DNA of 64,000 bases from Chthoniobacterales bacterium (lineage in GTDB: Bacteria; Verrucomicrobiota; Verrucomicrobiia; Chthoniobacterales; UBA10450): NCBI GenBank assembly GCA_038237805.1, contig JBBRYI010000003.1, forward strand, positions 183,594 through 247,593, given 5' to 3'. Both the position numbers and the translations under genes were made by a program. This document shows positions 1 to 64,000 of the stretch, piece by piece. The notes under the pieces are model-generated. The model ran no database searches and had not been told where the DNA came from. It saw only the letters and a program-made list of their open reading frames with translations. Positions within the stretch are counted from its first letter, which is position 1. Each line of letters starts with the position of its first letter.

Positions 1-508
1 TGAACATCTCTACGTCGATCATCCCCTTATCAATATGACCAGACTCGATCTGGCGAAGGAGACTCTTGATTCCGTCGATGATTTCCAGCCGACCGCCATA
101 ACTCAACGCAAGCACGAGCGTCAACCCGTTGTTCTTGGAAGTGCGCTCGATCGTATCGTGCAACTGCCGCTGGCACGCGTCCGGAAGATCAGTTAAACGT
201 CCGATCGCTTGCAGCCGAACATTCTTTTCGACAAGCTCCGGCGTTTTCTCCTTTAAGAAACGTTCGAGCAATCGCATCAAGGCGAAGACTTCGCTCTTCG
301 GTCGCTGCCAATTCTCAGCCGAAAATGCATACAGCGTGAGGTACTCGATCTTCAGTTCGCCGCATCCTTCGACGCATTCGCGCACGGCTTGTGCGCCTTG
401 TTCATGACCTTTTATGCGCGGCAGTCCACGCGTCTTCGCCCAGCGTCCGTTGCCATCCATGATGATGGCGACGTGACGCGGGATGAGTTTCGTTGGCGCT
501 GCGGCCAT
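1..508 (-). CDS. uppS: Undecaprenyl/isoprenyl diphosphate synthase (cis-prenyltransferase); C-terminal part cut by window edge
   Basis: Not in the ORF track because it runs off the window. My own minus-strand translation from the ATG at 506-508 gives MAAAPTKLIPRHVAIIMDGNGRWAKTRGLPRIKGHEQG...YLTLYAFSAENWQRP. The DGNGRWA and FSxENWxRP signatures are typical of UppS. Confidence 0.85.
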   Translation of the reverse strand, partial: MAAAPTKLIPRHVAIIMDGNGRWAKTRGLPRIKGHEQGAQAVRECVEGCGELKIEYLTLYAFSAENWQRPKSEVFALMRLLERFLKEKTPELVEKNVRLQAIGRLTDLPDACQRQLHDTIERTSKNNGLTLVLALSYGGRLEIIDGIKSLLRQIESGHIDKGMIDVEMF

Positions 509-513
509 GAGGT

Positions 514-1878
<1,365 letters not shown>

Positions 1879-1976
1879 TCAAACGCAAACTACGGCGCAT
1901 GAAATTGCGGGCGATTTTTGCGTACTGCGGAAGAAAAATATTGCAATCCGATCAGCGGGCGACATAGCTTCCCGCC

Positions 1977-2120
1977 ATGCGCACCATCCTGCTTATCATT
2001 CTGGTTCTTCTGTTGCTCGGGTCATTGCCGGCCTGGCCCTACAGCACAGGCTGGGGTTACTATCCCGGCGGCGGCCTGCTCGTTTTGATTATTTTGATTC
2101 TGTTACTCTGGCGAGCGTAA
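1977..2120 (+). CDS. Small hydrophobic protein, DUF3309-like (47 aa)
   Basis: Below the ORF-track cutoff. My own translation is MRTILLIILVLLLLGSLPAWPYSTGWGYYPGGGLLVLIILILLLWRA*. The two hydrophobic segments around a WxYSxxWGY core match what I recall of DUF3309. Confidence 0.45.
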   Translation: MRTILLIILVLLLLGSLPAWPYSTGWGYYPGGGLLVLIILILLLWRA

Positions 2121-2139
2121 GGCGGCGCGACGCGAAAAC

Positions 2140-2168
2140 GTAGAGGCGCTTGTGCCAGGCGCCGCTAC
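2140..2168. repeat. REP-like element (GTAG + imperfect palindrome) between convergent genes
   Basis: The sequence gtagaggcgc-ttgtgccag-gcgccgctac forms a 10-bp stem with one mismatch. It belongs to the same family as the elements at 5739, 42728, 59792, 59846 and 62947. It lies between the stop codons of the DUF3309-like gene and the M23 peptidase gene, so it could act as a bidirectional terminator. Confidence 0.55.
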
Positions 2169-2174
2169 AAAACT

Positions 2175-2879
2175 TCAGCGCTTGGCTGTCAGGGCTTGCT
2201 TCAAAGCAGCGGCAGATTGTGACGTGCCTTGCGCACGCCGACGGAAATTTCGCGCGCCTTCGACATTGTATTTCGCGTCGTGCGCGAAAGTATTCATCGC
2301 GATCGGGTATGATCTTTTCGCTGTCTGCAAACGGCGATGTGAGAGAAGGAATCTGCTGGGATCGTAATAATTGCTCAGGTCACGACGAAACGCCGCGCGA
2401 CTCATTCCAATTTCGAGATTTTTACGAATCTCGAGATGAAGATGCGCGTCGTAGACGCCGTGCGCAGTCCCAATCGTTGCCAATTGTTGACCACGCACGA
2501 CGCTTTCGCCGACTCGCACAAGAATTGAATTCAGATGACCGTAAAGCGCGTCGATGTTCTTGACGCTGCCGACTTCACGAAAAGCGTATCGGACGATTAC
2601 GACATTCCCCCATCCTAGGTGCACATCGCGGGCAAATACCACCACGCCATCGCCAATGCTATAAACCGGATCGCGGAGATCGGTGTTGCCTCCGCCAAGT
2701 CCGTCCCAATCTTCGCCAAGATGTCCATTGGCGCGAAAACCGCGCGCTTTGTAATAGCCCCTGCCGTCTGGTTTGCCGACAGGAAAATCAAAGCCGTCGG
2801 CTAAGCGCGTAAATGCTGTCTGCGCCTGTGCGGTCACGGCAACGCCGAGAAGCGCGCTCAGAAGAAACTTTTTTACCAT
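2175..2879 (-). CDS. Secreted M23-family metallopeptidase
   Basis: Signal peptide MVKKFLLSALLGVAVTAQA. Contains the HxxxD motif (HLGEDWD) and the HxH motif (AHLHLEIR) of LytM/M23 peptidases. Confidence 0.8.
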   Translation of the reverse strand: MVKKFLLSALLGVAVTAQAQTAFTRLADGFDFPVGKPDGRGYYKARGFRANGHLGEDWDGLGGGNTDLRDPVYSIGDGVVVFARDVHLGWGNVVIVRYAFREVGSVKNIDALYGHLNSILVRVGESVVRGQQLATIGTAHGVYDAHLHLEIRKNLEIGMSRAAFRRDLSNYYDPSRFLLSHRRLQTAKRSYPIAMNTFAHDAKYNVEGARNFRRRAQGTSQSAAALKQALTAKR

Positions 2880-2955
2880 GGCCGGCGCCGGTTGTATCTA
2901 ACCGGGCCGGAATAATCAAGCAATAACTACGGAATTTATGGTAAATGCTCGTTTC

Positions 2956-3357
2956 TCACCCTGTCTTTACTCGCACCACAGGCAACGGAAATCGCAGCCG
3001 CATTTCTTCCCCAAGATAAATCTCTACATGGTGCAACCCGAATTGCTGAAACTGCACGCCCCCGAAGTAATGGACATTCGTGGCATGGCCTTCCATTTCT
3101 TTCAGTTCAAATTCCACCTCGGCTTGAGCGACCACTTGCTGTTCGTCCACTCCAATGATCCGCGACTTCTGCCGAAACTTTCCCATCCCGCCGCACCATC
3201 GCGACCATATGCAAAGACGCATGTAGTTGATCGGTAGCGTCGGCGTCGGAATTACGTTAAGCACACCGACCAGCGTCTGCATGCCGTTGAACTCGCAGCG
3301 CACATCTTCGCAAAGCACGCAGCTTTGCAGGTCGGGCAGAATCGATTCTGATTCCAT
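2956..3357 (-). CDS. Hypothetical protein (133 aa)
   Basis: ORF 2956..3528 trimmed to the Met of MESESILPDLQSC (3355-3357), because the upstream part overlaps uppP. I recognise no motif. Confidence 0.45.
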   Translation of the reverse strand: MESESILPDLQSCVLCEDVRCEFNGMQTLVGVLNVIPTPTLPINYMRLCIWSRWCGGMGKFRQKSRIIGVDEQQVVAQAEVEFELKEMEGHATNVHYFGGVQFQQFGLHHVEIYLGEEMRLRFPLPVVRVKTG

Positions 3358-3362
3358 CTTGG

Positions 3363-4232
3363 TTAAAAGAAACCGCGCGCCGCTAAGACGAGCAAAACAA
3401 TACCGAGCGCGATTCGATAAATGGCAAATGGAGTGAAGCCTCGGGTGCGCACCCAGCGCATGAACCAGGCGACCACCACGAGCGCGACGACGAACGAAAC
3501 CGCGAAGCCGATGGCTAATACGATCCATTCGTGGTTGTTCATCGCCAGAGGTGCAATGGCAGCGTCCCCCGGAGAGCGTTGATGCGGCGCGACGGTTTTC
3601 AAAAAATCGTAACTCGTCGCCGCCAGCATCGTCGGGATGGACAGGAAAAAAGAAAATTCAAGAGCGGCTGAGCGTGATAATCCTGCTAATTGGCCCGCGG
3701 CGATTGTGCACATCGAACGTGAGGTCCCAGGGAAAATTGCGGAAAGGATCTGCGCCGCGCCGATAAAGGCGGCCTGCGGAAGCGCCATCCTTTCCATCTC
3801 CTGAACGCGCGGCCGATTACAAAACGTATCGACGATCCACATGATTGCACCGCCGATTAGCAGCGCCCAGGCAATCAATGAAATATTTTCCAGGTTATGG
3901 CCGATCTGTTTTTTCAGCGCCCATGCTGGAATCGCGGTGATGACAAAAGCAATTAGAATCAAACTCACCGGATGTGTCAGCACCGAGCGATCGCCGCGCT
4001 CGCCATTCGGAAAGGTGCGGAGAAATTTGGCGATCCGATGACGGAAAAAAATCGGTAGCGCGAGAATCGCTCCGAGCTGAATCACAATCGTGTACATTTT
4101 CCAAAAGCTGCTGTGCAGATCGAGGCTAAACAATGCCTCAACAATTCGCAGGTGAGCCGTTGAGCTTACCGGTAGGAACTCAGTCAACCCTTCCACCACA
4201 CCGAGCAATACAGAGAGAAAATAATCGTTCAC
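3363..4232 (-). CDS. uppP: Undecaprenyl-diphosphate phosphatase (BacA/UppP)
   Basis: Contains VVEGLTEFLPVSSTAHL and GTSRS motifs and is a multi-pass membrane protein of 289 aa. Confidence 0.9.
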   Translation of the reverse strand: MNDYFLSVLLGVVEGLTEFLPVSSTAHLRIVEALFSLDLHSSFWKMYTIVIQLGAILALPIFFRHRIAKFLRTFPNGERGDRSVLTHPVSLILIAFVITAIPAWALKKQIGHNLENISLIAWALLIGGAIMWIVDTFCNRPRVQEMERMALPQAAFIGAAQILSAIFPGTSRSMCTIAAGQLAGLSRSAALEFSFFLSIPTMLAATSYDFLKTVAPHQRSPGDAAIAPLAMNNHEWIVLAIGFAVSFVVALVVVAWFMRWVRTRGFTPFAIYRIALGIVLLVLAARGFF

Positions 4233-4292
4233 TATTTACAGCAGCCGTTTGGTTGTTTTTTCCGATTTCCGCGATCCGGTTTCCGATTTTGC

Positions 4293-4655
<363 letters not shown>

Positions 4656-4675
4656 TCAAAGCGCAAGCCAAGTGC

Positions 4676-5686
4676 TCAATGGGTCGTATCGTCGATCAGC
4701 GCCAACTCTGCTTCTACCATTTCGCGGACAAGCTGCTGAAAGTTTTTGGACGGTTTCCAGCCGAGTGTCTGCGCGATTTTTTTCGAATTACCTACGAGCA
4801 TCGTAGGGTCCGCAATTCGATCGAAAGCGGCATCGTGCTTCACAAATTCTTCCCACGACAAATTTACTGTCGCGAAAGCAGCTTCCACAAAATCGCGGAC
4901 GGAATGACTCTCGCCCGTCGCTACAACATAGTCGTCCGGTTTATTGTGCTGCAGCATTAGCCACATCGCGCGGACGTAGTCCTGTGCGTGTCCCCAATCG
5001 CGCCGGTTACCCAAATTCCCGAGCGCTACTTCGCGATCGAGCCCCCGTGCAATGCGCGCCGCCGCGCGCGAGATCTTGCGTGTGACAAAATTTTCGCCGC
5101 GCCGCGGCGATTCGTGGTTATAGAGAATGCCGTTGCAAACAAACAGGCTGTAAGAACGGCGATAAACTTGTGCGAGTTGCGTCGCAAATGCTTTTGCGCA
5201 GCCGTATGGACTCACTGGGCGTAGCGCTGTTTCCTCAGTCTGCGGCGTTTCGGTGGCATCTCCGAAAACCTCTGAGCTGGCTGCGTGATAAAATCTAATC
5301 GGCTGCCGTTGATCGCGCGTTATCTCGAGCAAACGCAGTGTTGCCATAGCGACTTCTTCGCAAGTTGATTCCGGAATTTCAAAACTGAGTCCGACGTGGC
5401 TTTGACCGGCAAGATGATAAACTTCGTGCGGTCGCACTTCGGCAAAGATTCTTCTCAACGTGGTACCGTCGGAAAGATCGCCGTAGTGCAAAAATAATCG
5501 ACGCTCATAGATATTTTCGTCGCGTCGCAGATGCTCGATGCGCGAGCGCAAAAGATTACTCGTTCGCCTAACGACACCATGGACCTCGTAACCTTTTTCC
5601 AAAAGCAGCTCAGTCAGGTAGGAACCATCCTGACCGGTGATTCCCGTGATCAATGCAACTTTTGTCTCGTCGTTATCGGTTGTCAT
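4676..5686 (-). CDS. gmd: GDP-mannose 4,6-dehydratase
   Basis: Contains ALITGITGQDGSYLTELLLEKGYEVHGVVRRTS plus YGCAKAF (the YxxxK motif). Start set at MTTDNDE (5684-5686). Confidence 0.9.
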   Translation of the reverse strand: MTTDNDETKVALITGITGQDGSYLTELLLEKGYEVHGVVRRTSNLLRSRIEHLRRDENIYERRLFLHYGDLSDGTTLRRIFAEVRPHEVYHLAGQSHVGLSFEIPESTCEEVAMATLRLLEITRDQRQPIRFYHAASSEVFGDATETPQTEETALRPVSPYGCAKAFATQLAQVYRRSYSLFVCNGILYNHESPRRGENFVTRKISRAAARIARGLDREVALGNLGNRRDWGHAQDYVRAMWLMLQHNKPDDYVVATGESHSVRDFVEAAFATVNLSWEEFVKHDAAFDRIADPTMLVGNSKKIAQTLGWKPSKNFQQLVREMVEAELALIDDTTH

Positions 5687-5738
5687 CAATCGTTCCCAAC
5701 ATGCTACGAAGCTCGGCCTCTGCACAAGGTCGAATGAT

Positions 5739-5765
5739 GTAGCGGCGCTTATGCCAGGCGGCGGA
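5739..5765. repeat. Degenerate REP-like element
   Basis: The sequence gtagcggcgcttatgccaggcggcgg is close to the 2140 copy but has a decayed stem. It sits in the gmd/wzm divergent intergenic region. Confidence 0.4.
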
Positions 5766-5817
5766 AGATTATGCTTCCATTGTGTGGTGGCGGGATTGTT
5801 GCTACAATCGCATCTGC

Positions 5818-6648
5818 ATGTCCCACGAAGTCACTGAGCTCATCATCGAAGCCGGCCATACCGAGCGCAATTACTGGCGTGATCTATTCCGGTATCGCGA
5901 GCTTTTTTATTTTCTTGCCTGGCGCGACGTCCTCGTTCGCTACAAACAAACCGTCATCGGCGTTCTTTGGGCCGTCTTGCGTCCGCTGCTCACGATGGTT
6001 GTGTTTACGTTCGTCTTCAGCCGCATCGCGAAGTTACCTGCGGAAGGCGTGCCTTATCCGGTGATGGTTTTTGCCGCCATGCTTCCGTGGCAATTGTTCG
6101 CCACCTCACTCACGGAAGGCAGTGGCAGCCTTATCAATAATTCCAACCTCATCTCGAAAGTCTATTTTCCGCGTCTTATTGTTCCCGCAAGTTCCGTCAT
6201 CGTTTCCTTTGTCGATTTTGCCATCTCCATGGTGCTGCTCGGAATACTGATGGTCATCTATCGCGTTTGGCCCGGCTGGACGCTCCTGACGCTTCCAATC
6301 TTCACCGCTCTCGCGCTGCTCGCCTCCGCTGGCGCCGGTATCTGGCTCGCTGCGCTGAATGTGAAGTATCGCGATTTTCGCTACGTCGTGCCGTTCATCG
6401 TTCAGTTTGGTCTCTACATCTCACCCGTCGGTTTCAGCAGCTCCATTGTTCCTGCGAAATGGCGTCTGCTTTATTCGTTCAATCCGATGGTTGGCGTAAT
6501 TGATGGTTTCCGCTGGGGCATCTCCGGGGGTAACACCGCGTTTCCGACTCAAAGTCTCGAGATTTCGCTCATTACTACTGCCATCCTTCTCTTCACCGGC
6601 ATTTGGTATTTCCGTAAAACCGAGCGCACCTTCGCGGACGTCATCTGA
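5818..6648 (+). CDS. wzm: ABC-2 type polysaccharide/O-antigen export permease
   Basis: Contains RELFYFLAWRDVLVRYKQTVIGVLWAVLRPLL, typical of Wzm/KpsM/TagG, and about 6 TM segments. Start chosen at MSHEVTE (5818). Confidence 0.8.
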   Translation: MSHEVTELIIEAGHTERNYWRDLFRYRELFYFLAWRDVLVRYKQTVIGVLWAVLRPLLTMVVFTFVFSRIAKLPAEGVPYPVMVFAAMLPWQLFATSLTEGSGSLINNSNLISKVYFPRLIVPASSVIVSFVDFAISMVLLGILMVIYRVWPGWTLLTLPIFTALALLASAGAGIWLAALNVKYRDFRYVVPFIVQFGLYISPVGFSSSIVPAKWRLLYSFNPMVGVIDGFRWGISGGNTAFPTQSLEISLITTAILLFTGIWYFRKTERTFADVI

Positions 6649-6822
6649 TTAAAAGCTGAGATGTTAAACGGCTCAGCCGGCCGGTCACAGATTTCCGCTT
6701 TTCAGCTTTCAGCGTTTTCCGGGTCAGATTCCCAATCTTTTATCTTTTCAGTTTTCCGGGTTTTCCATATTGTCCCGATTCACAAGAAGCCATTCACCGG
6801 CCCTATGCCTTCATCATTCACC

Positions 6823-8820
6823 ATGAAAAATCCAACATTAACAATTCTGTTTGGTGCCGTTTGCATCTTCGCGAGTAAAGCAAACGCGGCATCAGTCATG
6901 ATTACTGGACAAACCGCGGGTCCGACGCCGTTCATTAGCGACCTTCAACTAAGCGCGAGTCCACCGGACTCGATCAAAAGTATAAAGTTTCAGATTGCTC
7001 CCAAGACGGGATCAGTCACACGCCCTCTGGCTGCAACCTACTCTAGCCAGTACCTGACGAAACGCGGTTACTACAATTCGCAGACGGGTGCAATTCTTTT
7101 GCCGGTGTTTGGTCTCTACGACAATTACGCCAACGCCGTTTTACTAACTTACGTGTTCACCGATAACTCGTCGCAGCAAGCGAGCGTCATGGTTACTACG
7201 CCCTTGTTTGCCGACCAATGCAGTTACAGCAATCCCACTGTTATACAAGCCAGGACGAATAGCACCACACTGAGCTACGATTACATTTTAACCAGGAACA
7301 GGTGTGGTAGCTTTTCGCCTGTTATTATTGATACTGATGGACGACTTCGCTGGGTCGGTACGGTAGGGTTCGCCGATTTGCCTGCAACGCTGTTCCAGAA
7401 CTCGATCTATATTGGCCACGGGCCAGTACTTTATCGCATGGAACTCGACGGCACATTTGCTGTCCTGCGAGATTACAGTAGCGGTGGGGTCATTAATTTT
7501 CACCACAACATCGATTTAGGTAAACGCGGGCTCATAGTAGATGTAGACACTCCCGCACAGGTTGAAGCTACGAACATGGAAATCGATGGTCTGGGCAATA
7601 TTCTAAAGACATGGAACCTGGCTAACATTATTACCGCTGCCATGACCGCTGGAGGCGATGACGCAACTCAGTTCGTCAAGCCCTCGCCCAATGACTGGTT
7701 TCACAACAACGCTACCACGTACAAAAAATCTGATGACTCATTGCTCGTTTCCAGCCGTGAAAATTTCGTTATCGCACTGGATTACACAAGCGGCGCCATT
7801 AAGTGGATTTTGGGTGACGCCACCAAGCAATGGTACCAGTTTCAGTCGTTAAGAAACTTTGCGCTTACACTTGATACCAATACGCTTCCTCCCATTGGCG
7901 AACATGCTTTATCAATCACGAAGGATGACAACCTGTTACTTTTTGATAACGGCAGGAATAGTATAAATAACACGCCCCCGGGGGACAATCGCACCTACAG
8001 CGCTCCTCGTAAGTATCAGATAAACACTCAATCAAAGGTGGCAACGGAACTCTGGAACTACCCGAATAACCAGGCTCTGTACAGCGATATTTGTTCCAGT
8101 ATCTATGAAGACAGTCCACTGAATTATTTAATCGATTACGCCCACATAGTTAACATCAGCCCACCCGCCCTGTTTGCGGAGATCCTCGGTCTGGATGCAT
8201 CAGGGAACAAGATTTTCGATTATCGATATCCCACCGCGAGTTGTAACACCGCATATAACTCTATCCCGGTTCATTTGGAACAAGTCATGTTTAAGACGAT
8301 CGTTCCGCCTACCGCAGTCTCTCGTAAATCTCATGGATCGGCCGGGACGTTCGAAGTCCCATTGCCGCTGAGTGGCACAGCGGGCGTTGAATGCCGTTCC
8401 GGTCATGCTGACGGCAGCTACCAGGTGGTAGTAACTTTCGCCATTCCAGTGACAATTACGTCTGCGACGGTGGTCCCAGGCAGTGGCGCCACGGGGACCG
8501 TTGTAGGTGCTCCTAGTGTTGCCGGGGCTGAAGTAACTGTGGACCTCACAAACGTCGGTAACGCCCAAACGCTAACGGTAAATTTAGTTGGAGTAAACGA
8601 TGGCTCGAATACGGAAAACTTTTCCGTACCGATGAGTGTGCTTGTTGGCGACACGACCGGTAATGGCTCCGTCAATTCAATTGACATAAACCAGGTAAAA
8701 TCGCAATCGGGGACCGCCGTGACAGCTGCGAACTTCCGGGAAGACGTAACCGCAAGCGGAGCGATTAATAGCTCGGATATAACTTTAACCAAATCGAAAA
8801 CTGGAAGTGGCGTTCCTTAG
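6823..8820 (+). CDS. Secreted aryl-sulfotransferase (ASST)-like beta-propeller protein with C-terminal dockerin-like repeats, paralog 1
   Basis: Signal peptide MKNPTLTILFGAVCIFASKANA. Contains FHHNID, DWFHNNATTYKKSDDSLLVSSRENFVIALDY..G.IKWILGD and GEHALSIT.DDNLLLFDNG, which resemble my recollection of the AssT family. The tail GDTTGNGSVNSIDINQVK / ASGAINSSDITLTK resembles dockerin type I repeats. Start trimmed from 6661 to 6823. Confidence 0.55.
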   Translation: MKNPTLTILFGAVCIFASKANAASVMITGQTAGPTPFISDLQLSASPPDSIKSIKFQIAPKTGSVTRPLAATYSSQYLTKRGYYNSQTGAILLPVFGLYDNYANAVLLTYVFTDNSSQQASVMVTTPLFADQCSYSNPTVIQARTNSTTLSYDYILTRNRCGSFSPVIIDTDGRLRWVGTVGFADLPATLFQNSIYIGHGPVLYRMELDGTFAVLRDYSSGGVINFHHNIDLGKRGLIVDVDTPAQVEATNMEIDGLGNILKTWNLANIITAAMTAGGDDATQFVKPSPNDWFHNNATTYKKSDDSLLVSSRENFVIALDYTSGAIKWILGDATKQWYQFQSLRNFALTLDTNTLPPIGEHALSITKDDNLLLFDNGRNSINNTPPGDNRTYSAPRKYQINTQSKVATELWNYPNNQALYSDICSSIYEDSPLNYLIDYAHIVNISPPALFAEILGLDASGNKIFDYRYPTASCNTAYNSIPVHLEQVMFKTIVPPTAVSRKSHGSAGTFEVPLPLSGTAGVECRSGHADGSYQVVVTFAIPVTITSATVVPGSGATGTVVGAPSVAGAEVTVDLTNVGNAQTLTVNLVGVNDGSNTENFSVPMSVLVGDTTGNGSVNSIDINQVKSQSGTAVTAANFREDVTASGAINSSDITLTKSKTGSGVP

Positions 8821-9035
8821 AAACAAGCGTCATTTTAAGAACCGCAGGGAAGCTGGACACGTAGCGGACAGGTTGAGATAGCCGGGATCTTCGAGCTTTG
8901 TCACGATGATGAAAACGGGGTAAGGCGAATCGAAACCTCAGAGATTTCATTTTCGCTTTTCAGCTTTCCACGTTTCCGCTTTTCATAAAATTTGATTTTC
9001 TCATTGGCGCCGATTTCGAATGCGGAGGTTTTACC

Positions 9036-9172
9036 GGAGCTGATATCGCTGGCGGCAAATCGCTCTTTCCGCTCAAAGTCTCGAGATCTCGCTCACTGCC
9101 AACGCGATCGTTCTCGTTACCGGCATTTGGTATTTTCGCAAAGCCGAGCGCACGTTCGCGGACGTGATCTGA
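9036..9172 (+). pseudogene. Relic of a wzm-like 3-prime end (about 45 codons, with indels and an in-frame TGA)
   Basis: Reading back from the stop at 9170-9172 gives ...QSLEISLTANAIVLVTGIWYFRKAERTFADVI*. The real Wzm C-terminus is QSLEISLITTAILLFTGIWYFRKTERTFADVI*. Upstream of QSLE the frame is broken and there is a TGA at 9041-9043. Confidence 0.7.
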
Positions 9173-9376
9173 TTAAAAGCCGAAATACTAAATGCGCAGC
9201 CGCGGCTGACAGGTCTTCGATTTTCAGAGTTTCCGGGTTTCAGATTTCTTATCTTTCCGGCCCTTCAGTTTTTCGTTTTTTAGACTTTCCAAACATAGCC
9301 ATCAGGGCCATAATCCGGCAGCTTACGCGACTCCCGGCGGCGAGCGAAGTCACATCAACTCCTACCACTTATTCCA

Positions 9377-11419
9377 ATGAAAAATGTAATAGCAGCGATT
9401 CTTTTTACCGCGACCTGTTTCCTGGCGGGGACAGTCAACGCCGGATCGGTTATGATTACTGGACAAACCGCGGGTCCGACGCCGTTCATTAGCGACCTTC
9501 AACTAAGCGCCAGTCCACCGAACTCGATCAAAAGTATAAAGTTTCAGATTGCTCCAAAGACGGGATCAGTCACACGACCTCTGGCTGCTACTTACACGAG
9601 CGAATATTTGAAGAGGCGGGGCTACTACAATTCGCAGACGGGTGCAATTCTTTTGCCGGTGTTTGGTCTCTACGACAATTACGCTAACGCCGTTTTACTA
9701 ACTTACGTGTTCACCGATAACTCGTCACAACAGGCCGGCGTTGTAGTTAGCACGTCTGCGTTTAACGATACATGCAGTTACAGCCATCCAACCGTGATAC
9801 AAGCCAGGACCAATAGCACCGCGCTGAGCTATGATTACATTCTGTTGAAGAATAAGTGCGGCAGCTTTTCGCCGATTATTATTGATAGCGACGGGTGGGT
9901 TCGTTGGGTTGGGGCGGCCGGGGTCACTGATTTTCCAGCCAGGCTGTACCAGAACTCGATCTATCTCGGCCACGGTCCACTGCTTTATCGCCTAGAGCTC
10001 GATGGGACCTACGCCATGTTGCGAGACTATAGCAGCGATGGAGTGGCTGATTTTCATCACAACATCGATTTGGGCAAACGCGGCCTCATCGTAGAAGTAG
10101 ACACTCCGGCGTACACTGAGTCTGTAAACATGGAAATAGATGGTTTGGGCAATATTCTAAAGACATGGAACCTGGCTGCCATCATTACTGCTGCAATGAC
10201 CGGCGCAGGCGATGATGCAAGCCAGTTCGTCAAGCCCGCTCCCAACGACTGGTTTCATAATAACGCGGTCACGTATAAAAAATCCGATGACTCACTGCTT
10301 GTATCCAGCCGTGAGAATTTCGTGATTGCTCTTGATTATGCGACCGGTGCTATCAAGTGGATTTTGGGTGACAATACCAAGCAATGGTACCAGTTCCAAT
10401 CGTTAAGGAACTTTGCGCTTACGCTCGATACTAATACGCTTCCGCCGATCGGCGAGCATGCTTTGTCGATCACGACAGATGACAACTTGTTACTGTTTGA
10501 TAACGGGAGAAGCAGTCTGAATCACACCCCGCCGGGGGCGGACCGCACCTATAGCGCTCCTCGCAAATATCAGATCAACACGCAATCGAAGGTGGCGACG
10601 GAGTTATGGAACTTCCCGAACGGTCAGGCTTTCTACAGCCCGTTCTGTTCAAGCATATATGAGGATGCCCCCTTAAATTACTTAGTCCTCTACTCTATTC
10701 TTACTAACCCAGCGCCACCGCCGCCGCAGTTTGCGGAGGTTCTGGGCTTAGAGGCATCTGGCGCTAAAGTGTTTGATTATCGCTACCCTAATATGGGTTG
10801 TGACGCCGCTTGGAATGGTCTGCCGATTCACCTCGAGCAGGTTATGTTTACCACGATCGTTCAACCTACCGCGGTCTCTCGCAAGGATCATGGATTGTCC
10901 GGAATATTCGACATTCCAATGCCCTTGACTGGCAACTCAGGCGTTGAATGTCGTTCCGGCGGTGCTGACGGCAGCTATCAGCTCGTAGTTACTTTCGCCA
11001 GTCCGGTGACTATTACGACCGCCACTGCAACGTCCGACAGCGGTGGAACAGCGTCCGTTGTAGGCACGCCTGTCGTAGCCGGTAATCAAGTGATTGTGAA
11101 CCTCACAAACGTCAGTAACGCGCAAACGCTGACGGTAAATTTAATTGGAGTAAACGATGGCTCGAACACGGAAAACTTTTCCGTGCCGATGAGTGTGCTT
11201 GTCGGTGACACGACCGGTAATGGCTCCGTCAATTCAAGTGACATAATCCAGGTAAAATCGCAATCGGGCGCCGCAGTGACAGCTGCCAACTTCCGGGAGG
11301 ACGTAACCGCAAACGGAGCGATTAATAGCTCGGATATAACTTTAACCAAATCTAAAACTGGAAGTGGCGTTCCTGCGAAACAAGCATCACTTAGGAATCG
11401 TAACCAAGCTAACAGGTGA
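9377..11419 (+). CDS. Secreted ASST-like beta-propeller protein with dockerin-like repeats, paralog 2
   Basis: Signal peptide MKNVIAAILFTATCFLAGTVNA. By eye it is about four-fifths identical to paralog 1 along its full length and carries the same motifs. It has a 13-aa longer C-terminus. Confidence 0.55.
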   Translation: MKNVIAAILFTATCFLAGTVNAGSVMITGQTAGPTPFISDLQLSASPPNSIKSIKFQIAPKTGSVTRPLAATYTSEYLKRRGYYNSQTGAILLPVFGLYDNYANAVLLTYVFTDNSSQQAGVVVSTSAFNDTCSYSHPTVIQARTNSTALSYDYILLKNKCGSFSPIIIDSDGWVRWVGAAGVTDFPARLYQNSIYLGHGPLLYRLELDGTYAMLRDYSSDGVADFHHNIDLGKRGLIVEVDTPAYTESVNMEIDGLGNILKTWNLAAIITAAMTGAGDDASQFVKPAPNDWFHNNAVTYKKSDDSLLVSSRENFVIALDYATGAIKWILGDNTKQWYQFQSLRNFALTLDTNTLPPIGEHALSITTDDNLLLFDNGRSSLNHTPPGADRTYSAPRKYQINTQSKVATELWNFPNGQAFYSPFCSSIYEDAPLNYLVLYSILTNPAPPPPQFAEVLGLEASGAKVFDYRYPNMGCDAAWNGLPIHLEQVMFTTIVQPTAVSRKDHGLSGIFDIPMPLTGNSGVECRSGGADGSYQLVVTFASPVTITTATATSDSGGTASVVGTPVVAGNQVIVNLTNVSNAQTLTVNLIGVNDGSNTENFSVPMSVLVGDTTGNGSVNSSDIIQVKSQSGAAVTAANFREDVTANGAINSSDITLTKSKTGSGVPAKQASLRNRNQANR

Positions 11420-11569
11420 CGGACAAGTTGAGACAGCCCGGTTAATCTCAAGCTCTGTCACGATAACGAAACGGCGTAGGCGAATCGAAAATCGCCGAGG
11501 TTTCATTTTCGTTTTTTAGCTTTCCGCGTTTCCGCTCTTCACGAAATCTGATTTTCTCGGAGGAGGAAA

Positions 11570-12319
11570 TTGTACTCCATGCATCTATGTTACACTGCTG
11601 CCGTGAGATTCCTTGATCGTATTAAAGGTGCGACCCGGACGGTGCTTGACTCCGTACTGGGTCGTCTTGCCATTAGCATGGGTTACCGCATTCAGCGGAA
11701 TATCCCGCTAGCGATGCAGCGAAAAGCTGTCTCCGAGACAGCAAGCTATGTCGCGACGGAAATGAACAATGTCGTCGCCTTTAACTCCGCTCAGGAGTTG
11801 CTAATCCGGGCCGCCGAGCGCTGCCGTGACCAGGATGGCATGGTTTTGGAGTTCGGGGTTTGGAAAGGAAAATCACTGGGAATCATCGCAAAGATCTTTG
11901 ATCAAACGGTCTACGGATTCGATTCCTTTCAAGGGTTGCCGGAAGATTGGCGTTCGGAAATTCCAGCAGGCGCGTTCGCTCTGAAAACTCCGCCCCGCGT
12001 TTCTTCCAATGCGGAGCTTGTCATTGGATGGTTTAACGAAACTCTCGGACCGTTTCTGGCCCAACATCCTGGACCTATCAAATTTCTACATATCGATTGC
12101 GATCTGTATTCTTCCGCGTGCGAGGTTCTGGAGAATTGTGCCAACCGACTTCGGCCAGGTTCGATCATCGTCTTCGATGAATACTTCAATTATCCAAATT
12201 GGCAGGAAGGAGAATTCAAAGCCTTTCAAGAGACGGTCGCCCTTCATCGGATCCGCTATCGATACATTGCTTACAATTCCGTTCATGAACAAGTCGCGGT
12301 CGAAATAATTTCAGCGTGA
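11570..12319 (+). CDS. TylF/MycF-like class I SAM-dependent methyltransferase
   Basis: Contains LEFGVWKGKSLGIIA, YGFDSFQGLPEDW and LHIDCDLYSSACEVLE...GSIIVFDEY. The start is uncertain: TTG at 11570 or ATG at 11579, with GGAGGAGG just upstream. Confidence 0.7.
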   Translation: MYSMHLCYTAAVRFLDRIKGATRTVLDSVLGRLAISMGYRIQRNIPLAMQRKAVSETASYVATEMNNVVAFNSAQELLIRAAERCRDQDGMVLEFGVWKGKSLGIIAKIFDQTVYGFDSFQGLPEDWRSEIPAGAFALKTPPRVSSNAELVIGWFNETLGPFLAQHPGPIKFLHIDCDLYSSACEVLENCANRLRPGSIIVFDEYFNYPNWQEGEFKAFQETVALHRIRYRYIAYNSVHEQVAVEIISA

Positions 12320-12382
12320 CACCGAAGCCTGCGTCATGAATTCACTCAGCAGGTTCGCGGGCGTAGAAACTATCATGGAGCC

Positions 12383-14218
12383 ATGAACGAAATGCTCGTG
12401 CCTTACTCAGTTACGAAAATCGTCTTCTTAAGTGTCGTAAGTCTTCTTTTTGCACAAGCTGGCCTGGGTCGAGAATACATCGTAAACCAGGGAGCCTCGG
12501 AAGCTTCAGACAACAATTCCGGCACTGCGAACAAACCATTGCGAACGATTTCTGCGGCGGCAGAAAAAGTTCACGCCGGCGATAAAGTGATCATTTTCTC
12601 AGGAGAGTATCGGGAAACTGTAAGTGTCAACGCCTCTGGGACTGTGGACGCGCCCATCGTATTCGAAGCAGCGCCCAATGCTCAACCCGTCATTAAAGGT
12701 TCGGAGTTGGTCAAAGACTGGGTGCTGGAAGCAGGGAACACATGGAAGGCCAGACTACCGCCGATTTCAAACCGTTCAAAGAGTGCGGGCGAATCTTCAT
12801 CCTGGCGAACAAATGACGTGCGCCAGGTCTTTGTAAAAGATGGTGAGCTTTTGGATGCGCTACATCTGCGCCGGGTGGCAGCTAAAGATCAGCTGCGACC
12901 GGGGACTTTTTTTTGCGATGTGGCCAACTCCTTTATCTTTGTCTTGTTATCCGGTTCCTCAAATCCAAATCATCACGAGATGGAAGTATCCGTGCGAGGT
13001 GCATGGATGTACATCAACGGAAGTAACATCATGGTTCGCGGCCTTCGAATGCGACACTCCAGCACACTCGCCATCGCGAACTGGCCCGCTTGCAATCTTC
13101 ACGGTAACAACATCACGATGGAAAATTGTCAGCTGACATGGGGCGATTTCATCGGAGTAAATCTTGGCGGGGCTCACAATACGCTAAGAAGTTGTACGAT
13201 AGCGTGCCATGGCAACTCAGGTATCAACGGAAGTGGAGAGGGTCACACGATCGATAAATGTCGCGTTCTCTACAACAATATCGATCGCTACGATCCGGGT
13301 TGGCATTGCGGAGGTGCAAAACTCATTCCAAATTTCAATCGGGGCCGGATTACGCACAATCAGTTCGTCGGCAATATTGGACCGGGCCTCTGGCTCGACG
13401 GGAGTTGTAACGAAAATGTTATCGACGGTAATCTCTGCTATGAAAACGAGGGTCCCGGTATCATGATAGAAATTTCTAGCGGAAACGGGGTCTTCAACAA
13501 TATTTGTTTCGGGAACAGAAATCCGTTACCTGCTGAGTTTCTTCAACCAGACCCAGAGGCTGTTAAACGGAAGGAATACAATAAGTTTGTAGCGTTCCAA
13601 TATAAAGGTGAAGCTCGGTTCAAGCAGTTACCGTATCATGCAGGAGATGGTCGCGGAATTTACATTTCTTCTTCACCCGAAACAAAGGTCTACCACAACA
13701 CCTGTTACCTGAATGAGGGCGAGGGCATCTGCGTTGAAGGAAAATTGCGTCAGACCGGTACGGGCACCGCCATGGCTACTCGCAACTGCACCGTTTTGAA
13801 CAACATCTCCGTTTACAATAAGGGCACACAATTAGTTTTGCGCCGCAACGGCGTCGATGAGGCAACACATGATAACAGGTCGGATTACAATCTTCTGCTC
13901 GCGCTCGGCGCCGTCTTTGCCAGAGGAGGGTGGGATGCAACGATTGCTTCCTCTTTGCACGATTGGCAGAAGCAAACGAGCCAGGACGACCATTCGATTG
14001 AAGCCGAACCTTTCTTTGCCATGGCGGCGATGGGCGATTTTCGCCTACTCCCGATAAGTCCCGCGGCGAACGCGGGCCTACCTTTGGAGCAAGTCCATCA
14101 CGATTTTTTCGGAGACGTACGGTCGCAAAATAGTGTTAGTATAGGCGCGTGCGAAAGTCCGGCTCTTGATTATCCTCGACCACCGATGATGTATCGGGGA
14201 ACACCTGAGAACCCGTAA
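12383..14218 (+). CDS. Secreted right-handed parallel beta-helix repeat protein (pectate-lyase fold)
   Basis: Has an N-terminal hydrophobic signal, GTANKPLRTISAAAEKVHAGDKVIIFSGEYRE, and repeated Gxxxxxxxxxxxxxxxxxxxxxxxxx-type NxxG/GI coils (GNSGINGSG, NIGPGLWLDG, ENEGPGIMIE). Confidence 0.65.
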   Translation: MNEMLVPYSVTKIVFLSVVSLLFAQAGLGREYIVNQGASEASDNNSGTANKPLRTISAAAEKVHAGDKVIIFSGEYRETVSVNASGTVDAPIVFEAAPNAQPVIKGSELVKDWVLEAGNTWKARLPPISNRSKSAGESSSWRTNDVRQVFVKDGELLDALHLRRVAAKDQLRPGTFFCDVANSFIFVLLSGSSNPNHHEMEVSVRGAWMYINGSNIMVRGLRMRHSSTLAIANWPACNLHGNNITMENCQLTWGDFIGVNLGGAHNTLRSCTIACHGNSGINGSGEGHTIDKCRVLYNNIDRYDPGWHCGGAKLIPNFNRGRITHNQFVGNIGPGLWLDGSCNENVIDGNLCYENEGPGIMIEISSGNGVFNNICFGNRNPLPAEFLQPDPEAVKRKEYNKFVAFQYKGEARFKQLPYHAGDGRGIYISSSPETKVYHNTCYLNEGEGICVEGKLRQTGTGTAMATRNCTVLNNISVYNKGTQLVLRRNGVDEATHDNRSDYNLLLALGAVFARGGWDATIASSLHDWQKQTSQDDHSIEAEPFFAMAAMGDFRLLPISPAANAGLPLEQVHHDFFGDVRSQNSVSIGACESPALDYPRPPMMYRGTPENP

Positions 14219-14239
14219 ACGCTTGCAACCGCTCAATCA

Positions 14240-15787
14240 ATGAACCCGACCGATCTCAGATGGAACATCATGCCGGCAATGGTCACGCTGTTAGGACTAA
14301 TCCTTGCCCTGTTTCTAGGCCTCTTCATCGGTGGTAGCGAACTAAAGGAACTTGGCCTTATCTTCGGATTAGTTGGCGTGATCGCCCTTATCAGTGGCAT
14401 GCGCCAGCACATCTGGCTTCTTTTGCCCATATTCTGGGGGTTTGTCGGGTCGATTTCGATCCTTCCACTTCCATTCTCGGCCAGAGACCTGGTTGTCATG
14501 ATGGTTGCGGTAGTTAGCTTCGCTCTCTTCGCACTGAGGGTTTTCAAGTTCAGAAATAAATGGGATTTTCTTGATTTGATTCTCCTGCTGAATCTTGGCC
14601 AGGTCTGTCTCGCATTCATTCTGCACCCGACAGGCTTAAAAGTGCTTTCTTCTCAAACCGTTGGGGCGAGACCCTATTTTAACGTTGCAATTGCCGCTCT
14701 GGCTTATTTCGTATTGTCGAACCAAACTGTCTCGCAAACGCTTGCACGTCGATTACCGATATTCGCCGTCGCGTCGCAACTCACCTTCTCGATCGTGTAT
14801 CTGCTCAGTCGAGCAAGTTACTCTGTCGGCGCGGTCCTAGGTCAACTTTACGACGGTTTCATGCCCCCTACCTACCAACGCTCTTTGACACCCTCTTTTG
14901 AGCGGTTGACTGGCGTCGCCGGCGGTGGCTTAAGCTTAACCGCCGCACTATGTGCTTACTTTCGCCCGCTGACTTTATTCAACCCGTTCCGGCCTCTTCG
15001 CTTCTTGCTATTCATCATCAGCATCGTCTTAATTTTGATGTCAGGGTTTCGATCGCTATTGCTTAGTGCCGCGGTCCTATTTCTGCTCGCGAGTTACCTC
15101 CACCATGGCTGGTCGGACATCGCGGTTTCGGTCGTCGGCCTGCTTTTTGGAGCGCTTTTCTTAATTTTCTTTAATTCCTTCGTCCACCCACTTCCTTTAT
15201 CGATGCAAAGAACACTGTCAGCACTGCCAGGTCACTGGGATTCCCGCGCCGTTAACGACGCGACCGGCTCCACAGAATGGCGATTGGAAATGTGGAAAGA
15301 CATACCCAAAGGCACGCAATACATTCACAACAGAATCATGGGCGACGGCTTTGGTTTCACTCGAACCGAGCTTCTGGCATTGGAGCGTCAAAAATTCGTC
15401 AGTGGCGAGATGGCTCAGGAAGATTTCATGATTATCGGAGCGTTTCACAACGGGCCTCTCTCTGCGATTCGCTTCGCTGGAATCGTCGGCTTGGTTCTCT
15501 ACTATGTTTTGCTAATCTATTCGGCGAGGTATGCGTGGCGTCTTATTCGCGCATCCAAAGGTACGGGGTTCTTCCCCCTGGCTCTCTTCTTCGGGCTCCC
15601 CATCATCTGGGAGCCGGTGAATTACACACTTGTCTTCGGCGCCTATGATTCTGGGCTACCGGAGGCGCTCTTCAATGTCGGAATGTTGAAGATGATCCAC
15701 AATTCATTTGTGCGCCACTTACCAGCGGACCCACTACCCGAGATCAAGCCTCGACCTAGCGCAGCCACCCGGCTAGCTCCCGTTTGA
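14240..15787 (+). CDS. O-antigen ligase/polymerase-like (Wzy_C-type) multi-pass membrane protein
   Basis: 515 aa with more than 10 hydrophobic segments and a large loop. Its stop overlaps the wzt start (TGATG). Confidence 0.65.
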   Translation: MNPTDLRWNIMPAMVTLLGLILALFLGLFIGGSELKELGLIFGLVGVIALISGMRQHIWLLLPIFWGFVGSISILPLPFSARDLVVMMVAVVSFALFALRVFKFRNKWDFLDLILLLNLGQVCLAFILHPTGLKVLSSQTVGARPYFNVAIAALAYFVLSNQTVSQTLARRLPIFAVASQLTFSIVYLLSRASYSVGAVLGQLYDGFMPPTYQRSLTPSFERLTGVAGGGLSLTAALCAYFRPLTLFNPFRPLRFLLFIISIVLILMSGFRSLLLSAAVLFLLASYLHHGWSDIAVSVVGLLFGALFLIFFNSFVHPLPLSMQRTLSALPGHWDSRAVNDATGSTEWRLEMWKDIPKGTQYIHNRIMGDGFGFTRTELLALERQKFVSGEMAQEDFMIIGAFHNGPLSAIRFAGIVGLVLYYVLLIYSARYAWRLIRASKGTGFFPLALFFGLPIIWEPVNYTLVFGAYDSGLPEALFNVGMLKMIHNSFVRHLPADPLPEIKPRPSAATRLAPV

Positions 15788-17025
15788 TGTCCGAGCTTGC
15801 AATCCGAGTTGACCGGTTAGGTAAGCGATACCGATTGGGACGCGGCCGCCAAAGTCAGTCGCGCTACTTCACGTTGCGGGACACCTTAACCGAAGGTGTG
15901 CAGCAAATGTTCCAGAGAAATGGTGCTACCCAGAAAGAAGCTCAAGAGTTCTGGGCTCTGCGCGATGTTACGTTTGATGTTAAACAAGGCGAAGTAGTAG
16001 GGATCATAGGACGAAATGGTGCCGGCAAATCGACGTTACTTAAGCTTTTGAGCCGGGTCACAGAACCGACCACCGGGATAATTCACATCAAAGGGCGCGT
16101 CGCCAGCTTACTTGAAGTAGGCACCGGCTTTCATCCTGAGCTTACCGGCCGTGAGAACATTTTCTTGAATGGAGCAATCCTGGGCATGCGCCATACCGAG
16201 ATCACTTCCAAGTTCGATGAGATCGTCGCGTTCGCGGAAGTAGAACGATTTCTCGACACACCGGTAAAACATTACTCCAGCGGAATGTATGTGCGTCTTG
16301 CCTTCGCCGTGGCAGCTCATCTCGAACCCGATATCCTGGTTGTAGACGAGGTGCTCGCGGTAGGTGACGCTGAATTTCAACAAAGATGCATTCAGAAGAT
16401 GAAGGAAGTAAGCACCCAAGGACGATCCGTTCTGCTTGTCTCCCACAACATGATGTTGATTGAGCAATTCTGCTCCCGGGCCGTACTTTTGGTTAAGGGA
16501 AAAATTGAAACTGCAGGTAACGTGCGGGAAACGCTTTCCGCCTATCTTCGTCCCAAACGTCTGTCGATCAGTGGAAAAACTGCATCGTTGGAGCTCATTG
16601 AAGCAACTAGCGAAAACAAAAAATCGGAGCCACCGGAGATAATTTGTTTTCCGGGAAAAGCCTGTCACTTCAAGCTCGAATTGCGCGTCCCTCAGGATTG
16701 GTCGCGATGTTACTTGAACCTCGTTGTCGAGGATGACGCCGGGCGTTTTCTACTGCATTCGCGCAGCGATACCGACGACTTTCGTCCGAGTTTGCCTGCT
16801 GGGGATTATATTCTCACGTCGGATCTCTCTTCCCTTAATCTTGCCCCGGGAACCTACGTGCTCTGGTTTCGAGTCTACTGCGCTTCGGGTGATACTGAGC
16901 TTGTCGATTCGGATGAGTATATGTTGAGAGTCGACGGTCTAAGGGTGTTACAGGAAGGACACGTTCACGTTGAAAATCGCTGGGCAATTACGCCGCGGCT
17001 TGGCGCTAGCAGGCTTGGCCTTTAA
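15787..17025 (+). CDS. wzt: Polysaccharide/O-antigen ABC exporter ATP-binding protein with a C-terminal extension of about 160 aa
   Basis: Walker A GRNGAGKST, signature YSSGMYVRLAFA, Walker B ILVVDEVLAVGD. The extra C-terminal domain (residues about 250-413) resembles the glycan-binding Wzt_C domains. Confidence 0.85.
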   Translation: MSELAIRVDRLGKRYRLGRGRQSQSRYFTLRDTLTEGVQQMFQRNGATQKEAQEFWALRDVTFDVKQGEVVGIIGRNGAGKSTLLKLLSRVTEPTTGIIHIKGRVASLLEVGTGFHPELTGRENIFLNGAILGMRHTEITSKFDEIVAFAEVERFLDTPVKHYSSGMYVRLAFAVAAHLEPDILVVDEVLAVGDAEFQQRCIQKMKEVSTQGRSVLLVSHNMMLIEQFCSRAVLLVKGKIETAGNVRETLSAYLRPKRLSISGKTASLELIEATSENKKSEPPEIICFPGKACHFKLELRVPQDWSRCYLNLVVEDDAGRFLLHSRSDTDDFRPSLPAGDYILTSDLSSLNLAPGTYVLWFRVYCASGDTELVDSDEYMLRVDGLRVLQEGHVHVENRWAITPRLGASRLGL

Positions 17026-17881
17026 GGCAGCCTTTTATCGAACGTGCGCAGCTGTGTTGCGTGCGCCGGGCATGGAGTTTGACAGCTTCGGCAGACGCCT
17101 TGGGCTTGAATTACTTTGGCGTGGAGATCGCGATGCAGGCATCGTGTCTCTTCTCACTCCCGTAAAAATTGTACGCTATTTCGAATTCGACTTCGCACGA
17201 CGTGCCCTTGCTTGGGATACGTGCAAACAGGTTCTCGACGTCTCGTCTCCCCGGCTCTTTACTCTATGGCTCGCCAACAAATATCCGAATCTCCTCGTGC
17301 ATCACGTCAACCCTGACAAGGCAGACACAACAGCTACTGAAACGCACTTGGGCACTCGACTTGATCGCGGTAATATCCTAGTTACAAATGAAGATGCCAC
17401 CGCGCTCACGTTTCGCGCCGATAGTTTCGACGCTATTCTTTCGCTGAGCGTCATTGAGCACATTCCGGATGATGGGGATATGGCTGCGTTGAAAGAGATG
17501 TGGCGCGTCTTGCGACCTGGGGGCCGTTTAATACTCACTGTACCGTTTCTGCCCAAATATTGGGATGAATACTTCTCTTTCGACCAATGGGGACTGTGCA
17601 CTCGCACGACAGAAGGTCTTTTCTTCGCCTCGAGATACTATGACGAGGCTACAATTGAATCGCGAATTAACAAATCTCTCGGCGCCCAGCCCGAGAAGAT
17701 GGAAATTTTCGGCGAGCGGCAACGCGATACATTTTTTCACTATCGTGAAGCTGAGTGGAAAAGGGGATTACCTGAGTCTGTTAAGGATCCATTTTACATC
17801 GCTACAAGGTATCGCCGATATAGCATGCTCGATGCTGTTCCAGGTTTAGCTGTAGTCGGCCTTTCGTTTCGGAAAGCTTAA
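16970..17881 (+). CDS. Class I SAM-dependent methyltransferase (Methyltransf_11-like)
   Basis: Contains FDAILSLSVIEHIPDDGDMAALKEMWRVLRPGGRLILTVP. The start is uncertain: TTG at 16970 overlaps wzt by 56 nt, and an ATG at 17072 is the alternative. Confidence 0.7.
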   Translation: MKIAGQLRRGLALAGLAFKAAFYRTCAAVLRAPGMEFDSFGRRLGLELLWRGDRDAGIVSLLTPVKIVRYFEFDFARRALAWDTCKQVLDVSSPRLFTLWLANKYPNLLVHHVNPDKADTTATETHLGTRLDRGNILVTNEDATALTFRADSFDAILSLSVIEHIPDDGDMAALKEMWRVLRPGGRLILTVPFLPKYWDEYFSFDQWGLCTRTTEGLFFASRYYDEATIESRINKSLGAQPEKMEIFGERQRDTFFHYREAEWKRGLPESVKDPFYIATRYRRYSMLDAVPGLAVVGLSFRKA

Positions 17882-17894
17882 AAACTCGACCTCG

Positions 17895-19130
17895 ATGCGA
17901 CTCTTGATTTGGTGCTCAACTTTTAGCTACGGAGGTGGCGAGCGTCTACTGAGCCGGCTGATCGAGGCTTTCCTAAATAACGTAAAGATTACCCAGCTCG
18001 GTCTAGCGTTACCTGAGAACGTCAGACAAAGTTTCGAAGAGGTCGTGAAGAAACATGATCACTTTCAATTATACTCGCTGCCTAACTCAAACCTTCGGCA
18101 GTGGACGACCTTCGCTTCCATGCCGCGACTCCGCAGCACGCTGTACAACCGTTCCCGTGCTCGCAGGCGAGAACAACTTCAACGGGCCATAGACAAATGG
18201 GGCAGCGACTTCGATGTCCTGTATTGTTTCTGGGCACAATCAGAGCCTTTTATTAAGTCACCTATACCGGTCGTGGCCACGATTCAGGATTTGACCGCAA
18301 TAGAGTTTCCGGAAATTCTTGGTGAAGAAGTCACAGCTGAAATTCGCCGCGACACCGCCACTTGGTTACTTCACGCCTCGTGCGTAGTTTCATCCGTTGC
18401 TATGCGGGAAAAGGTCCTAGGGTTGTTTCCTGAAAATAAGCGGGATGTCCGCGTTATCCATCACGCCGCTTCGCCGGTAACTAATAGCCATGATATAAAG
18501 TTGGCTCTGCCCGCGAACCTGCCCGAACGCTATCTCATCTATCCGGCGAACTTGAATAGCCACAAGAATCATTACAGCCTGCTGATTGCTTTTGAACAAT
18601 GGGCGCGACGTTCGGTTATTCCGCTGGTGCTAGTTGGAGAAGGAACAGAACTATTACATTCTAAGGTGGGGCATCAAACAAATTGGCAAATTAGCAGACT
18701 TCGAAGCTTAATTTCGCGAAAACACCTGCGACCCGGGGTCGATTACTTTGCCTTGGGATATGTGGCTGATTCTCAACTCCGCAAACTGATTGAAGGTGCG
18801 TGGGCTTTGGTTATGCCATCGCTTGCAGAGGGGGGCGGTAGTTTTCCAGCTGAAGAAGCACTTTCATTGGGGGTTCCGATCGCTTGCTCGGATATTCCAG
18901 TAATGCGCGAACACCTAGCAATGAGAAGCGCCAAAATAGCCTGGTTCGACGCGGAATGTCCTACATCTATCCTTGCAGCGTTCGACGACCTATGGACGCG
19001 CTACCCGCACTTTAAAGAATCGGCGCTTCGTGGACGAAATGATCGCCGCCCAACGTGGGAGGAAATCGCCGCCGCCTATGTTGAGATTTTTAGTGAAGCT
19101 CCGAAAGAAGCGCCATTGAAACATGATTAA
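17895..19130 (+). CDS. Glycosyltransferase, GT4 (GT-B) family
   Basis: Contains the C-terminal EX7E-type motif LAEGGGSFPAEEALSLGVP. Confidence 0.75.
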   Translation: MRLLIWCSTFSYGGGERLLSRLIEAFLNNVKITQLGLALPENVRQSFEEVVKKHDHFQLYSLPNSNLRQWTTFASMPRLRSTLYNRSRARRREQLQRAIDKWGSDFDVLYCFWAQSEPFIKSPIPVVATIQDLTAIEFPEILGEEVTAEIRRDTATWLLHASCVVSSVAMREKVLGLFPENKRDVRVIHHAASPVTNSHDIKLALPANLPERYLIYPANLNSHKNHYSLLIAFEQWARRSVIPLVLVGEGTELLHSKVGHQTNWQISRLRSLISRKHLRPGVDYFALGYVADSQLRKLIEGAWALVMPSLAEGGGSFPAEEALSLGVPIACSDIPVMREHLAMRSAKIAWFDAECPTSILAAFDDLWTRYPHFKESALRGRNDRRPTWEEIAAAYVEIFSEAPKEAPLKHD

Positions 19131-20217
19131 ATTTCCTGTCTATAGACCTAAACTTGGAGAGCTCGAAAAGCAATACGTTGCAGAATGCCTTGACTCGACT
19201 TGGATTTCCTCAAAAGGCCCATTCATAGAAAGATTCGAGAAAGCCTTTTGCAGCTATACCGGGGCGAAACACGCTAAAACGGTGTCTAACGGGACTGTAG
19301 CTCTGCATGTCGCATTGCTATCTTTGGGAATCGGGCCGGGCGATGAAGTGATAGTTCCGACCCTAACTTACATCGCCTCAGTCAACGCGATCACCTACAC
19401 GGGAGCTACGCCAGTTTTTGTCGATTCTGTACTCGGCACCTGGCAAATTAATCCCTCCGAAGTCGAACGCAAGATTACTCCGAAAACTAAAGCTATAATG
19501 GCTGTCCATCTCTATGGTCAGCCCTGCGATATATTAGCTCTTCAGAAGCTTGCCCAGCGCTACGAGATTCGCCTCGTCGAAGACTGCGCGGAGGCCCTTG
19601 GCTCTCGTGTAAGCGACGTCCATGTCGGTTGTTTCGGCGATATCGCAACCTATAGCTTCTACGGTAACAAAACTGTAACGACTGGCGAAGGAGGAATGGT
19701 TACAACCAGCAATTCTGATCTGGCTAATAGCGTGAGCCATCTTAAGGGACAAGGTTTGGCAAAAGACAGGGAATACTGGCACGATGTAATTGGTTACAAT
19801 TACCGCATGACAAATATTTGTGCGGCGATCGGATGTGCCCAATTAGAATCAGTTGAGACAACGCTGGCTCGCAAGCGGGAGATTGCGGCCCTTTACAAAA
19901 ACCAACTGAAGGGAACTGCATTCGAACTCCACCGAGAGGCACCTGGCACATATCATTCCTACTGGATGATTTCAATTCTGCTTCCCGATGCCGGCTCTCG
20001 GGACGCCCTTCGCGAATATCTGTTGGATAATGGTATTGAAACGCGTCCCGTGTTTTATCCCATCCACACGATGCCGATGTATTCTCGCCCGAATCAGACC
20101 TACGAAGTAGCGGTCGAGATCGCGGCACGCGGTATAAACCTCCCGAGCTTTCCCGATTTAACTAACGATGACATAGTATTCATTTGTGACAAATTGAAGT
20201 CATTCTATAATGAATAA
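19123..20217 (+). CDS. per: GDP-perosamine synthase (DegT/DnrJ/EryC1-type PLP aminotransferase)
   Basis: Long stretches match my recollection of E. coli O157 RfbE/PerA: PVYRP..GELEKQYV.ECLDSTWISSKG, TVSNGTVALH.ALL.LGI..GDEVIVPTLTYIASVNAI.YTGATP.FVDS, FYGNKT.TTGEGGMV and YWHDVIGYNYRMTNICAAIG. gmd is present in the same window. Confidence 0.85.
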   Translation: MIKFPVYRPKLGELEKQYVAECLDSTWISSKGPFIERFEKAFCSYTGAKHAKTVSNGTVALHVALLSLGIGPGDEVIVPTLTYIASVNAITYTGATPVFVDSVLGTWQINPSEVERKITPKTKAIMAVHLYGQPCDILALQKLAQRYEIRLVEDCAEALGSRVSDVHVGCFGDIATYSFYGNKTVTTGEGGMVTTSNSDLANSVSHLKGQGLAKDREYWHDVIGYNYRMTNICAAIGCAQLESVETTLARKREIAALYKNQLKGTAFELHREAPGTYHSYWMISILLPDAGSRDALREYLLDNGIETRPVFYPIHTMPMYSRPNQTYEVAVEIAARGINLPSFPDLTNDDIVFICDKLKSFYNE

Positions 20218-20686
20218 TATCGTCCTTCGGGCGTTACAAATGCAAGACTGTAAAGATGTAAGCACCTTGATAAAATCATCTCCGCCGTTGTACACCCAGT
20301 ATTTTTGTCCTTTCGACTTCGAACAAAATGCTATTGAAAAGGTGCTTTCGAAGGTTGAGCGCGATCAGTTTATTGGAATCGCGCTATCGGACGGTCGATC
20401 CAGTACCCTCGCGGGATTTTATATGTTGCGTGGATTTGATGAAGGATACGAATATCCGATGTACGGCGTGTTTATAGGTCACGCCTATCGGGATCTCGGC
20501 CTTGCCAGCCTGACACTAGCTCATGCCGAAGCTTATTGCCGACTAAACCGCATCGCTCGTTTATTACTTAAAGTTCACCCATCGAATGAACGAGCACGAA
20601 GATTGTATGAAAAGCACGACTTTCACTATCTCCGGACTGATCCCATTAACGGCAACCTGGTCTTGGAAAGGCAGCTATCAGCTTGA
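20210..20686 (+). CDS. GNAT-family N-acetyltransferase (candidate perosamine N-acetyltransferase)
   Basis: 158 aa with a GNAT-like core (GVFIGHAYRDLGLASLTL...A). It overlaps the end of per by 8 nt. The functional assignment comes from context only. Confidence 0.6.
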   Translation: MNNIVLRALQMQDCKDVSTLIKSSPPLYTQYFCPFDFEQNAIEKVLSKVERDQFIGIALSDGRSSTLAGFYMLRGFDEGYEYPMYGVFIGHAYRDLGLASLTLAHAEAYCRLNRIARLLLKVHPSNERARRLYEKHDFHYLRTDPINGNLVLERQLSA

Positions 20687-20777
20687 GCAGCCTTATACTT
20701 GGGCTCTACTTCGCTTATGTCGCTAGCAATATTGGAAGGTCTCTCAAGAATACGCTAGCCCCGTTGAAGACCAAGTG

Positions 20778-21596
20778 ATGCGCGAGTTAGAACTTTCGAG
20801 GGTTGCGTGGGAGGCATTCGCAAAACAAGATCCTCTTTGGGCTATTCTTACCGATAGCGACAAATCGAATCGTCGTTGGAACACCGAGGATTTCTTTGCG
20901 AGCGGGCGCAAGGAGATTTCTGCCGTCTTACATTATTTGGTCTCAACTGGCCTTCCATTCCGATCGGAAAATAGCATAGCACTGGACTTTGGTTGTGGTG
21001 TGGGGCGTCTTACTCAGGCACTGGCGGCGCATTATCGCTGCGTACATGGCGTGGATATCTCTGAGACAATGATAAAGGAAGCTGAACGTCTAAACAAGTT
21101 CCAGGCTAGTTGCTTTTACCATCTCAATAACTCTCCCGACCTCGCGTTGTTTGCATCAAAAACATTCGACTTTGTTTACACAAGTATCGTCTTGCAGCAC
21201 ATCCCAGTTCGTTATATACCCAGATACCTTCGCGAGATCTTTCGAGTCTTGCAGCCCGGTGGTGTTGCAATTTTTCAAATCCCCGATGTTCGTCGCGAAG
21301 ATGGCATTTCGTTATGGAGAATGTTTCGCAACAAATTACGCCTTCGAACTCGTTTGCGCGGGTTAATTCTTTACTTCCGACGAGCCAAGTCTTCGCAATC
21401 TCCGCCGATTATGGAGATGAACTATATGCGAGAGAATCGCGTGCGTAGGCTGATCCGGCAGTCAAGCTGCCGTCTTGTAGACATCCGGCTAACAAACTCT
21501 ATCGACCCGTCATTTAATGGAAACCTGCGCTTTTTAGATTCGGCGCCAGAGGACGGATTAGTTAGTAAGCAATACTGCGTAGTGAAGCCCACCTAA
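20778..21596 (+). CDS. Class I SAM-dependent methyltransferase
   Basis: Contains LDFGCGVGRLTQALA (motif I) and FDFVYTSIVLQHIP...LREIFRVLQPGGVAIFQIP. Confidence 0.7.
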   Translation: MRELELSRVAWEAFAKQDPLWAILTDSDKSNRRWNTEDFFASGRKEISAVLHYLVSTGLPFRSENSIALDFGCGVGRLTQALAAHYRCVHGVDISETMIKEAERLNKFQASCFYHLNNSPDLALFASKTFDFVYTSIVLQHIPVRYIPRYLREIFRVLQPGGVAIFQIPDVRREDGISLWRMFRNKLRLRTRLRGLILYFRRAKSSQSPPIMEMNYMRENRVRRLIRQSSCRLVDIRLTNSIDPSFNGNLRFLDSAPEDGLVSKQYCVVKPT

Positions 21597-21642
21597 TTCT
21601 CGAGGCGTGCTAGGCCGCAAGCTCACTCGCGAAACGCAAGCA

Positions 21643-22722
21643 ATGCTTTCCATTCTCTACAGTCCCGAAATCTTTTCTGCTCAGCGCGTAGGTGGTATAA
21701 GTCGCTATATCGTCGAATTGAGCCAACGTTTGCCCGCTGATCTGTGTAAGACAAGAATCGTAGCCGGAGTCCACCTCAACCAGCACCTCCACACTCTCCC
21801 GTCTCGGCCTGGGTGGTATATCCCGCGTATGGGCCCGATAGGTCGCTGGCGTCTATCATTTAACCAGATGTTATTTCGCAGAGCGATTGCCGAACATCCA
21901 ACTGCAATCATCCACAAATCTTATTATTCTGAAACTGATTATACCGATACGCATCCAGGAGTAATAACCATCCATGACATGATCGACGAACTTTTCCCTG
22001 AGCGTCCAACCGTGGTATCGCCTCTCCTAAAGCGGACAGAATGTACCCGAGCAGATGCCATCATTGCGGTTTCCGAAACGACAAAGAGGGATTTGATCAA
22101 CGCCTTCAATGTGCCGCCAGAGAAGGTTACCGTTGTTTATCACGGAGATTCATTAAGCTCAGTTAGCGAGGAGAAACCTGTTTCACAGCAACAGAATTAC
22201 GTCCTCTATGTGGGAGTACGCGAAGGATACAAAAACTTCCAACGTCTATTGCGTGCGTTTGCCGCTTCCGGTTTCTTACGAAATAATTTTTCCTTGATTG
22301 CCTTTGGTGCCGAAACGTTTTCCGAGGATGAAACGCGGCTAATCGCTGAGTTAAAATTAAATCGACAAGTCCGTCACATAACTGGAGACGATAAGAAGCT
22401 TGCTAGCTCATATCGCAATGCGACTGCGTTAATATGTCCGTCTCTATATGAAGGCTTCGGCATGCCAATTGTCGAAGCCATGGGCCAAGGTTGTCCCGTG
22501 ATTTCTTCGCGATACGGGTCGTTGCCTGAGATCGCAGGTGAAGCAGCCGCCTTTTTCGAAGCCAACGACATAGATTCAATTAGCAGCGTGATCGAGGAGA
22601 CGGTGAGTAGCCCTACACGACTTGCAGAGCTTCGTGCTCGTGGATTCGCGCGACACGAGCTGTTTAGCTGGCAAAAGTGCGCGAACGAAACCCTCGCAGT
22701 CTACGACGCCATACGCAGATAG
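21643..22722 (+). CDS. Glycosyltransferase, GT4 family
   Basis: Contains LYEGFGMPIVEAMGQGCPVISSRYGSLPEIAGEAA. Start chosen at MLSILYSPE (21643). Confidence 0.8.
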   Translation: MLSILYSPEIFSAQRVGGISRYIVELSQRLPADLCKTRIVAGVHLNQHLHTLPSRPGWYIPRMGPIGRWRLSFNQMLFRRAIAEHPTAIIHKSYYSETDYTDTHPGVITIHDMIDELFPERPTVVSPLLKRTECTRADAIIAVSETTKRDLINAFNVPPEKVTVVYHGDSLSSVSEEKPVSQQQNYVLYVGVREGYKNFQRLLRAFAASGFLRNNFSLIAFGAETFSEDETRLIAELKLNRQVRHITGDDKKLASSYRNATALICPSLYEGFGMPIVEAMGQGCPVISSRYGSLPEIAGEAAAFFEANDIDSISSVIEETVSSPTRLAELRARGFARHELFSWQKCANETLAVYDAIRR

Positions 22723-22745
22723 TTTTCGAAAAGGCATTCATTTGC

Positions 22746-23945
22746 ATGACCCGAAATAGTGGTTTCCCACGCCTGCTAGTTGTAACTGAGTTTCCTCCAA
22801 ATGCATCTGGTGGCGGACCTGCCATCGTTCGGCAGATGCTTCAGAGGTGGCCCGCAGAAAAACTGCTGTGGTGGAGCTGCCTGCCAGATTCGACAAAGAA
22901 ATTCGGGCGCGATGTTGCAGCTCATTTTGTGGCAGGCATTCCTTCCAGGTTATATCCACACATCACTCTACCGAGATTCAAAGCGTGGCTCCTAAACAGC
23001 ACTTGGCGCCACTTCGCCGCTCGACACTTAAAGAGGTCGATCAAATTGTCTAAGCCGGATGTGATCTGGGCCATCCCACATCAATGGTCAATCCTGCCAC
23101 AAGTCGAGGTACTTTGGGCGAGATCTTACCATGTCTCTATTCATGACTATCCGGACGTGCATAACTCAAGACGGAGACTAGGACTGAATGTAACTAACGA
23201 ACTAATATTGGGGATGCAGCAGCTCTATCGACTGGGAACCTCACGAGATGCAATTTCCAATGAAATGGCTGCCGACCTGGAAGCGGTAACGACAAAACCA
23301 GCAGCCCAGATTTTACACAGTGGAGTAGAACCACGGGAGCTCGCTTACCTGCAGCAAAAACGATCGTTAAAAAATCGTACAATTACGATTGCGTACGCGG
23401 GAACGATTGCTGCAAAAGAAAGCTTTGCCTTATTCGTCGCAGCCTTGAGCCAGATCCGCAAGGGATTCCCCTCTCCCATTGAACTTCATTTCTTTGGTGC
23501 GCACCGCTACGAGCAAGAGTCATGGTTTGAAAAGCAATGGATGATCGAGCACGGCAATTTAACCCCGGAGGAGTTAACGGTGAGGCTGCGTCAGTGCCAG
23601 TGGGGATTCATACCGATGGAGTTAGACGATAACAATCCACGCTACAATCGCTACAGCCTGCCTACGAAGATCGTTAGTTATTTGGCTGCAGGACTTGGAA
23701 TCATCAGTGTGGGTCATACGGCATCGACGGTAATTAGGCTTGCTCGGAGATATTCATTTGGCATTGCCATCGACGAAACCAATGCCAGCAGAATGGACGA
23801 GGTATTGATTCAAGCGCTGTCTGTTGACGATCCCTGGTCGCAGTTTGCCGAGGAAATTTTACGCTGCGCCCATCAGGAATTCGATGCCGCAAGCATGCGT
23901 GACAAACTGCACGCCATGCTGCAGTCGCAAAGGCCGGCCATTTAA
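22746..23945 (+). CDS. Hypothetical protein, possibly a GT-B-fold glycosyltransferase
   Basis: Starts MTRNSGFPRLLVVTEFPPNASGGGPAIV, which resembles the N-terminus of GT-B enzymes. There is no clear EX7E motif. Start trimmed to 22746. Confidence 0.4.
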   Translation: MTRNSGFPRLLVVTEFPPNASGGGPAIVRQMLQRWPAEKLLWWSCLPDSTKKFGRDVAAHFVAGIPSRLYPHITLPRFKAWLLNSTWRHFAARHLKRSIKLSKPDVIWAIPHQWSILPQVEVLWARSYHVSIHDYPDVHNSRRRLGLNVTNELILGMQQLYRLGTSRDAISNEMAADLEAVTTKPAAQILHSGVEPRELAYLQQKRSLKNRTITIAYAGTIAAKESFALFVAALSQIRKGFPSPIELHFFGAHRYEQESWFEKQWMIEHGNLTPEELTVRLRQCQWGFIPMELDDNNPRYNRYSLPTKIVSYLAAGLGIISVGHTASTVIRLARRYSFGIAIDETNASRMDEVLIQALSVDDPWSQFAEEILRCAHQEFDAASMRDKLHAMLQSQRPAI

Positions 23946-24511
23946 GTGACTGTTCCCAGCACCTCGGCCGGATTGCCCGCCGCAATACAATTAGAAGGGA
24001 CGCTTTTTGTTACTACACTTCCCGCCCCAATGACAGCTCCGTCGCCTATCTGCACACCTTTTAGCACAAGACACCTTGTTCCAATAAAGACATCGTTTCC
24101 GATGCTGACCGGCTTGGTTCGGGGTGATTTCAAGCCGTGCAGCGGGATTCCGTGAAAATCGGTATCAACAATTAGGCAATCGGAACCGATAAGCGTGCGA
24201 TCTCCGATCGATATTGACGTGGCGCATGAGATAACCGAACTAGTGATTCCGACTCCGTTTCCCATGATGATAGAAGCTCCTTCTTGCAAGGTGATCAGCG
24301 ACAATCGTCGTTGCGGACGAAGTGGATTGGACCAGCGAGTGGAAAAAAGCGATACCGAATTGCCTATGACGATCGTCGATCCATGCGCCACCTTGATATC
24401 GGGGAATCCGAGAATCCACGGTTTTTGCCCGACAGTAACGCCATGCATTCGCATCCAATGAGCGGCGCTCCAGTTCATGACGCGCAGGACTACGTTTTTC
24501 GAGATTGCCAT
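23942..24511 (-). CDS. Left-handed beta-helix (hexapeptide-repeat) acyl/acetyltransferase
   Basis: Contains hexapeptide repeats IGDRTLIGSDCLIV...IGNDVFIGTRCLVLKGVQIGDGAVIGAGSVV..VP.NCIAAGNPA. Confidence 0.8.
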   Translation of the reverse strand: MAISKNVVLRVMNWSAAHWMRMHGVTVGQKPWILGFPDIKVAHGSTIVIGNSVSLFSTRWSNPLRPQRRLSLITLQEGASIIMGNGVGITSSVISCATSISIGDRTLIGSDCLIVDTDFHGIPLHGLKSPRTKPVSIGNDVFIGTRCLVLKGVQIGDGAVIGAGSVVTKSVPSNCIAAGNPAEVLGTVT

Positions 24512-24562
24512 GCCACTCACACGTTGAGGGCAAATCGGCCAGGCAGCAAGCCGTAGTGCGCG

Positions 24563-25720
24563 ATGCGTGTGCTTTGGATTTGCGGTTTACCGCGAGTTGT
24601 CCAGGAAAAAGCATTAAACGGCGAAGACCATGGGGCGCATGCCGCCTGGTCGTGGATACTCGGTCACTTTCCGCCGCCGGCAGATATTGAGCTGCACATC
24701 GGGTGTTTTTGGCCTGGAGGTGATCGGACAAAGTCGTTTCAGTTTGAGGAAGTCACCTTCCATCTCGTGCCTTGTTTAAAAAAGGGACGGGCCTTGCTTC
24801 TCTTTCAGCGCGACGCGCATTACTTCAAAGAGCTTTTCGCGCAGATACGACCCGACATCGTACATGGATGGGGCACGGAAGATTCCTTCGGACTGGTAGC
24901 ACGTCGTCTCGCGCCGCGGCGACACGTCATCGGAATTCAAGGACTAATCCACGCCTGTTACAGGCATCGTCCTAAAACTTATCGAGTGCCGCTTATGTAT
25001 TTGAATGAATCGCTTACTTTAAGGAAAGCACGTTACATAGCCGCCGAGAGCCAGTACGCGTTAGACTGTGCTTCGTCGTTAGCTACCACCGCAGTTAAGA
25101 GACTGATCGAGCACCCGTTGCGTCGTGAATTTCTTGCGGCTGCGCCCTCGACGGGCCTGGCAAAAACGGTTCTCTTTGTAGGGAACATTCAAGAAGGCAA
25201 AGGAATCCTCGACGCGATCGCTGCTTTCTCCGAGGCTGCGGTCGATGAGTGGCGACTTCACGTTATCGGTCGCGGACCAGTGCCAGATGAGGACCGTATG
25301 GCTCGCCTCGTTCGTGATAGAGGGATCGGTAATCGCTTTCGTCACTCGCCAGTCATAAACGTTGCCGACCTTGTTCAAGCGATGCAAGAAAGTTCGGTTT
25401 TCATCCTTCCCACGCGAGTAGATACTGGACCAACCTCTTTGAAAGAGGCCTTGACTCTCGGTTTATGGCCGGTGTGCTACGACAACTCTGGGCCGAGAGA
25501 GTACATCCACAAATATGGGTTTGGTTCGCTGGCAAAGGATCAGGATGTCAACAATCTTGGCGTCGTGCTCAAACGTTGTTTGAATGAAATGCCGTGGAAC
25601 GATGAAAGCAAACGGACCGCATTGGCTCGCCAGACTCGCGAGGATTTCTCGCGGGAGAGGGCCTGGGAAAAGCTTACGGCATATTATACTTCGATTGTTA
25701 CCTCGGTTGTAAGTAGATGA
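24563..25720 (+). CDS. Glycosyltransferase, GT4 family
   Basis: Starts MRVLWICGLP and has GT-B C-terminal-domain features (FVGNIQEGKG, ILPTRVDTGPTSLKEALTLG). Confidence 0.7.
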   Translation: MRVLWICGLPRVVQEKALNGEDHGAHAAWSWILGHFPPPADIELHIGCFWPGGDRTKSFQFEEVTFHLVPCLKKGRALLLFQRDAHYFKELFAQIRPDIVHGWGTEDSFGLVARRLAPRRHVIGIQGLIHACYRHRPKTYRVPLMYLNESLTLRKARYIAAESQYALDCASSLATTAVKRLIEHPLRREFLAAAPSTGLAKTVLFVGNIQEGKGILDAIAAFSEAAVDEWRLHVIGRGPVPDEDRMARLVRDRGIGNRFRHSPVINVADLVQAMQESSVFILPTRVDTGPTSLKEALTLGLWPVCYDNSGPREYIHKYGFGSLAKDQDVNNLGVVLKRCLNEMPWNDESKRTALARQTREDFSRERAWEKLTAYYTSIVTSVVSR

Positions 25721-26556
25721 TCTCAATTGTTACTCCGAGCTTTGGTCAACTTGAGTGGCTTAGGTTGGCCGTCGCGTCTGTCGCCGATCAAGAGGGCATC
25801 CAAGTTGAACACATTATCCAAGACGCTGGAACGAGTGGCATCGAGACAATGTCTGAACAATTCGCCTCCGATTCGAATCATCACCTTAAGCTAGTCGTGG
25901 AACCAGACGCAGGTATGTATGATGCAATCAACCGAGGGCTACGGAGAGCAAAGGGCGAAATTTCCGCTTATTTAAACTGCGACGAACAGTACTTGCCTGA
26001 CGCCTTGTCAAAGGTAATAAACTTCTTCGACGCGCACGCCGAGGTAGACGTCCTCTTCGCGGATGTCATTCTTATAGATCAAGAGGGCCAGCCGATTTCT
26101 TATCGCCGTACTGTATTGCCAAAGCCGCGACACACTCGGTTCGCCCATCTTAATACGCTTAGTTGTGCCACTTTTTTTCGGCGTAAGCTTCTCGATCGCG
26201 GATTTTATTTCGATCCCGCTTGGAAAGTCGTTGGTGATGCTGTTTGGGTGGAGAAGCTACTTAAAGAAAACGTTCGGATGGCCACCTTACCTGAGCCCCT
26301 CGCGATCTTCACTTTCACTGGGAAAAATCAGACGAATTTACCCACGGCTGGCGAAGAAGCAGCGCGTCGAAACTCAAGCTCCGGTTTAGGAACGACGCTT
26401 CGTCGGAATGCGGCTGTAGTAGGCCACCGCATTCGTAAGGCTTCAGCTGGAGCTTACTTGAGGAGAAGGGTAGATATTTCGATTTACACCAAAAATTCGC
26501 CTACTCAGCGTAAGCGCTTTGTGTGCAAGAACCTGGGCTTCGGCTGGCCGCGCTAA
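25717..26556 (+). CDS. Glycosyltransferase, GT2 family
   Basis: Contains ISIVTPSFGQLEWLRLAVASV..Q, DAGMYDAINRG and YLNCDEQYLP (DxD-like). Confidence 0.8.
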   Translation: MISIVTPSFGQLEWLRLAVASVADQEGIQVEHIIQDAGTSGIETMSEQFASDSNHHLKLVVEPDAGMYDAINRGLRRAKGEISAYLNCDEQYLPDALSKVINFFDAHAEVDVLFADVILIDQEGQPISYRRTVLPKPRHTRFAHLNTLSCATFFRRKLLDRGFYFDPAWKVVGDAVWVEKLLKENVRMATLPEPLAIFTFTGKNQTNLPTAGEEAARRNSSSGLGTTLRRNAAVVGHRIRKASAGAYLRRRVDISIYTKNSPTQRKRFVCKNLGFGWPR

Positions 26557-26558
26557 CT

Positions 26559-27662
26559 TCAGAGCAAACTACGATATGCCTGTAACGTACGCGCGGTGCA
26601 TTCATCCCAGGAGAACCGTCTCCTCAGCAGTTGCCCCTTAGCTTCGGTTTCACTCCAATCCATCTCCAAAACGTCAAGCACCGCGTGCCGAAAGGATTCG
26701 TAGTCATGTTTGAAACCGCCAGGGCTATCAGACCCAACAATTTCTTCAACCGCAGTATCTCTAACGTATGCTACGGGTGTCCCAAGCTGATAAGCCTCAA
26801 CCGCCGGGATTCCGAAACCCTCGATTTCGGAAGGGAGCAGTAGCGCGCGGCCTTTTGCAATTAGATTATGCAGGTCCGGCGTTGGCAAAGGAGGAACGAG
26901 ACTTGTATTTTGCATTTTCGAAAACAACTCTGTTCCAGTGTTGTCCAAATCTCCCACCAACTTGAGCGCAGGGGCATCCTTTAGTTCTTTGTTGAACAAA
27001 GACCATTGTTTCAACAACCAGTTCGTAGCTTTGTGTGGAAGCTTGGAAGCTAAATGAACGACGTAATTTTCCTTGTTACTCGCATCGGTTGCCTGTCTCT
27101 TTTCAATCTCTACACCTTCATACGTAACAATAATCGGTCCGCACCTTTGCCGATGCCTTGCGCAAAACTCCAGGATCGCTTGCTTCGAAAACTCCGAAAC
27201 GGTCAAAATCAGATCCAGCTTTTTAAGGGAATCTTTCAGCGTACTCAACCAATAAGCGAAGGCGAGTCGCGAACGGGACGCAGGATGACGATCGGCGTAA
27301 AGCTGCAGCATCACATCAGGCACCGTTCCAACGGTCTTTGCCCTGACGCGAAAGCCACGAGGTAGGAAACCCTTCGGGTAATGCCAGATTTTAAATGCGT
27401 CCTGGCGTATCATGAGAGGATGAAAGTGATCAGCCAAAAGTCGTCCCGCGAGATGATGTGTCGGAAACGGTAACGTAATCCTTTTGACCCCATCTGGAAC
27501 GGGAAAGGAGGATTTCGAGGTCAGCGCTGACAGTGCTAGCGTATCGATTGCGCGCAAATGCGTAAGCAGTCCGCGGGTGTAAATAGTAATGCCTCGGCTG
27601 CGATCGCGATGCGGATTTTGATCCGCGCAATAGAAACATATTTTATTTGCGGTTGTGGTCAC
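26559..27662 (-). CDS. Glycosyltransferase, GT4 family
   Basis: Contains LLLPSEIEGFGIPAVEAYQLGTPVAYVRDTAVEEIVG. It is convergent with the GT2 gene. Confidence 0.7.
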   Translation of the reverse strand: MTTTANKICFYCADQNPHRDRSRGITIYTRGLLTHLRAIDTLALSALTSKSSFPVPDGVKRITLPFPTHHLAGRLLADHFHPLMIRQDAFKIWHYPKGFLPRGFRVRAKTVGTVPDVMLQLYADRHPASRSRLAFAYWLSTLKDSLKKLDLILTVSEFSKQAILEFCARHRQRCGPIIVTYEGVEIEKRQATDASNKENYVVHLASKLPHKATNWLLKQWSLFNKELKDAPALKLVGDLDNTGTELFSKMQNTSLVPPLPTPDLHNLIAKGRALLLPSEIEGFGIPAVEAYQLGTPVAYVRDTAVEEIVGSDSPGGFKHDYESFRHAVLDVLEMDWSETEAKGQLLRRRFSWDECTARTLQAYRSLL

Positions 27663-27761
27663 TTATTTAGACTGCGTTGCGCGTGTTCGTACGATAAAAC
27701 AAATTATGCCGTTCAAACGAGTGTCTCGTTCCATAGAGTTGAGTGATAGCGAGGATTTGTC

Positions 27762-28754
27762 ATGAAGCTGCTTATGACCGGCGGATCCGGTTTTATCGGG
27801 ACTAATGCAATTGAAGTATTTACTCAAGAAGGTTTGAGTGTGCTTGACTATTCCGTTCACCCTCCGCTGAAACCTGAACATAGTCGATGGTGGCATGCTG
27901 GCGATATCCTCGATGCGACATCGCTGCGAGCAGTTTTCGATAGCTTTCAACCGGATTGGATTATCCACCTGGCCGCACGTGCGGATTGCGATGAGAATAC
28001 AACGGTAGAGGAAGGTTATCGCGTTAATACAGAAGGCACCCAGAATGTTCTTGAAGCTATTCAAGCCACGGCTTCGGTTAAGAGAGTTATCATTACTTCC
28101 TCGCAGTTTGTCTGCGGGCCAGGGCCCTTGCCGAGAAATGATAAAGATTACTTTCCGGAAACTGTTTATGGTGCGAGTAAAGTTATTACCGAAGAGCTTA
28201 CACGGAAGGCAAAGCTCAGTTGCTGCTGGACGATCATTCGACCTACTAATGTCTGGGGCCCCTGGCATATGCGTTATCGCAGAGAGTTCTGGCATATCCT
28301 GCAACGCGGGTTGTATCTGCACCCGGGTCGCGAACCGGTGATTCGTTCGTATGGATACGTCAAGAATGTCGTTTATCAGATAAAGCGTATTCTCGAGTTA
28401 CCCGTGGACCAGGTTTCCGGAAAGACTTTTTATCTCGGCGATGCTCCGGCGGATTTGATGAAGTGGGTCGACGGGTTTTCGCGGGCGTTGGCTGGTCGTG
28501 GGGTTCGCATTGTTCCCCGACCTCTTATGCGAGCTCTGGCCCTATTAGGCGACATCCCAACTGCAATCACGGGGCGGCCCTTTTACCTCAATAGCTCCCG
28601 CTATAGGAGCATGGTTACGAACTATCGGACGCCAATGGAATCGACGTTCCAGCTTCTCGGAGAAAACCCTTACTCGCTCGAAGATGGAATTAAAGATACC
28701 GTTGAATGGTTGGGTTCGTTTCAAGGCACCGACCGAATGAGCGGCGGAGCGTAA
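27762..28754 (+). CDS. NAD-dependent sugar epimerase/dehydratase (SDR family)
   Basis: Contains MKLLMTGGSGFIGTN (Rossmann motif) and YGASKVITE (YxxxK). Confidence 0.8.
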   Translation: MKLLMTGGSGFIGTNAIEVFTQEGLSVLDYSVHPPLKPEHSRWWHAGDILDATSLRAVFDSFQPDWIIHLAARADCDENTTVEEGYRVNTEGTQNVLEAIQATASVKRVIITSSQFVCGPGPLPRNDKDYFPETVYGASKVITEELTRKAKLSCCWTIIRPTNVWGPWHMRYRREFWHILQRGLYLHPGREPVIRSYGYVKNVVYQIKRILELPVDQVSGKTFYLGDAPADLMKWVDGFSRALAGRGVRIVPRPLMRALALLGDIPTAITGRPFYLNSSRYRSMVTNYRTPMESTFQLLGENPYSLEDGIKDTVEWLGSFQGTDRMSGGA

Positions 28755-28771
28755 CGCTGGAATTTTTCTGA

Positions 28772-29533
28772 ATGAACGAGACCCTCGTTGTTTTGCTCTC
28801 ACATCAGCCGCCGGACCAGTTGGCCCGAACGCTAGCGGTTTGGCATCCTCTGCTCGAAGCAGGATCAGGGTCGATGCTGCTTGCCTATGGCGGTGACGCG
28901 GATGCTTTCTCGCAAATCGAGTTCGAACAGAAGATTTTCATCGATGACCCGCGGCTTCGGCTGCGGGATCAGCAGCGAGAACAGCAGAGCTGGAATGGTG
29001 TTCTTAATGCCACTCGGGAGTTCTTGAATCGCCATTCTGACTTCGATTACGTGTACATTGTCGAATACGACCACATTCCCTTGGTTCGCAACCTACTCCA
29101 GCGAATGATCGACCGGCTTGAGGCAGAACGTGCCGATGTCCTAGCACATCATTTACACCGGATCGACGGTACTAGTAACGCGCATTACCTATATCATTCC
29201 AGGGACAAGCGATTTCATGATTACTTCACCGCCTTGAGCTTGCGATCCAAGAAGCGCGTTATTCTTTCCATGCTTGGGACCGGATCATTTTGGAAACGCA
29301 AGGCATTCGAAAGCGTTGCCGCTCGGGAGGAACCCTTTGCTATATACGTGGAACTTTATCTTCCTACGTTGGCTCATCATCTTGGGTTCCGGATCCGGGA
29401 TATTCCGGATCAAAATAAATTCGTTATGCATTTGGGAGATCGCCATCGAGAAATCGAAACAGCGCAAAGACAGGGAGCGTGGACCTTGCACCCTGTGAAG
29501 ACATTACCTGCGGCTATGAGTCCCTTGACATGA
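28772..29533 (+). CDS. Hypothetical protein (253 aa)
   Basis: A clean ORF in the locus orientation. I recognise no motif. Confidence 0.45.
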   Translation: MNETLVVLLSHQPPDQLARTLAVWHPLLEAGSGSMLLAYGGDADAFSQIEFEQKIFIDDPRLRLRDQQREQQSWNGVLNATREFLNRHSDFDYVYIVEYDHIPLVRNLLQRMIDRLEAERADVLAHHLHRIDGTSNAHYLYHSRDKRFHDYFTALSLRSKKRVILSMLGTGSFWKRKAFESVAAREEPFAIYVELYLPTLAHHLGFRIRDIPDQNKFVMHLGDRHREIETAQRQGAWTLHPVKTLPAAMSPLT

Positions 29534-29811
29534 AAATGTTGGTCAGGTCGATCGGTCTCGCGATCATTCGCGCGGCAGGAATGAAAATCCGGGATGCCGA
29601 AAGCGGACGAATCTTAGGGCGAGTATTAATGATACCGTGGGGCGGAAAGATTCATGTGATAGGACTCCCGGAAGGCGTACGACCCTTCTTCCTCCCGCAA
29701 AAGCGGCTGACTTATTGGAAGCAGGAGATTGGCTTTACGGTGCGTCCGGCCCCGGATTTTCCGCATTTAGATCGAAACGAAACTGAGGCACGCGAATCGC
29801 TCGACACATGA
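29530..29811 (+). CDS. Hypothetical small protein (93 aa)
   Basis: MKMLVRSIG... Its ATG overlaps the stop of the preceding gene (ATGA), suggesting translational coupling. Confidence 0.35.
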   Translation: MKMLVRSIGLAIIRAAGMKIRDAESGRILGRVLMIPWGGKIHVIGLPEGVRPFFLPQKRLTYWKQEIGFTVRPAPDFPHLDRNETEARESLDT

Positions 29812-29871
29812 ACGGTGCTACGGCGGGGCGATGCTAGATCATTACAACCCAGCTGAGCTCATATTCATTTT

Positions 29872-31029
29872 ATGGCGCAGTCAAAATTCCTTATAGTCGG
29901 CGCTGGCCTTTCTGGCGCCGTCCTGGCGCGTGAGCTTGCTACCAAACTGGAATGCAAGGTGACGATCTTTGATGAACGGCCGCATATCGCCGGGAATTGT
30001 CACACTGAGCGTGACCCAGCGAGCCAGGTAATGATACACCAATACGGCCCGCATATCTTTAACACCGATCGCGAGGACGTTTGGAAATACGTTAATACTT
30101 TTGCTGAATTCCGCCCATTTGTGAATCGGGTTAAGGCCAGCACTAAGCGTGGCATATTCTCGCTTCCGATTAATCTGCACACGATTAATCAATTTTTCGG
30201 AAAGTCTTTTAACCCAACAGAAGCGCGGGAATTTATTTCGTCGCTGGGAGACAAAACTATCGGAGAACCTGCCAACTTCGAGGAGCAGGCACTGAAATTT
30301 CTAGGGCGGGAACTCTACGAGGCCTTCTTTTATGGCTATACCAAAAAGCAATGGGGATGCGAGCCGTCCGAACTGCCGGCATCAATTCTTAAACGGCTGC
30401 CCGTTCGTTTTAACTACGACGACAATTATTACAGTGTTCCTTTTCAAGGAATCCCGGCGGAAGGATATAGCGGCATGATTAGCAAGATTCTCGATCACGA
30501 TCGACTATCGGTTCGTTTGAATACGCGGTATGAACGGGGCGATGAGCGCGGTTTCGATCATCTTTTTTACACGGGCTCACTCGATGCGTTCTTCGAGCAT
30601 CAATTAGGGAGACTTGGTTATCGTACGGTAACTTTCGAGCGGATCGACGCAATCGGGGATTACCAGGGTAACGCAGTAATCAATTATCCTGGAATGGACG
30701 TGTCCCATACAAGAATCCACGAGCACAAACATTTTGCTCCCTGGGAGAATCACGAAGCTACGGTGGCTTTTCGCGAGTTTAGTAAGGAAACCGCGCCAAC
30801 CGACACCCCCTATTATCCTAAACGCCTGAAGGAAGATATCTCGCGATATCGGCAATACGTTGCCCTGGCCGAGAAAGAAAACGCAGTTTCATTTCTCGGG
30901 AGACTGGGAACATATCGTTACCTCGATATGGATCAGGTGATCGCTGAAGCGCTAGAGTTCGCTGAGCAATTCCTAGACGCTTTACACAAAGGAATGAAGC
31001 CACCGACCTTCTCTACGACGATCGTCTAA
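29872..31029 (+). CDS. glf: UDP-galactopyranose mutase
   Basis: Contains FLIVGAGLSGAVLA (FAD), YGPHIFNT, FFYGYTKKQWG and GRLGTYRYLDMD. Confidence 0.9.
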   Translation: MAQSKFLIVGAGLSGAVLARELATKLECKVTIFDERPHIAGNCHTERDPASQVMIHQYGPHIFNTDREDVWKYVNTFAEFRPFVNRVKASTKRGIFSLPINLHTINQFFGKSFNPTEAREFISSLGDKTIGEPANFEEQALKFLGRELYEAFFYGYTKKQWGCEPSELPASILKRLPVRFNYDDNYYSVPFQGIPAEGYSGMISKILDHDRLSVRLNTRYERGDERGFDHLFYTGSLDAFFEHQLGRLGYRTVTFERIDAIGDYQGNAVINYPGMDVSHTRIHEHKHFAPWENHEATVAFREFSKETAPTDTPYYPKRLKEDISRYRQYVALAEKENAVSFLGRLGTYRYLDMDQVIAEALEFAEQFLDALHKGMKPPTFSTTIV

Positions 31030-31038
31030 ACGCTGGGT

Positions 31039-31737
31039 TCACGTCGAAGGAGCGACGTTGCCAGTCTCCGGGCGACGCAATTTCGGAACTAGCTCGGATA
31101 TAAATTTCTCAATCATCGCGGCGGTCTCGGCTTCCGAACGCCCGTGGCTAGTCAGTCCTTCTGTGACTGTTGCCGCCACCGTAACGTAAGCCCAACGTTG
31201 ATTGTACCCGTGCAGAATTCGATCGCGTAGATCGAGTACGGTGCGAGTAAAATGAGATGCGGTGACGTCGCTGTATCCGACAAACCAATAGTAAGTTAAA
31301 TTTCGGATTGCGATTCGCCGGCTCTGGGCCTCGACCATGCGCACATTGGAAAGGCGAGTAGTAGCAAGCGAACGCGCGTCGCCGATTGGAACCGTTTGCG
31401 CGGAAGAATCCTGTAAGGTCCAGCCTTGCGCAGGAAGACAACGCTCCGGCCGGTGAATGCTGCTCGTCATGTCTTCGCCGGAAAGAACGATGGAAACAAA
31501 TATCTTATCGCCGGCTGGACTGGTGTAGGTTTTGCGCGCGAACCCAGTGTCTTTGGCCAGCACTTCCAATTCGCGAGGTGTTATCTGGCTATCTTCTCCC
31601 AGCCAATCCCCCACCCAGATGGGCAGGGTGAGTGCAATTCCGACCGGACTGGTCGCGGGCGCTTTGGGCAAGAAAAACATCGAGCTCAATCCGAAGATGA
31701 GAACCAGCTCGACGACAAAGAGACGCTTCGAAATCAT
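31039..31737 (-). CDS. Exosortase-associated EpsI-family protein
   Basis: Trimmed to MISKRLFVVELVLIFG (31735-31737). Has an N-terminal TM segment, IHRPERCLPAQGW and YYWFVG, as I recall for EpsI. ATGA overlap with the exosortase stop. Confidence 0.7.
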   Translation of the reverse strand: MISKRLFVVELVLIFGLSSMFFLPKAPATSPVGIALTLPIWVGDWLGEDSQITPRELEVLAKDTGFARKTYTSPAGDKIFVSIVLSGEDMTSSIHRPERCLPAQGWTLQDSSAQTVPIGDARSLATTRLSNVRMVEAQSRRIAIRNLTYYWFVGYSDVTASHFTRTVLDLRDRILHGYNQRWAYVTVAATVTEGLTSHGRSEAETAAMIEKFISELVPKLRRPETGNVAPST

Positions 31738-32696
31738 ACGAAACTTTCCTTTGCCGCGGTCACCGGTTTTGCATTCTTTGATCCGACATTCAGTAATTTC
31801 CCAAACAAAACCATGGCTGCGATGGCGAAGGGGAATGACAGATAACCCGAAATCCAATGGTAAGGGCCGCCCGCGAGGTCCTGGCCGAAAAAGCGCGCCA
31901 TCACCATGATCGAGACAAGCCGTCCGGTATTTCCGATGATCGCGAAAACAATGGCGGCGGCGAAGATCGCCACCTTCTTCCAAAGCCGATCTTGTGTGAA
32001 GTGACCGTAAATGGCCGAAAGCATCGCGATCGCCATGAGCGACCGGATTCCGCTGCAACCTTCGTCGATGGTGAAGTGAAACGCATCATTAGCAGCGCTA
32101 ATGGTTGTGCCTATTTTATAGACGCCGATCCCTAAAAGATTGCAGATGGTGCTGGCGGCGGCGGTCTCGACGAATTGGAGTTTCATCGTCGCCTGCGTGA
32201 GAAAATTCAACGGCACCATGAACAAAAGAAACGCGATCGGGAAAAGGAGAATGCGCGCGATGTCTTTGCCGCAGACATAGAGGACGATTCCGAAAAGCAG
32301 GAACGGCAACGCTGTGAGTGCCAGCCGACCCTGCAAAGTGCGGGCGCCGGCAATGAAAAGCAGCACCCCAATGCCGACAAAAAACCAACCCCAGCGCGAC
32401 GAACTGATAGGGGCTGCCCGCAATTTGTCCCGCGTATACCAAATGATAAACGCCGCGATGAATGGAATGAGCTTGGCGTGTTCGTAGTTGGTTTCCGGGT
32501 TCCACGCCTGCCATGCCCAGGTGAATGTGGAAAGATGACCGTTAAGGAAAATTTTTACGAAACCGAAGAAGTAGGCAAAAATTCCCACGAGAATCGCGCC
32601 GGCAACGATAGTCGTAGCGTCCCACATCTCCGGGGGAACCGAAGCGGGAGACGCATCAGCTTCGCTTCTCTCGGGGGGCCGGGATATGGAACTCAT
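31734..32696 (-). CDS. Exosortase (Xrt family) transpeptidase
   Basis: Polytopic protein with IDEGCSGIRS (catalytic Cys), IIGNTGRLV (Arg) and a downstream His. Paired with EpsI. Confidence 0.85.
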   Translation of the reverse strand: MSSISRPPERSEADASPASVPPEMWDATTIVAGAILVGIFAYFFGFVKIFLNGHLSTFTWAWQAWNPETNYEHAKLIPFIAAFIIWYTRDKLRAAPISSSRWGWFFVGIGVLLFIAGARTLQGRLALTALPFLLFGIVLYVCGKDIARILLFPIAFLLFMVPLNFLTQATMKLQFVETAAASTICNLLGIGVYKIGTTISAANDAFHFTIDEGCSGIRSLMAIAMLSAIYGHFTQDRLWKKVAIFAAAIVFAIIGNTGRLVSIMVMARFFGQDLAGGPYHWISGYLSFPFAIAAMVLFGKLLNVGSKNAKPVTAAKESFV

Positions 32697-32780
32697 TGAT
32701 GGGGCGCGAGTTTAGAACATTCTTGCAGCATCTGCAATGCGCGATCCATTCTCTCGCGCAGCTCTCTACCGTCTACCCAC

Positions 32781-33512
32781 TTGAAAACTTTTGACATCCT
32801 AGGCACGCCGTTAAGGCAAACAAGCTATGAGGCTTTTACGAGCTATTGCCACGACCTCATCACCAAAGGCGGAACTTGGGCGGTGGATCTGACCAACACC
32901 CAAGTGGTCACGATGCGCCGGCACGATCCGCATTTCCGCGAGATTACGAGCCGGTTTGATTTTTTTCTTCCTGATGGGATGCCACTGATCTGGTGCTTGA
33001 ATGCTCGGGGCGCGCGACTTTCCGATCGCGTCTACGGACCAACCTTCATGCGCCACTGTATCAGCGCGAGCCCAGCTCCGTTTACGCATTACTTGTTAGG
33101 TGGTTCCCGCGATTGCCTGGAGAAATTGCGCGCCCGGCTCATGAAACACCAACCGCTATTGAAGATTGTGGGTTCACACCACGGTTATTTTCGCACCGAA
33201 GAGGAAGACGAAATTGTCGCAGAAATCAACCACCTCTCGCCGGATTTCATCTGGATCGGACTCGGAACGCCGAAGCAACAGGATTGGATCCATCGACGCA
33301 AGGGTGAGATAGAACGCGGAATTCTTTTGGCGGTCGGTTTTGCTTTTGATGTCAACGCTGGAAGCAAAAAGGACGCCCCGGACTGGATGCAGCGGTTGGG
33401 GCTTACGTGGTTATTCCGGATTATCCGCGAGCCGCGTCGCTTGTTGCGTCGCTACCTTAAATACAACACGCTTTTCCTTTATTACCTGGTTAGGGAAAAG
33501 TTACGGATGTAG
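32781..33512 (+). CDS. WecB/TagA/CpsF-family (GT26) glycosyltransferase
   Basis: Contains FLPDGMPLIW and IWIGLGTPKQQDWI motifs. TTG start. Confidence 0.85.
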   Translation: MKTFDILGTPLRQTSYEAFTSYCHDLITKGGTWAVDLTNTQVVTMRRHDPHFREITSRFDFFLPDGMPLIWCLNARGARLSDRVYGPTFMRHCISASPAPFTHYLLGGSRDCLEKLRARLMKHQPLLKIVGSHHGYFRTEEEDEIVAEINHLSPDFIWIGLGTPKQQDWIHRRKGEIERGILLAVGFAFDVNAGSKKDAPDWMQRLGLTWLFRIIREPRRLLRRYLKYNTLFLYYLVREKLRM

Positions 33513-33543
33513 AGGCGTGTGTCGGGCACCAGTTGGTTTGGTT

Positions 33544-33569
33544 CTGCCGCTGGTGACAGCGGCAGCTAC
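33544..33569. repeat. REP-like hairpin + CTAC (copy A, next to the displaced mutL end)
   Basis: The sequence ctgccgctg-gtga-cagcggcag-ctac forms a 9-bp perfect stem. It is duplicated at 34484-34509. Confidence 0.55.
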
Positions 33570-33589
33570 AACAGCAGCGACAAAGCGCG

Positions 33590-33697
33590 CTAGACTTTTC
33601 GCCCAAATTTTTTCTCCAATTCGCCTAACGAGATTTGGATCATGGTCGGACGGCCGTGCGGACAGCAGTAGGGCAGGTCGCAACTAAGGAGATCGCG
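33590..33697 (-). pseudogene. Displaced copy of the last 35 codons of mutL
   Basis: The minus strand reads RDLLSCDLPYCCPHGRPTMIQISLGELEKKFGRKV*. The genuine MutL C-terminus is HDLLRCDLPYCCPHGRPTMIQISLGELEKKFGRKV*. There is no MutL body upstream of it. Confidence 0.75.
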
Positions 33698-34226
33698 ACA
33701 CGTTCTCGCGATCTTTGCGTTCAGGCTCCTTTTTCTTTGGCGGCGCAAGATGTTCCAAATCGTCCAGGTCTTTGGCGCGGCTGGTCGCCCGTTTATTACG
33801 GCGCAGCGGACCAATCCCAATATAATACAGTCGAAGTGAACCGGAACGGGTTTTCAAGCGCACAGGGACACGGGAGTTCCAAGCGGAGCTAAAGGAAACG
33901 CCATCGATCCGGCTGTGAAGATCGATCCGGTTGGGAGGCCGACCGAATTGAATGATTACGCCAGGATCCAGCAGTTCGTTCGCCGTTTTTATTCCGGGGA
34001 CGTCATTGTCCCAAAACACTTCGAGCGCTTTGAAAAGGCGCGCGGCATTCCTGGGTCTACACTGGTAAAAGAAATCAATGTCCCCGGTCAGTCGCGGATA
34101 CCCGTGAAAGATGACGGCTTCGCCTCCGACAACGAGGTAACGAATCTTGAATCGGCTAAGGAGCCGGATAAACTCGACGACATCCGCCGAAAAAAACGCG
34201 GGCGCACTTATGACTTGCGGTGCCAT
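33684..34226 (-). CDS. Pol-beta-superfamily nucleotidyltransferase-fold protein (180 aa)
   Basis: VVGGEAVIFHGYPRLTGDIDFF fits the hG[GS]x9-13Dh[DE]h minimal NTase signature. I did not recognise the exact family. Confidence 0.55.
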   Translation of the reverse strand: MAPQVISAPAFFSADVVEFIRLLSRFKIRYLVVGGEAVIFHGYPRLTGDIDFFYQCRPRNAARLFKALEVFWDNDVPGIKTANELLDPGVIIQFGRPPNRIDLHSRIDGVSFSSAWNSRVPVRLKTRSGSLRLYYIGIGPLRRNKRATSRAKDLDDLEHLAPPKKKEPERKDRENVSRSP

Positions 34227-34378
34227 GCCCGAACGTCAGGCTGCGGCATCGGATAGGCGCGGCGTTTCAGGCTATGTGCGATCTGCACCCGCTGCGTCGG
34301 AGTCATCTTTCGATACTGGCCTAGCTCCCAGGCTTTTGCTTCCTGAGCGCTACGACTTTTGTGCGCAATCCTTTCCAT
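34208..34378 (-). CDS. Small ORF (56 aa) upstream of and overlapping the NTase gene
   Basis: MERIAHKSRSAQEAKAWELGQYRKMTPTQRVQIAHSLKRRAY... It overlaps the NTase start by 19 nt. I extracted it from the longer ORF 34208..34681, whose upstream part lies in mutL. Confidence 0.3.
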   Translation of the reverse strand: MERIAHKSRSAQEAKAWELGQYRKMTPTQRVQIAHSLKRRAYPMPQPDVRAWHRKS

Positions 34379-34483
34379 CGAGAGGTATCTTATCGCGTTT
34401 CGGCACTCAAGGCGAGGAAGAACAGTTGCGTGTTTCCTCACGCACAACTTGTAAAGGCGGGTGTGCCGCCCGCTTATTGAATT

Positions 34484-34509
34484 CTGCCGCTGACGACAGC
34501 GGCAGCTAC
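34484..34509. repeat. REP-like hairpin + CTAC (copy B, directly downstream of the mutL stop)
   Basis: The sequence is ctgccgctg-acga-cagcggcag-ctac. It may serve as the mutL terminator. Confidence 0.55.
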
Positions 34510-34512
34510 AGC

Positions 34513-36333
34513 TCACACTTTTCGTCCGAATTTTTTCTCCAATTCGCCTAACGAGATTTGAATCATTGTCGGACGGCCGTGCGGACAGCAGTAGGGCAAG
34601 TCGCAGCGGAGAAGATCGTGGATCAGTTTTTCGATTTCGAGATTGCGCAAGACGTCGTTTGCCTTCACGGCATGACGACAAACGGTTTTGGCGATCATGT
34701 CTTCGCCGAGACGCAGCGCCGAACTGCTATTGCTCGCGGTCTTCAGACCGTCGATGACTTCGCGCATGAAATGAATGGGATTCGATGTGTTCAAGAAAGT
34801 CGGGAGACTGTCGATCTTGAACGTGTTTGCGCCGAAAAATTCGATCCCGATTCCCATTTTTTGCAGCGTCGGAATGTTGCGATCGACCCATTCGGCATCG
34901 CGCGGCGCCAGATCGAAAGTGAGCGGAAGCAACAGGCGCTGCGAAGGAACACCCTGCTCTTCCATGCGATGACGAAGTTCCTCAAAAAGGATTCGCTCGT
35001 GTGCAGCGTGTTGATCGACCAGGACGAGCCCGTCCTCGTTCTCCATCAGAACGTAAAGTTTGTTGAGCACGCCAATGATCTGAAATTGTTGGGCGCGCGG
35101 CGGAGTCGGACCTGTGCCGTCATTCTCGCGTTGCACCATGCGCGCAGCCAAGCCCGGTTCTTCACGTTCAATCGGGAGCATCGGCATCGTCGGGAGCGTC
35201 GATTCAGGCTGGTGAAGCGCAGGCCCGGACGGAAACTCAGAGGTGGATACGAATGTAGAATTGGCGGCCGGTTCTGCATCGCCGGGATCAATGACACCAG
35301 TTGCGGCGGGAGCGTCGAATTGTTTCTGCCAGGTCTGTCTTCCCGCCTCCAATGTATTGCGAACTGTTTCCACGACTGCTTCACGCACGCCGGCCGGATC
35401 GCGGAAACGGACTTCGCGTTTCGCGGGATGCACGTTGACGTCAACAGCAGCGGGATCGAGCTCGAGAAAAAGAAAAGTTACTGGAAATTGTCCTCTCATC
35501 AGCGCCGTGTGATAGCCCTCGCGCAAAGCAGCGTTGAGCACCGGGCTTTCGACGGCGCGGCCATTTACAAATGTAATCTGTTGTGACCGGTTTTGTCGGC
35601 TCACGCCGGCCTGGCCGATAAATCCACGGAGCTTGAGCTTCGCATTCTCGTTAGGGGGTTGGATTTCAAGCAATCGATCGAGTAACTCAGCGCCATGCAA
35701 ATCGCGAATGCGATCGCGCAAAGAATTCGTGGCCGGAAGCTGAAAGATGACGCGCTCATCGCGCACAAAGGCGAAGGCGATTTCCGGCCGGCCTGTCGCT
35801 TGCAGGTGAAGTTGATGCTCGACGTTGCGACTCTCGGTGTTTTCCGAACGCAGGAATTTTCGACGCGCAGGAAGATTGTAGAACAGAGAACGCACCTCGA
35901 CCTGCGTGCCGGGCGCCTCTCCGCCTTCTCGCACGGTTTCAATCTTTCCGCCGGCAACGAGAATTTCGGCGCCTGCGACAGCGGAGTGTTCGCGAGTCGT
36001 TAGGCGAAAACGCGAAACGCTCGCAATGCTCGGGAGCGCCTCGCCGCGAAAGCCAAGCGTGCCAATTGCAGCGAGATCATTTGACGTTCGGATCTTGCTC
36101 GTCGCGTGCCGCTCCAACGACAGAAGCGCATCGTCGCGGTCCATGCCGCAACCGTCATCGATCACGCGAATGAGCGAAATGCCGCCGCGTTGAATCATGA
36201 CTTCGACGCTGCTTGCACCAGCGTCGATGCTGTTTTCGACAAGCTCCTTCACCACTGACGCCGGTCGCTCGACGACTTCTCCAGCCGCAACCTGGTTAGC
36301 GACGATCTCGGGAAGAAGTTGGATGCGGCTCAT
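34513..36333 (-). CDS. mutL: DNA mismatch repair protein MutL
   Basis: Contains MSRIQLLPEIVANQVAAGEVVERPASVVKELVENSIDAG (GHKL ATPase) and a C-terminal CPHGRPT motif. Confidence 0.95.
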   Translation of the reverse strand: MSRIQLLPEIVANQVAAGEVVERPASVVKELVENSIDAGASSVEVMIQRGGISLIRVIDDGCGMDRDDALLSLERHATSKIRTSNDLAAIGTLGFRGEALPSIASVSRFRLTTREHSAVAGAEILVAGGKIETVREGGEAPGTQVEVRSLFYNLPARRKFLRSENTESRNVEHQLHLQATGRPEIAFAFVRDERVIFQLPATNSLRDRIRDLHGAELLDRLLEIQPPNENAKLKLRGFIGQAGVSRQNRSQQITFVNGRAVESPVLNAALREGYHTALMRGQFPVTFLFLELDPAAVDVNVHPAKREVRFRDPAGVREAVVETVRNTLEAGRQTWQKQFDAPAATGVIDPGDAEPAANSTFVSTSEFPSGPALHQPESTLPTMPMLPIEREEPGLAARMVQRENDGTGPTPPRAQQFQIIGVLNKLYVLMENEDGLVLVDQHAAHERILFEELRHRMEEQGVPSQRLLLPLTFDLAPRDAEWVDRNIPTLQKMGIGIEFFGANTFKIDSLPTFLNTSNPIHFMREVIDGLKTASNSSSALRLGEDMIAKTVCRHAVKANDVLRNLEIEKLIHDLLRCDLPYCCPHGRPTMIQISLGELEKKFGRKV

Positions 36334-36497
36334 GCAATTGAAGATTTTAGATTTCCAATTGCCAATTGCGAAAGAAATTAGCGCGCTCGATGGAAAGAAA
36401 TGCTTTTGTGTTCATACACGAACTCATGGCCGTGCAGAAGCGCGTCCGTCCGGCGTCCATTGACTTAGCGAGTCCGCGCGATAATTTTCATACTGCG

Positions 36498-36830
36498 ATG
36501 ATCGAAATCACAGAAAACGCCGTTCGCCATCTTCGTTCGCTGCTGCAGAGTCAGGATGCAGGCGATAAAGGTCTGCGCGTGCAGATCGCGAAAGGCGGTT
36601 GCTCCGGCCTGCAATACGAAATGTTGCTCGATGAAAAGAGAAGTGGCGACGCTGTGGTCGAGCGCGACGGTGTCGAGTTTTTTGTCGATGCCGAGAGCGC
36701 GTCCATGCTGAAAGGCTCGACCTTGGATTATCATGATGGCTTAACTGGAACCGGTTTTCGTGTAGTGAACCCGAACGCGACTCGTACCTGCGGCTGCGGG
36801 ACCTCTTTCGAAGCCGCGCGCTCCGCTTAG
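36498..36830 (+). CDS. Iron-sulfur cluster insertion/assembly protein (HesB/IscA/ErpA family)
   Basis: Contains GLRVQIAKGGCSGLQYEM and C-terminal CGCGTSF. Start trimmed to MIEITEN (36498). Confidence 0.85.
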   Translation: MIEITENAVRHLRSLLQSQDAGDKGLRVQIAKGGCSGLQYEMLLDEKRSGDAVVERDGVEFFVDAESASMLKGSTLDYHDGLTGTGFRVVNPNATRTCGCGTSFEAARSA

Positions 36831-36857
36831 AACCGGCCGCAAGGCAACGGCGCTAAG

Positions 36858-38444
36858 ATGGACCGCGACCTTTTTCGTTTCGACGAGCGTTATTATCGTC
36901 CGCGTCGCAAAACGAATTATTTCGGGTGGGCGATCACGCTTCTTCTGCTCGTGGGATTCGCGTTCGCGGCGTGGCTGGGAAGTTTCTATATCTTTGGACA
37001 ACCGGAAAGACCGGACAGCTATCGCATTCTAAAAAAGTTGCACAAAATCGATCCGCCGCGCCGGTTCGAGCTCACGGCTGCGCCGAAAGGAGAATTTCTG
37101 AGCGCGAGACAAATTTTCGAACGCTACAGCAATATGCGTCCGGCAGAGTTACAGCGCGCCAATGCCGAACTCTCGCGTAATTACATTCGGAATTTTCAAC
37201 GGGTCCGCGGTCTGGTCCCGTACGTGGTCGGTCGCTATGACATTATGGAAGCGCGCGAGCTGGGGCCGAACGACATTTTTCCGAGCGGAATGGTTGCGCT
37301 CACGCGCGCGGTCGAGCGCGGCGAGCTGCTCATGGAACATCTCTATCCCGGCGACCACAATGATGTGCCGTTGATGCAGAAGACGCTCGTGGTCGGACTC
37401 GAAATCAAGCTCGAACGAACTCACGATCTGTCCGCGATCATCCATGCGGAGCGATTGACGGACGGCCGTTTGCTCATCACAACTGTTCCGCTGCTTTACG
37501 GGACTTATACGGTGACGCGCGGCACGGAAACTTTCAGCCTCGAACCGCCTAACGACTTAAATTTCGCAGCCGGCTGGCCGCTGTTCAAAGATCCGCAGCG
37601 ACGCAAAGCTGAAATTCATTACACGACGCATCTTGCCGGTGCGCCACCTTCGGCGGGCGGCACCGTCCCCATTGCCGGCATTGCTACCAGTGCAAACACA
37701 TCTTCTGCGAATGAATTGGTGCGCGTGGAGCCCGCTTTGCCACCGGAGGGCGGCAAAGTCGCCGCAGCGTCTCCGCCGCCGAAAATTGAGACTCCTTCTG
37801 CGACTCCCAAGAGTAAAGAGGTGGCGAAAGTCCAGCAGCCGACTCCAATTCCTTCCGCAACCGCGGTTGTCATGGCCAAGGTCGCAACGCCAGCCGCTAC
37901 ATTCGCGCCAACTGCAACTCCACTAGCAGTCGCAAAATTAGCAGCGACACCGAAGCCTCTTGCTTCCGCTACGCCATCGGTCGCGGTGGCGCGCGCGACC
38001 GCAACACCGAGAACAGTTTTGCCCGCGTTGCCCGTGACCGAAGCGGATGAGAACGCCTTGGCTTCAACCGCAGGTGGCGGCAGCTGGAGAACTTTTGAGC
38101 CGGGACGTATGCCGGCGGGACGACTGGTCGGCGTTTCCGATTTGAATGAAGTGGCCGATCGCGGAACAGCGGGTGAACGTTATTATTTGAAGGGCCAGTT
38201 CGTGGTGAATTTCGCCGAGGCAAATCGTGCCGTGCTCCGCCCTCGTTCGAAGTTGCCCACTAAAGTTTTCAACCTCGCCAACCAATCCACTCGCATCATC
38301 GTCGAGTTTCCCGCCGGCTACCCCACTCCAACGCAAGGATCGACCGTGAGTCGCGACGAAACGCGACCTTACGAAATCACCGAAGTCCGAAAAGATTCCG
38401 AGGGACAACTTAACGTTTTTGTTCGCGAGATTATTCAGCCGTAG
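36858..38444 (+). CDS. Hypothetical membrane-anchored protein with an Ala/Pro/Thr-rich linker
   Basis: One N-terminal TM segment (WAITLLLLVGFAFAAWLGSFYIF) and a low-complexity region at about residues 260-400. Confidence 0.55.
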   Translation: MDRDLFRFDERYYRPRRKTNYFGWAITLLLLVGFAFAAWLGSFYIFGQPERPDSYRILKKLHKIDPPRRFELTAAPKGEFLSARQIFERYSNMRPAELQRANAELSRNYIRNFQRVRGLVPYVVGRYDIMEARELGPNDIFPSGMVALTRAVERGELLMEHLYPGDHNDVPLMQKTLVVGLEIKLERTHDLSAIIHAERLTDGRLLITTVPLLYGTYTVTRGTETFSLEPPNDLNFAAGWPLFKDPQRRKAEIHYTTHLAGAPPSAGGTVPIAGIATSANTSSANELVRVEPALPPEGGKVAAASPPPKIETPSATPKSKEVAKVQQPTPIPSATAVVMAKVATPAATFAPTATPLAVAKLAATPKPLASATPSVAVARATATPRTVLPALPVTEADENALASTAGGGSWRTFEPGRMPAGRLVGVSDLNEVADRGTAGERYYLKGQFVVNFAEANRAVLRPRSKLPTKVFNLANQSTRIIVEFPAGYPTPTQGSTVSRDETRPYEITEVRKDSEGQLNVFVREIIQP

Positions 38445-39161
38445 CTAGCGGGGGCGACCCGCTTCGAGCACGACGCTGTTTCCCACGATCTTGAACGTCG
38501 AGACGTCGTATTCACTGCGGTATTGACTGATGTAGGGATCGACCCAACCGCGAATCGAACGCGCGCCGAGCAACAGGTTCAACAATCGACTTGGGACTTG
38601 CACACCGCCCGGCGAGCGCGCAGAGATTTGGATCCCACCCACATCGCCGTTTTCAGCGGAGCGGACTTCGAAATCGGCATTGAGATAGCGTCCGGAGAAA
38701 CCGATTTTCTTCGAAACCGGAATGCTCACCGCAACGTGACCAACGCTATTCTCAATGGAGACAAACGCTTTTCCGCGCGAGCGCCGATTGGCCGAGATCA
38801 GTTGATTGATGTCGCCCGCGCTTAATTGGATCGTTGGCTTGGCCGGCGGTAGGTTTGGAGTTGTTGTTGTTTGGGGTGTCGGATTCTCTTCACTTGGCGA
38901 CGAGGCCTCGCGAAACTCGCTCACGCGATTTTGAAAATTGTCCCAGCGTTGTAAGACCGCCTGCTGCTGTTCCTCGGATGTTTCCACCTGCGGAATTTCA
39001 CGCGGCTCCTCCGACGTAAACGTGCGCAAACCGAAATACGCGCCGCAAGCCAGCGCCAGAACCAAGAAAATACAGAGAACGACAAGAATGAGGCAACCTT
39101 TACCCAGACAGCAACCCAGTCCGGGTTTCGGTTGAGGTGGTTGTTCAATTACGGTGGCCAT
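38445..39161 (-). CDS. Hypothetical membrane-anchored protein
   Basis: N-terminal Cys-rich TM segment GCCLGKGCLILVVLCIFLVLALACGAYF. Its stop abuts the stop of the convergent gene (TAGCTA). Confidence 0.5.
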   Translation of the reverse strand: MATVIEQPPQPKPGLGCCLGKGCLILVVLCIFLVLALACGAYFGLRTFTSEEPREIPQVETSEEQQQAVLQRWDNFQNRVSEFREASSPSEENPTPQTTTTPNLPPAKPTIQLSAGDINQLISANRRSRGKAFVSIENSVGHVAVSIPVSKKIGFSGRYLNADFEVRSAENGDVGGIQISARSPGGVQVPSRLLNLLLGARSIRGWVDPYISQYRSEYDVSTFKIVGNSVVLEAGRPR

Positions 39162-39164
39162 GAA

Positions 39165-39680
39165 TCAATGAACGGAGCCGAGATTGTTTTGTGCCGCCAC
39201 CAATTTGTCGTAGAGACCGCGCAAGGATTCCGAAAGCAAACGCGGCCCACTCAAAAGCGGCATAAAGTTTGTATCACCGTTCCAACGCGGCACGATGTGA
39301 ATGTGTAAATGATCCGGCACGCCTGCTCCTGCACATTCGCCGAGATTAATGCCAATGTTGAAGCCTTGCGCCTTCATTGCGGTGCGCAAAAGTTTTTGCG
39401 CATGTGTGACCAGTCCCCAAAGCTCGGTTACTTCGTTTTCGCCTAACAAGTCGAGTTCGGCAACTTTTTGGTAGGGCACGGCCATGAGATGGCCCACTGC
39501 ATACGGATAACGATTCATCATGAGGAAGGCGTTCTTTCGTCGTGTCACGACAAGATGTTCTGCATCGTCGTTCGCACGTGCCGCATCGGAGAGAAAATTA
39601 GGATTACGATCTTCCTTCTCGAAATATTCCACCCGCCATGGGCACCAGAGCGTTTCGAGTTCAGCTTTCGGAAAATCCAT
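39165..39680 (-). CDS. HIT-family (histidine triad) nucleotide hydrolase/transferase
   Basis: Contains the DHLHIHIVPRW histidine triad. Confidence 0.85.
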   Translation of the reverse strand: MDFPKAELETLWCPWRVEYFEKEDRNPNFLSDAARANDDAEHLVVTRRKNAFLMMNRYPYAVGHLMAVPYQKVAELDLLGENEVTELWGLVTHAQKLLRTAMKAQGFNIGINLGECAGAGVPDHLHIHIVPRWNGDTNFMPLLSGPRLLSESLRGLYDKLVAAQNNLGSVH

Positions 39681-39736
39681 TGCGGAGAAGTTGCGAAGGT
39701 AAAACCACCAATGCGAAAGTCGAGGGACGTTTTCCT

Positions 39737-39820
39737 ATTCGTTTCTGTAGCGGCGGTCTCTGACCGTCGCATTTGTTTCTTCTCGATCGATTTCTTGCGA
39801 CGGTCATAGACCGCCGCTAC
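39737..39820. repeat. Large inverted repeat: 25-bp arms beginning with GTAG, 34-nt loop
   Basis: Arm 1 (39737-39761) is gtagcggcggtctctgaccgtcgca. Arm 2 (39796-39820) is tgcgacggtcatagaccgccgctac. There is one mismatch. It lies 10 nt downstream of the GT39 stop. Confidence 0.6.
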
Positions 39821-39829
39821 GAAGGAATA

Positions 39830-41305
39830 TCACGATCGCGTCAGAAAAATGTAACGCGGAGTTTCCTTATCGTTCTCGCCCCATGACCGCAGCTTCGACG
39901 GAATCGAGCCTTCAAGATCATGAAGCAACCGCGGCCGTTCCTCTTCCGGCGCAATCACCGCATCGATTGTTCCCGCATTCCAGCGCACGAGCGCTTCTTC
40001 CGGACTAACGAACCGCGGGCGCTCGAGATAAAGCAGAAGCCCTTCATCGTCACCGCCAATGACGTCGTATTGCCAGCCATGCCCATCTGCTTCCTTGCGC
40101 ACAGCGTGACCAAATCGAACGAGCGCCCCGCGGTCACGACGTAAACCGTCAACGACTTTGAGTGCCGCGTAACCGCCGCAAAGCAGAAAAGCAAAAACAA
40201 CGGCGATGGCCGACCATCGCATCACACGCGGCCGTAATTTTTCTTTCGATGCCACTCGCGCGAAGAGAGCGCCAAGCAACAAGCAAAAAGGAGGCACGAC
40301 GGGAAAGATTCGATCGACCCTTTTTGATGGGATGAGCGACATCAAAATCAATCCGCCGAGACTCCAGACTACGAGCCACAATATTTCCGGCGACGTACGC
40401 TGCCACCATTGCCTTAACCTAATTTTTTCTGCCGACCATTTCAGAACAACAAAAGCGATTCCGAGAATGCTCCACGGCGCAAACTTGTGGAGCAGATGCG
40501 GTAGATAAAAATAAATCGGTTGCGGGCGGTGGACCGTTTCGCCGAACCGGCCGAGGAATTCGCGCATCACAACTTCATGAAAAAAATGTGGCGCGAAAAC
40601 AATTCCGCCCATGACCCACAGAAAAAAAATCGCGAAGGCGCCGAGCCATGGCCACGAACCGCACCACGCGCTAGCTGCAGTCGCATGGTAACGGCGTCGC
40701 CATTCGAAAATCACGATCCCGGGCAGAAGAAATGCGCAAACGATCGGGCCCTTGATCAACATCGCGGCAGTGAGCAAGAGAAAGGCCCGCACCTGATCGT
40801 GCATTCCCCACGATTCGTTCTTGCGAATCTTTTCCCAGACCTGCCAGCCGAGCAGAAAAATGACGAGCGCCAACGGCATGTCGGTTCGAACGAGTGTCGC
40901 CAGTCGTAGCGAAAGGAGATTCAATCCAAACGCGCTCATTGCGATGAGTCCGGCAACATCCCCGTAGGCGCTTAGGGCAGCACGATAAAGGAACGCGAGT
41001 AGCGCGAGGGCAGCCAGAAATGACGGCAAATGCCACGCGACGCCCCAGGATTTTGTGCTCGCGAAAAGCGCCGCCGATACCCAACCGACAAGCGGCGGCT
41101 TCGTCGCGACTCTTTCGTTAGGCGTACGCTGATACAGCCAGTGACCTTCCTTCACCATTTCGAACGAAGTGAAGGCTTGCTTCGCCTGGTCGTAGTCGTC
41201 CAAATGCCACGGCAGATTGCCGATCGCGAAAAGCACGCTCGTTAGGCAAAGAAGAATCCAAAAGGTGCGCTTATTTTCGAGGAATTTTTCTGCTGAAGTT
41301 GTCAC
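39830..41305 (-). CDS. GT39/ArnT-like (PMT_2) membrane glycosyltransferase
   Basis: 491 aa polytopic protein. The N-terminal loop DDYDQAKQAFTSFEMVKEGHWL....KPPLVGW is typical of ArnT/PMT-like enzymes. Confidence 0.75.
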   Translation of the reverse strand: MTTSAEKFLENKRTFWILLCLTSVLFAIGNLPWHLDDYDQAKQAFTSFEMVKEGHWLYQRTPNERVATKPPLVGWVSAALFASTKSWGVAWHLPSFLAALALLAFLYRAALSAYGDVAGLIAMSAFGLNLLSLRLATLVRTDMPLALVIFLLGWQVWEKIRKNESWGMHDQVRAFLLLTAAMLIKGPIVCAFLLPGIVIFEWRRRYHATAASAWCGSWPWLGAFAIFFLWVMGGIVFAPHFFHEVVMREFLGRFGETVHRPQPIYFYLPHLLHKFAPWSILGIAFVVLKWSAEKIRLRQWWQRTSPEILWLVVWSLGGLILMSLIPSKRVDRIFPVVPPFCLLLGALFARVASKEKLRPRVMRWSAIAVVFAFLLCGGYAALKVVDGLRRDRGALVRFGHAVRKEADGHGWQYDVIGGDDEGLLLYLERPRFVSPEEALVRWNAGTIDAVIAPEEERPRLLHDLEGSIPSKLRSWGENDKETPRYIFLTRS

Positions 41306-41457
41306 ATGTCGTCGGAGGGATGTGTTTCCGCACGGCCTCTCAATTTATTTGAAACGGAGGATGTCATGCGCCCCCCCGATGCCGCCCCACAAGGCGAATT
41401 TTGCAATTGACATTCGCCCCATCAGGCTGTGCGCTGCTCCATACGGCATTATAACAT

Positions 41458-42054
41458 ATGAAACGTCTAACAATTCTCCTCCTGAGTTTGCTGCTCGCTC
41501 TAAGAGCATCAGCCATCACCTTCACCTTCGCCTTCGATAACGATACAACTCCTGGCATACAGGTACCGGTCGGCATCGGATCGTTTACTTTTGCGAATGA
41601 TCCAGGAAACGGCACTTTCGCATTTAATAGTCTGGGCGCATTCTCGATGATGTACTCTTTCATCAACGCCTCCGCCTTTACCCAAGCTGATATCACTTCC
41701 GGTCTCAGCAAGGTGCTGGTCGTGCTTTCGACCAGCGGAACGACGCGGCGCCTGCAATTCAGCGACACCGGCGCAGGCGGCGGCGGAAACAGTGCAGGTT
41801 CGCTCGATCTCGACAACGGCACTGGAGACCTGAGCTTCGAGCCTTCGTATTTTGGGGGCAACCTGGACTTGTATTTCATCAATGGTTCTAACAAAACCGG
41901 GTTCTTCGGCAATTATTTGGCGACCACGACAGCAGGAACGGCTGTGCCGGAGGGAGGGTCCACTCAAATGATGCTGCTCCTCCCCGTTGTTGGCATACTC
42001 GCGTTGCATTCTCTCCGGCGGTGTTCGTTGCCGGCAAGGATTCTTCGCTCTTAA
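41458..42054 (+). CDS. Secreted protein with a PEP-CTERM-like sorting tail (VPEGGS variant)
   Basis: Has a signal peptide. The C-terminus is AVPEGGSTQMMLLLPVVGILALHSLRR, that is, motif + TM + basic cluster. Confidence 0.65.
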   Translation: MKRLTILLLSLLLALRASAITFTFAFDNDTTPGIQVPVGIGSFTFANDPGNGTFAFNSLGAFSMMYSFINASAFTQADITSGLSKVLVVLSTSGTTRRLQFSDTGAGGGGNSAGSLDLDNGTGDLSFEPSYFGGNLDLYFINGSNKTGFFGNYLATTTAGTAVPEGGSTQMMLLLPVVGILALHSLRRCSLPARILRS

Positions 42055-42066
42055 GCCTGACCGCAA

Positions 42067-42693
42067 TCAATCGCACCACAGAATCGCGCGCACCGGGGCA
42101 GCATCGCCGCCGGCGATTTTTATTGGAAGCGCAGCAAACTGATATCGACCCTCGTCAACTTTACTCAGGTCGAGCGATTCCACGATAGCGATACCCGCCT
42201 CGGCGAGCGCATGGTGGTTAGGCAAATCTTTCGAATCGATCGCATCGACCGAGGGGACATCGACGCCGAGTAACTTCACTCCCCTCTCCTGCAACCACCT
42301 CGGCAGCTCGCGAGAAATTGTCGGAATTTCTTTCGGAAAAATTCTCGTGTCGGTCCATGCGCCGGTTCTCAAAAGGAGACGCGGTGAATCACCGAGCGCG
42401 CTCTCCCAACGCTCGAGGTGCGACATCTCGATGCTCGAAGAATTCGTAACATCCGTCACGATCGCTGGACCGAAAAACGCACTGAGCTCAGCGCGCTCGA
42501 TCGTTTCGCCGTTCGGATCGAAATGAAAAAGTGCATCCGCGTGTGATCCGTTATGCACGCCCATTTCGACTGCTCCGACATTTACAGCCGCACCATCTGC
42601 GATTTTCCATTTCAATTCATAATGAAAGGGCGTATCGCCCGGCCACGGCGCCAGGTCATTTGATAATGCTCTCGAGATATCGACGATCTTCAT
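42067..42693 (-). CDS. kynB: Kynurenine formamidase / cyclase-family protein
   Basis: Contains MKIVDISR...WPGDTPF and VHNGSHADALFHF (a variant of HxGTHxDxPxH). Start trimmed to 42693. Confidence 0.8.
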   Translation of the reverse strand: MKIVDISRALSNDLAPWPGDTPFHYELKWKIADGAAVNVGAVEMGVHNGSHADALFHFDPNGETIERAELSAFFGPAIVTDVTNSSSIEMSHLERWESALGDSPRLLLRTGAWTDTRIFPKEIPTISRELPRWLQERGVKLLGVDVPSVDAIDSKDLPNHHALAEAGIAIVESLDLSKVDEGRYQFAALPIKIAGGDAAPVRAILWCD

Positions 42694-42727
42694 GTGGCGC
42701 GTGCTTCCAGCTTGCGGTCCTATAGAT

Positions 42728-42755
42728 AGGCGCTCGCCGCGACGAGCGCCTCTAC
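42728..42755. repeat. REP-like hairpin + CTAC
   Basis: The sequence is aggcgctcg-ccgcga-cgagcgcct-ctac. It sits in the kynB/aldehyde dehydrogenase divergent intergenic region. Confidence 0.5.
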
Positions 42756-42852
42756 AATTTTTTGGCGAGCGCAGCCGAGACATCTCTCATCCATTCCTTA
42801 CCCTGCGCAGTCTTATTGAGCCGCGTCCGTTCAATGCTTAGACTCTCCTGTT

Positions 42853-44310
42853 GTGAACACCGAACCGATCCAGATCAAGAATTTCATCGGGGGCGATTTT
42901 GTCGGACCGGCCAGCGGCAAATATCTCGACAACATCGAGCCGGCGACCGGTAAGGCGTATTCGCAAGTAGCAGATAGCGACTTGCGCGATGTCGAACTCG
43001 CCGTTGCCGCCGCGGACAAGGCATTTCCTGCTTGGTCGCGCACATCGGGGGCCGATCGTTCGCGCCTTCTCCTGCGTATCGCCGATTTGATTGAGCGCGA
43101 TCTGGAAAAATTCGCGCGCGCCGAATCGATCGACACGGGCAAGCCGCTTTCGCTCGCGCGCACACTCGAAATTCCACGAGCCGCTAGCAATTTCCGCTTT
43201 TTCGCGACGGCAATCCTTCACACGGAAACCAAAGCGCACGTCACCGATAACGTTGCCTTCAATTACACATTGCGCCAGCCGCGCGGCGTGGTGGGTCTGA
43301 TTTCACCGTGGAATTTGCCGCTTTATTTATTGAGTTGGAAAATCGCGCCCGCCATCGCCGTTGGTAACACAGCGATCGCTAAACCAAGCGAGCTGACGCC
43401 GATGACGGCGTATCTGCTCTGCGAAATTTGTCGCGAGGCCGGTTTACCTGACGGCGTGCTCAACGTCGTGCACGGCACCGGACCGAACGTCGGCGCGCCC
43501 ATTACCGAGCATCCGAAGATCGACACGATCTCGTTTACAGGCGGCACGGTCACCGGTCGCAAAGTCGCCGAAGCCGGCGCATCGCTCTTTAAAAAAATCT
43601 CGCTCGAGCTTGGCGGCAAAAATCCGAACATCATTTTTACCGATGCCGATCTTAACGCCGCGATCGCCGGCAGCGTGCGATCTTCATTCGCGAATCAGGG
43701 TCAGGTTTGCCTCTGTGGTTCCCGGATATTTGTTGAGCGACCGGGATATGAAGAATTCGTCAGCCATTTCATCGCGGCAACGTCGCAGCTGAAAATCGGC
43801 GATCCGCTCGATGAGAAAACCGATCAGGGCGCGATCGTTTCGCAAATGCAGCTCGACAAAGTGAAGTTCTACGTAGACCTCGCGCAGAAAGAGGGTGGCA
43901 AGATTGCGCTCGGCGGCTCGGCGCCCGAGCCGCCTAACGAACGATGTCGCGACGGTTATTTTTTCCCGCCGACAGTGATTACGGATTTACCCGTCTCATG
44001 TCGCACCAATCGCGAAGAAATTTTCGGACCCGTCGTCACCATTACACCGTTCGATAGCGAAGAAGAAGTGATCGGCTACGCCAACGATGTTGACTACGGA
44101 CTTTCTTCGAGCATCTGGACGCAAAACCTAAATCGCGCCCATCGCCTCGCCGAAGAGATTCACACCGGAACCGTTTGGATAAACTGCTGGCTCGTACGCG
44201 ACCTGCGCGTTCCTTTCGGCGGCATGAAGCAAAGCGGCGTCGGGCGCGAAGGCGGCGAAGAAGCGCTGCGCTTTTTCACCGAACCAAAAAACGTCTGCAT
44301 TGCGAAATGA
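42853..44310 (+). CDS. NAD-dependent aldehyde dehydrogenase (2-aminomuconate/2-hydroxymuconate semialdehyde dehydrogenase-like)
   Basis: Contains FTGGTVTGRKV, ELGGKNP (catalytic Glu) and QGQVCLCGSR (catalytic Cys). The substrate assignment is inferred only from the kynurenine-pathway neighbours. Confidence 0.85.
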   Translation: MNTEPIQIKNFIGGDFVGPASGKYLDNIEPATGKAYSQVADSDLRDVELAVAAADKAFPAWSRTSGADRSRLLLRIADLIERDLEKFARAESIDTGKPLSLARTLEIPRAASNFRFFATAILHTETKAHVTDNVAFNYTLRQPRGVVGLISPWNLPLYLLSWKIAPAIAVGNTAIAKPSELTPMTAYLLCEICREAGLPDGVLNVVHGTGPNVGAPITEHPKIDTISFTGGTVTGRKVAEAGASLFKKISLELGGKNPNIIFTDADLNAAIAGSVRSSFANQGQVCLCGSRIFVERPGYEEFVSHFIAATSQLKIGDPLDEKTDQGAIVSQMQLDKVKFYVDLAQKEGGKIALGGSAPEPPNERCRDGYFFPPTVITDLPVSCRTNREEIFGPVVTITPFDSEEEVIGYANDVDYGLSSSIWTQNLNRAHRLAEEIHTGTVWINCWLVRDLRVPFGGMKQSGVGREGGEEALRFFTEPKNVCIAK

Positions 44311-44456
44311 AAGCGCGTCTTAAAGGCAGAATAGGGTGAACTGATTTCTGCCAGCGAGCCCCAACCTCCGCGCCGCTTGTTTTGCGTCCAACCCGATGAG
44401 ACGATGGCAGCCTAATGCCTGGACCAAGCAGATTCGAGTCTCGATAAACTCAACTG

Positions 44457-45587
44457 ATGACGAGCAATCTCGATAAACTGGCAGCGCTCATTCGGCGGGA
44501 GCGTGATGCCTTGCTAGCCGGTTGGCGCGAACAAGTAAAGCAACTCCCGTCCGCACAACATCTCGACACTCCAGCGCTCAACGATCACATTCCGAATCTT
44601 TTGGAGGAATTGGCCACCGCGCTCGAATTACAATCGGGCCAGACAATACCTGAGGCGCTCGCGGAAAATAGCCCACCGGTGCATGGATTGGAACGTCTGA
44701 AAGAGGCTTTCGATATTGAAGAAGTCGTCGCCGAGTACAACATCCTACGCGGCTGCATTCACGACCTTGCCGAAAAGAACGGCTTGAGTCTGCACGGCGA
44801 ACCTTTCCATATTATGAATCGAGTCCTCGACCAGGCGATTGGCCTGGCTGTGCAAACGTATTCCACTCAGCAAGCGCTCGAAGTGCAACGTCGCCGGGAA
44901 GAATATCTTGCTTTTGTCGCGCACGATCTCCGAACTCCTTTGAATGCCATTTCTTTAGCGACAAGACTTCTGGAACTGATATTCAGGGAGCGAAGCGCGC
45001 GAGCCGAGGCTGCTCAGATGTTAAAAAGCCTGGGCCGCAACGTGCAGCATCTTCAGACGCTGGTTGGGAAGATCATCGAGGAAAACTCTAATTTGCGCAC
45101 CGAAACCGGCGTGAAACTCGAACGGCGCGACTTTGACTTGTGGCCGCTGGTCGAGGCTCTTATCCACGATCTCCGGCCGGTGGCAGGTACCGGTAGTACT
45201 CAGCTTGTTAACAAGGTGCCCCATAATTTGGTCGTTTACGCGGATGCAAGTCTGTTGAAACGGGTCTTTCAGAACTTAATCGCCAACGCAATCAAGTTTA
45301 CGCCACGAGGACAGGTTCTCATCCGTGCGCGTGAACTCGACAGCGAAGGCGCGGTCGAATGCTCCATTACCGACAATGGCGCGGGAATCGCCGAGGACCG
45401 TCTCGAAAACGTCTTCGATGAGTTAGAGACTGATTCTCAGAATGAAGGTGGTTTAGGTCTCGGTCTCGCCATCGTAAAGACATTTATCGAGGCTCACGGC
45501 GGCAAGGTAAGTGTCGAAAGCAAACAGGGTCTCGGCTCGACCTTCCAATTTACGCTGCCCGGTAAGCCGGTTCTAACTGGCAATTGA
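44457..45587 (+). CDS. Soluble sensor histidine kinase (orphan)
   Basis: H-box FVAHDLRTPLNAI, N-box QNLIANAIKFT, DNGAGI, GLGLGLAIV. No TM segment is present and no response regulator lies in the window. Confidence 0.85.
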   Translation: MTSNLDKLAALIRRERDALLAGWREQVKQLPSAQHLDTPALNDHIPNLLEELATALELQSGQTIPEALAENSPPVHGLERLKEAFDIEEVVAEYNILRGCIHDLAEKNGLSLHGEPFHIMNRVLDQAIGLAVQTYSTQQALEVQRRREEYLAFVAHDLRTPLNAISLATRLLELIFRERSARAEAAQMLKSLGRNVQHLQTLVGKIIEENSNLRTETGVKLERRDFDLWPLVEALIHDLRPVAGTGSTQLVNKVPHNLVVYADASLLKRVFQNLIANAIKFTPRGQVLIRARELDSEGAVECSITDNGAGIAEDRLENVFDELETDSQNEGGLGLGLAIVKTFIEAHGGKVSVESKQGLGSTFQFTLPGKPVLTGN

Positions 45588-45612
45588 TCCAGAGAAACGT
45601 TTCATTGCGCCT

Positions 45613-45677
45613 GCGAAGGCGGCGAAGAAGCGCTGCGCTTTTTCACCGAACCAAAAAACGTCTGCATCGCCAAGTAA
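45613..45677 (+). pseudogene. Displaced copy of the last 20 codons of the aldehyde dehydrogenase gene
   Basis: 55 nt are identical to 44246-44300. The last 3 codons then differ only synonymously (atcgccaagtaa vs attgcgaaatga; both read I-A-K-stop). Confidence 0.7.
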
Positions 45678-45741
45678 CAGAAGGATGTTCAGCGGAAATA
45701 AATCCGCGTGCATCCGCGTAATCCGCGGTTAGAGATTCAGG

Positions 45742-46902
45742 ATGAGCGGAGTACGAATTTTAGTGGGCACACGCAAAGGAGCGTTCACCCTGACATCGGA
45801 TGCGAAGCGCAAAGATTGGAAAGTCGACGGACCGCATTTCGCGGGTTGGGAAATTTATCACGCCAAAGGTTCGCCGGCCGATCCGAATAGAATCTACGCC
45901 TCGCAGACGAGCGCGTGGTTTGGCCAGATAATCCAGCGCTCGAGCGATGGCGGGAAAACGTGGGAGACTCCGGGCGGTGCGATAGAAACGACTCCCGAGG
46001 GAATGCCGAAGGGTGAGAGCAACAAGTTCGTGTATGACGGCGTGCCGGGAACACACATGTGGTACGACGGGACGCAGCATCCGTGGGAATTTAAACGCGT
46101 CTGGCATCTGGAACCTTCGTTAGGCGATCCGGATCACGTGTATGCGGGGGTGGAAGACGCTGCTTTGTTTGAATCGAAAGACGGCGGGACATCGTGGAGG
46201 GAATTGTCGGGTCTGCGCAAACACGATACCGGACCAAAATGGCAACCGGGCGCGGGAGGGATGTGCCTGCACTCGATTATTCTCGATCCGAAAAATCCGA
46301 AACGAATTTTCATCGCGATCTCGGCGGCGGGCGCATTTCGCACCGACGACGGCGGCGAGACGTGGCGGCCAATCAAACGCGGATTGCATTCGCAATATAT
46401 TCCCGATCCGAACGCCGAGGTGGGTCACTGCGTTCATCATATCGCGATGCATCCCGCGCGACCAAACACGCTCTTCATGCAGAAACATTGGGACATCATG
46501 CGGAGCGACGATGCGGGAGATTCCTGGCGTGAAGTGAGTGGAAACTTGCCGAGTGATTTCGGATTCCCGATCGACATTCACGCGCACGAGCCGGAGACGA
46601 TTTATGTCGTGCCGATCAAGAGCGACTCGGAGCATTTCCCGCCCGATGGCAAATTGCGCGTCTACCGCAGTCGGACCGGCGGAAATGAATGGGAAGAACT
46701 GACGAAACGTCTGCCGCAGCGCGATTGTTACGTCAACGTGTTGCGCGACGCGATGACGGTGGATTCGCTGCAATCGTGCGGCGTGTACTTCGGCACGACG
46801 GGTGGACAGGTTTACGGATCAAATGACGCCGGCGATACTTGGAACGCGATTGTTCGCGATCTCCCCGCCGTCCTTTCGGTCGAAGCGCAAACATTGTCAT
46901 GA
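45742..46902 (+). CDS. BNR/Asp-box repeat beta-propeller protein (sialidase-like superfamily)
   Basis: Five SxDxGxTW-type Asp boxes: [40 protein letters not shown]. Confidence 0.65.
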
Positions 46903-47195
46903 TTCGTGTCGTGCTTCCGCATCATTTGCGCACGCTCGCGCGCGTCGGTGACGAAGTGCGGCTAAAGCTCGAAGGCAAGATCACGCCGCGAACGATTCTC
47001 GACGCGCTCGAAAGCGAATATCCAATGCTGCGCGGAACGATTCGCGACCACACCGCGCAACAACGCCGACCACTCGTTAGGTTCTTTGCCTGCGGCGAAG
47101 ATGTATCGCATGAATCGCCCGATACGGCCTTGCCCGATGCAATCGCGAAGGGAGTCGAACCATTTTTCATCATGGGCGCCATCGCTGGGGGCTAG
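46899..47195 (+). CDS. MoaD/ThiS-like ubiquitin-fold protein ending in Gly-Gly
   Basis: 98 aa, [14 protein letters not shown]...[14 protein letters not shown] overlap with the Asp-box gene. Confidence 0.6.
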
Positions 47196-47308
47196 AGGCC
47201 TTAACGATAGCGGTCTTCTCGCACTACGGACACAAAGGACGCCAAGGACCCGAAGTTTTAAAATAAACTTAGTGAACCTTCGCGACCTTTGTGCGAGGTC
47301 ATCGACTA

Positions 47309-47743
47309 ATGAGCAAGTCATTTGAAAGCTCGCGCGCTCCTGAACCGGTCGGCGCATTTCCTCACGCAAAGCGCGTCGGCAATTTTTTATTCCTTTCCGG
47401 CATTGGCCCGCGCGTGCGCGGCAGCAAGGAAATTCCTGGCGTCACACTTGATTCGTTAGGCAATATCGTGAGCTACGATATCGAGAAACAATGTCGCGCA
47501 GTGTTCGAAAATGTGAAGCTCGTCCTGGAAGATGCTGGTGCGAGTTGGAATGACATGGTCGACGTGACCGTCTTTCTCACGAACATGAAGAACGATTTCT
47601 CGATTTATAACAAACTGTACGCGGAACATTTCGCTGGTCCCGACAAACCAAACCCGACGCGGACGACAGTTGAAATCACCGCGCTGCCGACACCGATCGC
47701 GATCGAACTCAAGGTGATCGCGCACACAGGTAGGGGCAATTGA
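47309..47743 (+). CDS. RidA/YjgF-family deaminase (candidate 2-aminomuconate deaminase)
   Basis: Contains APEPVGAFPHAKRVGNFLFLSGIGP...RTTVEI..LP. The specific role is inferred from context. Confidence 0.8.
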   Translation: MSKSFESSRAPEPVGAFPHAKRVGNFLFLSGIGPRVRGSKEIPGVTLDSLGNIVSYDIEKQCRAVFENVKLVLEDAGASWNDMVDVTVFLTNMKNDFSIYNKLYAEHFAGPDKPNPTRTTVEITALPTPIAIELKVIAHTGRGN

Positions 47744-47766
47744 CCTCAATCGCTGCGGGTTTTCGG

Positions 47767-48234
47767 ATGAACGCAAGGCCCTTTCGCCTCATCGCAACCG
47801 ATCACACTGGTTTCACCGTCGCGAACATCGAGCGGTCTCTGGCCTTTTGGCGCGATGTTCTCGGCTTCGAACTTTCGCATCGCGCGCATCACACCGGCGA
47901 TCTCGCCGGCGAAGTGACCGGCGTACCCGGCGCTGAGATTTCCATCGCTGTTCTCAATGGTTACGGACACAAGATCGAATTGTTGGAGTATCTCGCTCCA
48001 GCTAATCGAAAGCAGGTCGATCTCAGACCGTGCGATGTCGGTTCCGCTCACGTCGCGTTTACGGTAGAAAACCTCGACGCGGTGCTGAACAGAATTTCCG
48101 AGTCCGGATGGAAAGCAGCAGGCCAAGCTCAAACGCTTAAAACCGGTCCAAACGCTGGGAAGCGCGTGATCTACGTCCGCGATCCGGACGGCACAACGAT
48201 CGAGCTCATGCAGCCGCCGCCCGCTAAACATTGA
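47767..48234 (+). CDS. VOC-family (glyoxalase/bleomycin-resistance/dioxygenase fold) protein
   Basis: Contains HTGFTVANIERSLAFWRDVLGF...H.AF.V.NLD and DPDGTTIELMQ. An alternative TTG start at 47740 overlaps the RidA stop. Confidence 0.7.
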   Translation: MNARPFRLIATDHTGFTVANIERSLAFWRDVLGFELSHRAHHTGDLAGEVTGVPGAEISIAVLNGYGHKIELLEYLAPANRKQVDLRPCDVGSAHVAFTVENLDAVLNRISESGWKAAGQAQTLKTGPNAGKRVIYVRDPDGTTIELMQPPPAKH

Positions 48235-48243
48235 GTGCGCGCA

Positions 48244-48347
48244 AGGTGGATCGAGCAGTTAGGCCAGTCCGGCTCGGACCTCGATGTTAAATAATGTCGG
48301 CGAAGCCGGGTGACTTAGCATCGCCCGACGGAGCGACCGATCCACCT
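48244..48347. mobile_element. MITE-like element, 104 bp, 10-bp terminal inverted repeats AGGTGGATCG / CGATCCACCT
   Basis: Perfect TIRs at 48244-48253 and 48338-48347. Its left-end sequence recurs at 54290 and 55491. It is intergenic between the VOC gene and kynU. Confidence 0.5.
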
Positions 48348-48382
48348 TTGACGGACGCTCTCGCTGCGTGGAGCATTGCGCG

Positions 48383-49654
48383 ATGACTTTTTCCGCCGAC
48401 GAAGATTTCGCACGTCAACTCGATAGCGAGGATTCGCTCCGCGATTTTCGGGAAAAATTTCATCTCCCACCCGGCGAAGATGGCAAGCCGCTGATTTACC
48501 TCGCTGGAAACTCGTTAGGCTTGATGCCGAAATCGGCGAGAAAAATCGTCGAACAGGAATTGGACGACTGGGCGAAGCGCGGTGTCGATGCACACCTCGA
48601 AGCGGCGACACCATGGTACTCATATCACGAGACGTTGCGCGAGCCCGCGGCGCGACTCGTGGGCGCGCAGCCTAAGGAAGTCATCTGCATGAACAGCCTG
48701 ACGGTGAACCTGCACCTGATGATGGCGACGTTCTATCGGCCGACGGAATCACGCTTCAAAATCCTGATGGAAGAGCCGGCCTTCCCTTCCGACACATATG
48801 CGATCAAAACACAGATCGTTCATCACGGTTTTGGGCCTAACGAGGCGCTAATTCTCGCGCGACCCCGCAAAGGTGAGTTCACAGTTCGACAGGATGATAT
48901 CGAGGCGGCGATTGATAAGCATGCGGATCAGCTTGCTGTTGTCATGATTGGCGCCGTGAACTTTTTCACCGGTCAATTATTCGATATCGAAAAAATCACG
49001 TCCGCAGCGCAGAAGCGTGGCATCGCGGTCGGAATCGATCTCGCACATGCAGCCGGAAATGTTCCGCTGTCGCTACACGATTGGAACGTCGATTTCGCAG
49101 TGTGGTGTTCCTACAAATATCTGAACGCCGGCCCCGGCGCGGTCGCGGGCGCGTTCGTGCACGAGCGACACGCGACGAACCGAGAATTGCCGCGCCTGGC
49201 TGGTTGGTTCGGAAACGATCCAAAGACGCGGTTCCGTCTGCATCTCGAGCCTGAGTTTATTCCCGTTCCCTCCGCCGATGCGTGGCAGATCAGCAACCCG
49301 CCGATCTTTTCCATGGCGCCGTTACGGGCTTCGCTTGCGATTTTCGATCAAGCCGGCGGAATGAAAGCGTTGCGCTCGAAGTCGATAAAGCTAACAGGCT
49401 ACCTTCAATTTCTGATCGAGTCCGCCAGACATTCAAAGCTAACGGTCATCACGCCGCGCCACCCTAACGAGCGCGGCTGCCAGCTCTCGATCCTTGTTCA
49501 CGAACATCCGAAAGAGTTATTCGCGAAGCTCGACGCTGCGGGCGTGAAATGCGATTTTCGCGAACCGAACGTCATTCGCGCCGCGCCTACCCCTCTTTAC
49601 AACACGTTTCACGAAATCTGGCGCTTCGCGAAGATCCTGGCTGAGCATCAATAG
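48383..49654 (+). CDS. kynU: Kynureninase
   Basis: Contains IYLAGNSLGLMPK and the PLP-lysine region WCSYKYLNAGPGAVAG. Start trimmed to MTFSADE. Confidence 0.9.
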   Translation: MTFSADEDFARQLDSEDSLRDFREKFHLPPGEDGKPLIYLAGNSLGLMPKSARKIVEQELDDWAKRGVDAHLEAATPWYSYHETLREPAARLVGAQPKEVICMNSLTVNLHLMMATFYRPTESRFKILMEEPAFPSDTYAIKTQIVHHGFGPNEALILARPRKGEFTVRQDDIEAAIDKHADQLAVVMIGAVNFFTGQLFDIEKITSAAQKRGIAVGIDLAHAAGNVPLSLHDWNVDFAVWCSYKYLNAGPGAVAGAFVHERHATNRELPRLAGWFGNDPKTRFRLHLEPEFIPVPSADAWQISNPPIFSMAPLRASLAIFDQAGGMKALRSKSIKLTGYLQFLIESARHSKLTVITPRHPNERGCQLSILVHEHPKELFAKLDAAGVKCDFREPNVIRAAPTPLYNTFHEIWRFAKILAEHQ

Positions 49655-49665
49655 GGCAAAGACAA

Positions 49666-50424
49666 TTACGATTGGCTCGTCGGCCAGCGTTTTGGTGTGC
49701 GAATGAATAACGCGAGCGAACCAACATCCGGCTCGCGTTTGTAATATTCTCCATTGCGCGCCGTAATTTCCTGAACCAATCGAAAAGGGCCGGGCATCGT
49801 TGCTGTGTGCGGACGCGCGGCCGCCGCATTGTGAAATACAAGGTGGCCGCCGGGTTTAACCGCTTTTTTCCAGTGTTCATAATCGTTGAGCACTCCTTCA
49901 TAGGAATGATCGCCATCCACGAAGACTAAATCATAAAAATCTGCCTTGGCTTCGCTCGCAGCCGAGTGGCCGACAAGGAGGTTAACTTTATGCGCCAGCT
50001 CACTTTTCTTCAGGGCGATTTGAAGGAGCTCATCGTTTTGCGGCGCGATGTCAATCGACGTCACCATGGAATCCGCATCGCCCGCCACGGCGAGCAGGAA
50101 TGCGGAGCCACCATGACAACGACCGATCTCTAATATCTGCGCACCCGGTTTCGACCGCGCCAATCGAAACAAGTGCGCCGCTTCATCAAACTGTAATAAC
50201 AAGAGGCCCTTGTTGGTTGGGTTGGATACGAGCAGCCAATCGAGATCTTCGAAGTTGCGCTGCGGACGGTTGGGCAAGTTTGCGAACGAAAGGTTATTCC
50301 ACTGCCTCACCGCGTCGAAAGCCAGATTTGGGTGGCGCCGGATGAAAAACAAAATTAAACGCCGCAAATATTTGTGGAAAAAACGCATTTGTTCCGAGAG
50401 CTGCAATTCTATCCCAAGACTCAA
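49666..50424 (-). CDS. Class I SAM-dependent methyltransferase (Methyltransf_24-like)
   Basis: Contains ILEIGRCHGGSAFLLA and DLVFVDGDHSYEGVLNDYEHW...GGHLVFHN. Confidence 0.7.
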   Translation of the reverse strand: MSLGIELQLSEQMRFFHKYLRRLILFFIRRHPNLAFDAVRQWNNLSFANLPNRPQRNFEDLDWLLVSNPTNKGLLLLQFDEAAHLFRLARSKPGAQILEIGRCHGGSAFLLAVAGDADSMVTSIDIAPQNDELLQIALKKSELAHKVNLLVGHSAASEAKADFYDLVFVDGDHSYEGVLNDYEHWKKAVKPGGHLVFHNAAAARPHTATMPGPFRLVQEITARNGEYYKREPDVGSLALFIRTPKRWPTSQS

Positions 50425-50519
50425 GCCAAACTCGACAACGAAGCGGTGAAATTTTAATTATGCCGAGAATTTTTATCGGCAAATCCACCGGCTTAGGCCA
50501 AAAGCATCGTTAACCATCT

Positions 50520-50894
50520 ATGAAATACGTCATCATTATCGCGCGAGTTCTGCTCGGACTCGTATTCGTCGTCTTCGGCTCGAACGCCTTTTTGCATTTT
50601 ATCCCGGCGCCGCCAATGCAAGGCGACCCCGGTGCATTCATGGGCGCCCTCTTTCATAGCGGTTACATTTATCCGATCGCGGTCTTACAGGTCGTGGGCG
50701 GTCTTCTTCTGCTCCTCGGCGCGCGCTTCGTCGCACTCGGCCTCACCCTGCTCGGCCCGGTAATTGTGAACATCGTGCTCTACCACATCTTTCTCGATCG
50801 AAATGGTCTCCCGATAGCGATCGTCATCTCCATTCTCGCGCTCTTTCTTCTCTGGGTTTATCGCTACAAGTTCCCGGCCATTTTCCAACCATAA
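50520..50894 (+). CDS. Small 4-TM membrane protein (DoxX-like)
   Basis: 124 aa with four hydrophobic segments. The family call is tentative. Confidence 0.5.
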   Translation: MKYVIIIARVLLGLVFVVFGSNAFLHFIPAPPMQGDPGAFMGALFHSGYIYPIAVLQVVGGLLLLLGARFVALGLTLLGPVIVNIVLYHIFLDRNGLPIAIVISILALFLLWVYRYKFPAIFQP

Positions 50895-50980
50895 ACTCTT
50901 CGAGCGACTAGGAAGCCGTTGTCCGTTCTGGAGCGAAGTGCTTTAGAACGGTGACAATCCACTTAGGTTTATCTTTTCTC

Positions 50981-51388
50981 ATGAAGAACGTGATCCATGG
51001 CAGCTGTCTGTGTGGCGGTGTGCGGTTTGAAGTCGATCCTCCTTTCCTTCAGGCAAATCACTGCCACTGCGACCGCTGCCGCAAGCATTCCGGCACGGCC
51101 GTTTGCACGCAGACCCGAGTTTTGAAGGAAAACTTCCGTCTGCTGCAAGGGGCCGAGTTGATTAAAGTTTACGGAAAAGGCGAAGGGGCTGTAAAAGCAT
51201 TCTGCATGAACTGCGGCTCCAGTTTGTTTGGCGGTGATTGGCCAGACGGACCTCAAGTGTCGATTCGTATGGGAGCTTTCGACGATGATCCTGGCATCCG
51301 TCCTCAATTTCACACCTTTGTCGATTGTCGTGCCCCGTGGGACATGATCACAGACGATCTTCCGCAATATTCCGAGAGGCGAAAGTAA
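50981..51388 (+). CDS. GFA-family (CENP-V/glutathione-dependent formaldehyde-activating fold) protein
   Basis: Cys-rich Zn motifs: GSCLCGGVRFEV, CHCDRCRKHSG, FCMNCGSSLF. Confidence 0.8.
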   Translation: MKNVIHGSCLCGGVRFEVDPPFLQANHCHCDRCRKHSGTAVCTQTRVLKENFRLLQGAELIKVYGKGEGAVKAFCMNCGSSLFGGDWPDGPQVSIRMGAFDDDPGIRPQFHTFVDCRAPWDMITDDLPQYSERRK

Positions 51389-51458
51389 ACTCGGCAGCCG
51401 CCGTCTCGGTCTGATTGTTCGTGATACGCGCACAATCCGCGGTTAAGCATTCCGTTGA

Positions 51459-52784
51459 ATGGGGTCTAAATTTGTTCTCATCGGGAGTGGCCTCGCTGGA
51501 GGATTGCTCGCGGCGTATTTGGGAAAACGCGGATACAATGTCGATCTTTACGAGCGACGTGCTGATCCGCGCGAAGGCAATCTCGTCGGCGGACGCTCGA
51601 TCAATCTCGCGCTCTCAACGCGCGGAATTCATGCGCTCGAACAGCTCGGTCTTGCTGACGAAGTGTTGCGGCATGCGATCCCAATGCGCGGGCGCATGAT
51701 CCATGAAAAATCCGGCGGTCTCCACTTCGCGCCCTACGATGTCGATCCCAACAAATGCATCAACTCCATCGGACGCGCGGCACTTAATACCACTGTGATT
51801 GGGGCGGCACAGCGTCATTCGAACGTGCGCGTCCATTTCAATCATCGTTGCAACGATGTCGATTTTGAGTCGGCAACCGTTCAGCTCTTCAACACGTCAA
51901 CGTCGCAACCGCTTAAGGCATCTGGAGATGCGGTTATCGGTGTCGACGGCGCGTTTTCCGCCGTGCGGCAGTCGATGCGGAAGCAAATAAATGGTTTCAA
52001 TTACGACGAGAGCTATCTCGCGCACGGATACAAAGAACTCACCATCCCGCCTGCTCAGGATGGCTCGTGGCAAATGGAAAAGCACGCCCTCCACATTTGG
52101 CCGCGCAAAAGTTTCATGATGATCGCGCTGCCCAATCCCGACGGCTCGTTCACTTGCACGCTCTTCTGGGAATTCGAAGGGCCGCGAAGCTTCGCCACGA
52201 CCAAGACCAATGAAGAGGTCCGCCGATTCTTCGACGAAGAATTTCCCGACGCGGTCCCGCTTATGCCGGCACTGCTCGAAGACTTCCGCGAAAATCCTAC
52301 CGGCTCACTCGTGACGATTCGTTGCGCGCCATGGTTCTACAAAAACAAAGTCGCGCTCGTCGGTGACGCCGCGCACGCCGTCGTGCCGTTCTACGGCCAG
52401 GGAATGAACGCCGCCTTCGAAGACTGTGTCGTGTTCGATGAATGCCTCGCCGAAATGCCTAACGACCGCGAACGCGCCTTCAATCAATATTTCGTTAGGC
52501 GAAAAAAAAACACCGATGCGCTTGCTGATCTCGCGGTGCAAAACTTCATCGAGATGCGCGACAAAACTGCCTCACGCTCGTTCCGCGCGAAGAAAAAACT
52601 CGATCACTTTCTCGAAGCCGCGTTACCCGGCGTGTATTTACCGCTTTACGCGATGGTAACTTTCACGCGAATCCCCTACTGCGTCGCAGCCCGCCGCGCG
52701 CGACGGCAGGATCGCATCATCTACACGGGCCTCGTTGCGATCGTTTTGATCGTCCTGTTGTTGGCCGTTCGCTTGATCGCCTAA
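51459..52784 (+). CDS. kmo: Kynurenine 3-monooxygenase (FAD-dependent)
   Basis: Contains FVLIGSGLAGGLLA (FAD), INLALS.RG, LVGDAAHAVVPFYGQGMNAAFED and a C-terminal hydrophobic anchor. Confidence 0.85.
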   Translation: MGSKFVLIGSGLAGGLLAAYLGKRGYNVDLYERRADPREGNLVGGRSINLALSTRGIHALEQLGLADEVLRHAIPMRGRMIHEKSGGLHFAPYDVDPNKCINSIGRAALNTTVIGAAQRHSNVRVHFNHRCNDVDFESATVQLFNTSTSQPLKASGDAVIGVDGAFSAVRQSMRKQINGFNYDESYLAHGYKELTIPPAQDGSWQMEKHALHIWPRKSFMMIALPNPDGSFTCTLFWEFEGPRSFATTKTNEEVRRFFDEEFPDAVPLMPALLEDFRENPTGSLVTIRCAPWFYKNKVALVGDAAHAVVPFYGQGMNAAFEDCVVFDECLAEMPNDRERAFNQYFVRRKKNTDALADLAVQNFIEMRDKTASRSFRAKKKLDHFLEAALPGVYLPLYAMVTFTRIPYCVAARRARRQDRIIYTGLVAIVLIVLLLAVRLIA

Positions 52785-52826
52785 TCCCGAATAGTCCGCG
52801 CGGCCGACTAAATCGAGCGGTTGTTC

Positions 52827-53360
52827 TTACTCGCCACCGAGCGCGGGCGCGTGAAATCCGCGTCCCTGGCGCTGGATGTTGTCCATCGAATCGCCGTTGA
52901 GTGTTTCAACATTCTGCCCACTCGCTTTGCCTCTGCGATTCGCCTCGTTCACTTCGACCCAGTGGCCCCCCAGATTTGTCCCGGTTTGCGAGCCTACCCA
53001 GACGAATTTCTTCTTCTCTTTGCCCGTTACTGCGGCGGTCTTGCTCATGTCGAATGCTACGTGCGTCTTGTTGGCCTGCGTTTTGACAATTTGCGATGAT
53101 CGAATTCCGCCCTCGACCGTCGCTGTCAGCTTATAAGTGCCAACTTCCAAATCAGTCACGGTCACGTGACCTCGCCAATTCGTCTTCGCGACCACGGGCA
53201 CCGATTTCTTATCCTGACGCTCTATTCGAACTTCGGCCGCCCTGGAAGGTCTGCCGTCCACTCCTTTTACGTCCGCTTCGATCGCGGCGTTTTGCGCAAA
53301 AGCAGAAGCAAGAAAAAGAAAGATGGATGTGAACGTGATGAGGCGGGTTTTTGAGAGCAT
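52827..53360 (-). CDS. Secreted protein with a carboxypeptidase-regulatory-like (Ig/transthyretin-like) domain
   Basis: Has a signal peptide and GHVTVTDLEVGTYKLTATVEG. Tentative. Confidence 0.45.
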   Translation of the reverse strand: MLSKTRLITFTSIFLFLASAFAQNAAIEADVKGVDGRPSRAAEVRIERQDKKSVPVVAKTNWRGHVTVTDLEVGTYKLTATVEGGIRSSQIVKTQANKTHVAFDMSKTAAVTGKEKKKFVWVGSQTGTNLGGHWVEVNEANRRGKASGQNVETLNGDSMDNIQRQGRGFHAPALGGE

Positions 53361-53500
53361 AATGTGTTGTGTGTTGTTGCGATCTAAGCAATTTAAATTC
53401 TGTCATTCAAGGAAGAACTTTACTTGGCCCAGGTAAACTCATTGCCCGTCCCCCAAAATGATCTTGTGTCCTAGAATCGCAGGCGTAGTCTCACGAATCT

Positions 53501-54268
53501 ATGAGAACTACGCGGTTGATCGCGATGGTTCCGATGCTCGCAGTGAGCTTCCTCACGACTGTTTCCATTGGTCGTGCATCGGAAAAAACGCAGGATAAAA
53601 CACCGTGGAAAATCACCGGACAGCTGGAGGAGGCTTGTTCGTGCGACGCGGCGTGCCCATGCTGGTTTGATTCCAAACCGACGAAGATGACCTGCAGCGG
53701 CGGGCAGGTGCTCTTCATTGAAAAAGGAACTTACGGCAAAACAAAACTCGACGGACTCGCCATCGGTAACATGGCTCAAAGTCCCGAGGGCAAAACGATG
53801 ATGGGTTCGTTCGGCGATTGGAATTTTTCGTATAACTACATCGACGAGAAAGCTACTCCTGAGCAACGCAAAGCGCTCGAAGCGATCGCACGCGTCGTGC
53901 TGGAACCCGACGCTTCAAAGAAAACAGAGACACGTTACGTAGCGATCACGCGCAAGATCGAGGGCAAGGAGCACGAGATCAGTCTCGGCAAGTACGGAAC
54001 GTTTCGCGGTCATCTCCTCGAAGGAGGTCTCGGCGGCACGCCGAAGGTCGTTAATCCGCCAGGCGCAGATCCAATCCACCACGAATACCAACAAGGTCGC
54101 ACCGCGAAGATGGCCTACAACGATGCGGAGCAGAATTGGTCGTGGGAAAATTCGAACTACATGCTCGGTAAGTTCACAGTCGATAGCACTCAGTACCAGA
54201 AATACGCTGCCGGTCTCGCTCAGAAAATGTCCAGCCCGAAAGAGCGAAAGCCGGAAGGCAAAAAATAG
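53501..54268 (+). CDS. DUF1326-like protein
   Basis: Has a signal peptide and EEACSCDAACPCWF, which I recall as the DUF1326 hallmark. Confidence 0.65.
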   Translation: MRTTRLIAMVPMLAVSFLTTVSIGRASEKTQDKTPWKITGQLEEACSCDAACPCWFDSKPTKMTCSGGQVLFIEKGTYGKTKLDGLAIGNMAQSPEGKTMMGSFGDWNFSYNYIDEKATPEQRKALEAIARVVLEPDASKKTETRYVAITRKIEGKEHEISLGKYGTFRGHLLEGGLGGTPKVVNPPGADPIHHEYQQGRTAKMAYNDAEQNWSWENSNYMLGKFTVDSTQYQKYAAGLAQKMSSPKERKPEGKK

Positions 54269-54289
54269 CCGTGATCCGCCTAACGACTT

Positions 54290-54320
54290 GGTGGATCGAG
54301 CAGTCCCTTCCTCGATCTTT
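54290..54320. repeat. Solo left end of the AGGTGGATCG MITE family
   Basis: The sequence ggtggatcgagcagtccc matches the first ~15 nt of the 48244 and 55491 copies. I found no right-hand TIR. Confidence 0.3.
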
Positions 54321-54473
54321 GTTTGCTGTACGGCGTGCTGTCCGAGCGCCCTAACGAATCGAACGACGACCAGGGCTCCGTAGGTTCGGCGATGAAGTCG
54401 AAACTTCGCGTCTTTGGTCTTTCTTTTCGATCTGCTTCGAGCGAGTGATTATCGCTCGGCGCGTTTGATCGCC

Positions 54474-54911
54474 ATGAAGAAAAATATCCTAATGAGTGGG
54501 CTCGCAGCTTGCCTTGTCTTCGCATTGGTCACCGCCGGTTGTCAGAAGACCGGCAAGCTTTCGCCGGAATTGCAAGCGCGGTTCCAGAAAGAAGTAATCG
54601 CGCATCGTGCTGACGATCTCACCTTTCGCCGCACACGACCCGCCGGCCAACGCGACTCCGGTTGGGACGAGAAGCGTGCCTCAATCATCGTCACGCACGA
54701 AAGTGTTTTTCTCCATGTAAACGGAAAACCACTCGTCGAAATCACAACGCGTTCTACTGGCTTCTACGAAGTCCATCGGGACCACGATCGGATCGCGCTG
54801 CGCGCTGGCAGCGGCAAATCCGCTTTGAGCTGGTCCTTTCGTCCCCCCGACGATGTCGACGCGTGGGCAAAAGACATCCGCGGCGTGATCAAGAACGCGA
54901 AGTCTCGTTAG
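54474..54911 (+). CDS. Hypothetical lipoprotein
   Basis: MKKNILMSGLAACLVFALVTAGC contains a lipobox. The stop TAG is embedded in a TCGTTAGGC motif. Confidence 0.5.
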   Translation: MKKNILMSGLAACLVFALVTAGCQKTGKLSPELQARFQKEVIAHRADDLTFRRTRPAGQRDSGWDEKRASIIVTHESVFLHVNGKPLVEITTRSTGFYEVHRDHDRIALRAGSGKSALSWSFRPPDDVDAWAKDIRGVIKNAKSR

Positions 54912-54970
54912 GCGACGCTGATCGCTTGACCTCTTTGCGCTTGGATGCCGCGAGGCTACACTGCCAGCGC

Positions 54971-55489
54971 ATGAACACGGATTTAGCACAACTGGCCTGC
55001 GACCGTTATGAAATTGCGGACACACTGCACCGCTACGCCTTTGGTCTCGACCACGCTGATGCAGATGCGCTGGCATCGGCATTCACGGAAGATTGCCTTT
55101 TCGATTTCAAGTCCGCACGAGCAAAGCTCGGGATCGGCTTCAACAAGTTAACCGGTCGTGCGGCAATCGTGGAGACTCTTCTTCCGATTCTTGGTCCGCT
55201 CGATACCAGTCATACCGTGAGCAATATCCAGATCGAAATCAGCGGCGACTCGGCCACACTGCATGCGTATGTTATGGCTCAACATTTCATGCCGCGGGAA
55301 GGTTCGAGCGCCGACGCCGAGAACGCACTCTTGATGAATCGCTACGATTGCGAGCTCGCACGCGACGGCCAGAAATGGCGCTTCAAGCGTGTTACGATCG
55401 ACAATGCATGGGCGCAAGGTAATCCCGACATTCTTAACGCTAATGCGATTCACCGAGCGTTGACCGCGAAATCGAAGCAGCCGAAATAA
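54971..55489 (+). CDS. NTF2-like (SnoaL_4-type) protein
   Basis: Contains IADTLHRYAFGLDHADADALASAFTEDC, typical of SnoaL-like proteins. Start set at MNTDLAQ (54971), not at the long 54662 extension. Confidence 0.65.
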   Translation: MNTDLAQLACDRYEIADTLHRYAFGLDHADADALASAFTEDCLFDFKSARAKLGIGFNKLTGRAAIVETLLPILGPLDTSHTVSNIQIEISGDSATLHAYVMAQHFMPREGSSADAENALLMNRYDCELARDGQKWRFKRVTIDNAWAQGNPDILNANAIHRALTAKSKQPK

Positions 55490-55490
55490 C

Positions 55491-55998
55491 GTGGATCGAG
55501 CAGTGAGGCCAGTCCCGCTCAGACCGCGATGCCATGAATGTCGGAGCCCGCTCAGTTCGCTCCTCTACCCGAGGGAGAGGCTGAAGGTGAGGGCCGACTT
55601 TTGGAGCGTCACAAATTGGCAATAGCTTGTCGTGGCGAGAGAACTTAATGAGAGATAATTCTCTACTAATTAAATATCCCCTCACCCAACCCTCTCCCAC
55701 AGGGAGAGGAGTCCATCGTGCCAGTGAGCGGACTGGCGTCAGGTCACCTCCGCGAAGCCGTTGCCGACACGGTTAGTGGCGTCGTCGTATGCACGACGAC
55801 ATCGAATCTCTCAATGTTCTCTCTTTCTGGACGACGCTTCTCTCCCACTCGATAGCAAGAGATGTCTCGGCTTCGCTCGACATGACAATCGTGCGATGGA
55901 CGGCTAATCCTCTCTCCGTGAGGACGAGGACTTAAGTAGTGCACGTCGCCGCGATGGAGTCCCAAACGCGGTTTACGAGCACGCAGGCCGATCCACCT
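55491..55998. mobile_element. Composite, nested repeat element sharing the GTGGATCG / CGATCCACCT termini
   Basis: The left ~55 nt align with the 104-bp MITE. The right end is cgatccacct at 55989-55998. Inside there is an inverted pair of gggagagg...ggtgaggg modules (about 55562-55593 and 55678-55709) and a gccagtcccgctc / gagcggactggc inverted pair. Confidence 0.5.
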
Positions 55999-56105
55999 CC
56001 CGCCCGCCGGGGAAACGAGCGGCGGCACTAATTATTACTCGTTAGGCGAATACACAGCAGGCCACAAGCGATCCCGCACCTGCATCGCACCGCTCACACC
56101 GCTCG

Positions 56106-56696
56106 TTAGGCGGCGATGCGGAACTTCCGAGACAGTGCAGCAAGGACGACAAGCGAGATCCCCAAAAAAACGACAGCAGAGCCGTTTTCAGGGACGGCGA
56201 CGGCTGAGGTCGACGCGGTGATGAACGCAAACGAAAAATTATTACCAGTACCCTGAAGGGCAAAGGTTCCCGCGGTGTTGTCGAAGCCAGTGATATGGGC
56301 GGTGCCTGTTCCCTGCAAGTCGAGCCCACCTGCCGTTACCGTGCCCGAAATCAAACTCGTGAGATCGAATGAATAAGTATTGCCTCCAAACGTGAACGTC
56401 CATACCGGAAGAACCGACGCAGTTAAAACCGCCGAAAGTCCGCTACCGGTGAATGAAAAGTTCTGGAAAGTCACCGGCGTAAAAATGGGGACGCCACTGT
56501 AGCTGCCCGTTTCGCCGATGGTACTGAACGGATTGTTGAAATTAATCGTGCTCGTTCCGCCGCTTTGACTGGCACTGCCGCTGCCCAGAAATGCTATGGA
56601 GCCGCTAATCGGCACGCCTTGCGTCTGGTGGCAAAAGGCCAAGGTCACGAGGCCGACAGATGCTATAGCGAAAAGTTTCTTCAGATGAAGTTTCAT
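56106..56696 (-). CDS. Secreted protein with a PEP-CTERM-like sorting tail (VPENGS variant)
   Basis: Signal peptide MKLHLKKLFAIASVGLVTLAF. C-terminus AVPENGSAVVFLGISLVVLAALSRKFR. The stop TAA is embedded in a TCGTTAGGC motif. Confidence 0.6.
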   Translation of the reverse strand: MKLHLKKLFAIASVGLVTLAFCHQTQGVPISGSIAFLGSGSASQSGGTSTINFNNPFSTIGETGSYSGVPIFTPVTFQNFSFTGSGLSAVLTASVLPVWTFTFGGNTYSFDLTSLISGTVTAGGLDLQGTGTAHITGFDNTAGTFALQGTGNNFSFAFITASTSAVAVPENGSAVVFLGISLVVLAALSRKFRIAA

Positions 56697-57118
56697 AGTG
56701 GGGATGATCGCATTTTCAACGGATATTTCCCGTAGAAACTGCATTACTCAGGAAATTATCACGTAGAAATAGATCGCAGCAAGACAATTATTTTATTTTT
56801 TGCGAGGGATCAAAGTGCACAGGTGGCAGACGCTTTTTCGCTCGCTCCCGGCACTGCGTCCAAGGAAACATGAGGCTCGATACGTCGACCGCCGCCGCAA
56901 TGCTGCGCTTTATATGTCGTGTGAAATCGATGGCCATCGCGCCGACCAACGGATTGCTGCATCGCCTCGTTAAAACCGTTGATTAGCCATTTGGTGGTGG
57001 AGCGAGATCCTGCAGAGGGATCGATCTCTGAATCTTCCTCGCGCAATATTTAACGGGTGGATACGCCTAATCGCCCACCTTAATCAGATCCAAGCGTTTC
57101 GTATTTTATCCTAAGCCG

Positions 57119-58261
57119 CTAAGGTGCAGCTAAGACGTAACCAAGGGGTAGCGTAGGCCCAAAGTTCCAACCATTAAAAACAGTATTACTTAAGTACCAC
57201 AATGCTGTTTGATGTGATCCCGGATTATAAAGCACAAAGTCTGGCTTGCCGTCGAGGTTAAAATCGGCTACTCCAACTAATTGATAACCACTTGCGATAA
57301 TTGGTCCCAAGGCGCTGCTGGAATAGGCAGCTCCTGACAAGTAGTAGATAGCTGATCTGTGAGTGCTCGGATTGAAAAGCGCAAGGTCGCGTTTGCCATC
57401 CCCGTTAAAATCTGCAGCCCCCGCAAACATGTAACCAGAAGCTAGCGTCGGTCCGTAGGCGGACCCGCTATAAGCGTTACCGTTAAGGTAATAAATCGCT
57501 GTTCCGCGTGTAGCCGAATTGTAGAGAAGATAATCCGGTTTTCCGTCCCCGTTAAAATCAGCAGTCGCTACTAACGTATACCCGACAGCAATCGTCGGCC
57601 CGAACGCTCCGCCAACCCGCGCTCCTCCCGATACGTACCAGATCGCGGTTTGACGCGTCCCAGGATTGAAGAGAGCATAGTCGGGCGCGCTATCGCCGTT
57701 GAAATCTGCCGTATCTACCAGGTTCCATCCAGCAGGCAGGCTCGGGCCATAAGCACCACCAATCTTCGTGTTATTATTCAGATACCATACAGCGGTTTGG
57801 TGTGTCGTTGGATTGTAAAGTACATAGTCGACCTTGCCGTCACCGTTGAAATCTGGCTGGGAGAGGCTTGCGGAGTACACCGCGGTCATTGTGTGACCAG
57901 CATCCATCGTCACACTCGTTAGGCGGCTCGTGTCCCAGTCCGAGCCGTCCCGCTGCCATTTTCGGAAAGTGTTGCCGTTTGTAGTCGGAGGAGCAGTTAA
58001 GCTGACGTTTGTGTTGGTGCTGTAGGTGCGCGTAAACTGAGTTATCCCGTCACCCGCACCATTATTATCATTGGGACTCACTTGAATATTTACCCCGTTG
58101 CTTGGATTCAATGACGCCACCGTGAGCGTTTGAGTTGCGGACACGACTAAATCGTAACCGATCACATCCAGATTGATGCCTTCTGGCGAAGTGGCTGTGA
58201 CATCCGAATATTGTCCCGCACAACTAAAGCATTTTGAACATAGGGCTGGGCTTGCGGACAA
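57119..58261 (-). CDS. FG-GAP/VCBS-repeat protein; probably the C-terminal part of a frameshifted larger gene
   Basis: Five or more repeats of the DFNGDGK(P/V)DY.L(Y/F)N..T..TA.WY type. Its first ~12 codons overlap the upstream ORF in another frame. Confidence 0.6.
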   Translation of the reverse strand: MSASPALCSKCFSCAGQYSDVTATSPEGINLDVIGYDLVVSATQTLTVASLNPSNGVNIQVSPNDNNGAGDGITQFTRTYSTNTNVSLTAPPTTNGNTFRKWQRDGSDWDTSRLTSVTMDAGHTMTAVYSASLSQPDFNGDGKVDYVLYNPTTHQTAVWYLNNNTKIGGAYGPSLPAGWNLVDTADFNGDSAPDYALFNPGTRQTAIWYVSGGARVGGAFGPTIAVGYTLVATADFNGDGKPDYLLYNSATRGTAIYYLNGNAYSGSAYGPTLASGYMFAGAADFNGDGKRDLALFNPSTHRSAIYYLSGAAYSSSALGPIIASGYQLVGVADFNLDGKPDFVLYNPGSHQTALWYLSNTVFNGWNFGPTLPLGYVLAAP

Positions 58262-59442
58262 CTTCCACTGAACCAGTCGCCAAAGTCTCCAGACGGATCC
58301 TGGTTGAAATCGACTATATCCGTCGTGCCACTGTTGATGGAGAAGTAACGCGTTCCCGAGGAGCTAAAATTTCTCACGCCAGACGATCCCCAACTAAAAA
58401 GGTCTTGCGGCCGGTAATTGGTGTCCCTGTTTATGTCTGATCCGAGTCCCATGACCTCGTCGATCTCATGCTCAGTCGTCCGCAGGGCGTCGTAATTGTT
58501 TGCAGTTGTCGGCCGGGTGAACTGAAACGAGGCGCCCGAATTGAGAGTTATCGTCGCATCGTATGTACCTCCGTTGTAGGATAGGCCGCCAGGAGTGTTG
58601 AATCCCACCGCTCGCCCGTTCGCACTGCTAACAATGATATTAGTAGATAGGGCACCAGGTGGCAGGCTGGCGTTTGCCGTCGTGTCATTGGACGTTTTTG
58701 CGTCCGCCATGAGCGCGGAGACAAAAGCGTTCCATTGCACGCTATAAATCGAGGTACAGCTTCGCCCCAGGAACCCACCGCCTATAGGACCACACGGGTC
58801 CGCCGAAGTCGTCCAGCGAAAAACAATATTGATAGTAATTGGGTCTGTGAAGAGCGACTCCTCAATATTGATGGCCTGATTGATCATCGATTCTATTGCT
58901 ACCGCGCTCGGATCGTTGAGAATCGTACTGTCGAACGTCGCATTGATGATCAGACCCGTAGTCGCAGTCGTCGCAACTCTCATCACGTCGGACTCTCGGC
59001 CGGTACCGAATACGTTATAGGCGCGAACGCGATAGTAGTAGGTCGCGCCTTTGCGCAGTCCTGTGACCACGCGTCCAGTTACATTACCTACATCCAGATC
59101 TCGATAGCCTTCTACAAAATCGGCGAACGCACTGCTAGTCGAAACATCCAACCGATAACCGGACGCTCCCGGAACACTGGCCCACCTCGCCATGAAGCCT
59201 GTTCGAGTAGCCACGGGCAATATCGTTGCCAGCTCCATCTCGTTCAAGGTTTCACTTGTATTTTTGGCGAACATGCCAGCCGGGTGGGTGACGTGCGCGC
59301 GCGCACCCGCGAAAAAAGAGCTGGGAGCCTGTTGACCTCGTCCAGATCCAGCGATCACAAGCCCAATACCAGTCAAACACAGTGCAACAATGATTACGAT
59401 CCGTAGATTACGAACTCCGATTTGCACGGTTTCAGCTTTCAT
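58162..59442 (-). CDS. Secreted zinc metalloprotease (HExxH; NF038122-like) with an N-terminal FN3-like domain; the 3-prime end is probably frameshifted
   Basis: Has an N-terminal TM/signal segment, an FN3-like segment (GYRLDVSTSSAF..GATYYYRVRAYN) and TEHEIDEVMGLGS (HExxH). Confidence 0.65.
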   Translation of the reverse strand: MKAETVQIGVRNLRIVIIVALCLTGIGLVIAGSGRGQQAPSSFFAGARAHVTHPAGMFAKNTSETLNEMELATILPVATRTGFMARWASVPGASGYRLDVSTSSAFADFVEGYRDLDVGNVTGRVVTGLRKGATYYYRVRAYNVFGTGRESDVMRVATTATTGLIINATFDSTILNDPSAVAIESMINQAINIEESLFTDPITINIVFRWTTSADPCGPIGGGFLGRSCTSIYSVQWNAFVSALMADAKTSNDTTANASLPPGALSTNIIVSSANGRAVGFNTPGGLSYNGGTYDATITLNSGASFQFTRPTTANNYDALRTTEHEIDEVMGLGSDINRDTNYRPQDLFSWGSSGVRNFSSSGTRYFSINSGTTDIVDFNQDPSGDFGDWFSGSCPQAQPYVQNALVVRDNIRMSQPLRQKASIWM

Positions 59443-59791
59443 CGATAAACGCTTATAGTTAATTTTCCTCCCTATAGCCAGATTACATAGAGAATGCCCA
59501 ACGGCGAATGAAAGCTACTGGTTAGTTTACCTAAGTAACAAGGAACGAAGTACCAGTAGGACAGCCGAGCAAGAGAAAACCGATGGCAGAGCGTGGGGGA
59601 GGAAACTGAAACCTTCAAGGCCGGGGGTTTTCCCCGACCACATCTGTTCTTCTTTTTTTACGCAAACAAAATGTGCACTTCTCGACATTTTCTTCGCAAT
59701 CGATCATGTGGCTGGGCTTGCCTTTGGTGGGAATGTTTGCCGCCCGGCGATTCACCGCGCCGCGCGCGTTAGCTAAGGCTGGTGCAAAGTT

Positions 59792-59870
59792 GTAGCGGCG
59801 TTTGTGTCAAACGCCGATGCGAGCCGCACTGGCATCTAATTAAACAGGCGCTTGGCACAAGCGCCTCTAC
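59792..59870. repeat. Inverted REP doublet (REPIN-like)
   Basis: The first unit, gtag-cggcgtttgtgtcaaacgcc, is at 59792-59815. The second, aggcgcttggcacaagcgcct-ctac, is at 59846-59870 in the opposite orientation. Confidence 0.55.
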
Positions 59871-59933
59871 AATTCATCCCGCATTTTCCTGAATCCAAAC
59901 CGCCTTCCCGCCGCATCCATATATATAGACACC

Positions 59934-60317
59934 ATGGAAACTTCATACCCATCACCACCGCCTCTCCCCGCCCCCGCCGTTACCAACGTGCGTACCTGGA
60001 ACGCGCTTTGTCATGCCAGCGCTTTGCTCGGCGTCTTTCTTCATTTCCCCGGCCACCTGCTCGGGCCGCTCATCGTCTGGCTGGCCAGGCGCGGCGCCTC
60101 GCCCGAGATCGATGCGCACGGCAAGGAAGCGCTCAACTTCCAGATCTCGATGCTCATCTACAACGTTATCGCCGCGGTCTTTTGCCTCATCCTGGTCGGC
60201 TTCGTTTTCCTGGCCATCCTTTGGGTCCTCAACGCCGTCTTCGTCATCATCGCCTCCATCCAGGCGAGCGACGGAAAATTCTATCGCTACCCCATGACGA
60301 TTCGGTTCATTCAATAA
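59934..60317 (+). CDS. DUF4870-like small membrane protein
   Basis: Contains NALCHASALLG....HLLGPLIVWL.....SPEIDAHGKEALNFQIS plus TM segments and YRYP near the C-terminus. Confidence 0.65.
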   Translation: METSYPSPPPLPAPAVTNVRTWNALCHASALLGVFLHFPGHLLGPLIVWLARRGASPEIDAHGKEALNFQISMLIYNVIAAVFCLILVGFVFLAILWVLNAVFVIIASIQASDGKFYRYPMTIRFIQ

Positions 60318-60508
60318 TACAGTCCAAGCGCGTTCCGCATTTCGTCTTCCACTCCGCAATCCGCGTTTCGTTGCTGTCAGCTATTCCGTTTTTCAACTTT
60401 TAAGTTTCGATAGTAAGCTCTGACCCCTTCAGGATTTCAGATTTTGCTCGGTGCGTGTTGATAATGAGCTCAATTTGACAGACCGAACTTAGGATAGAAA
60501 CTGATCAA

Positions 60509-61630
60509 ATGAGTGCCCCAGACGCTGAAACAGAAAAGCAGTCGGGTAATGGAAAAGGATCCCAATCGTCCACGCCCCATGTTCGAGCGACACTAGCCGA
60601 AACCCCTGCGCCCGCGGAACCACCCTTGTCGTCCGACACCGTTGATTCACCACCCATTCCGCCGGTCGCTCCTCCCGCCGACTCCAGCCCCAAAGCTCAA
60701 CCGATTCCCGAGACGCCGCCTGCACCGAAAGAGAAATCGTATCGCGAGCTCTTTGACGATTTTCTCAGTATCATTTTCTCAGAAAATCCCTTGGGAAATC
60801 GTCCCGCTTTAAATGCGAGTATCCAAGCTCTTCTAGGAAGCATTCTCAAAGATCATCCTATCCATTCGAATTATCGTGTCCTTGTGATGTTCGATAAACT
60901 CACGCCGATGCGGCAAGACACTGACAAGGTTTATCAAGCTCTCACTGCTTTAAAGGAAACTGAGAAGCCCATCGCATTGGTGATTCATTCTGGTGGCGGG
61001 GAGGTTGATGCTGGATACTTAATCAGCAAACTTTGCCGGGAATTTTCGCCCGAACATTTCATTACGATCGTCCCGCGGCGAGCGAAGTCGGCTGCAACGC
61101 TGATATGCTGCGGCGCTGATCAAATTCACATGGGCAGCATGAGCGAGTTAGGACCGATAGATCCGCAGGTTGGCGATATGCCGGCTCTAGGCCTGAAAAA
61201 CGCGATCCAGCATTTGCTAGATTTAGCCGGCCAGTATCCCGGCGCGTCCGATGTGCTCGCGAAATACCTGGATTCGTCGCTCAAATTGATAAACCTAGGA
61301 TATTATGAGCGAGTAGCCGAATCGGCCGCGCAATATGCAGAACGGCTTCTTAAAAAACGCAAAACGGTGAATGAAATAGCCCCGGGAACAATAGCGAATA
61401 CTCTGGTTTACAACTACAAGGACCACGGTTTCGTCATCGACACGGGCGAAGCGGAGGCCATTTTCGGACCAAACATCATTATTACAAACTCCGCCGAGTA
61501 CAACATGGCTAACGCTCTGTATAACACGTTGTCTTCGATAGAAAGCATGTGTGATGCTGCGGGCTATGGCTTCTATTTTTACGGCTCTTTGAATTCGGTT
61601 CCGCAGATTTATGCGCGAAAGAAGAAGTGA
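60509..61630 (+). CDS. SDH-family / SppA-like Clp-fold serine protease with a Pro/Ser-rich N-terminal extension
   Basis: Contains LVIHSGGGEVDAGYLISK and RRAKSAATLICCGADQIHMGSMSELGPIDPQ (Ser nucleophile context). The first ~80 aa are low complexity. Confidence 0.7.
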   Translation: MSAPDAETEKQSGNGKGSQSSTPHVRATLAETPAPAEPPLSSDTVDSPPIPPVAPPADSSPKAQPIPETPPAPKEKSYRELFDDFLSIIFSENPLGNRPALNASIQALLGSILKDHPIHSNYRVLVMFDKLTPMRQDTDKVYQALTALKETEKPIALVIHSGGGEVDAGYLISKLCREFSPEHFITIVPRRAKSAATLICCGADQIHMGSMSELGPIDPQVGDMPALGLKNAIQHLLDLAGQYPGASDVLAKYLDSSLKLINLGYYERVAESAAQYAERLLKKRKTVNEIAPGTIANTLVYNYKDHGFVIDTGEAEAIFGPNIIITNSAEYNMANALYNTLSSIESMCDAAGYGFYFYGSLNSVPQIYARKKK

Positions 61631-61756
61631 TGAGCACCTCGCCAGCAATTTCCGACGGGCCATATCAACCCAAGAACTATCTCGGGCTTGGCAGCAAGCT
61701 GTGACCGCTTTGGCAACCTCTTCTCGCTCTCCAGTTTCCGGGTCGTCGGAGTTGGA

Positions 61757-62860
61757 ATGAGTAAGCCTGCATTCGAGCTTACTGCGGTCTACCGGCAAGA
61801 AGTCGCTCGGCTTTTATCTGCCCGACAAGAATCCAAGTTGATCCACTCAGCCGGCGACATTGACGCAAGCGGCGACCAACTTGAAGCAGCGTTTCGCGAA
61901 ATGTTAAGAAGAAAGCTACCGCGTCAGTATTTTGTCGGGCATGGTCATGTCGTAGACGAATCGCTCGCGGTAAGCCGGCAATTTGACGTCATCATCGCTG
62001 ACAATAGTGCCACACCGATCCTCTTTGAGGCAGAAAACGGTAGCCAATACTTTCCCTGGGAATCGGTCTACGCAGTCGGGGAGATCAAGTCTACTTACGC
62101 CAAGAACAAACATTACATCAGCAGCTTCGCTAAAAACGTGGAGAACCTTAAGACCACCCTGAAGCGTGAACCGACACCGCCTAACTATTTGGGGAATGGA
62201 GTAACTCTCGGTACAGGTTTGTCTACGGATGAATCGAGGCCGTATCGAAACCCACTATTCCAGTTCATTGTATTTTTCGACTCCGGAAACATGACAGTAG
62301 CAAATATAGCTCGCGAATACACAAATAGCGCAGATCAAAATCTGCCCGTGATTTCAGTTTTCCTTGATGGAAAAATCGTCGTGAAGGCGGAACTTGCCCG
62401 CGCTGAGGGCGGCGGTGTTAAGTTAGGCAATATTGATTTAGACCCACTGAGAGTTGCTGAGCGCGCTGATATCGACTGGATGTGTATCTCCTATACGGAT
62501 ATGCCCGATAAAGGAGCGCATAGTGTCGTGGCATTCATGCTTGGCCTGTTCAGTCATTTAAACGCATGCGTATTAATGCGGCCCCGCGTCAATAACTACT
62601 TACACGCCGTCCTTGAGTCGGCGCGCCACCAATCTGAGGCGGTTTCGTTGAAGGGCCAACTTAAGATTGCCGAACTCAGTGGTTCAAAAATCCCAGAAGG
62701 GGCTATCAGCTTTCTCAAATATAGAGAAGCTGCAGGTCGGTCGCCATTCGGCAAAGTGAGTGACAAAGAGTTACAGAAATACTTCAAAGAGACCGGAGAG
62801 ACGGAAGAGTCTTTGTTCGCTTCATCCCAGTCGGAGCAAAGTGACGCTCCATCAGGGTAG
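61757..62860 (+). CDS. PD-(D/E)xK nuclease-fold protein (DUF6602-like) with a C-terminal extension of about 200 aa
   Basis: GDQLEAAFREMLRRKLP....GHGHVVDE....SRQFDVIIAD......E.......WESVYAVGEIKS matches the D...ExK core and my recollection of DUF6602. Start set at MSKPAFE (61757), with GGAG upstream. Confidence 0.6.
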   Translation: MSKPAFELTAVYRQEVARLLSARQESKLIHSAGDIDASGDQLEAAFREMLRRKLPRQYFVGHGHVVDESLAVSRQFDVIIADNSATPILFEAENGSQYFPWESVYAVGEIKSTYAKNKHYISSFAKNVENLKTTLKREPTPPNYLGNGVTLGTGLSTDESRPYRNPLFQFIVFFDSGNMTVANIAREYTNSADQNLPVISVFLDGKIVVKAELARAEGGGVKLGNIDLDPLRVAERADIDWMCISYTDMPDKGAHSVVAFMLGLFSHLNACVLMRPRVNNYLHAVLESARHQSEAVSLKGQLKIAELSGSKIPEGAISFLKYREAAGRSPFGKVSDKELQKYFKETGETEESLFASSQSEQSDAPSG

Positions 62861-62946
62861 CGCGTGTAGGGCGTCAACTGGTGGGGATCAGAAGGGGGTC
62901 GCATCTATATTTTTGAAATTTCATTTTCGAATAGCACGCGGCAGTT

Positions 62947-62969
62947 GTAGCGGCGTTTGTGTCAAACGC
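62947..62969. repeat. REP-like element; the 27 nt at 62943-62969 are identical to 59788-59814
   Basis: The sequence agttgtagcggcgtttgtgtcaaacgc is identical in both places. Confidence 0.55.
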
Positions 62970-62987
62970 GGACTACTAATTAGATTC

Positions 62988-63320
62988 TTATTCGGACTCA
63001 GGCTTGCTGATGTCAGGTGAAGTCATGTCAAAATAGATGGCGCGAGGAATCTCTGGCAGGTCCCGATGATGGCTCTCGAAAAACTTCCGCTGCTGATATT
63101 GATGAGGGCCAGAAGGGTACGCGCGAATCAAGGTTTCATCGGCGAAATTCCCAAAATGGCTGTACATGTTCGCCGGCCATGTGTAGGTGAACGGTGTCCT
63201 TCCTACGTACTCGTGGTTAATCTCAATGCGAGCTCCAGGAGGGTTCGATTCAAACCGCGTATAAACCGGGGCCGCGCACGAGCACAGCACTAACGAAACC
63301 AGAAGGAGAAACTTTTTCAC
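62988..63320 (-). CDS. Hypothetical lipoprotein (PEGA-like?)
   Basis: MKKFLLLVSLVLCSC contains a lipobox, followed by SNPPGARIEINHEYVGRTP. The GTG start overlaps the stop of the upstream gene. Confidence 0.45.
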   Translation of the reverse strand: MKKFLLLVSLVLCSCAAPVYTRFESNPPGARIEINHEYVGRTPFTYTWPANMYSHFGNFADETLIRAYPSGPHQYQQRKFFESHHRDLPEIPRAIYFDMTSPDISKPESE

Positions 63321-64000
63321 GACACATTTTGATCTCTTTGGTCCGGATTTTGCAATGTTCTATATTTCCACATTTCATTTTCGGACAGCACACGGTCGTG
63401 CAGCGCACGCGCGAAGCGCTCGGGCGCTCCTGTGTCCATGCGTAAATAAAGCGATGGCTCGATGAGTTCCAGCTCCATCAGCCAGTAGCTGCTGCCGTTA
63501 TTCGTACGCACAAAGTCGGCGCGGGCGTAAAGCGGGACGGTGCCGATCGCACGCATCGTTGCATTGCCAGCTTTGCGCAACGCATCTTCGATTTCGACGG
63601 CGCGGATGATTCCGCCGTGTTCTTCCTGCACCCGGAAGTCGGCGGGCTTCGGCAGCTTCAGGATGGTATGACTAAGCACGCCGTTGAAGTAGAAACACGA
63701 GAACTCGCCCTCGGTTGTGATCGCGGACAGGAATGGTTGCACGAGCAATGCACGGTCCGCGTAGTAAGCGCTGACTTCATCGGCTCGGCTACGCGCGGTG
63801 TGCGCGTCGAGACGAAAGGCACCGCTGGCATTCGCCCCAACAACCGGCTTGATCACGACTTCCGCCGTTCCGATCTCTTCGATTAGATCCGGCAACTCGT
63901 TAGGCGCTAGCCGCTCACGCCAGATCGTTGGCACGACAGGGACGCCGCGCTCAGCCAGGTCGCGAAGGTAAGTCTTGCGAATGTTCCAGCGGACGAGATC
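63317..64000 (-). CDS. ATP-grasp domain protein (RimK/GshB-like); N-terminus outside the window
   Basis: The reading frame stays open upstream of the ORF-track Met to the window edge (LVRWNIRKTYLRDLAERGVPVVPTIW...). Also contains VVIKPVVGANASG and LMELELIEPSL. Confidence 0.65.
   Translation of the reverse strand, partial: DLVRWNIRKTYLRDLAERGVPVVPTIWRERLAPNELPDLIEEIGTAEVVIKPVVGANASGAFRLDAHTARSRADEVSAYYADRALLVQPFLSAITTEGEFSCFYFNGVLSHTILKLPKPADFRVQEEHGGIIRAVEIEDALRKAGNATMRAIGTVPLYARADFVRTNNGSSYWLMELELIEPSLYLRMDTGAPERFARALHDRVLSENEMWKYRTLQNPDQRDQNVS

Follow-up and report, generated by a model that had tools for sequence, protein, structure and literature searches.

The 9-mer TCGTTAGGC occurs in 20 exact copies, 12 on the plus and 8 on the minus strand, in the window (the whole 64-kb stretch of DNA analysed here), where about 0.5 copies are expected. 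As judged from sequence, its footprint closely matches that of known 'self-DNA' uptake tags, with about one copy per kb in the core genome of this bacterium and of at least 37 related species. We give about an even chance to the reading that TCGTTAGGC(G) serves an uncultured lineage of soil Chthoniobacterales as its own, lineage-specific 'self' word at the level of DNA and works like the DNA uptake sequences (DUS) of Neisseriaceae and the uptake signal sequences (USS) of Pasteurellaceae, in which case DNA uptake would be the process that reads the word and these bacteria would be competent. In such a mechanism, the competence machine would be based on type IV pili, its DNA receptor at the cell surface would prefer TCGTTAGGC over other sequence, and fragments bearing the word would more frequently enter the cell and recombine. 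The resulting uptake bias, alone or together with selection for recombination among conspecifics, would spread and keep thousands of exact core copies, while recently acquired DNA would still be devoid of them.

Over-representation and consensus of the word in the window

The coordinates and strands of all 20 copies listed in an earlier sequence-only reading of the window were exact on recount, and its rough expectation of about 0.5 copies agreed with dinucleotide-preserving shuffles (n=100), which gave a mean of 0.51 matches and a maximum of 3. Under an order-3 Markov model, the observed/expected ratio of TCGTTAGGC in the window is 43, while the 10-mer TCGTTAGGCG is found 15 times against 0.18 expected, and the TCGTTAGGC/TCGTTAGGCG word tops the over-representation ranking for k=7 to 12. 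The two grounds on which that reading would have been given up were a ratio near 1 and membership of all copies in a single longer repeat family. The ratio is far above 1 in both the window and the relatives, and the flanks of the window copies are unrelated (information ~0 bits), apart from those of two copies, at 33623 and 34546, that share a direct repeat of ~150 nt from the mutL 3' end. This duplication leaves 19 independent copies in the window.

The base 3' of the word is a purine in 18 of the 20 copies (G in 15 and A in 3), as the same reading had noticed, and the base 5' of it is never A. One-mismatch copies, which it had also mentioned, do exist in the window (14), yet at the background level of ~13. 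Position 9 is the sole relaxed position, with TCGTTAGG occurring 24 times in the window.

Window copies and a motif-free island

Genes were called with a codon-usage ORF caller made for this analysis. The sole copy left of 33.6 kb lies in gmd, for GDP-mannose dehydratase (5566..5574, minus strand), where it is read in sense frame 1 as V-V-R-R. At mutL, the 3' end has a duplicated fragment that is non-coding, and the copy there (33623..33631, minus) is the paralogue of one inside the gene (34546..34554, minus), which is read in sense frame 0 as TCG TTA GGC (S-L-G) at a site where relatives read TCG CTG GCG (S-L-A). The other copy in mutL (35997..36005, plus) is antisense, and its codons CGC CTA ACG ACT specify a conserved R-L-T-T via synonymous codon choice, a feature common to loci L126 and L141. 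Antisense frame 2 is used in a hypothetical 528-aa gene (37547..37555, minus, P-P-N-D), in PMT_2 glycosyltransferase coding sequence (41115..41123, plus, T-P-N-E) and in an aldehyde dehydrogenase gene (43932..43940, minus, P-P-N-E), the last copy being kept at the orthologous position in locus L092 (77% nt identity). PMT_2 glycosyltransferase coding sequence also holds a copy in antisense frame 1 (41239..41247, plus, C-L-T-S). Three plus-strand copies are read in sense frame 0 as S-L-G, in a BNR/sortilin-like gene (46117..46125), a RidA-family gene (47453..47461) and a kynureninase gene (48512..48520); the L092 orthologue of the RidA-family copy reads TCCGATGGC, a substitution with no indel.

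Kynureninase is also the site of an antisense frame 2 copy (48835..48843, minus, G-P-N-E), and a kynurenine-3-monooxygenase-like FAD gene holds the only close inverted pair in the window, composed of an antisense frame 2 copy (52457..52465, minus) and a sense frame 1 copy (52492..52500, plus, F-V-R-R). Two copies are intergenic, one of them 10 nt past a DUF1326 gene (54278..54286, minus) and the other at 56039..56047 (plus). Two more run across stop codons, namely the TAG (54909-54911) of ORF 54414-54911 (54905..54913, plus) and the TAA (56106-56108) of the minus-strand ORF 56106-56744 (56103..56111, plus). The remaining copies lie in an FG-GAP repeat gene (57916..57924, plus, antisense frame 1, R-L-T-S) and in an ATP-grasp-like gene (63897..63905, plus, antisense frame 2, A-P-N-E). 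Both stop-codon overlaps and the frames S-L-G, V-R-R, P-N-E/D and L-T are as the sequence-only reading had them.

Spacing of the copies is very uneven, and none occurs between 5575 and 33622. This motif-free surface-polysaccharide stretch of 28,048 bp (5575..33622; GC 0.506 vs 0.544) encodes an ABC-2 exporter, glycosyltransferases, methyltransferases, two arylsulfotransferases, a Wzy-like protein, UDP-galactopyranose mutase, an exosortase and WecG, and it holds 0 copies of TCGTTAGGC against 17.1 expected (P=4e-8). The cluster is part of a variable island flanked by glnB (P-II) and mutL. In 51 relatives these two genes are neighbours, and by synteny the island is inserted when compared with those relatives. 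With this one island as the case, the word is core-enriched and absent from recently acquired DNA.

The word and its sites in related genomes

The related set comprised 85 loci of 37 species-representative Chthoniobacterales/Verrucomicrobiae MAGs (662.5 kb in total); the loci were ascertained through motif pairs, and density counts take the non-ascertained copies. There were 621 such copies in the 662.5 kb, or 0.94/kb, with per-MAG densities of 0.25-2.0/kb among the 37 Chthoniobacterales species, and the core part of the window has 0.61/kb. In the scan of species-representative genomes, the word stood at about 0.9-2 per kb in these 37 species. Extrapolated from these loci, a density of ~1/kb would put the number of copies in a Mb-scale genome in the thousands. 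Among 615 related copies, information is confined to the nine core positions and that of the flanks is ~0 bits, with weak preferences for A at −2 and for purines at +1 to +3.

Conservation in relatives, which the sequence-only reading had proposed to examine, is seen both in the presence of the word in 37 species and in the retention of its sites. At orthologous positions, 61% of the non-ascertained copies were identical compared with 20% of control 9-mers, and at 70-80% identity ~60% of TCGTTAGGC sites were kept compared with ~10% of control 9-mers. The decay spectrum consists of 799 perfect and 400 single-mismatch copies, and near-variants are chiefly single transitions or position-9 changes. 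Orthologue comparison indicated that copies are gained and lost via substitution without indels, and comparison with relatives showed that the mutL copies arise through synonymous or conservative substitutions.

All four stop-free frames are in use in the related loci (153, 117, 122 and 174 copies), and the coding copies comprise 270 in sense and 296 in antisense orientation. Non-coding DNA represents 17% of the bases yet holds 29% of the copies, with 71% of them in genes. We found no positional relation of copies to gene starts or ends beyond this ~1.7-fold intergenic excess. Of all TTA, CTA and AGG codons in frame, which are the least used for Leu and Arg, 22-23% fall within copies of the word. 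TCGTTAGGC is thus maintained at the DNA level, against codon preference. The earlier proposal of selection on DNA and not on a peptide motif is borne out by frames and rare codons alike, in the window as well as in 662 kb of relatives.

Alternative explanations

The strong retention of individual sites across species would also suit a binding or modification site of an abundant chromosomal factor, such as a nucleoid protein, the target of an orphan methyltransferase or a self-marker for defence, with selection acting per site. Such a factor is in keeping with the absence of the word from the island and with a specificity that differs between sister lineages, as it usually does for restriction-modification-type specificity modules, and the related core in a second phylum (see below) could be a conserved or transferable DNA-binding module. 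However, no nucleoid or modification system is known to us that requires exact, non-palindromic 9-mers by the thousand, set down without regard to coding frame and even where this calls for the rarest codons. Restriction-modification targets are normally avoided, not enriched, and the lack of a positional relation to gene starts and ends (apart from the intergenic excess) also argues against a chromosomal factor, making this explanation unlikely in our view.

Orientation of the copies bears on a Chi-like recombination or repair signal, at which a RecBCD/AddAB-type helicase-nuclease would switch from degradation to RecA loading and thereby mark core DNA as self. In the related loci, the two orientations are represented by 291 and 330 copies without per-locus overdispersion (chi2 59.9, 72 df, p=0.84), the split by GC skew between the G-rich and C-rich strands is 316:299, and orientation is uncorrelated with the strand on which a gene lies. 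The sequence-only reading had seen no obvious strand skew in the window (12:8) and had suggested mapping orientation against GC skew; the larger sample agrees with it in showing no polarity. Chi sites such as GCTGGTGG of E. coli, read by RecBCD/AddAB, share with the word its lineage specificity, over-representation, core enrichment and absence from foreign DNA, and the word could likewise mark self DNA. Known Chi sites, by contrast, are 5-8 nt long, few-fold over-represented and co-oriented with replication, whereas TCGTTAGGC is a non-polar word of 9-10 nt with 40-80-fold over-representation. The orientation, homogeneous across 72 loci, speaks against membership in the Chi class, and we hold a Chi-like role to be rather improbable. 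The same polarity tests separate the word from KOPS and other architecture-imparting sequences, which show strong polarity toward dif.

A mutational or repair bias without function or reader, in which biased gene conversion or very-short-patch-type repair corrects near-matches, would account for the origin of copies by point substitution, for near-variants that are chiefly single transitions or position-9 changes, and for a word that is lineage-specific and replaceable by another. But it would need to act on all nine positions, known very-short-patch-type biases being <2-fold effects on 5-mers, and a resident bias should have begun converting the 28-kb island, so that we consider this account very improbable. 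Finally, remnants or hitch-hikers of short dispersed repeats or MITEs, or a favoured peptide or codon pattern, are scarcely credible as the source of the word: although the copies at 33623 and 34546 do sit in a duplicated segment and S-L-G is the commonest single reading, the flanks of the 20 window and 615 related copies carry no information, alignments of copies with non-motif sequence are free of indels and show substitutions and not insertions, the copies are mostly genic, and they use four frames, both strands and non-coding DNA with the rarest codons. Among the three roles the sequence-only reading had considered, the dispersed-repeat remnant is therefore rejected, most of the tested genomic criteria agree with an uptake sequence, a function that we infer, and the binding site of a maintenance factor keeps a lower but real probability.

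Comparison with known DNA words

Sequence-selective DNA uptake has so far been described in two proteobacterial families only, and its DUS/USS are words of 9-10 nt that recur hundreds to thousands of times in a genome, with about half of the copies in terminators. The DUS of Neisseriaceae, for example GCCGTCTGAA, is read by the minor pilin ComP. TCGTTAGGC resembles it as a non-palindromic word of 9-10 nt that occurs at ~1/kb in both orientations, in genic and intergenic DNA and across many members of one clade, possibly with variants in relatives, and that shows depletion in acquired DNA and maintenance at the DNA level. It differs in its unrelated sequence, in its phylum (Verrucomicrobiota) and in the lack of an inverted-pair excess or terminator association: adjacent opposite-strand pairs within 75 nt (15/300 in the related loci) were at about chance level, and terminator-like sites in the 44.5-64 kb part of the window hold no copy. 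Direct pairs 11-15 nt apart were found a few times, not clearly above expectation in dense loci.

With the USS of Pasteurellaceae, for example AAGTGCGGT, the word shares a 9-nt core with weak flank preferences, a mostly genic location and the use of all permissible frames. The H. influenzae USS has a ratio of perfect to one-mismatch copies of ~2:1, matching the 799:400 obtained here. Many TCGTTAGGC sites are kept at orthologous positions between species, as was reportedly found for USS sites by Bakkali et al. in 2004. By contrast, TCGTTAGGC, known here from sequence alone, has neither the AT-rich flanking segments nor the terminator pairing of the USS. HIP1 of cyanobacteria (GCGATCGC) is likewise hyper-abundant, also genic, clade-specific and maintained at the DNA level with an unsettled function, but it is palindromic whereas TCGTTAGGC is asymmetric. 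REP/BIME elements and MITEs also come in many dispersed copies; unlike TCGTTAGGC, they are longer, usually hairpin-forming and intergenic, and have conserved flanks.

Other lineages, other words

In sister lineages (MutL 66-73% identical), TCGTTAGGC occurs at just 0.044/kb, and a subset of them carries an unrelated hyper-abundant 10-mer, AAGATCGACA, at 0.83/kb. Some relatives carry both words and some sister lineages neither. A third candidate word, ACACGAAT in locus L130, proved to be a local repeat array and not a dispersed word. This pattern of an unrelated word or none differs from the graded dialects of known DUS/USS families, in which relatives of Neisseriaceae vary by 1-3 nt. In addition, two MAGs labelled Gemmatimonadaceae possess a shorter-core variant, (C)GTTAGGCR, which calls for a receptor passed from one phylum to another or for some other explanation. 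We regard it as possible, at somewhat below even chances, that the word is a genuine DUS, the first outside Proteobacteria, with specificity swapped wholesale between sisters (TCGTTAGGC, AAGATCGACA or none) and with the Gemmatimonadaceae variant as a related form. From swapped specificities of this kind it would follow that the receptor is modular or horizontally mobile and that sequence-selective transformation is widespread in soil bacteria.

If DUS-like, the word would add a further phylum, with dozens of species of a dominant uncultured soil order, to the known range of sequence-selective uptake, and would offer a purely genomic handle on gene-flow barriers in soil, with motif type as a 'mating-group' label. 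Lineages with one word, the other, both or neither represent a natural experiment for a receptor search by phylogenetic profiling, and a functional word could help in establishing the transformation of these organisms. Should the word not serve uptake, some other process would be keeping exact 9-mers by the thousand in spite of codon preference, and that would deserve an explanation just as much. For the binning of these genomes, and for the recognition of foreign DNA in them, TCGTTAGGC is a strong marker.

No prior description of the word was found in the searched literature, where the strings TCGTTAGGC and GCCTAACGA appeared solely within primers or oligos; searches on uptake sequences in Verrucomicrobia, Chthoniobacter and Gemmatimonad returned nothing relevant, and those on competence (Udaeobacter, comEC) no competence report for any Verrucomicrobia. 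The MutL of the window had no identical protein on record. The window contains no Rfam match and no tRNA, and no viral contig of IMG/VR is enriched for TCGTTAGGC, the six matches each being a lone pair or a tandem repeat. Across the ~0.7 Mb of motif-bearing MAG loci inspected, two PilT/PilU retraction ATPases scored 423 and 422 bits against a cutoff of 319, a single PilB/GspE-type ATPase reached 639 bits where the cutoff is 676, and one prepilin-type protein was detected.

Over-representation of the word in the window

The word TCGTTAGGC is present in 20 exact copies in the window, 12 of them in plus and 8 in minus orientation, and a recount agreed copy for copy, in position and in strand, with what a sequence-only reading had claimed. 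Its estimate of about 0.5 copies by chance was also borne out, as dinucleotide-preserving shuffling of the window gave a mean of 0.51 copies (maximum 3) and an order-3 Markov background predicted 0.46. Against the same background, members of the TCGTTAGGC family were the top over-represented words of the window at each length from 7 to 12, including the 10-mer TCGTTAGGCG (15 versus 0.18 expected) and the 12-mer TCGTTAGGCGAA (6 versus 0.01 expected). Fifteen copies were followed by G and three by A, consistent with the claimed purine preference, and the base 5' of the word was never A. One-mismatch copies, which the earlier reading had also mentioned, do exist but only at background level (14 versus about 13 expected), with the exception of the position-9 form TCGTTAGG, found 24 times in the window.

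Comparison of 25-base flanks on either side revealed no relation among the window copies except for the pair at 33623 and 34546. Both lie within a direct repeat of about 150 nt (33542-33695 and 34482-34618, 91-93% identical), a duplication of the mutL 3' terminus plus the hairpin that follows it, with a 0.9-kb insertion between the two repeat units, and the window therefore contains 19 independent copies. The hairpin within the repeat is CTGCCGCTG...CAGCGGCAG, and the minus strand of the insertion has a gene for a DUF6036 nucleotidyltransferase-like protein (33684-34226); the arrangement resembles a small insertion that duplicated its target.

Coding frames and a word-free polysaccharide island

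The gene content of the window is that of chromosomal housekeeping DNA, with purA, an M23 peptidase gene, uppP, glnB (P-II) and gmd in the left part, followed by a long polysaccharide cluster, and with mutL, an IscA-like gene, a HIT protein gene, kynurenine-pathway genes and other genes in the right part. The kynurenine-type cluster (42067-52784) encodes a formamidase-like cyclase, an aldehyde dehydrogenase, a RidA-family protein, a kynureninase and a kynurenine 3-monooxygenase-type FAD monooxygenase. Fifteen of the 20 copies sit wholly inside ORFs, two run across stop codons and three are non-coding. ORF analysis upheld the two stop-codon overlaps and the four readings proposed from sequence, namely S-L-G in sense frame 0, V-R-R in sense frame 1 and, in antisense, L-T in frame 1 and P-N-E/D in frame 2. 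The two other frames hold TAG or TAA, so all possible frames are in use.

No copy of the word occurs from 5575 to 33622, a gap of 28,048 bp with a GC content of 0.506 versus 0.544 to its right, where the right-hand density of 0.61 independent copies/kb predicts 17.1 copies (P(0)=4e-8, for one island). The gap encodes an ABC-2 exporter pair, at least six glycosyltransferases, methyltransferases, two arylsulfotransferases, a Wzy-like protein, a DegT aminotransferase, a UDP-galactopyranose mutase, an exosortase and a WecG-type transferase. Given that the P-II gene follows mutL by only about 100-190 nt in 51 of 80 related mutL loci, compared with 29.9 kb in the window, the gap is a lineage-variable surface-polysaccharide island; a few relatives carry other cluster versions, or gmd alone. 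Judged from this one island, the word marks the conserved backbone. The surface-polysaccharide (O-antigen/EPS-type) cluster of about 30 kb between glnB and mutL (4676-34512) has atypical codon-usage scores, and its two paralogous arylsulfotransferase (ASST) genes (6661-8820 and 9377-11419) suggest a sulfated surface glycan.

The word is a property of a clade

Species-representative genomes were scanned for the pattern TCGTTAGGCG-N30-60-TCGTTAGGCG, the related loci thus being picked through the word itself, and by our own calculation with equal base frequencies about 34 such pairs are expected by chance in 596 Gb. At least 119 stretches with the pair were found. Among the matches listed, 85 belong to 37 different MAGs, originating in many independent studies, whose record titles (the source of all taxon names here) read Chthoniobacterales, Spartobacteria, Verrucomicrobiae or Verrucomicrobiota. 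These 85 blocks (662.5 kb) contain 799 copies of the word, of which 621 (0.94/kb) are left after removal of the 178 ascertaining copies, and the density per MAG ranges from 0.25 to 2.0/kb. Long sequences bearing the word include CAVUNK010000009.1 (1.24 Mb) and CAWBXU010000002.1 (1.02 Mb), and the DASXEB assembly has it as well. By contrast, other taxa among the matches listed have a lone pair or a tandem repeat only, indicating that the dense word is a property of the clade, beyond this one genome. Particular arrangements in single loci include a 23-nt tandem repeat of five units, TCGTTAGGCGATTTGACGCGGAT, which includes the word (L044, 2384-2484), a heptamer array (GTTAGGC)n in an Anaerolineae locus (L051) and two palindromes, GTTAGGCGCCTAAC, in a Chloroflexi locus (L094).

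The 85 blocks of the 37 MAGs among the matches listed served as a larger sample, with the 178 ascertaining copies left out of the polarity statistics. Information is confined to the nine core positions, apart from a weak preference for A at −2 and for purines at +1 to +3. The absence of strand skew noted in the window extends to these loci: orientation is 291:330 and homogeneous among loci (chi2 59.9, 72 df, p=0.84), it correlates neither with local GC skew (Spearman 0.07, p=0.55) nor with gene-strand excess in the listed loci, and copies on the G-rich and C-rich strands number 316 and 299. According to our own heuristic, codon-usage-based ORF caller, by which 83% of bases are coding, 153 copies lie in sense frame 0, 117 in sense frame 1, and 122 and 174 in the two antisense frames. 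The remaining 233, in non-coding DNA or on the edges of genes, place 29% of the copies in 17% of the sequence. The codons imposed by the word are the rarest in the genomes sampled (TTA 3.5% and CTA 2.9% of Leu, AGG 3.7% of Arg), and 22-23% of all in-frame TTA, CTA and AGG codons sit within its copies. Against the 799 perfect copies there are 400 single-mismatch variants, prominent among them C>G at position 9 (72), T>C at position 5 (45), G>T at position 8 (43) and C>T at position 2 (39), and variation at positions 3 and 4 is nearly nil. Of 300 pairs of neighbouring copies on opposite strands, 15 are spaced at 75 nt or less, which is no excess of close inverted pairs, and no terminator-like sites were found at copies in the window from 44.5 to 64 kb.

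Copies arise by point mutation and are then retained

The nearest locus to the window among the matches listed is L092, whose aldehyde dehydrogenase is 82% identical at the amino-acid level. Across the orthologous region, where nucleotide identity is 77%, one window copy is conserved; three other copies are private to one genome or the other, and their counterparts are 2-3 substitutions off, without indels. Two further copies could be followed by aligning the codons of the window mutL with those of 11 relatives. The copy at 35997 reads CGC CTA ACG ACT within an invariant peptide R-L-T-T and is common to two relatives with lower word density (L126 and L141), the others having CTG or further synonymous codons; the copy at 34546 reads TCG TTA GGC (S-L-G), against TCG CTG GCG (S-L-A) in most relatives. 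Over all alignable pairs of loci from different MAGs among the matches listed, the orthologous position was identical for 214 of 351 non-ascertained copies (61%), compared with 20% of control 9-mers in these alignments, and at 70-80% overall identity about 60% of copies are kept versus about 10% of controls. These substitution-only differences and a site identity far above that of controls indicate that the word, once made by point mutation, is retained far more strongly than its surroundings.

An unrelated word in sister lineages

Scanning metagenome contigs with the window MutL gave 80 loci (835 kb, MutL 66-73% identical) that were not selected by the word. In these loci TCGTTAGGC has only 37 copies (0.044/kb), and the top word is instead AAGATCGACA (230 versus 4.2 expected), at 0.83/kb in 21 loci, 0.29/kb in 25 and less than 0.2/kb in 34. 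Its orientation is balanced (10:11 in L136, 9:9 in L138), and non-coding DNA as well as several reading frames contain it, K-I-D being the preferred reading. Loci bearing it include L129, L131-L136 and L138, with up to about 1/kb, and both words coexist at intermediate density in L141 and L142. Two MAGs carrying Gemmatimonadaceae as a record label have shorter-core versions of the window word: [T/G]CGTTAGGC[R] at 1.3/kb on four contigs of JBGAKW01 (L069, L075, L108 and L117), and GTTAGGC[R], seen 12 times in 8 kb, for DATNAM01 (L018). In L130, a local array of modules, set at intervals of about 160 nt and found on either strand, lies 3' of mutL (about 5400-9900) and is built of 10-nt units (..ACCACGAAT / GACACGAAT..); its repeats being local, it was rejected as a dispersed word.

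Possible readers of the word

A 2025 survey describes DNA uptake sequences for Neisseriaceae and Pasteurellaceae only. Like those sequences (DUS/USS) as defined genomically, the word is 9-10 nt long, occurs about once per kb in both orientations and all permissible frames, is maintained against codon preference at strongly conserved sites and is absent from the variable island. It is also common to many species, with lineage-specific alternatives. Because these combined properties fit most of that definition, uptake by a competence machine would be the most likely mechanism, and we give an uptake-type explanation about an even chance. The machine would bind and take up word-bearing DNA preferentially, and recombination of that DNA would in turn propagate and preserve the word. 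However, two features count against full DUS/USS membership: the word shows no inverted-repeat association in the listed loci and no terminator association between 44.5 and 64 kb of the window, and the sister-lineage word is unrelated rather than a graded alternative.

A sequence-specific chromosomal factor could read the word instead, a possibility we consider unlikely overall yet the foremost of the alternatives. A Chi-like recombination signal is more doubtful still, being weakened by the lack of polarity in the listed loci, and a repair or conversion bias without function seems slightly less probable again. A repeat or peptide artefact is very improbable: the remnant of a short dispersed repeat envisaged by the sequence-only reading is contradicted by unrelated flanks and by unshared copies that align without indels, and its argument for a DNA-level rather than a peptide motif is strengthened by the use of all stop-free frames, both strands and non-coding DNA and by the imposition of the rarest codons.

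Full-text literature searching returned only primers or oligos for the word itself and nothing relevant on uptake sequences in these taxa. As for the uptake model, two word-bearing loci contain pilus genes that are compatible with it. In L080, from a Chthoniobacterales MAG, two tandem genes encode type IVa pilus ATPases of the PilT/PilU family (4113-6457), and in L050 (about 170-3989) a PilB/GspE-type ATPase gene adjoins a divergent prepilin-type gene (RSSAFTLIELLVV...).

Follow-up and report, generated by a model that had tools for sequence, protein, structure and literature searches.

Conserved genes in the genome of an uncultured member of the Verrucomicrobiota (a metagenome-assembled genome, MAG; G000 in the comparisons) are repeatedly followed by a small accessory insert and then by a same-orientation relic of the gene's own end, and such stranded ends can be read as the footprint of recombination-driven gene gain without a recombinase in the insert. 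The explanation that we favor, with somewhat better than even confidence, is the homology-anchored capture of relatives' DNA through one homologous crossover within the conserved gene and one illegitimate joint. When the 3'-terminal 150 nt of each of 2,449 genes were scanned for direct copies located downstream, no more than 6 kb away and outside long genes, eight matches at seven loci were found, whereas the control geometries for the same genes yielded one (upstream-direct) and none (inverted), an excess that places the pattern beyond chance. One of the seven, on C18, probably represents an array of paralogues, so that six loci can be regarded as solid. The sequence-only reading had noted three cases in the window, that is, the whole stretch of 64,000 nt that was analysed; all three are present, but they form a local cluster and do not represent the genome-wide density of about 7 loci in 3.36 Mb. 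Beyond the window, relics follow an ABC-F gene (two relics), RskA and PPK2. The cargo comprises toxin-antitoxin pairs, a histidine kinase, secreted proteins and unknowns.

The three cases were said to lie at the 3' ends of wzm, mutL and an aldehyde dehydrogenase gene (aldh), and each direct repeat is found there. Pfam matches uphold the identities of the genes (ABC-2 permease, two ASST proteins with dockerin, MutL, Aldedh and HisKA/HATPase), the match of a DUF6036 nucleotidyltransferase being weak. The mutL gene is intact (34513..36333, minus strand; Pfam MutL_C and DNA_mis_repair; stop codon TGA at 34513-34515), and 102 nt of its 3' end on the minus strand (34517-34618) recur with 91% identity and a spacing of 923 nt at 33594-33695. 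The relic (33590..33695, minus strand) consists of the last 34 codons and the stop codon TAG (33590-33592). The cargo of this second case is a toxin-antitoxin-like pair (33684..34381, minus strand), composed of a 57-aa ORF (34208-34381) and the 180-aa DUF6036-like nucleotidyltransferase (33684-34226; E = 1e-4, under the cut-off); at 0.82 kb, it falls below the range of 1-2.5 kb that had been given for the cargo as a whole. Each copy of the mutL end is then followed by the same REP-type hairpin, tgtagctgccgctgtcgtcagcggcagaa, located at 34482..34510 (minus strand, 2 nt past the mutL stop codon) and at 33542..33570 (minus strand, 19 nt past the relic stop codon); with 52 copies in the genome, this hairpin is dispersed in G000 and in its relatives. 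The convergent resident neighbor is a WecG/TagA glycosyltransferase gene (tagA; 32781..33512, plus strand; Pfam Glyco_tran_WecG, E = 6e-54), which adjoins mutL directly at the empty sites of G003 and G002. Homologues of the nucleotidyltransferase cassette also lie directly 3' of mutL without a relic, in G022 (72% DNA identity) and L031 (72% protein identity), and these arrangements could be donor-like.

At aldh, which is intact (42853..44310, plus strand; Pfam Aldedh, E = 1e-171), the repeat measures 68 nt (44246-44313 versus 45613-45680; 93% identity, spacing 1367 nt), and the third cargo is an orphan histidine kinase of 376 aa (44457..45587, plus strand; Pfam HisKA, HATPase_c and RsbRD_N). 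The relic (45613..45680, plus strand) retains the last 21 codons and the stop codon TAA, and the resident downstream neighbor is a gene for a BNR/Asp-box propeller (45742..46902, plus strand; Pfam). In four relatives (G006, G022, G010 and G013) the site is empty, with the BNR gene 110-350 nt past aldh. Other relatives carry alternative cargo at the same gene end: in G002 the insert is a HigB/HigA pair and the relic measures 180 nt (94% identity), and in G004 a PIN-like pair precedes a relic of about 100 nt (92%). The ABC-F end likewise carries relics in G000, G002 and G003, and at both ends the cargo differs between sister species. Thus, the aldh end is a shared hot spot that was hit independently in sister species with different cargo. 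Together with the empty sites and the additional loci, the reuse of the aldh and ABC-F ends bears out the earlier suggestion that genes are repeatedly gained at gene ends in this lineage, but not their restriction to 3' ends. In a 5' mirror case, at gene X, two toxin-antitoxin cassettes of the ParE family are each bounded by one relic (A and B), and therefore either gene end can serve as an anchor.

The divergence between intact ends and relics is decisive for the question of their origin. The copies differ by 4-20%, and nearly all differences are synonymous: for eight pooled pairs, 86 synonymous and 31 non-synonymous differences were counted over 230 synonymous and 787 non-synonymous sites (pN/pS 0.105; binomial p = 2e-31), single pairs ranging from 0 to 0.15, with the wzm relic treated separately below. 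In the 31-codon repeat of mutL there are six synonymous and no non-synonymous differences, and an NG86 alignment of 33 codons, which extends beyond the repeat boundary, gives Sd 8, Nd 1 and pN/pS 0.03. The aldh copies are distinguished by three synonymous differences and a stop-codon swap. Stop codons are retained in the relics, although often exchanged (TGA for TAA or TAG). Near-synonymous divergence and a kept stop codon imply that two functional alleles were united, not that a duplicate decayed in place. The distribution of unique states, 14 in the intact ABC-F end versus 10 in its relic, is about even between the copies and fits the same interpretation. Judged from these substitution patterns, the relics are xenologous alleles.

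An in-place tandem duplication of a gene end with its downstream DNA, followed by cargo turnover and gene conversion and involving no foreign allele, is an improbable general explanation. It would predict a pN/pS of at least 0.5 with one copy neutral, far from the pooled value, and does not sit well with stop codons that are retained though swapped, with unique states at least as numerous in the intact end as in the relic, with cargo that is unduplicated in the mutL, aldh, RskA and PPK2 cases, with sister species that have intact empty sites lacking the cargo, or with relic lengths that vary among species. It does find support at aldh, where the G000 pair shows no mismatch in its first 55 nt and has its four differences confined to the final 13 nt, as would suit a conversion tract, and where the relics in three sister species could stem from one old event. 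It is also supported by wzm, which has exactly the expected layout, with both units kept and indels in the relic. Here, a gene for a wzm-type ABC-2 permease whose 3' end is intact (5782..6648, plus strand; Pfam ABC2_membrane, E = 1.5e-18) shares 132 nt (6537-6668 versus 9061-9192; 82% identity, spacing 2524 nt) with its relic (9061..9192, plus strand; repeat D4), which has indels in four gap blocks, a mismatch phase of 10/6/15 and a pN/pS of 0.21. The cargo is an ASST-like/dockerin gene of 719 aa (6661..8820, plus strand; Pfam Arylsulfotrans, E = 2.4e-43), and it shares the repeats D1, D2 and D6 with a second such gene of 680 aa (9377..11419, plus strand; repeats and Pfam). Repeats D1, D2, D4 and D6 together define two units of about 2.55 kb each with about 78% identity. 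In relatives, a convergent ASST-like gene (64% identity) is found 3' of wzm instead. A second tandem pair of ASST genes is located at C11:81006-85181, and a further pair of this kind is likewise what tandem duplication would lead one to expect. The wzm repeat is therefore real, but its cargo is itself duplicated, and the case resembles a tandem duplication of the gene end plus ASST and may have a different origin.

Homology-anchored capture would proceed as follows. A piece of a relative's chromosome, consisting of a conserved gene end and the accessory cassette that adjoins this gene in the donor, would enter the cell, most likely by natural transformation. On one side, ordinary RecA-type homologous recombination would take place within the conserved gene, while the other side, which has no homologue, would be sealed by an illegitimate joint that falls within the end of the resident gene, at a depth of a few dozen to several hundred bases. 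The incoming end would then complete the gene, the cassette would come next, and the resident end would be stranded past it, an outcome equivalent to 'end displacement' or to insertion with long target duplication. Only events that leave the conserved gene whole would survive, addictive cargo such as toxin-antitoxin pairs would aid the persistence of the insert, and further rounds would build up arrays of relics such as those at ABC-F and gene X. The role of RecA, the single illegitimate joint and the identity of the incoming copy are what we infer, and comparison of the copies could not tell resident from incoming. The cargo has a GC content of 0.49-0.58 (genome 0.547) and an ordinary density of the uptake-like word described below, as related donors would predict. 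Of the two explanations offered by the sequence-only reading, one-sided homologous capture or illegitimate recombination during transformation fits best, given the xenologous relics, the variable relic length at one gene, the lack of a junction motif, the relic-free adjacency of mutL and the nucleotidyltransferase and the family-restricted 11-mer, with the reservation that wzm may differ. Against capture, neither a donor nor a recombination tract was found, the sliding identity of the G000 aldh and ABC-F genes to relatives revealing no breakpoint, and there is little microhomology where the illegitimate joints should lie (6 nt, CGATCT, at mutL; 1-2 nt at aldh).

The boundaries of the cargo deserve separate consideration. 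In three cases the last ORF of the cargo ends 0-10 nt from the relic, and such tight boundaries look more cassette-like than random fragment ends, unless they were trimmed by selection and deletion. At gene X, relics A and B have the same inner boundary (codon ~72-76) and about 65 nt more in common past the gene homology, which implies one shared junction. A rare palindrome, ATCGTAAGC-N-GCTTACGAT, which has 11 copies in the genome, is present at three junctions, namely 38 nt past the ABC-F stop codon and just outside relics A and B; its other copies are close to other local repeats. The soil contig L057 has the same order of aldh, histidine kinase and relic as G000, although its aldh is only 78% identical. 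The shared boundary and palindrome at gene X, the recurrence in L057 and the 55-nt identity at aldh are signs of a reusable element end or of gene conversion. In an alternative to capture, the cassettes would be mobile without encoding a recombinase: the repeat and cargo would loop out as a circle via the direct repeats and re-enter a new host by a single homologous crossover of the Campbell type at the corresponding conserved gene end, which would act as a portable attachment site. The final structure would be that of capture, with the repeat length and the cargo-relic junction inherited from the donor. We regard this as possible but rather unlikely. The two distant lineages that share the aldh arrangement, the linkage of the nucleotidyltransferase cassette with mutL in three lineages, the common end of relics A and B and the tight boundaries all speak for circles, and a comparable life cycle (insertion with a long repeat, amplification and release) was proposed for restriction-modification systems by Furuta et al. 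2010 (PMC2853133). However, three relic lengths with three cargoes at aldh would require independent births, RecA acts poorly on 68 nt of homology, the cassette occurs without a repeat in G022 and L031, and no circle-type or excision joints were detected in the contigs of the source run, which drop rare forms.

Insertion by an enzyme acting in trans was the other explanation of the sequence-only reading, which had seen no integrase, transposase or RAYT gene in the window. Six-frame HMM searches of the whole genome agree for the families covered, placing no tyrosine, serine, Y1/RAYT or rve recombinase gene in the window, and none of the inserts or alternative occupants contains a recombinase domain. 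Genes for XerC, XerD, two phage-type integrases, one RAYT (NF047646, 96.5 bits) and an integron integrase (C17:282-1352; TIGR02249, 456 bits versus a cut-off of 265) are located in other parts of the genome, that of the integron integrase on a contig other than that of the insert. A site- or structure-specific recombinase from another locus (integron integrase, XerC/XerD or RAYT) might thus insert small cassettes at secondary sites by gene ends, and the tightly packed toxin-antitoxin pairs typical of integron cargo, the REP hairpins after both mutL copies and the palindrome at three junctions would be in keeping with this. Nevertheless, we consider it quite improbable. Target duplications of 37-250 nt are foreign to integron and Xer insertion alike, the repeat length at aldh varies (68, about 100 and 180 nt), comparison of the junctions revealed no common motif or core, manual reading of the cargo revealed no attC-like AAC...GTT structure, the inserts lie at 3' as well as 5' ends of unrelated genes, and the divergence pattern shows that the cargo moved together with a homologous gene end. 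Site-specific recombination in trans is therefore left without support, even though an integron integrase and a RAYT are encoded.

It should be noted that the genome is a MAG, that Logan unitigs break within each repeat, and that the G011 assembly has its aldh locus divided between two contigs, which carry two alleles of 86.5% identity. The joining of alleles from two co-existing strains during assembly is nevertheless scarcely credible: the repeats, with 55-102 nt of high identity, do not reach the length of reads or of large assembly k-mers, cargo and flanks have matching unitig depths (33.7 versus 32.4/36.2 and 28.9 versus 33.1/31.7), and the independent assemblies G002, G003, G004 and L057 have the same architecture. 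The Logan unitigs of the source run gave no sign of polymorphism in the source population, with cargo depth close to flank depth and no skip joints, which counts against capture.

Natural transformation is a plausible entry route on the basis of genomic signatures. The word TCGTTAGGC has 1,297 copies in the 3.36-Mb genome, an enrichment of about 50-fold over random expectation (~13 per strand), with balanced strands (654/643) and no local polarity. The 11-mer ACTCGTTAGGC has 350-460 copies in each of the five near-complete genomes of the genus. Among 15 searched genomes that represent other families of the order, 14 lack it altogether, and only G028 contains it, with 6 copies. This family-restricted word is uptake-sequence-like, and the competence gene ComEC is present.

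Several known systems share features with these loci. Tyrosine-recombinase islands that target tRNA genes or gene ends carry a surrogate 3' end of the target, so that direct repeats flank the insert and the gene stays intact, and integron cassettes are small, tightly packed and often toxin-antitoxin pairs. Gene-end repeats, an intact gene and small packed toxin-antitoxin cargo are thus common ground, whereas the present inserts have no integrase, no fixed core or repeat length and no visible attC. Saunders and Snyder reportedly described, in 2002, minimal mobile elements of Neisseria, alternative small cargo between the same conserved genes that is exchanged by transformation via flanking homology in a DUS-bearing lineage; two homologous crossovers leave no duplicated gene end there, in contrast to the duplicated ends here. 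The C-terminal displacement of rhs/CDI genes (Jackson et al. 2009, PMC2935791) and the sequential displacement of T6SS effector-immunity modules (Kirchberger et al. 2017, PMC5361080) resemble our cases in that recombination in the conserved region brings in a new end with its linked genes, the old end is pushed downstream and arrays of orphan ends arise. However, those displaced ends are variable toxin domains with immunity partners, whereas here the ends are conserved and housekeeping, the cargo is unrelated to the anchor gene, and a 5' version also exists.

Homology-facilitated illegitimate recombination in natural transformation (de Vries & Wackernagel 2002; Prudhomme et al. 2002; Meier & Wackernagel 2003, as cited in PMC5361080 and PMC3240628) is alike in its one-sided homologous anchor, non-homologous joint, independence of an element enzyme and expected occurrence in transformable bacteria. 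The process is experimentally defined and usually deletes or replaces recipient DNA, whereas the joint upstream of the anchor end that would yield a duplication is our proposal, and clear microhomology is seen at one junction only. Closest, together with the end displacement of rhs and T6SS genes, is insertion with long target duplication (Nobusato et al. 2000; Furuta, Abe & Kobayashi 2010, PMC2853133). The latter paper describes restriction-modification units between direct repeats of more than 30 bp and variable length, with no mobility gene; the repeats match a single copy in a related insert-free genome and can overlap the 3' end of a neighboring gene, and most examples come from naturally competent species. 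Small units, variable direct repeats, a single copy at the empty site and the lack of a mobility gene are thus shared. The published cargo is restriction-modification and the tabulated repeats are near-identical, whereas here the cargo is of the mixed kinds listed at the outset, the largely synonymous divergence of the repeats points to two alleles, and conserved gene ends are reused in sister species, with relics in arrays.

Repeated gene gain at gene ends, proposed in the sequence-only reading from three loci, is real and recurrent in this metagenome-assembled genome (G000; 3.36 Mb, 28 contigs, 55% GC), in which the window occupies C3:183594-247593. For each of the 2,449 predicted genes that encode 150 amino acids or more, the first and last 150 nt were compared with the whole genome, and matches no more than 6 kb away and outside long genes were kept. 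The 3' ends gave eight matches (seven loci) downstream in the same orientation, versus one upstream in the same orientation and none inverted, so that the anticipated excess of relics, i.e., second, stranded copies of a gene end beyond inserted cargo, is present genome-wide. The loci are wzm, mutL, the aldehyde dehydrogenase gene aldh, an ABC-F ATPase gene (with two relics), an RskA anti-sigma gene, a PPK2 gene and a locus on contig C18 that is probably a paralogue array. All three direct repeats claimed previously, at wzm, mutL and aldh, were found, and the gene identities were confirmed by Pfam. The repeats measure 37-253 nt and the inserts 0.2-4 kb, which fits a layout of direct repeats of more than 30 bp around an insert of less than 20 kb. 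Three of the seven loci fall inside 40 kb (window 6500-45700) and are therefore clustered; this region is syntenic in the related genome G003 (contig C14, 27-66 kb), and the clustering together with the synteny suggests a regional recombination hot zone.

Several other pairs were rejected as relics: C3:282414/284453 belongs to a REP-type palindrome with 35 copies, and C18:29063/32951/35576, C19:8717/9804, C4:260402/264506, C5:90596/93699, C1:136538/137928 and C6:107767/109927 represent paralogous genes or shared C-terminal domains. At window 57195-57855, five copies of a 147-nt period (64-73% identity) lie within the minus-strand gene 57119-58261, which probably encodes a repeat-domain protein.

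The divergence between intact ends and relics bears on the origin of the second copy. In-place tandem duplication, with a non-functional copy decaying neutrally beside a constrained intact end, is expected to yield a pN/pS of about 0.5 or more. Instead, Nei-Gojobori counts over eight pairs (Sd 86, Nd 31, S 230, N 787) gave a pooled pN/pS of 0.105 (binomial p = 2e-31 versus neutrality), and single pairs ranged from 0 to 0.15, apart from the wzm relic and the second ABC-F relic. Nearly all differences are synonymous, the conserved residues encoded by the displaced ends are those of the intact ends (anchors MutL, Aldedh, ABC-F, RskA and PPK2), and the relics retain a stop codon, often another one than that of the intact end. 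The intact ends and the relics carry similar numbers of states absent from orthologues (14 versus 10 for ABC-F). The synonymous differences, the retained stop codons and the even split imply that both copies mostly evolved as working gene ends; judged by this codon pattern, intact end and relic are alleles of different lineages that have been brought together. Because the unique states are split so evenly, no call is made as to which copy is resident and which incoming. In most pairs the similarity stops at the stop codon, as would be expected if the intergenic DNA of the two copies were unrelated or had diverged beyond alignment.

At aldh, the end repeat (44246-44313 and 45613-45680, 93% identical) encloses a histidine kinase (HK) gene, beyond which lies a BNR gene. 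Relatives of the genome, which carry the names Verrucomicrobiae, Chthoniobacteraceae or Limisphaerales in public records, show this locus in several states. Four have empty sites, with aldh 110-350 nt from the BNR gene (G006, G022, G010 and G013), the cargo in G002 is a HigB/HigA pair, with a relic of 180 nt (94%), and that in G004 is a PIN-like pair, whose relic measures about 100 nt (92%). The aldh-HK-relic order recurs on a soil contig (L057) with a relic of about 125 nt, compared to 68 nt in G000, and with an aldh of only 78% identity to the G000 gene; this was the only one of 80 metagenome loci in which an HK homologue adjoins aldh. The aldh-BNR spacer of other relatives holds SnoaL, Calx-beta or unknown genes, and no recombinase domain was found in the spacer occupants, including the larger ones of G003, G015, G021, G001 and G011. 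Over their first 55 nt, the repeat copies in G000 do not differ, and the microhomology at the joint amounts to 1-2 nt. In G011, a member of another genus, the aldh locus is found on two contigs (C14:97500-99921, L141, and C7:1-1720, L027): on the first, aldh is accompanied by the gene for a 179-aa membrane protein and by 38 nt from the region upstream of BNR, and the second opens with another aldh 3' end (86.5% identical over 312 nt), after which come a different histidine kinase gene and BNR. Either two strains were co-assembled there, or a further relic locus was broken by the repeat. It is unlikely that assembly has created the repeats of G000, as they are short, unitig depths are even and the same layout is found in independent assemblies.

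The mutL end repeat (minus strand, 34517-34618 and 33594-33695, 91% identical) flanks a nucleotidyltransferase (NTase) cassette, and the convergent WecG/TagA gene sits beyond the relic. In two genomes of the same genus (G003 and G002), mutL is directly followed by this convergent gene, with no insert and a single repeat copy, and these are thus empty sites. The NTase cassette, 72% identical, stands directly behind mutL without a relic in two other lineages (G022 and the public MAG L031), which is a donor-like arrangement. The cargo/relic joint shows a microhomology of 6 nt (CGATCT). One copy of the uptake-sequence-like word discussed below lies inside the duplicated mutL end, and further copies lie on both sides of the RskA cargo.

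The wzm case is different. Its end repeat (6537-6668 and 9061-9192, 82% identical) is present as claimed, whereas the idea of a single inserted cargo did not hold: the repeats D1, D2, D4 and D6 give two 2.55-kb units, in each of which a wzm end precedes an ASST/dockerin gene with non-coding DNA behind it, and the cargo is therefore itself duplicated. This duplication of the DNA between the repeats is seen only at wzm/ASST, and not at mutL, aldh, RskA or PPK2. The ASST/dockerin genes form two separate tandem pairs (window 6661-11419 and C11:81006-85181; 70-78% identity), and in relatives a convergent ASST-like gene (64%) follows wzm instead; this family is therefore expanding and rearranging in the genome. 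At ABC-F, the full-length gene is followed downstream by an array of a fresh and a decayed relic, and relic-like copies of the ABC-F end were also found in G002 and G003. Both exceptions to the low pN/pS are less clean: indels occur in the wzm relic (0.21), and the second ABC-F relic (0.25) contains both an inserted repeat and a stop codon within its frame. These two relics look older or differently formed.

The restriction to 3' ends that had been supposed was not borne out. On contig C5, a Zn-metallopeptidase-like gene (gene X) is preceded by two relics of its first approximately 72 codons, each followed by a ParE-family toxin-antitoxin cassette, and this 5' mirror case implies that the process is not 3'-end-specific. 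The two relics have one junction in common. The upstream region (C5:95944-99917, L055) is a defence-type islet: besides the two ParE-family cassettes it contains a gene for an XcyI-like restriction nuclease and one additional antitoxin-like ORF, interleaved with the two relics; the XcyI-like gene lies beside the array and not between repeats.

On balance, we incline to homology-anchored capture as the origin of the relics, which corresponds to one-sided homologous capture in the sequence-only reading. A homologous crossover inside the conserved gene on one side would be combined with a non-homologous joint within the resident gene end on the other, so that the incoming end would complete the gene and the resident end would be left stranded. 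Crossover plus non-homologous joint is the simplest account, and it fits the variable relic length at one gene, the junctions without a common motif, the use of both gene ends as anchors, the stacking of relics in arrays, the cargo composition close to that of the genome and the donor-like gene orders in relatives. Other features fit less well: the donor tract was not mapped, as sliding identity showed no step or mosaic breakpoint (aldh of G000 versus nine relatives, ABC-F versus four), clear microhomology is seen at only one joint, the cargo ends are very tight, the gene X relics share a junction, and the aldh copies share their 55 identical nucleotides. These features leave room for two variants, namely the re-entry of looped-out "repeat + cargo" circles by Campbell-type insertion, and some gene conversion between repeat copies. 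In Logan contigs of public runs, neither circles nor presence/absence polymorphism was detected, as there were no skip or back joints at 95% likeness and cargo depth was about equal to flank depth. The best-matching run for the genome is a sediment metagenome, and the HK cargo was found in three further samples.

A recombinase acting in trans could also have inserted the cassettes. Candidates are indeed encoded elsewhere in the genome: an integron integrase (C17:282-1352, at the start of its contig; TIGR02249, 456 bits), XerC/D, and a single RAYT gene (C1:322599-322814; NF047646, 96.5 bits), which could be the source of the GTAG+hairpin REP family of the window. In addition, only 11 copies of the palindrome ATCGTAAGC-N-GCTTACGAT exist genome-wide (C2:198302, C5:97158, C5:98055, four at C14:7402-7867, C14:61499, C14:63265, C14:64692 and C3:254528), three of which sit at the junctions of relics or cargo; the palindrome could serve as an operator or a recombination site, or could represent a small REP family. 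The remaining copies lie mostly beside other local direct repeats and small ORFs. Nevertheless, trans catalysis is less likely than capture, in view of the variable relic length and the lack of a shared junction core: the conserved junction motif that had been envisaged was not found across the loci, which have no common k-mer of at least 9 nt except an A-run. As had been noted, the window lacks a recombinase gene among the families searched (tyrosine, Y1, serine, rve); PF00589 (tyrosine recombinase) had no match in the window or any cargo, Pfam scans found no mobility gene among the cargo ORFs, and genome-wide searches found no recombinase at the relic loci. A serine recombinase was not found in the whole genome, and the search for rve-type transposases gave a single signal, a broken fragment interrupted by a stop codon (C6:112307-112593). 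As far as the families searched are concerned, classical mobile elements are very scarce in this genome. The attC site of an integron cassette is an imperfect palindrome (R''...AAC / GTT...R') at the cassette end; no attC-like structures were seen when the cargo ends were read by eye. Unlike integron cassettes, the inserts are not at attI beside intI, which is on another contig than the relic loci. Downstream of the integron integrase gene (C17:1600-2250), three copies of a 59-nt repeat occur at a spacing of 247-270 nt.

As to the route of entry, the 9-mer TCGTTAGGC (extended form, the 11-mer ACTCGTTAGGC) has 1,297 copies in 3.36 Mb, an approximately 50-fold excess over the number expected at random (about 13 per strand). 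The copies are balanced between the strands (654/643), show no local polarity and are two-fold enriched between genes; in the window they occur at 5566, 33623, 34546, 35997 and 16 further places. Within the genus, the 11-mer has 350-460 copies in each of the five genomes that are near-complete and 194 in G005, which is 61% complete; other genera of the family have 1-321. Of 15 genomes searched outside the family but within the order, 14 lack it and one has six copies (G028). By its abundance and distribution the word behaves like a DNA uptake sequence, and, with a ComEC gene present, natural transformation would be a plausible route of entry. Nothing relevant on uptake sequences in Verrucomicrobia was found in the literature searched. 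A more speculative scheme, which we consider rather improbable, is an enzyme-free cassette exchange: the gene end would travel with the cassette as a portable attachment site read by RecA, and the cassette would loop out, be taken up via ACTCGTTAGGC and re-enter at the same gene of a new host, giving integron-like arrays without an integrase, with ATCGTAAGC-N-GCTTACGAT possibly marking the cassette end. If true, a soil and sediment family of Verrucomicrobiota would trade small addictive or accessory cassettes without an element-encoded enzyme.

Bacterial gene gain is mostly explained by elements with their own recombinase. The present genome has few such elements, on the families searched, and yet toxin-antitoxin, signalling and defence-like genes have been acquired at about seven of its conserved gene ends. 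A gene-end direct repeat with coding-type divergence and a kept stop codon may serve as a signature of recombination-only capture for which any genome can be screened, and the relics point to capture hot spots. Together with the family-restricted 11-mer, they make natural transformation in uncultured Verrucomicrobiota a testable idea and suggest a way to delimit an "exchange community".

The closest precedent is the "insertion with long target duplication" of restriction-modification systems, for which the available parts of Furuta et al. 2010 (PMC2853133) describe repeats that exceed 30 bp and vary in length, a lack of mobility genes, one copy only in the genome used for comparison, and examples mostly from competent species. 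Compared with these parts, the likeness is that related genomes without the insert have similar flanks and one repeat copy (mutL, aldh), and that no mobility gene lies in or beside the inserts. Unlike that screen, which as described there addressed restriction and modification genes, the inserts here are an NTase pair, HK, HigBA, a PIN-like pair, ParE pairs and unknowns, and thus the phenomenon is extended past restriction-modification systems; the evidence that one repeat copy is imported is a point not found in the same parts of that paper. Homology-facilitated illegitimate recombination, which involves 3-10 nt of microhomology (here 6 nt at mutL and 1-2 nt at aldh), was invoked for the sequential displacement of T6SS effector-immunity modules (Kirchberger et al. 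2017; PMC5361080), and the same idea was applied to orphan rhs ends (ibid.; cf. Jackson et al. 2009; PMC2935791). As in those systems, displaced ends form arrays by the full-length gene (ABC-F, gene X); the displaced ends are those of conserved housekeeping genes, in contrast to variable toxin domains with cognate immunity genes. Unlike tyrosine-recombinase elements that target gene ends, the inserts have no integrase of their own, and there is no fixed att core or repeat extent at aldh. Thus, the layout and the likely mechanism are common to the present case and the systems of Furuta et al. and Kirchberger et al., from which it is set apart by other cargo, conserved housekeeping gene ends as anchors, repeated hits at the same ends across the genus, and codon-level evidence of two alleles.

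Follow-up and report, generated by a model that had tools for sequence, protein, structure and literature searches.

A stand-alone NucC-fold nuclease gene and a ClpP-fold protease gene are probably chance neighbours rather than a two-gene defence system

Gene content and surroundings of the locus

The locus consists of three ORFs and three repeat copies (Table 1) and lies in a 64-kb stretch of DNA, which as a whole is referred to here as the window. In an earlier note on this DNA, it was described as an islet bounded by REP-like repeats, in which a Clp-fold protease and a DUF6602-like nuclease formed a candidate defence module. The ORFs are present with the motifs quoted at that time, and the protease and nuclease genes are indeed co-directional, separated by an intergenic gap of 126 nt (about 125 nt in the earlier note). 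Given this arrangement, and as no + strand terminator is predicted between the two genes, they may be co-transcribed at the window locus.

The small membrane protein had been called DUF4870-like, and its Pfam match confirms this. In tblastn searches, no nuclease or protease locus carried such a gene besides the window itself (L001); the DUF4870 protein is a mere neighbour, unlinked elsewhere to the protease or nuclease gene. The 14 kb around the locus hold metabolic and regulatory genes of an ordinary kind; an integrase, a tRNA, a cyclase and CRISPR are all missing there. Neither a cyclase nor CRISPR was found in the examined regions of the 64-kb window, and capsid, portal and terminase genes were absent from 43-64 kb, in agreement with the earlier statement that no head genes lie nearby.

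Table 1. Genes and repeats at the locus (positions are those of the window)
Feature	Position	Strand	Evidence or remark
REP-like repeat copy 1: GTAG, then GC-rich hairpin GGCGTTTG-TGT-CAAACGCC	59788..59817	+	exact 27-nt match to 62943-62969
Diverged inverted REP-like copy	59846..59874	-	sequence comparison; REPIN-like doublet with copy 1
DUF4870 small membrane protein, 127 aa	59934..60317	+	Pfam PF09685, E=1.4e-36
Gene (i), SDH-type ClpP/SppA-fold serine protease, 373 aa	60509..61630	+	PF01972, AF2 model, Foldseek
Gene (ii), stand-alone NucC-fold PD-(D/E)xK endonuclease (DUF6602), 367 aa	61757..62860	+	PF20247, PADLOC, AF2/Foldseek
REP-like repeat copy 2	62943..62972	+	between the nuclease stop codon and a convergent PEGA-lipoprotein gene

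The flanking repeats belong to a dispersed REP-like family

The direct repeats at 59788 and 62943 are exact over 27/27 nt and match at 29/30 positions over 30 nt, with 0 such matches expected by chance. Over the 27 nt the two copies are identical to each other, while the remaining copies of their family diverge from both. At least six copies of the family occur within the 64 kb (2138-2170, 5737, 42757, 59790, 59872 on the - strand and 62945), and the core motif is found 13 times versus 1.5 expected. For the region containing the repeat doublet (59780-59875), the folding energy is -48.2 kcal/mol (z=-5.8). Within the window, this family shows what is expected of REP sequences, namely GTAG with an imperfect palindrome, intergenic location, dispersed copies and an inverted doublet (59788-59874). 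The flanking repeats are thus members of a dispersed intergenic REP-like family, and not an att pair or the ends of a unique element. The identity of the 27-nt sequences and their REP-like nature, both pointed out before, hold, but as copies of a dispersed family they do not mark the ends of an islet.

Base composition does not set the stretch apart either. Its GC content is 0.505, compared with 0.527 on average in the window (sd 0.023), so that the AT-richness ascribed to it is marginal; it falls at the 24th percentile among segments of equal size and is no outlier, and stretches of far lower GC are present at 18-20 kb of the window. By gene, GC amounts to 0.589 for DUF4870, 0.507 for the protease and 0.495 for the nuclease, and the similar, slightly low values of the latter two are compatible with joint acquisition. 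The lack of the TCGTTAGGC motif, taken previously as another sign of an islet, proved not to be diagnostic: there are 20 copies of this motif versus 0.5 expected, and 5.6-33.6 kb of the window has none either.

Gene (ii) encodes a NucC-fold nuclease whose subfamily does not keep the cA3 contacts Arg53 and Tyr81

The product of gene (ii) matches Pfam PF20247 (DUF6602) with E=1e-21, the PADLOC profiles for a Cas-associated PD_DExK protein (3.5e-24) and a NucC effector (1.5e-22), and NucC itself in a PDB profile search (E=8e-18). When its AF2 model (pLDDT 92.5) was compared with the PDB by Foldseek, the 14 best matches were all NucC (TM 0.74-0.77, NucC-normalised; E ~1e-13), the next one having E=0.12. 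The fold is common to both proteins over the whole NucC chain (PDB 6P7O, 6P7P, 6Q1H, 6UXF, 7ZGV), and both belong to the same Pfam family. They also share the ID...E-x-K site, of the form ID-x30-EAK, with Asp77, Glu109 and Lys111 of the nuclease corresponding to Asp73, Glu104 and Lys106 of NucC; these D/E/K residues are invariant in 35/35 subfamily sequences. The proposal of a DUF6602-like PD-(D/E)xK nuclease was therefore well founded. The C-terminal half of about 200 aa had been left unassigned, and a sequence profile cannot align NucC there; structural comparison, which aligned the whole NucC chain, showed that most of this half completes the NucC fold. The NucC-like body extends over residues 1 to ~290, and only a helical C-terminal extension of ~75 aa lies beyond it, which is also present in nuclease relatives without the protease.

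The subfamily comprises at least 185 clusters from bacteria and archaea. Its members measure 290-370 aa, versus ~241 aa for NucC, with which they have the GD..E, LP.xY and R(T/E) motifs in common. NucC is a cyclic tri-AMP-activated endonuclease serving both type III CBASS and type III CRISPR (NucC literature), and mutation of any of the cA3-binding residues Arg53, Tyr81 and Thr226 abolishes its activation (NucC paper). Arg53 and Tyr81 are invariant in CBASS-linked NucC but not conserved in the nuclease subfamily. Among 35 subfamily sequences, the Tyr81 column holds Ala (25), Ser (5), Gly (3) or Asn (2), and the Arg53 column Lys (16), Gln (12), other residues (5), a gap (1) and a single Arg. 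The Thr226 region of NucC is not aligned with the nuclease by the profile, and the GTVP motif is absent from the subfamily consensus. With the residues of the cA3 pocket missing, the nuclease would need some activating input other than cA3.

In 124 nuclease loci and the examined regions of the window, neither a CD-NTase, alone or with HORMA/TRIP13, nor type III CRISPR/Cas10 was seen as a recurrent neighbour, while short canonical DUF6602 proteins, which served as positive controls, were found inside CBASS operons on plasmids; the subfamily of the window nuclease never occupied such a position in the loci surveyed. Clustering of 641 neighbours from the 124 loci gave no family present in more than 5 loci, and the 150 genes directly beside the nuclease, classified with Pfam and PADLOC, were heterogeneous, with no recurrent cyclase or Cas. 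Some of the loci adjoin TIR, GmrSD, AbiV or LmuB-type genes. Vibrio sp. WZ-1 carries an array of seven integron-type repeats of ~129 nt, and a full-length homologue (301 aa, 46% identity) is the single ORF enclosed by two of them.

The latter arrangement resembles that of Damona, a single-gene DUF6602 anti-phage system found in the chromosomal integron of Vibrio cholerae (Darracq et al., bioRxiv 10.1101/2024.07.02.601686), which is matched by Cas PD_DExK and CBASS endonuclease profiles (bioRxiv 10.1101/2024.07.02.601686). The window nuclease belongs to DUF6602 and is matched by the same profiles, its family likewise has no conserved partner, and its subfamily includes the single-gene integron cassette just mentioned; this is a likeness by description. 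Unlike Damona, the window nuclease carries the ~75-aa helical extension, and no member named as V. cholerae was found among the 185 subfamily matches. Judged by its PADLOC matches, its NucC fold and the published Damona system, the nuclease belongs to a defence-associated family.

Gene (i) encodes a solitary ClpP/SppA-fold protease

The Clp-fold, SDH-type protease proposed for gene (i) was confirmed by a match to PF01972 (SDH_protease) of 52.8 bits, above the cutoff of 31.3, and by Foldseek matches of its model to SppA and ClpP (probability 1.0, TM 0.55-0.70); the CLP_protease profile is matched as well, more weakly. Both the protease and the nuclease folds are thus supported by Pfam, whereas PADLOC models match the nuclease only. 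In the AF2 model of the protease (pLDDT 85.7 overall), residues 1 to ~77 form a disordered Pro/Ser/Ala-rich N-terminal tail with values <60, which corresponds to the Pro/Ser-rich tail of about 80 aa reported before. Columns invariant in the core are Ser161, Ser194 (AKSAAT), His207 (IHMG), Asp305 and His306; Ser194 and His207, found at ClpP-like positions, are invariant across 50 family sequences. Compared with SDH-type (PF01972), SppA (S49) and ClpP (S14) proteases, the protein has the same fold and catalytic Ser and His, but adds a C-terminal helical domain and the disordered tail, and it has neither an ATPase partner nor a membrane anchor. Since it scores 60 bits against the NCBIfam equivalog NF047768, far below the 250 bits required, it represents a distinct SDH subfamily. 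No solved structure was detectable by sequence search, and the top structural matches in BFVD were giant-virus 'serine dehydrogenase proteinases'. The protein is a cytoplasmic serine protease of the ClpP/SppA fold that probably assembles into rings; its Ser/His centre is intact.

A relation to phage ClpP/S49 prohead proteases was also considered. The protein weakly matches NCBIfam Clp_rel_HeadMat (2e-09) and, in PHROG, families of head-maturation proteases (1e-4 to 1e-6), but its best PHROG is phrog_11747 (5e-28), annotated as unknown function and not as head maturation. Its phage homologues occupy moron or immunity positions and not the head module: in a P2-like phage the gene is placed after the integrase, and in a Klebsiella phage it adjoins the XRE/ImmA region. 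A role in phage head maturation, already discounted in the earlier note, was rejected on these grounds and on the absence of head genes from 43-64 kb.

Homologues of the protease form more than 1,850 clusters at ~45% identity across phyla, and their contexts vary greatly. One is the sole large cargo gene of a 4.15-kb ColE1 plasmid, one is integrase-adjacent and one lies within a Rep+HEPN element. In a Verrucomicrobiota relative, the gene is located between dnaK and groES-groEL, another homologue adjoins prs, L25 and pth, and further ones sit in metabolic or housekeeping neighbourhoods. No conserved partner gene was found among the loci compared. The protease family is thus large, tightly conserved and solitary, with highly variable gene contexts.

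Protease and nuclease genes are adjacent only in the window

The earlier note proposed that adjacency of the two families be looked for in other genomes. A tblastn search with the window protease gave 0 matches in 124 independent nuclease loci (80 of them with at least 1.3 kb of upstream and 73 with at least 1.3 kb of downstream flank). Profile HMMs identified 130 nuclease-positive and 23 protease-positive loci, and both genes were present only in the window itself; the partner gene was therefore found in 0/129 other nuclease and 0/22 other protease loci. The partner is missing even beside the nearest relatives of the nuclease (69-78% identity; L152, L040/L004, L079) and of the protease (80%, 67%, 65% and 56%; L046-L051), all of which have other neighbours. 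The distribution of both families over bacteria and archaea is patchy; identity is high, yet synteny is not kept. As the two genes are adjacent in this genome alone among the loci surveyed, they are most likely chance neighbours and not a new two-gene system, and the proposed protease-nuclease defence system was not supported.

Possible functions of the two genes

The best explanation, which we consider probable, is that each gene is a solitary accessory gene, horizontally mobile and independent of the other, and that the two lie side by side by chance without forming a dedicated system; the two proteins would then act independently in vivo. By analogy, the nuclease would be a Damona-type defence nuclease, probably acting like that published single-gene system. 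In such a scenario, it would be an oligomeric, largely sequence-nonspecific DNA endonuclease, inactive before infection and switched on through its oligomeric state by a cue other than cA3. The active enzyme would degrade DNA, and phage replication would be halted via growth arrest or abortive infection.

Some features of the locus would also agree with a single two-gene defence or abortive-infection module, for instance one where the nuclease is activated by an infection-sensing protease, or where the protease is a second effector. The genes are alike in orientation and GC, only 126 nt without a + strand terminator lie between them, and a nuclease devoid of cA3 pocket residues needs another activating input. 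However, this reading is very improbable in view of the missing partner in all other loci, relatives of 69-80% identity included, of a C-terminal extension kept where there is no protease, and of genes that elsewhere stand alone, the nuclease in an integron cassette and the protease (which matches no PADLOC model) on a small plasmid that has no other large cargo gene. The lone adjacency of two rare families could represent a young functional combination, invisible to comparative data; a recently coupled pair, in which the ClpP-fold protease restrains or activates the pocket-less NucC-fold nuclease, has no named precedent, and we give it very little credence. The 3.15-kb stretch might instead be a discrete mobile cassette with att-like ends, as its two direct repeats are identical and other copies of the family differ. 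This idea is undercut by the dispersal of the REP-like family, and an integrase, a transposase and a tRNA are all absent, the enclosed DUF4870 gene differs in GC from the other two, and in none of the other loci do relatives of these genes occur side by side; we regard it as quite unlikely.

On one hand, the NucC fold over the whole chain, the shared motifs and the service of NucC to both CBASS and type III CRISPR might suggest a cA3-dependent effector, supplied in trans by a cyclase or CRISPR system elsewhere in the genome. On the other hand, Tyr81 is replaced in 35/35 sequences and Arg53 in 33/34 residue-bearing ones, either mutation being sufficient to abolish activation of NucC, and the GTVP motif is absent from the consensus. 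Neither the 124 loci, in which no cyclase or Cas neighbour recurs (short canonical DUF6602 proteins being those inside CBASS operons), nor the examined regions of the window provide a source of cA3, and such dependence seems hardly likely. It is somewhat less implausible, though still unlikely, that neither gene is related to defence, with the protease as a peptidase of proteostasis or housekeeping and the nuclease as an orphan enzyme of the restriction-like or repair type. The chaperone, prs/L25/pth and metabolic neighbourhoods of protease homologues, the ordinary genes around the window locus and the lack of a PADLOC match for the protease would fit this reading. Against it stand the patchy, non-syntenic distribution of both highly identical families across bacteria and archaea, the plasmid-borne, prophage-borne and integrase-adjacent homologues of the protease, the integron cassette and the TIR, GmrSD, AbiV and LmuB-type neighbours of the nuclease, and the DUF6602 gene already validated as anti-phage (bioRxiv 10.1101/2024.07.02.601686).

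Because the proposed two-gene immune system does not stand, little follows from the locus itself: the nuclease and the protease are further members of known families, and single-gene defence by DUF6602 has already been published as Damona. What is of modest wider interest is that a broad stand-alone NucC-fold subfamily (at least 185 clusters) has retained the catalytic residues without the cA3 contacts Arg53 and Tyr81, which raises, for the mechanistically unexplained Damona-type defence, the question of which trigger substitutes for the cyclic nucleotide. It is also conceivable, albeit doubtful, that the SDH-type protease family itself serves, as a single gene, in defence or in competition between mobile elements, a role so far unrecognised; this would be a weaker novelty than a protease-gated nuclease, but it is the likelier of the two. 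This conserved solitary ClpP-fold family comprises more than 1,850 clusters and has a disordered tail; small plasmids and the moron slots of prophages are recurrent sites of its genes.

Protease and nuclease genes are assigned to known families

All three genes of the locus are present as the earlier note described them, including the motifs that it named. Its fold class for the protease was confirmed by Pfam SDH_protease (PF01972; 52.8 bits versus a cutoff of 31.3), with a second, weaker Pfam match to ClpP. The nearest NCBIfam model, 'SDH family Clp fold serine proteinase', gave 60 bits versus an equivalog cutoff of 250, and no PADLOC model matched this protein. The nuclease indeed belongs to DUF6602 (Pfam PF20247, E=1e-21), and its residues 8-135 were matched by three PADLOC models: a Cas-associated PD_DExK (3.5e-24) and two NucC effector models (1.5e-22 and 2.8e-19). 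Gene (i) is not a prohead protease, as a head module is absent. The DUF4870 gene was also ruled out as a member of the unit, because it co-occurs with neither gene elsewhere and its GC content (0.589) differs.

Features of the window at and around the protease-nuclease locus
Feature	Position	Details
REP-like copy	2138-2170
REP-like copy	5737-5770	related copy at 5737
REP-like copy	42720-42757	related copy at 42757
FG-GAP repeat protein, ORF	57119-58261 (-)
fn3-like secreted protein, ORF	58162-59442 (-)
REP-like copies	59788-59874	direct repeat copy 1 at 59788; inverted diverged copy at 59846-59874
DUF4870 protein	59934-60317	Pfam E=1.4e-36
Gene (i), protease	60509-61630 (+)	373 aa; motifs IHSGGGEVDAGY and RRAKSAATLICCGADQIHMGSMSELGPIDPQ
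Gene (ii), nuclease	61757-62860 (+)	367 aa; motifs FDVIIAD and VGEIKS
REP-like copy	62943-62972	direct repeat copy 2 at 62943

Flanking repeats, composition and oligomer content do not mark an islet

The direct repeat enclosing the three genes is real: its two copies are identical at 27 of 27 positions and at 29 of 30 when extended to 30 nt, where chance would give 0. Each consists of GTAG followed by a GC-rich hairpin. Copy 1 and the inverted diverged copy next to it fold together into a long hairpin (-48 kcal/mol, z=-5.8), related copies lie at three further places in the window, and 13 occurrences of the core motif TTGTAGNGGCGNTTG were counted when 2 mismatches were allowed, versus 1.5 expected. 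Such a pattern is characteristic of a dispersed REP/REPIN-type family. The label 'REP-like' was thus well chosen, but the repeats do not serve as evidence of the ends of a cassette, and a reading of them as att sites was rejected on account of their membership in such a family. The family has the form TTGTAG[A/C]GGCG[C/T]TTG, loop, CAA[G/A]CGCC; changes in the stem are compensatory, one copy is fully palindromic and one is an inverted doublet. In those parts of the window that were scanned, neither a RAYT nor a Y1 transposase was seen.

The protease-nuclease stretch had also been regarded as AT-richer than the core genes, yet its GC content of 0.505 lies at the 24th percentile in the window (mean 0.527 ± 0.023). 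As to the 9-mer TCGTTAGGC, it is indeed dense in the preceding core genes (20 copies in the window versus 0.5 expected, 18 of them within 33623-57924), but since it is missing from 5.6-33.6 kb as well, its absence cannot serve as an island marker. This oligomer is usually followed by G, occurs on both strands, within and between genes, has no conserved flanks, and looks like a selected oligomer, uptake-signal-like or other. The window contains no tRNA, and the 14 kb upstream encode an aldehyde dehydrogenase, a histidine kinase, a kynureninase-like enzyme, a methyltransferase, an FAD monooxygenase and similar genes. Repeat flanks, composition and motif do not, therefore, mark an islet. A 147-nt periodic repeat is present five times in the gene for an FG-GAP repeat protein. 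The longest ORF of this gene has a 100-nt overlap with the end of the upstream ORF for an fn3-like secreted protein, which probably means that one start codon is mis-set.

Among the collected loci, protease and nuclease co-occur only in the window sequence

Nuclease homologues formed 56 clusters at E≤1e-3, and their loci came from one-genome-per-species contigs (42 loci), JGI metagenome contigs (80 loci) and exact look-up; protease homologues formed more than 1,850 clusters, with loci from look-up, IMG/VR (9 loci), plasmids and phages. Profile HMMs of both families and of canonical NucC were run on all six-frame ORFs of the loci. The nuclease was found in 130 loci and the protease in 23, and the only locus with both was a Logan contig identical to the window. 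No match to the window protease was obtained by tblastn in the 124 independent nuclease loci, of which 80 extend for 1.3 kb or more upstream and 73 for 1.3 kb or more downstream. The proposal of the earlier note that protease and nuclease form a two-gene module is thus contradicted by the standard which that note itself had set, namely a lack of co-occurrence in other genomes. The closest relatives of either gene have neighbours different from those in the window.

Neighbours of the closest relatives of the two window genes
Locus	Identity	Neighbours
L152	nuclease, 69%	488-nt spacer, then divergent membrane-protein gene
L040/L004, Chthoniobacterales MAG	nuclease, 67-78%	permease and nucleotidyltransferase-like ORF
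L079	nuclease, 70%	long repeat protein
L046	protease, 80% (tblastn, over core)	HEPN (HEPN_RiboL-PSP) and Rep (REP_ORF2-G2P) genes
L047	protease, 67%	prs, L25 and pth on one side; desaturase-like gene on the other
L048	protease, 65%	AAA ATPase with MazG
L049-L051	protease, 56%	between dnaK and groES/groEL

At L046 (440-1553), where the called 247-aa product is 87% identical to the window protease, the N-terminal tail and the core lie in different reading frames, so that this is a frameshifted pseudogene or else an error of the assembly.

Neither gene has a conserved partner. When the ORFs lying up to 4 kb from the nuclease were clustered (641 ORFs at 124 loci), no family was present in more than five loci, and the one reaching five came from a single lineage. 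The 150 immediate nuclease neighbours proved heterogeneous in a Pfam and PADLOC census (at most 3 per Pfam family), the raw tally including a few defence-type domains (Pycsar-type TIR, GmrSD, AbiV, LmuB, STAND NTPase); a recurrent methyltransferase is absent among the neighbours, which speaks against an orphan restriction-modification system. For the protease, the only recurring neighbour is the small phrog_1090 gene, limited to an enterobacterial plasmid/P2-like subgroup and absent from the window.

The best-supported interpretation is that these are two independent solitary accessory genes which happen to be adjacent in this one genome. A functional coupling specific to this lineage is conceivable as far as sequence can tell, as the genes run in the same direction, 126 nt apart, with no terminator predicted between them; however, this adjacency is all that speaks for it.

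The nuclease has a NucC fold with altered cA3-binding positions

A PDB search with the nuclease family profile returned NucC structures only, which aligned over the nuclease core with E=8e-18 to 2.5e-11. In Foldseek, the AlphaFold2 model (pLDDT 92.5) aligned over the entire NucC chain with a TM of 0.74-0.77 normalised to NucC; the top 14 matches were all NucC, and the next one had E=0.12. Most of the C-terminal half, earlier considered unassigned, thus belongs to the remainder of the NucC architecture; after it comes a helical extension of ~75 aa, present in closer relatives only. The catalytic Asp77, Glu109 and Lys111, counterparts of NucC Asp73, Glu104 and Lys106, are invariant in the family.

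According to the NucC paper, Arg53, Tyr81 and Thr226 hold cyclic tri-AMP (cA3), the activator of canonical NucC, and mutation of any one of them abolishes activation; all three are invariant in four NucC proteins from plasmid CBASS operons. In the window nuclease subfamily, on the other hand, the Tyr81 column holds Ala, Ser, Gly or Asn in 35 of 35 members and the Arg53 column Lys or Gln in 28 of 35, with Arg once (mapping of the columns confirmed by hhalign). The Thr226 region is not alignable to NucC by sequence, and the subfamily consensus is devoid of the GTVP motif. No cyclase or Cas10 is linked to the subfamily; together with the altered Arg53 and Tyr81 positions, this argues that these nucleases would not use cA3. 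No homologues were found in IMG/VR or among GenBank phages.

A full-length member (301 aa, 46% identity) from Vibrio sp. WZ-1 has no other ORF with it between the two ~129-nt repeat copies that flank it, and represents a single-gene integron cassette. The cassette array (1-7862 of this contig) contains seven copies of that repeat and five of a ~124-nt one; the cassette next to that of the nuclease encodes an unknown 268-aa protein. Among the V. cholerae integron cassettes that Darracq et al. (bioRxiv 10.1101/2024.07.02.601686) tested is the one they named Damona. This anti-phage system consists of a single gene with a DUF6602 domain and is also matched by Cas PD_DExK and CBASS_Endonuc_small, two kinds of profile that match the window nuclease as well. 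A later preprint calls Damona poorly understood and says that it induces an abortive-infection response. Among 185 subfamily matches to the Vibrio cassette protein, none was named as V. cholerae. Compared by domain and profile description, the window nuclease is at least of the same kind as Damona, namely a stand-alone DUF6602/NucC-fold protein. With this fold and an intact active site, it most likely works as a Damona-type, cA3-independent DNA endonuclease, which would limit phage by DNA degradation; its trigger, oligomeric activation and phenotype we infer.

The protease is an active-looking ClpP-fold peptidase found in various contexts

The protease family is highly conserved: members from Verrucomicrobiota, Desulfobacterota, Planctomycetota, CPR and Lokiarchaeota MAGs share ~45% identity. 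Ser161, Ser194 (AKSAAT), His207 (IHMG), Asp305 and His306 are invariant, and the N-terminal tail, 50-100 aa long, is in every case variable and of low complexity. As no solved structure was detected in a PDB sequence search with the protease profile, a fold search was used: the AF2 model (pLDDT 85.7, tail disordered) matched SppA and ClpP in PDB, and giant-virus 'serine dehydrogenase proteinases' in BFVD. Judging from these residues and the predicted fold, the protein appears to be an active ClpP-fold peptidase. The best viral matches were Mimivirus-, Klosneuvirus- and Marseillevirus-like, with several paralogues in Hyperionvirus. Literature on PF01972, 'serine dehydrogenase proteinase' and S49/ClpP-like proteases in defence yielded nothing relevant and no defence link.

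On pHNLW22-3, a ColE1-type plasmid (4150 bp) of Klebsiella quasipneumoniae, the sole large cargo gene encodes a protease homologue. In a P2-like Burkholderia phage, a distant homologue immediately follows the integrase; in a Klebsiella phage, another distant one adjoins the XRE/ImmA immunity genes. A homologue in a metagenome contig also follows an integrase. In five P2-like viral contigs from IMG/VR, the protease is adjoined on the opposite strand by phrog_1090 (89 aa, unknown function), which lies there near tail protein D and Dam methylase. Housekeeping contexts were found as well. In a Verrucomicrobiota MAG (GCA_049521735.1) and JGI contigs (L049-L051, 8001-9035), a 645-aa DnaK/HSP70 gene precedes the homologue by 21 nt and groES-groEL follow ~100 nt after it; this arrangement hints at a proteostasis link for the family in some lineages.
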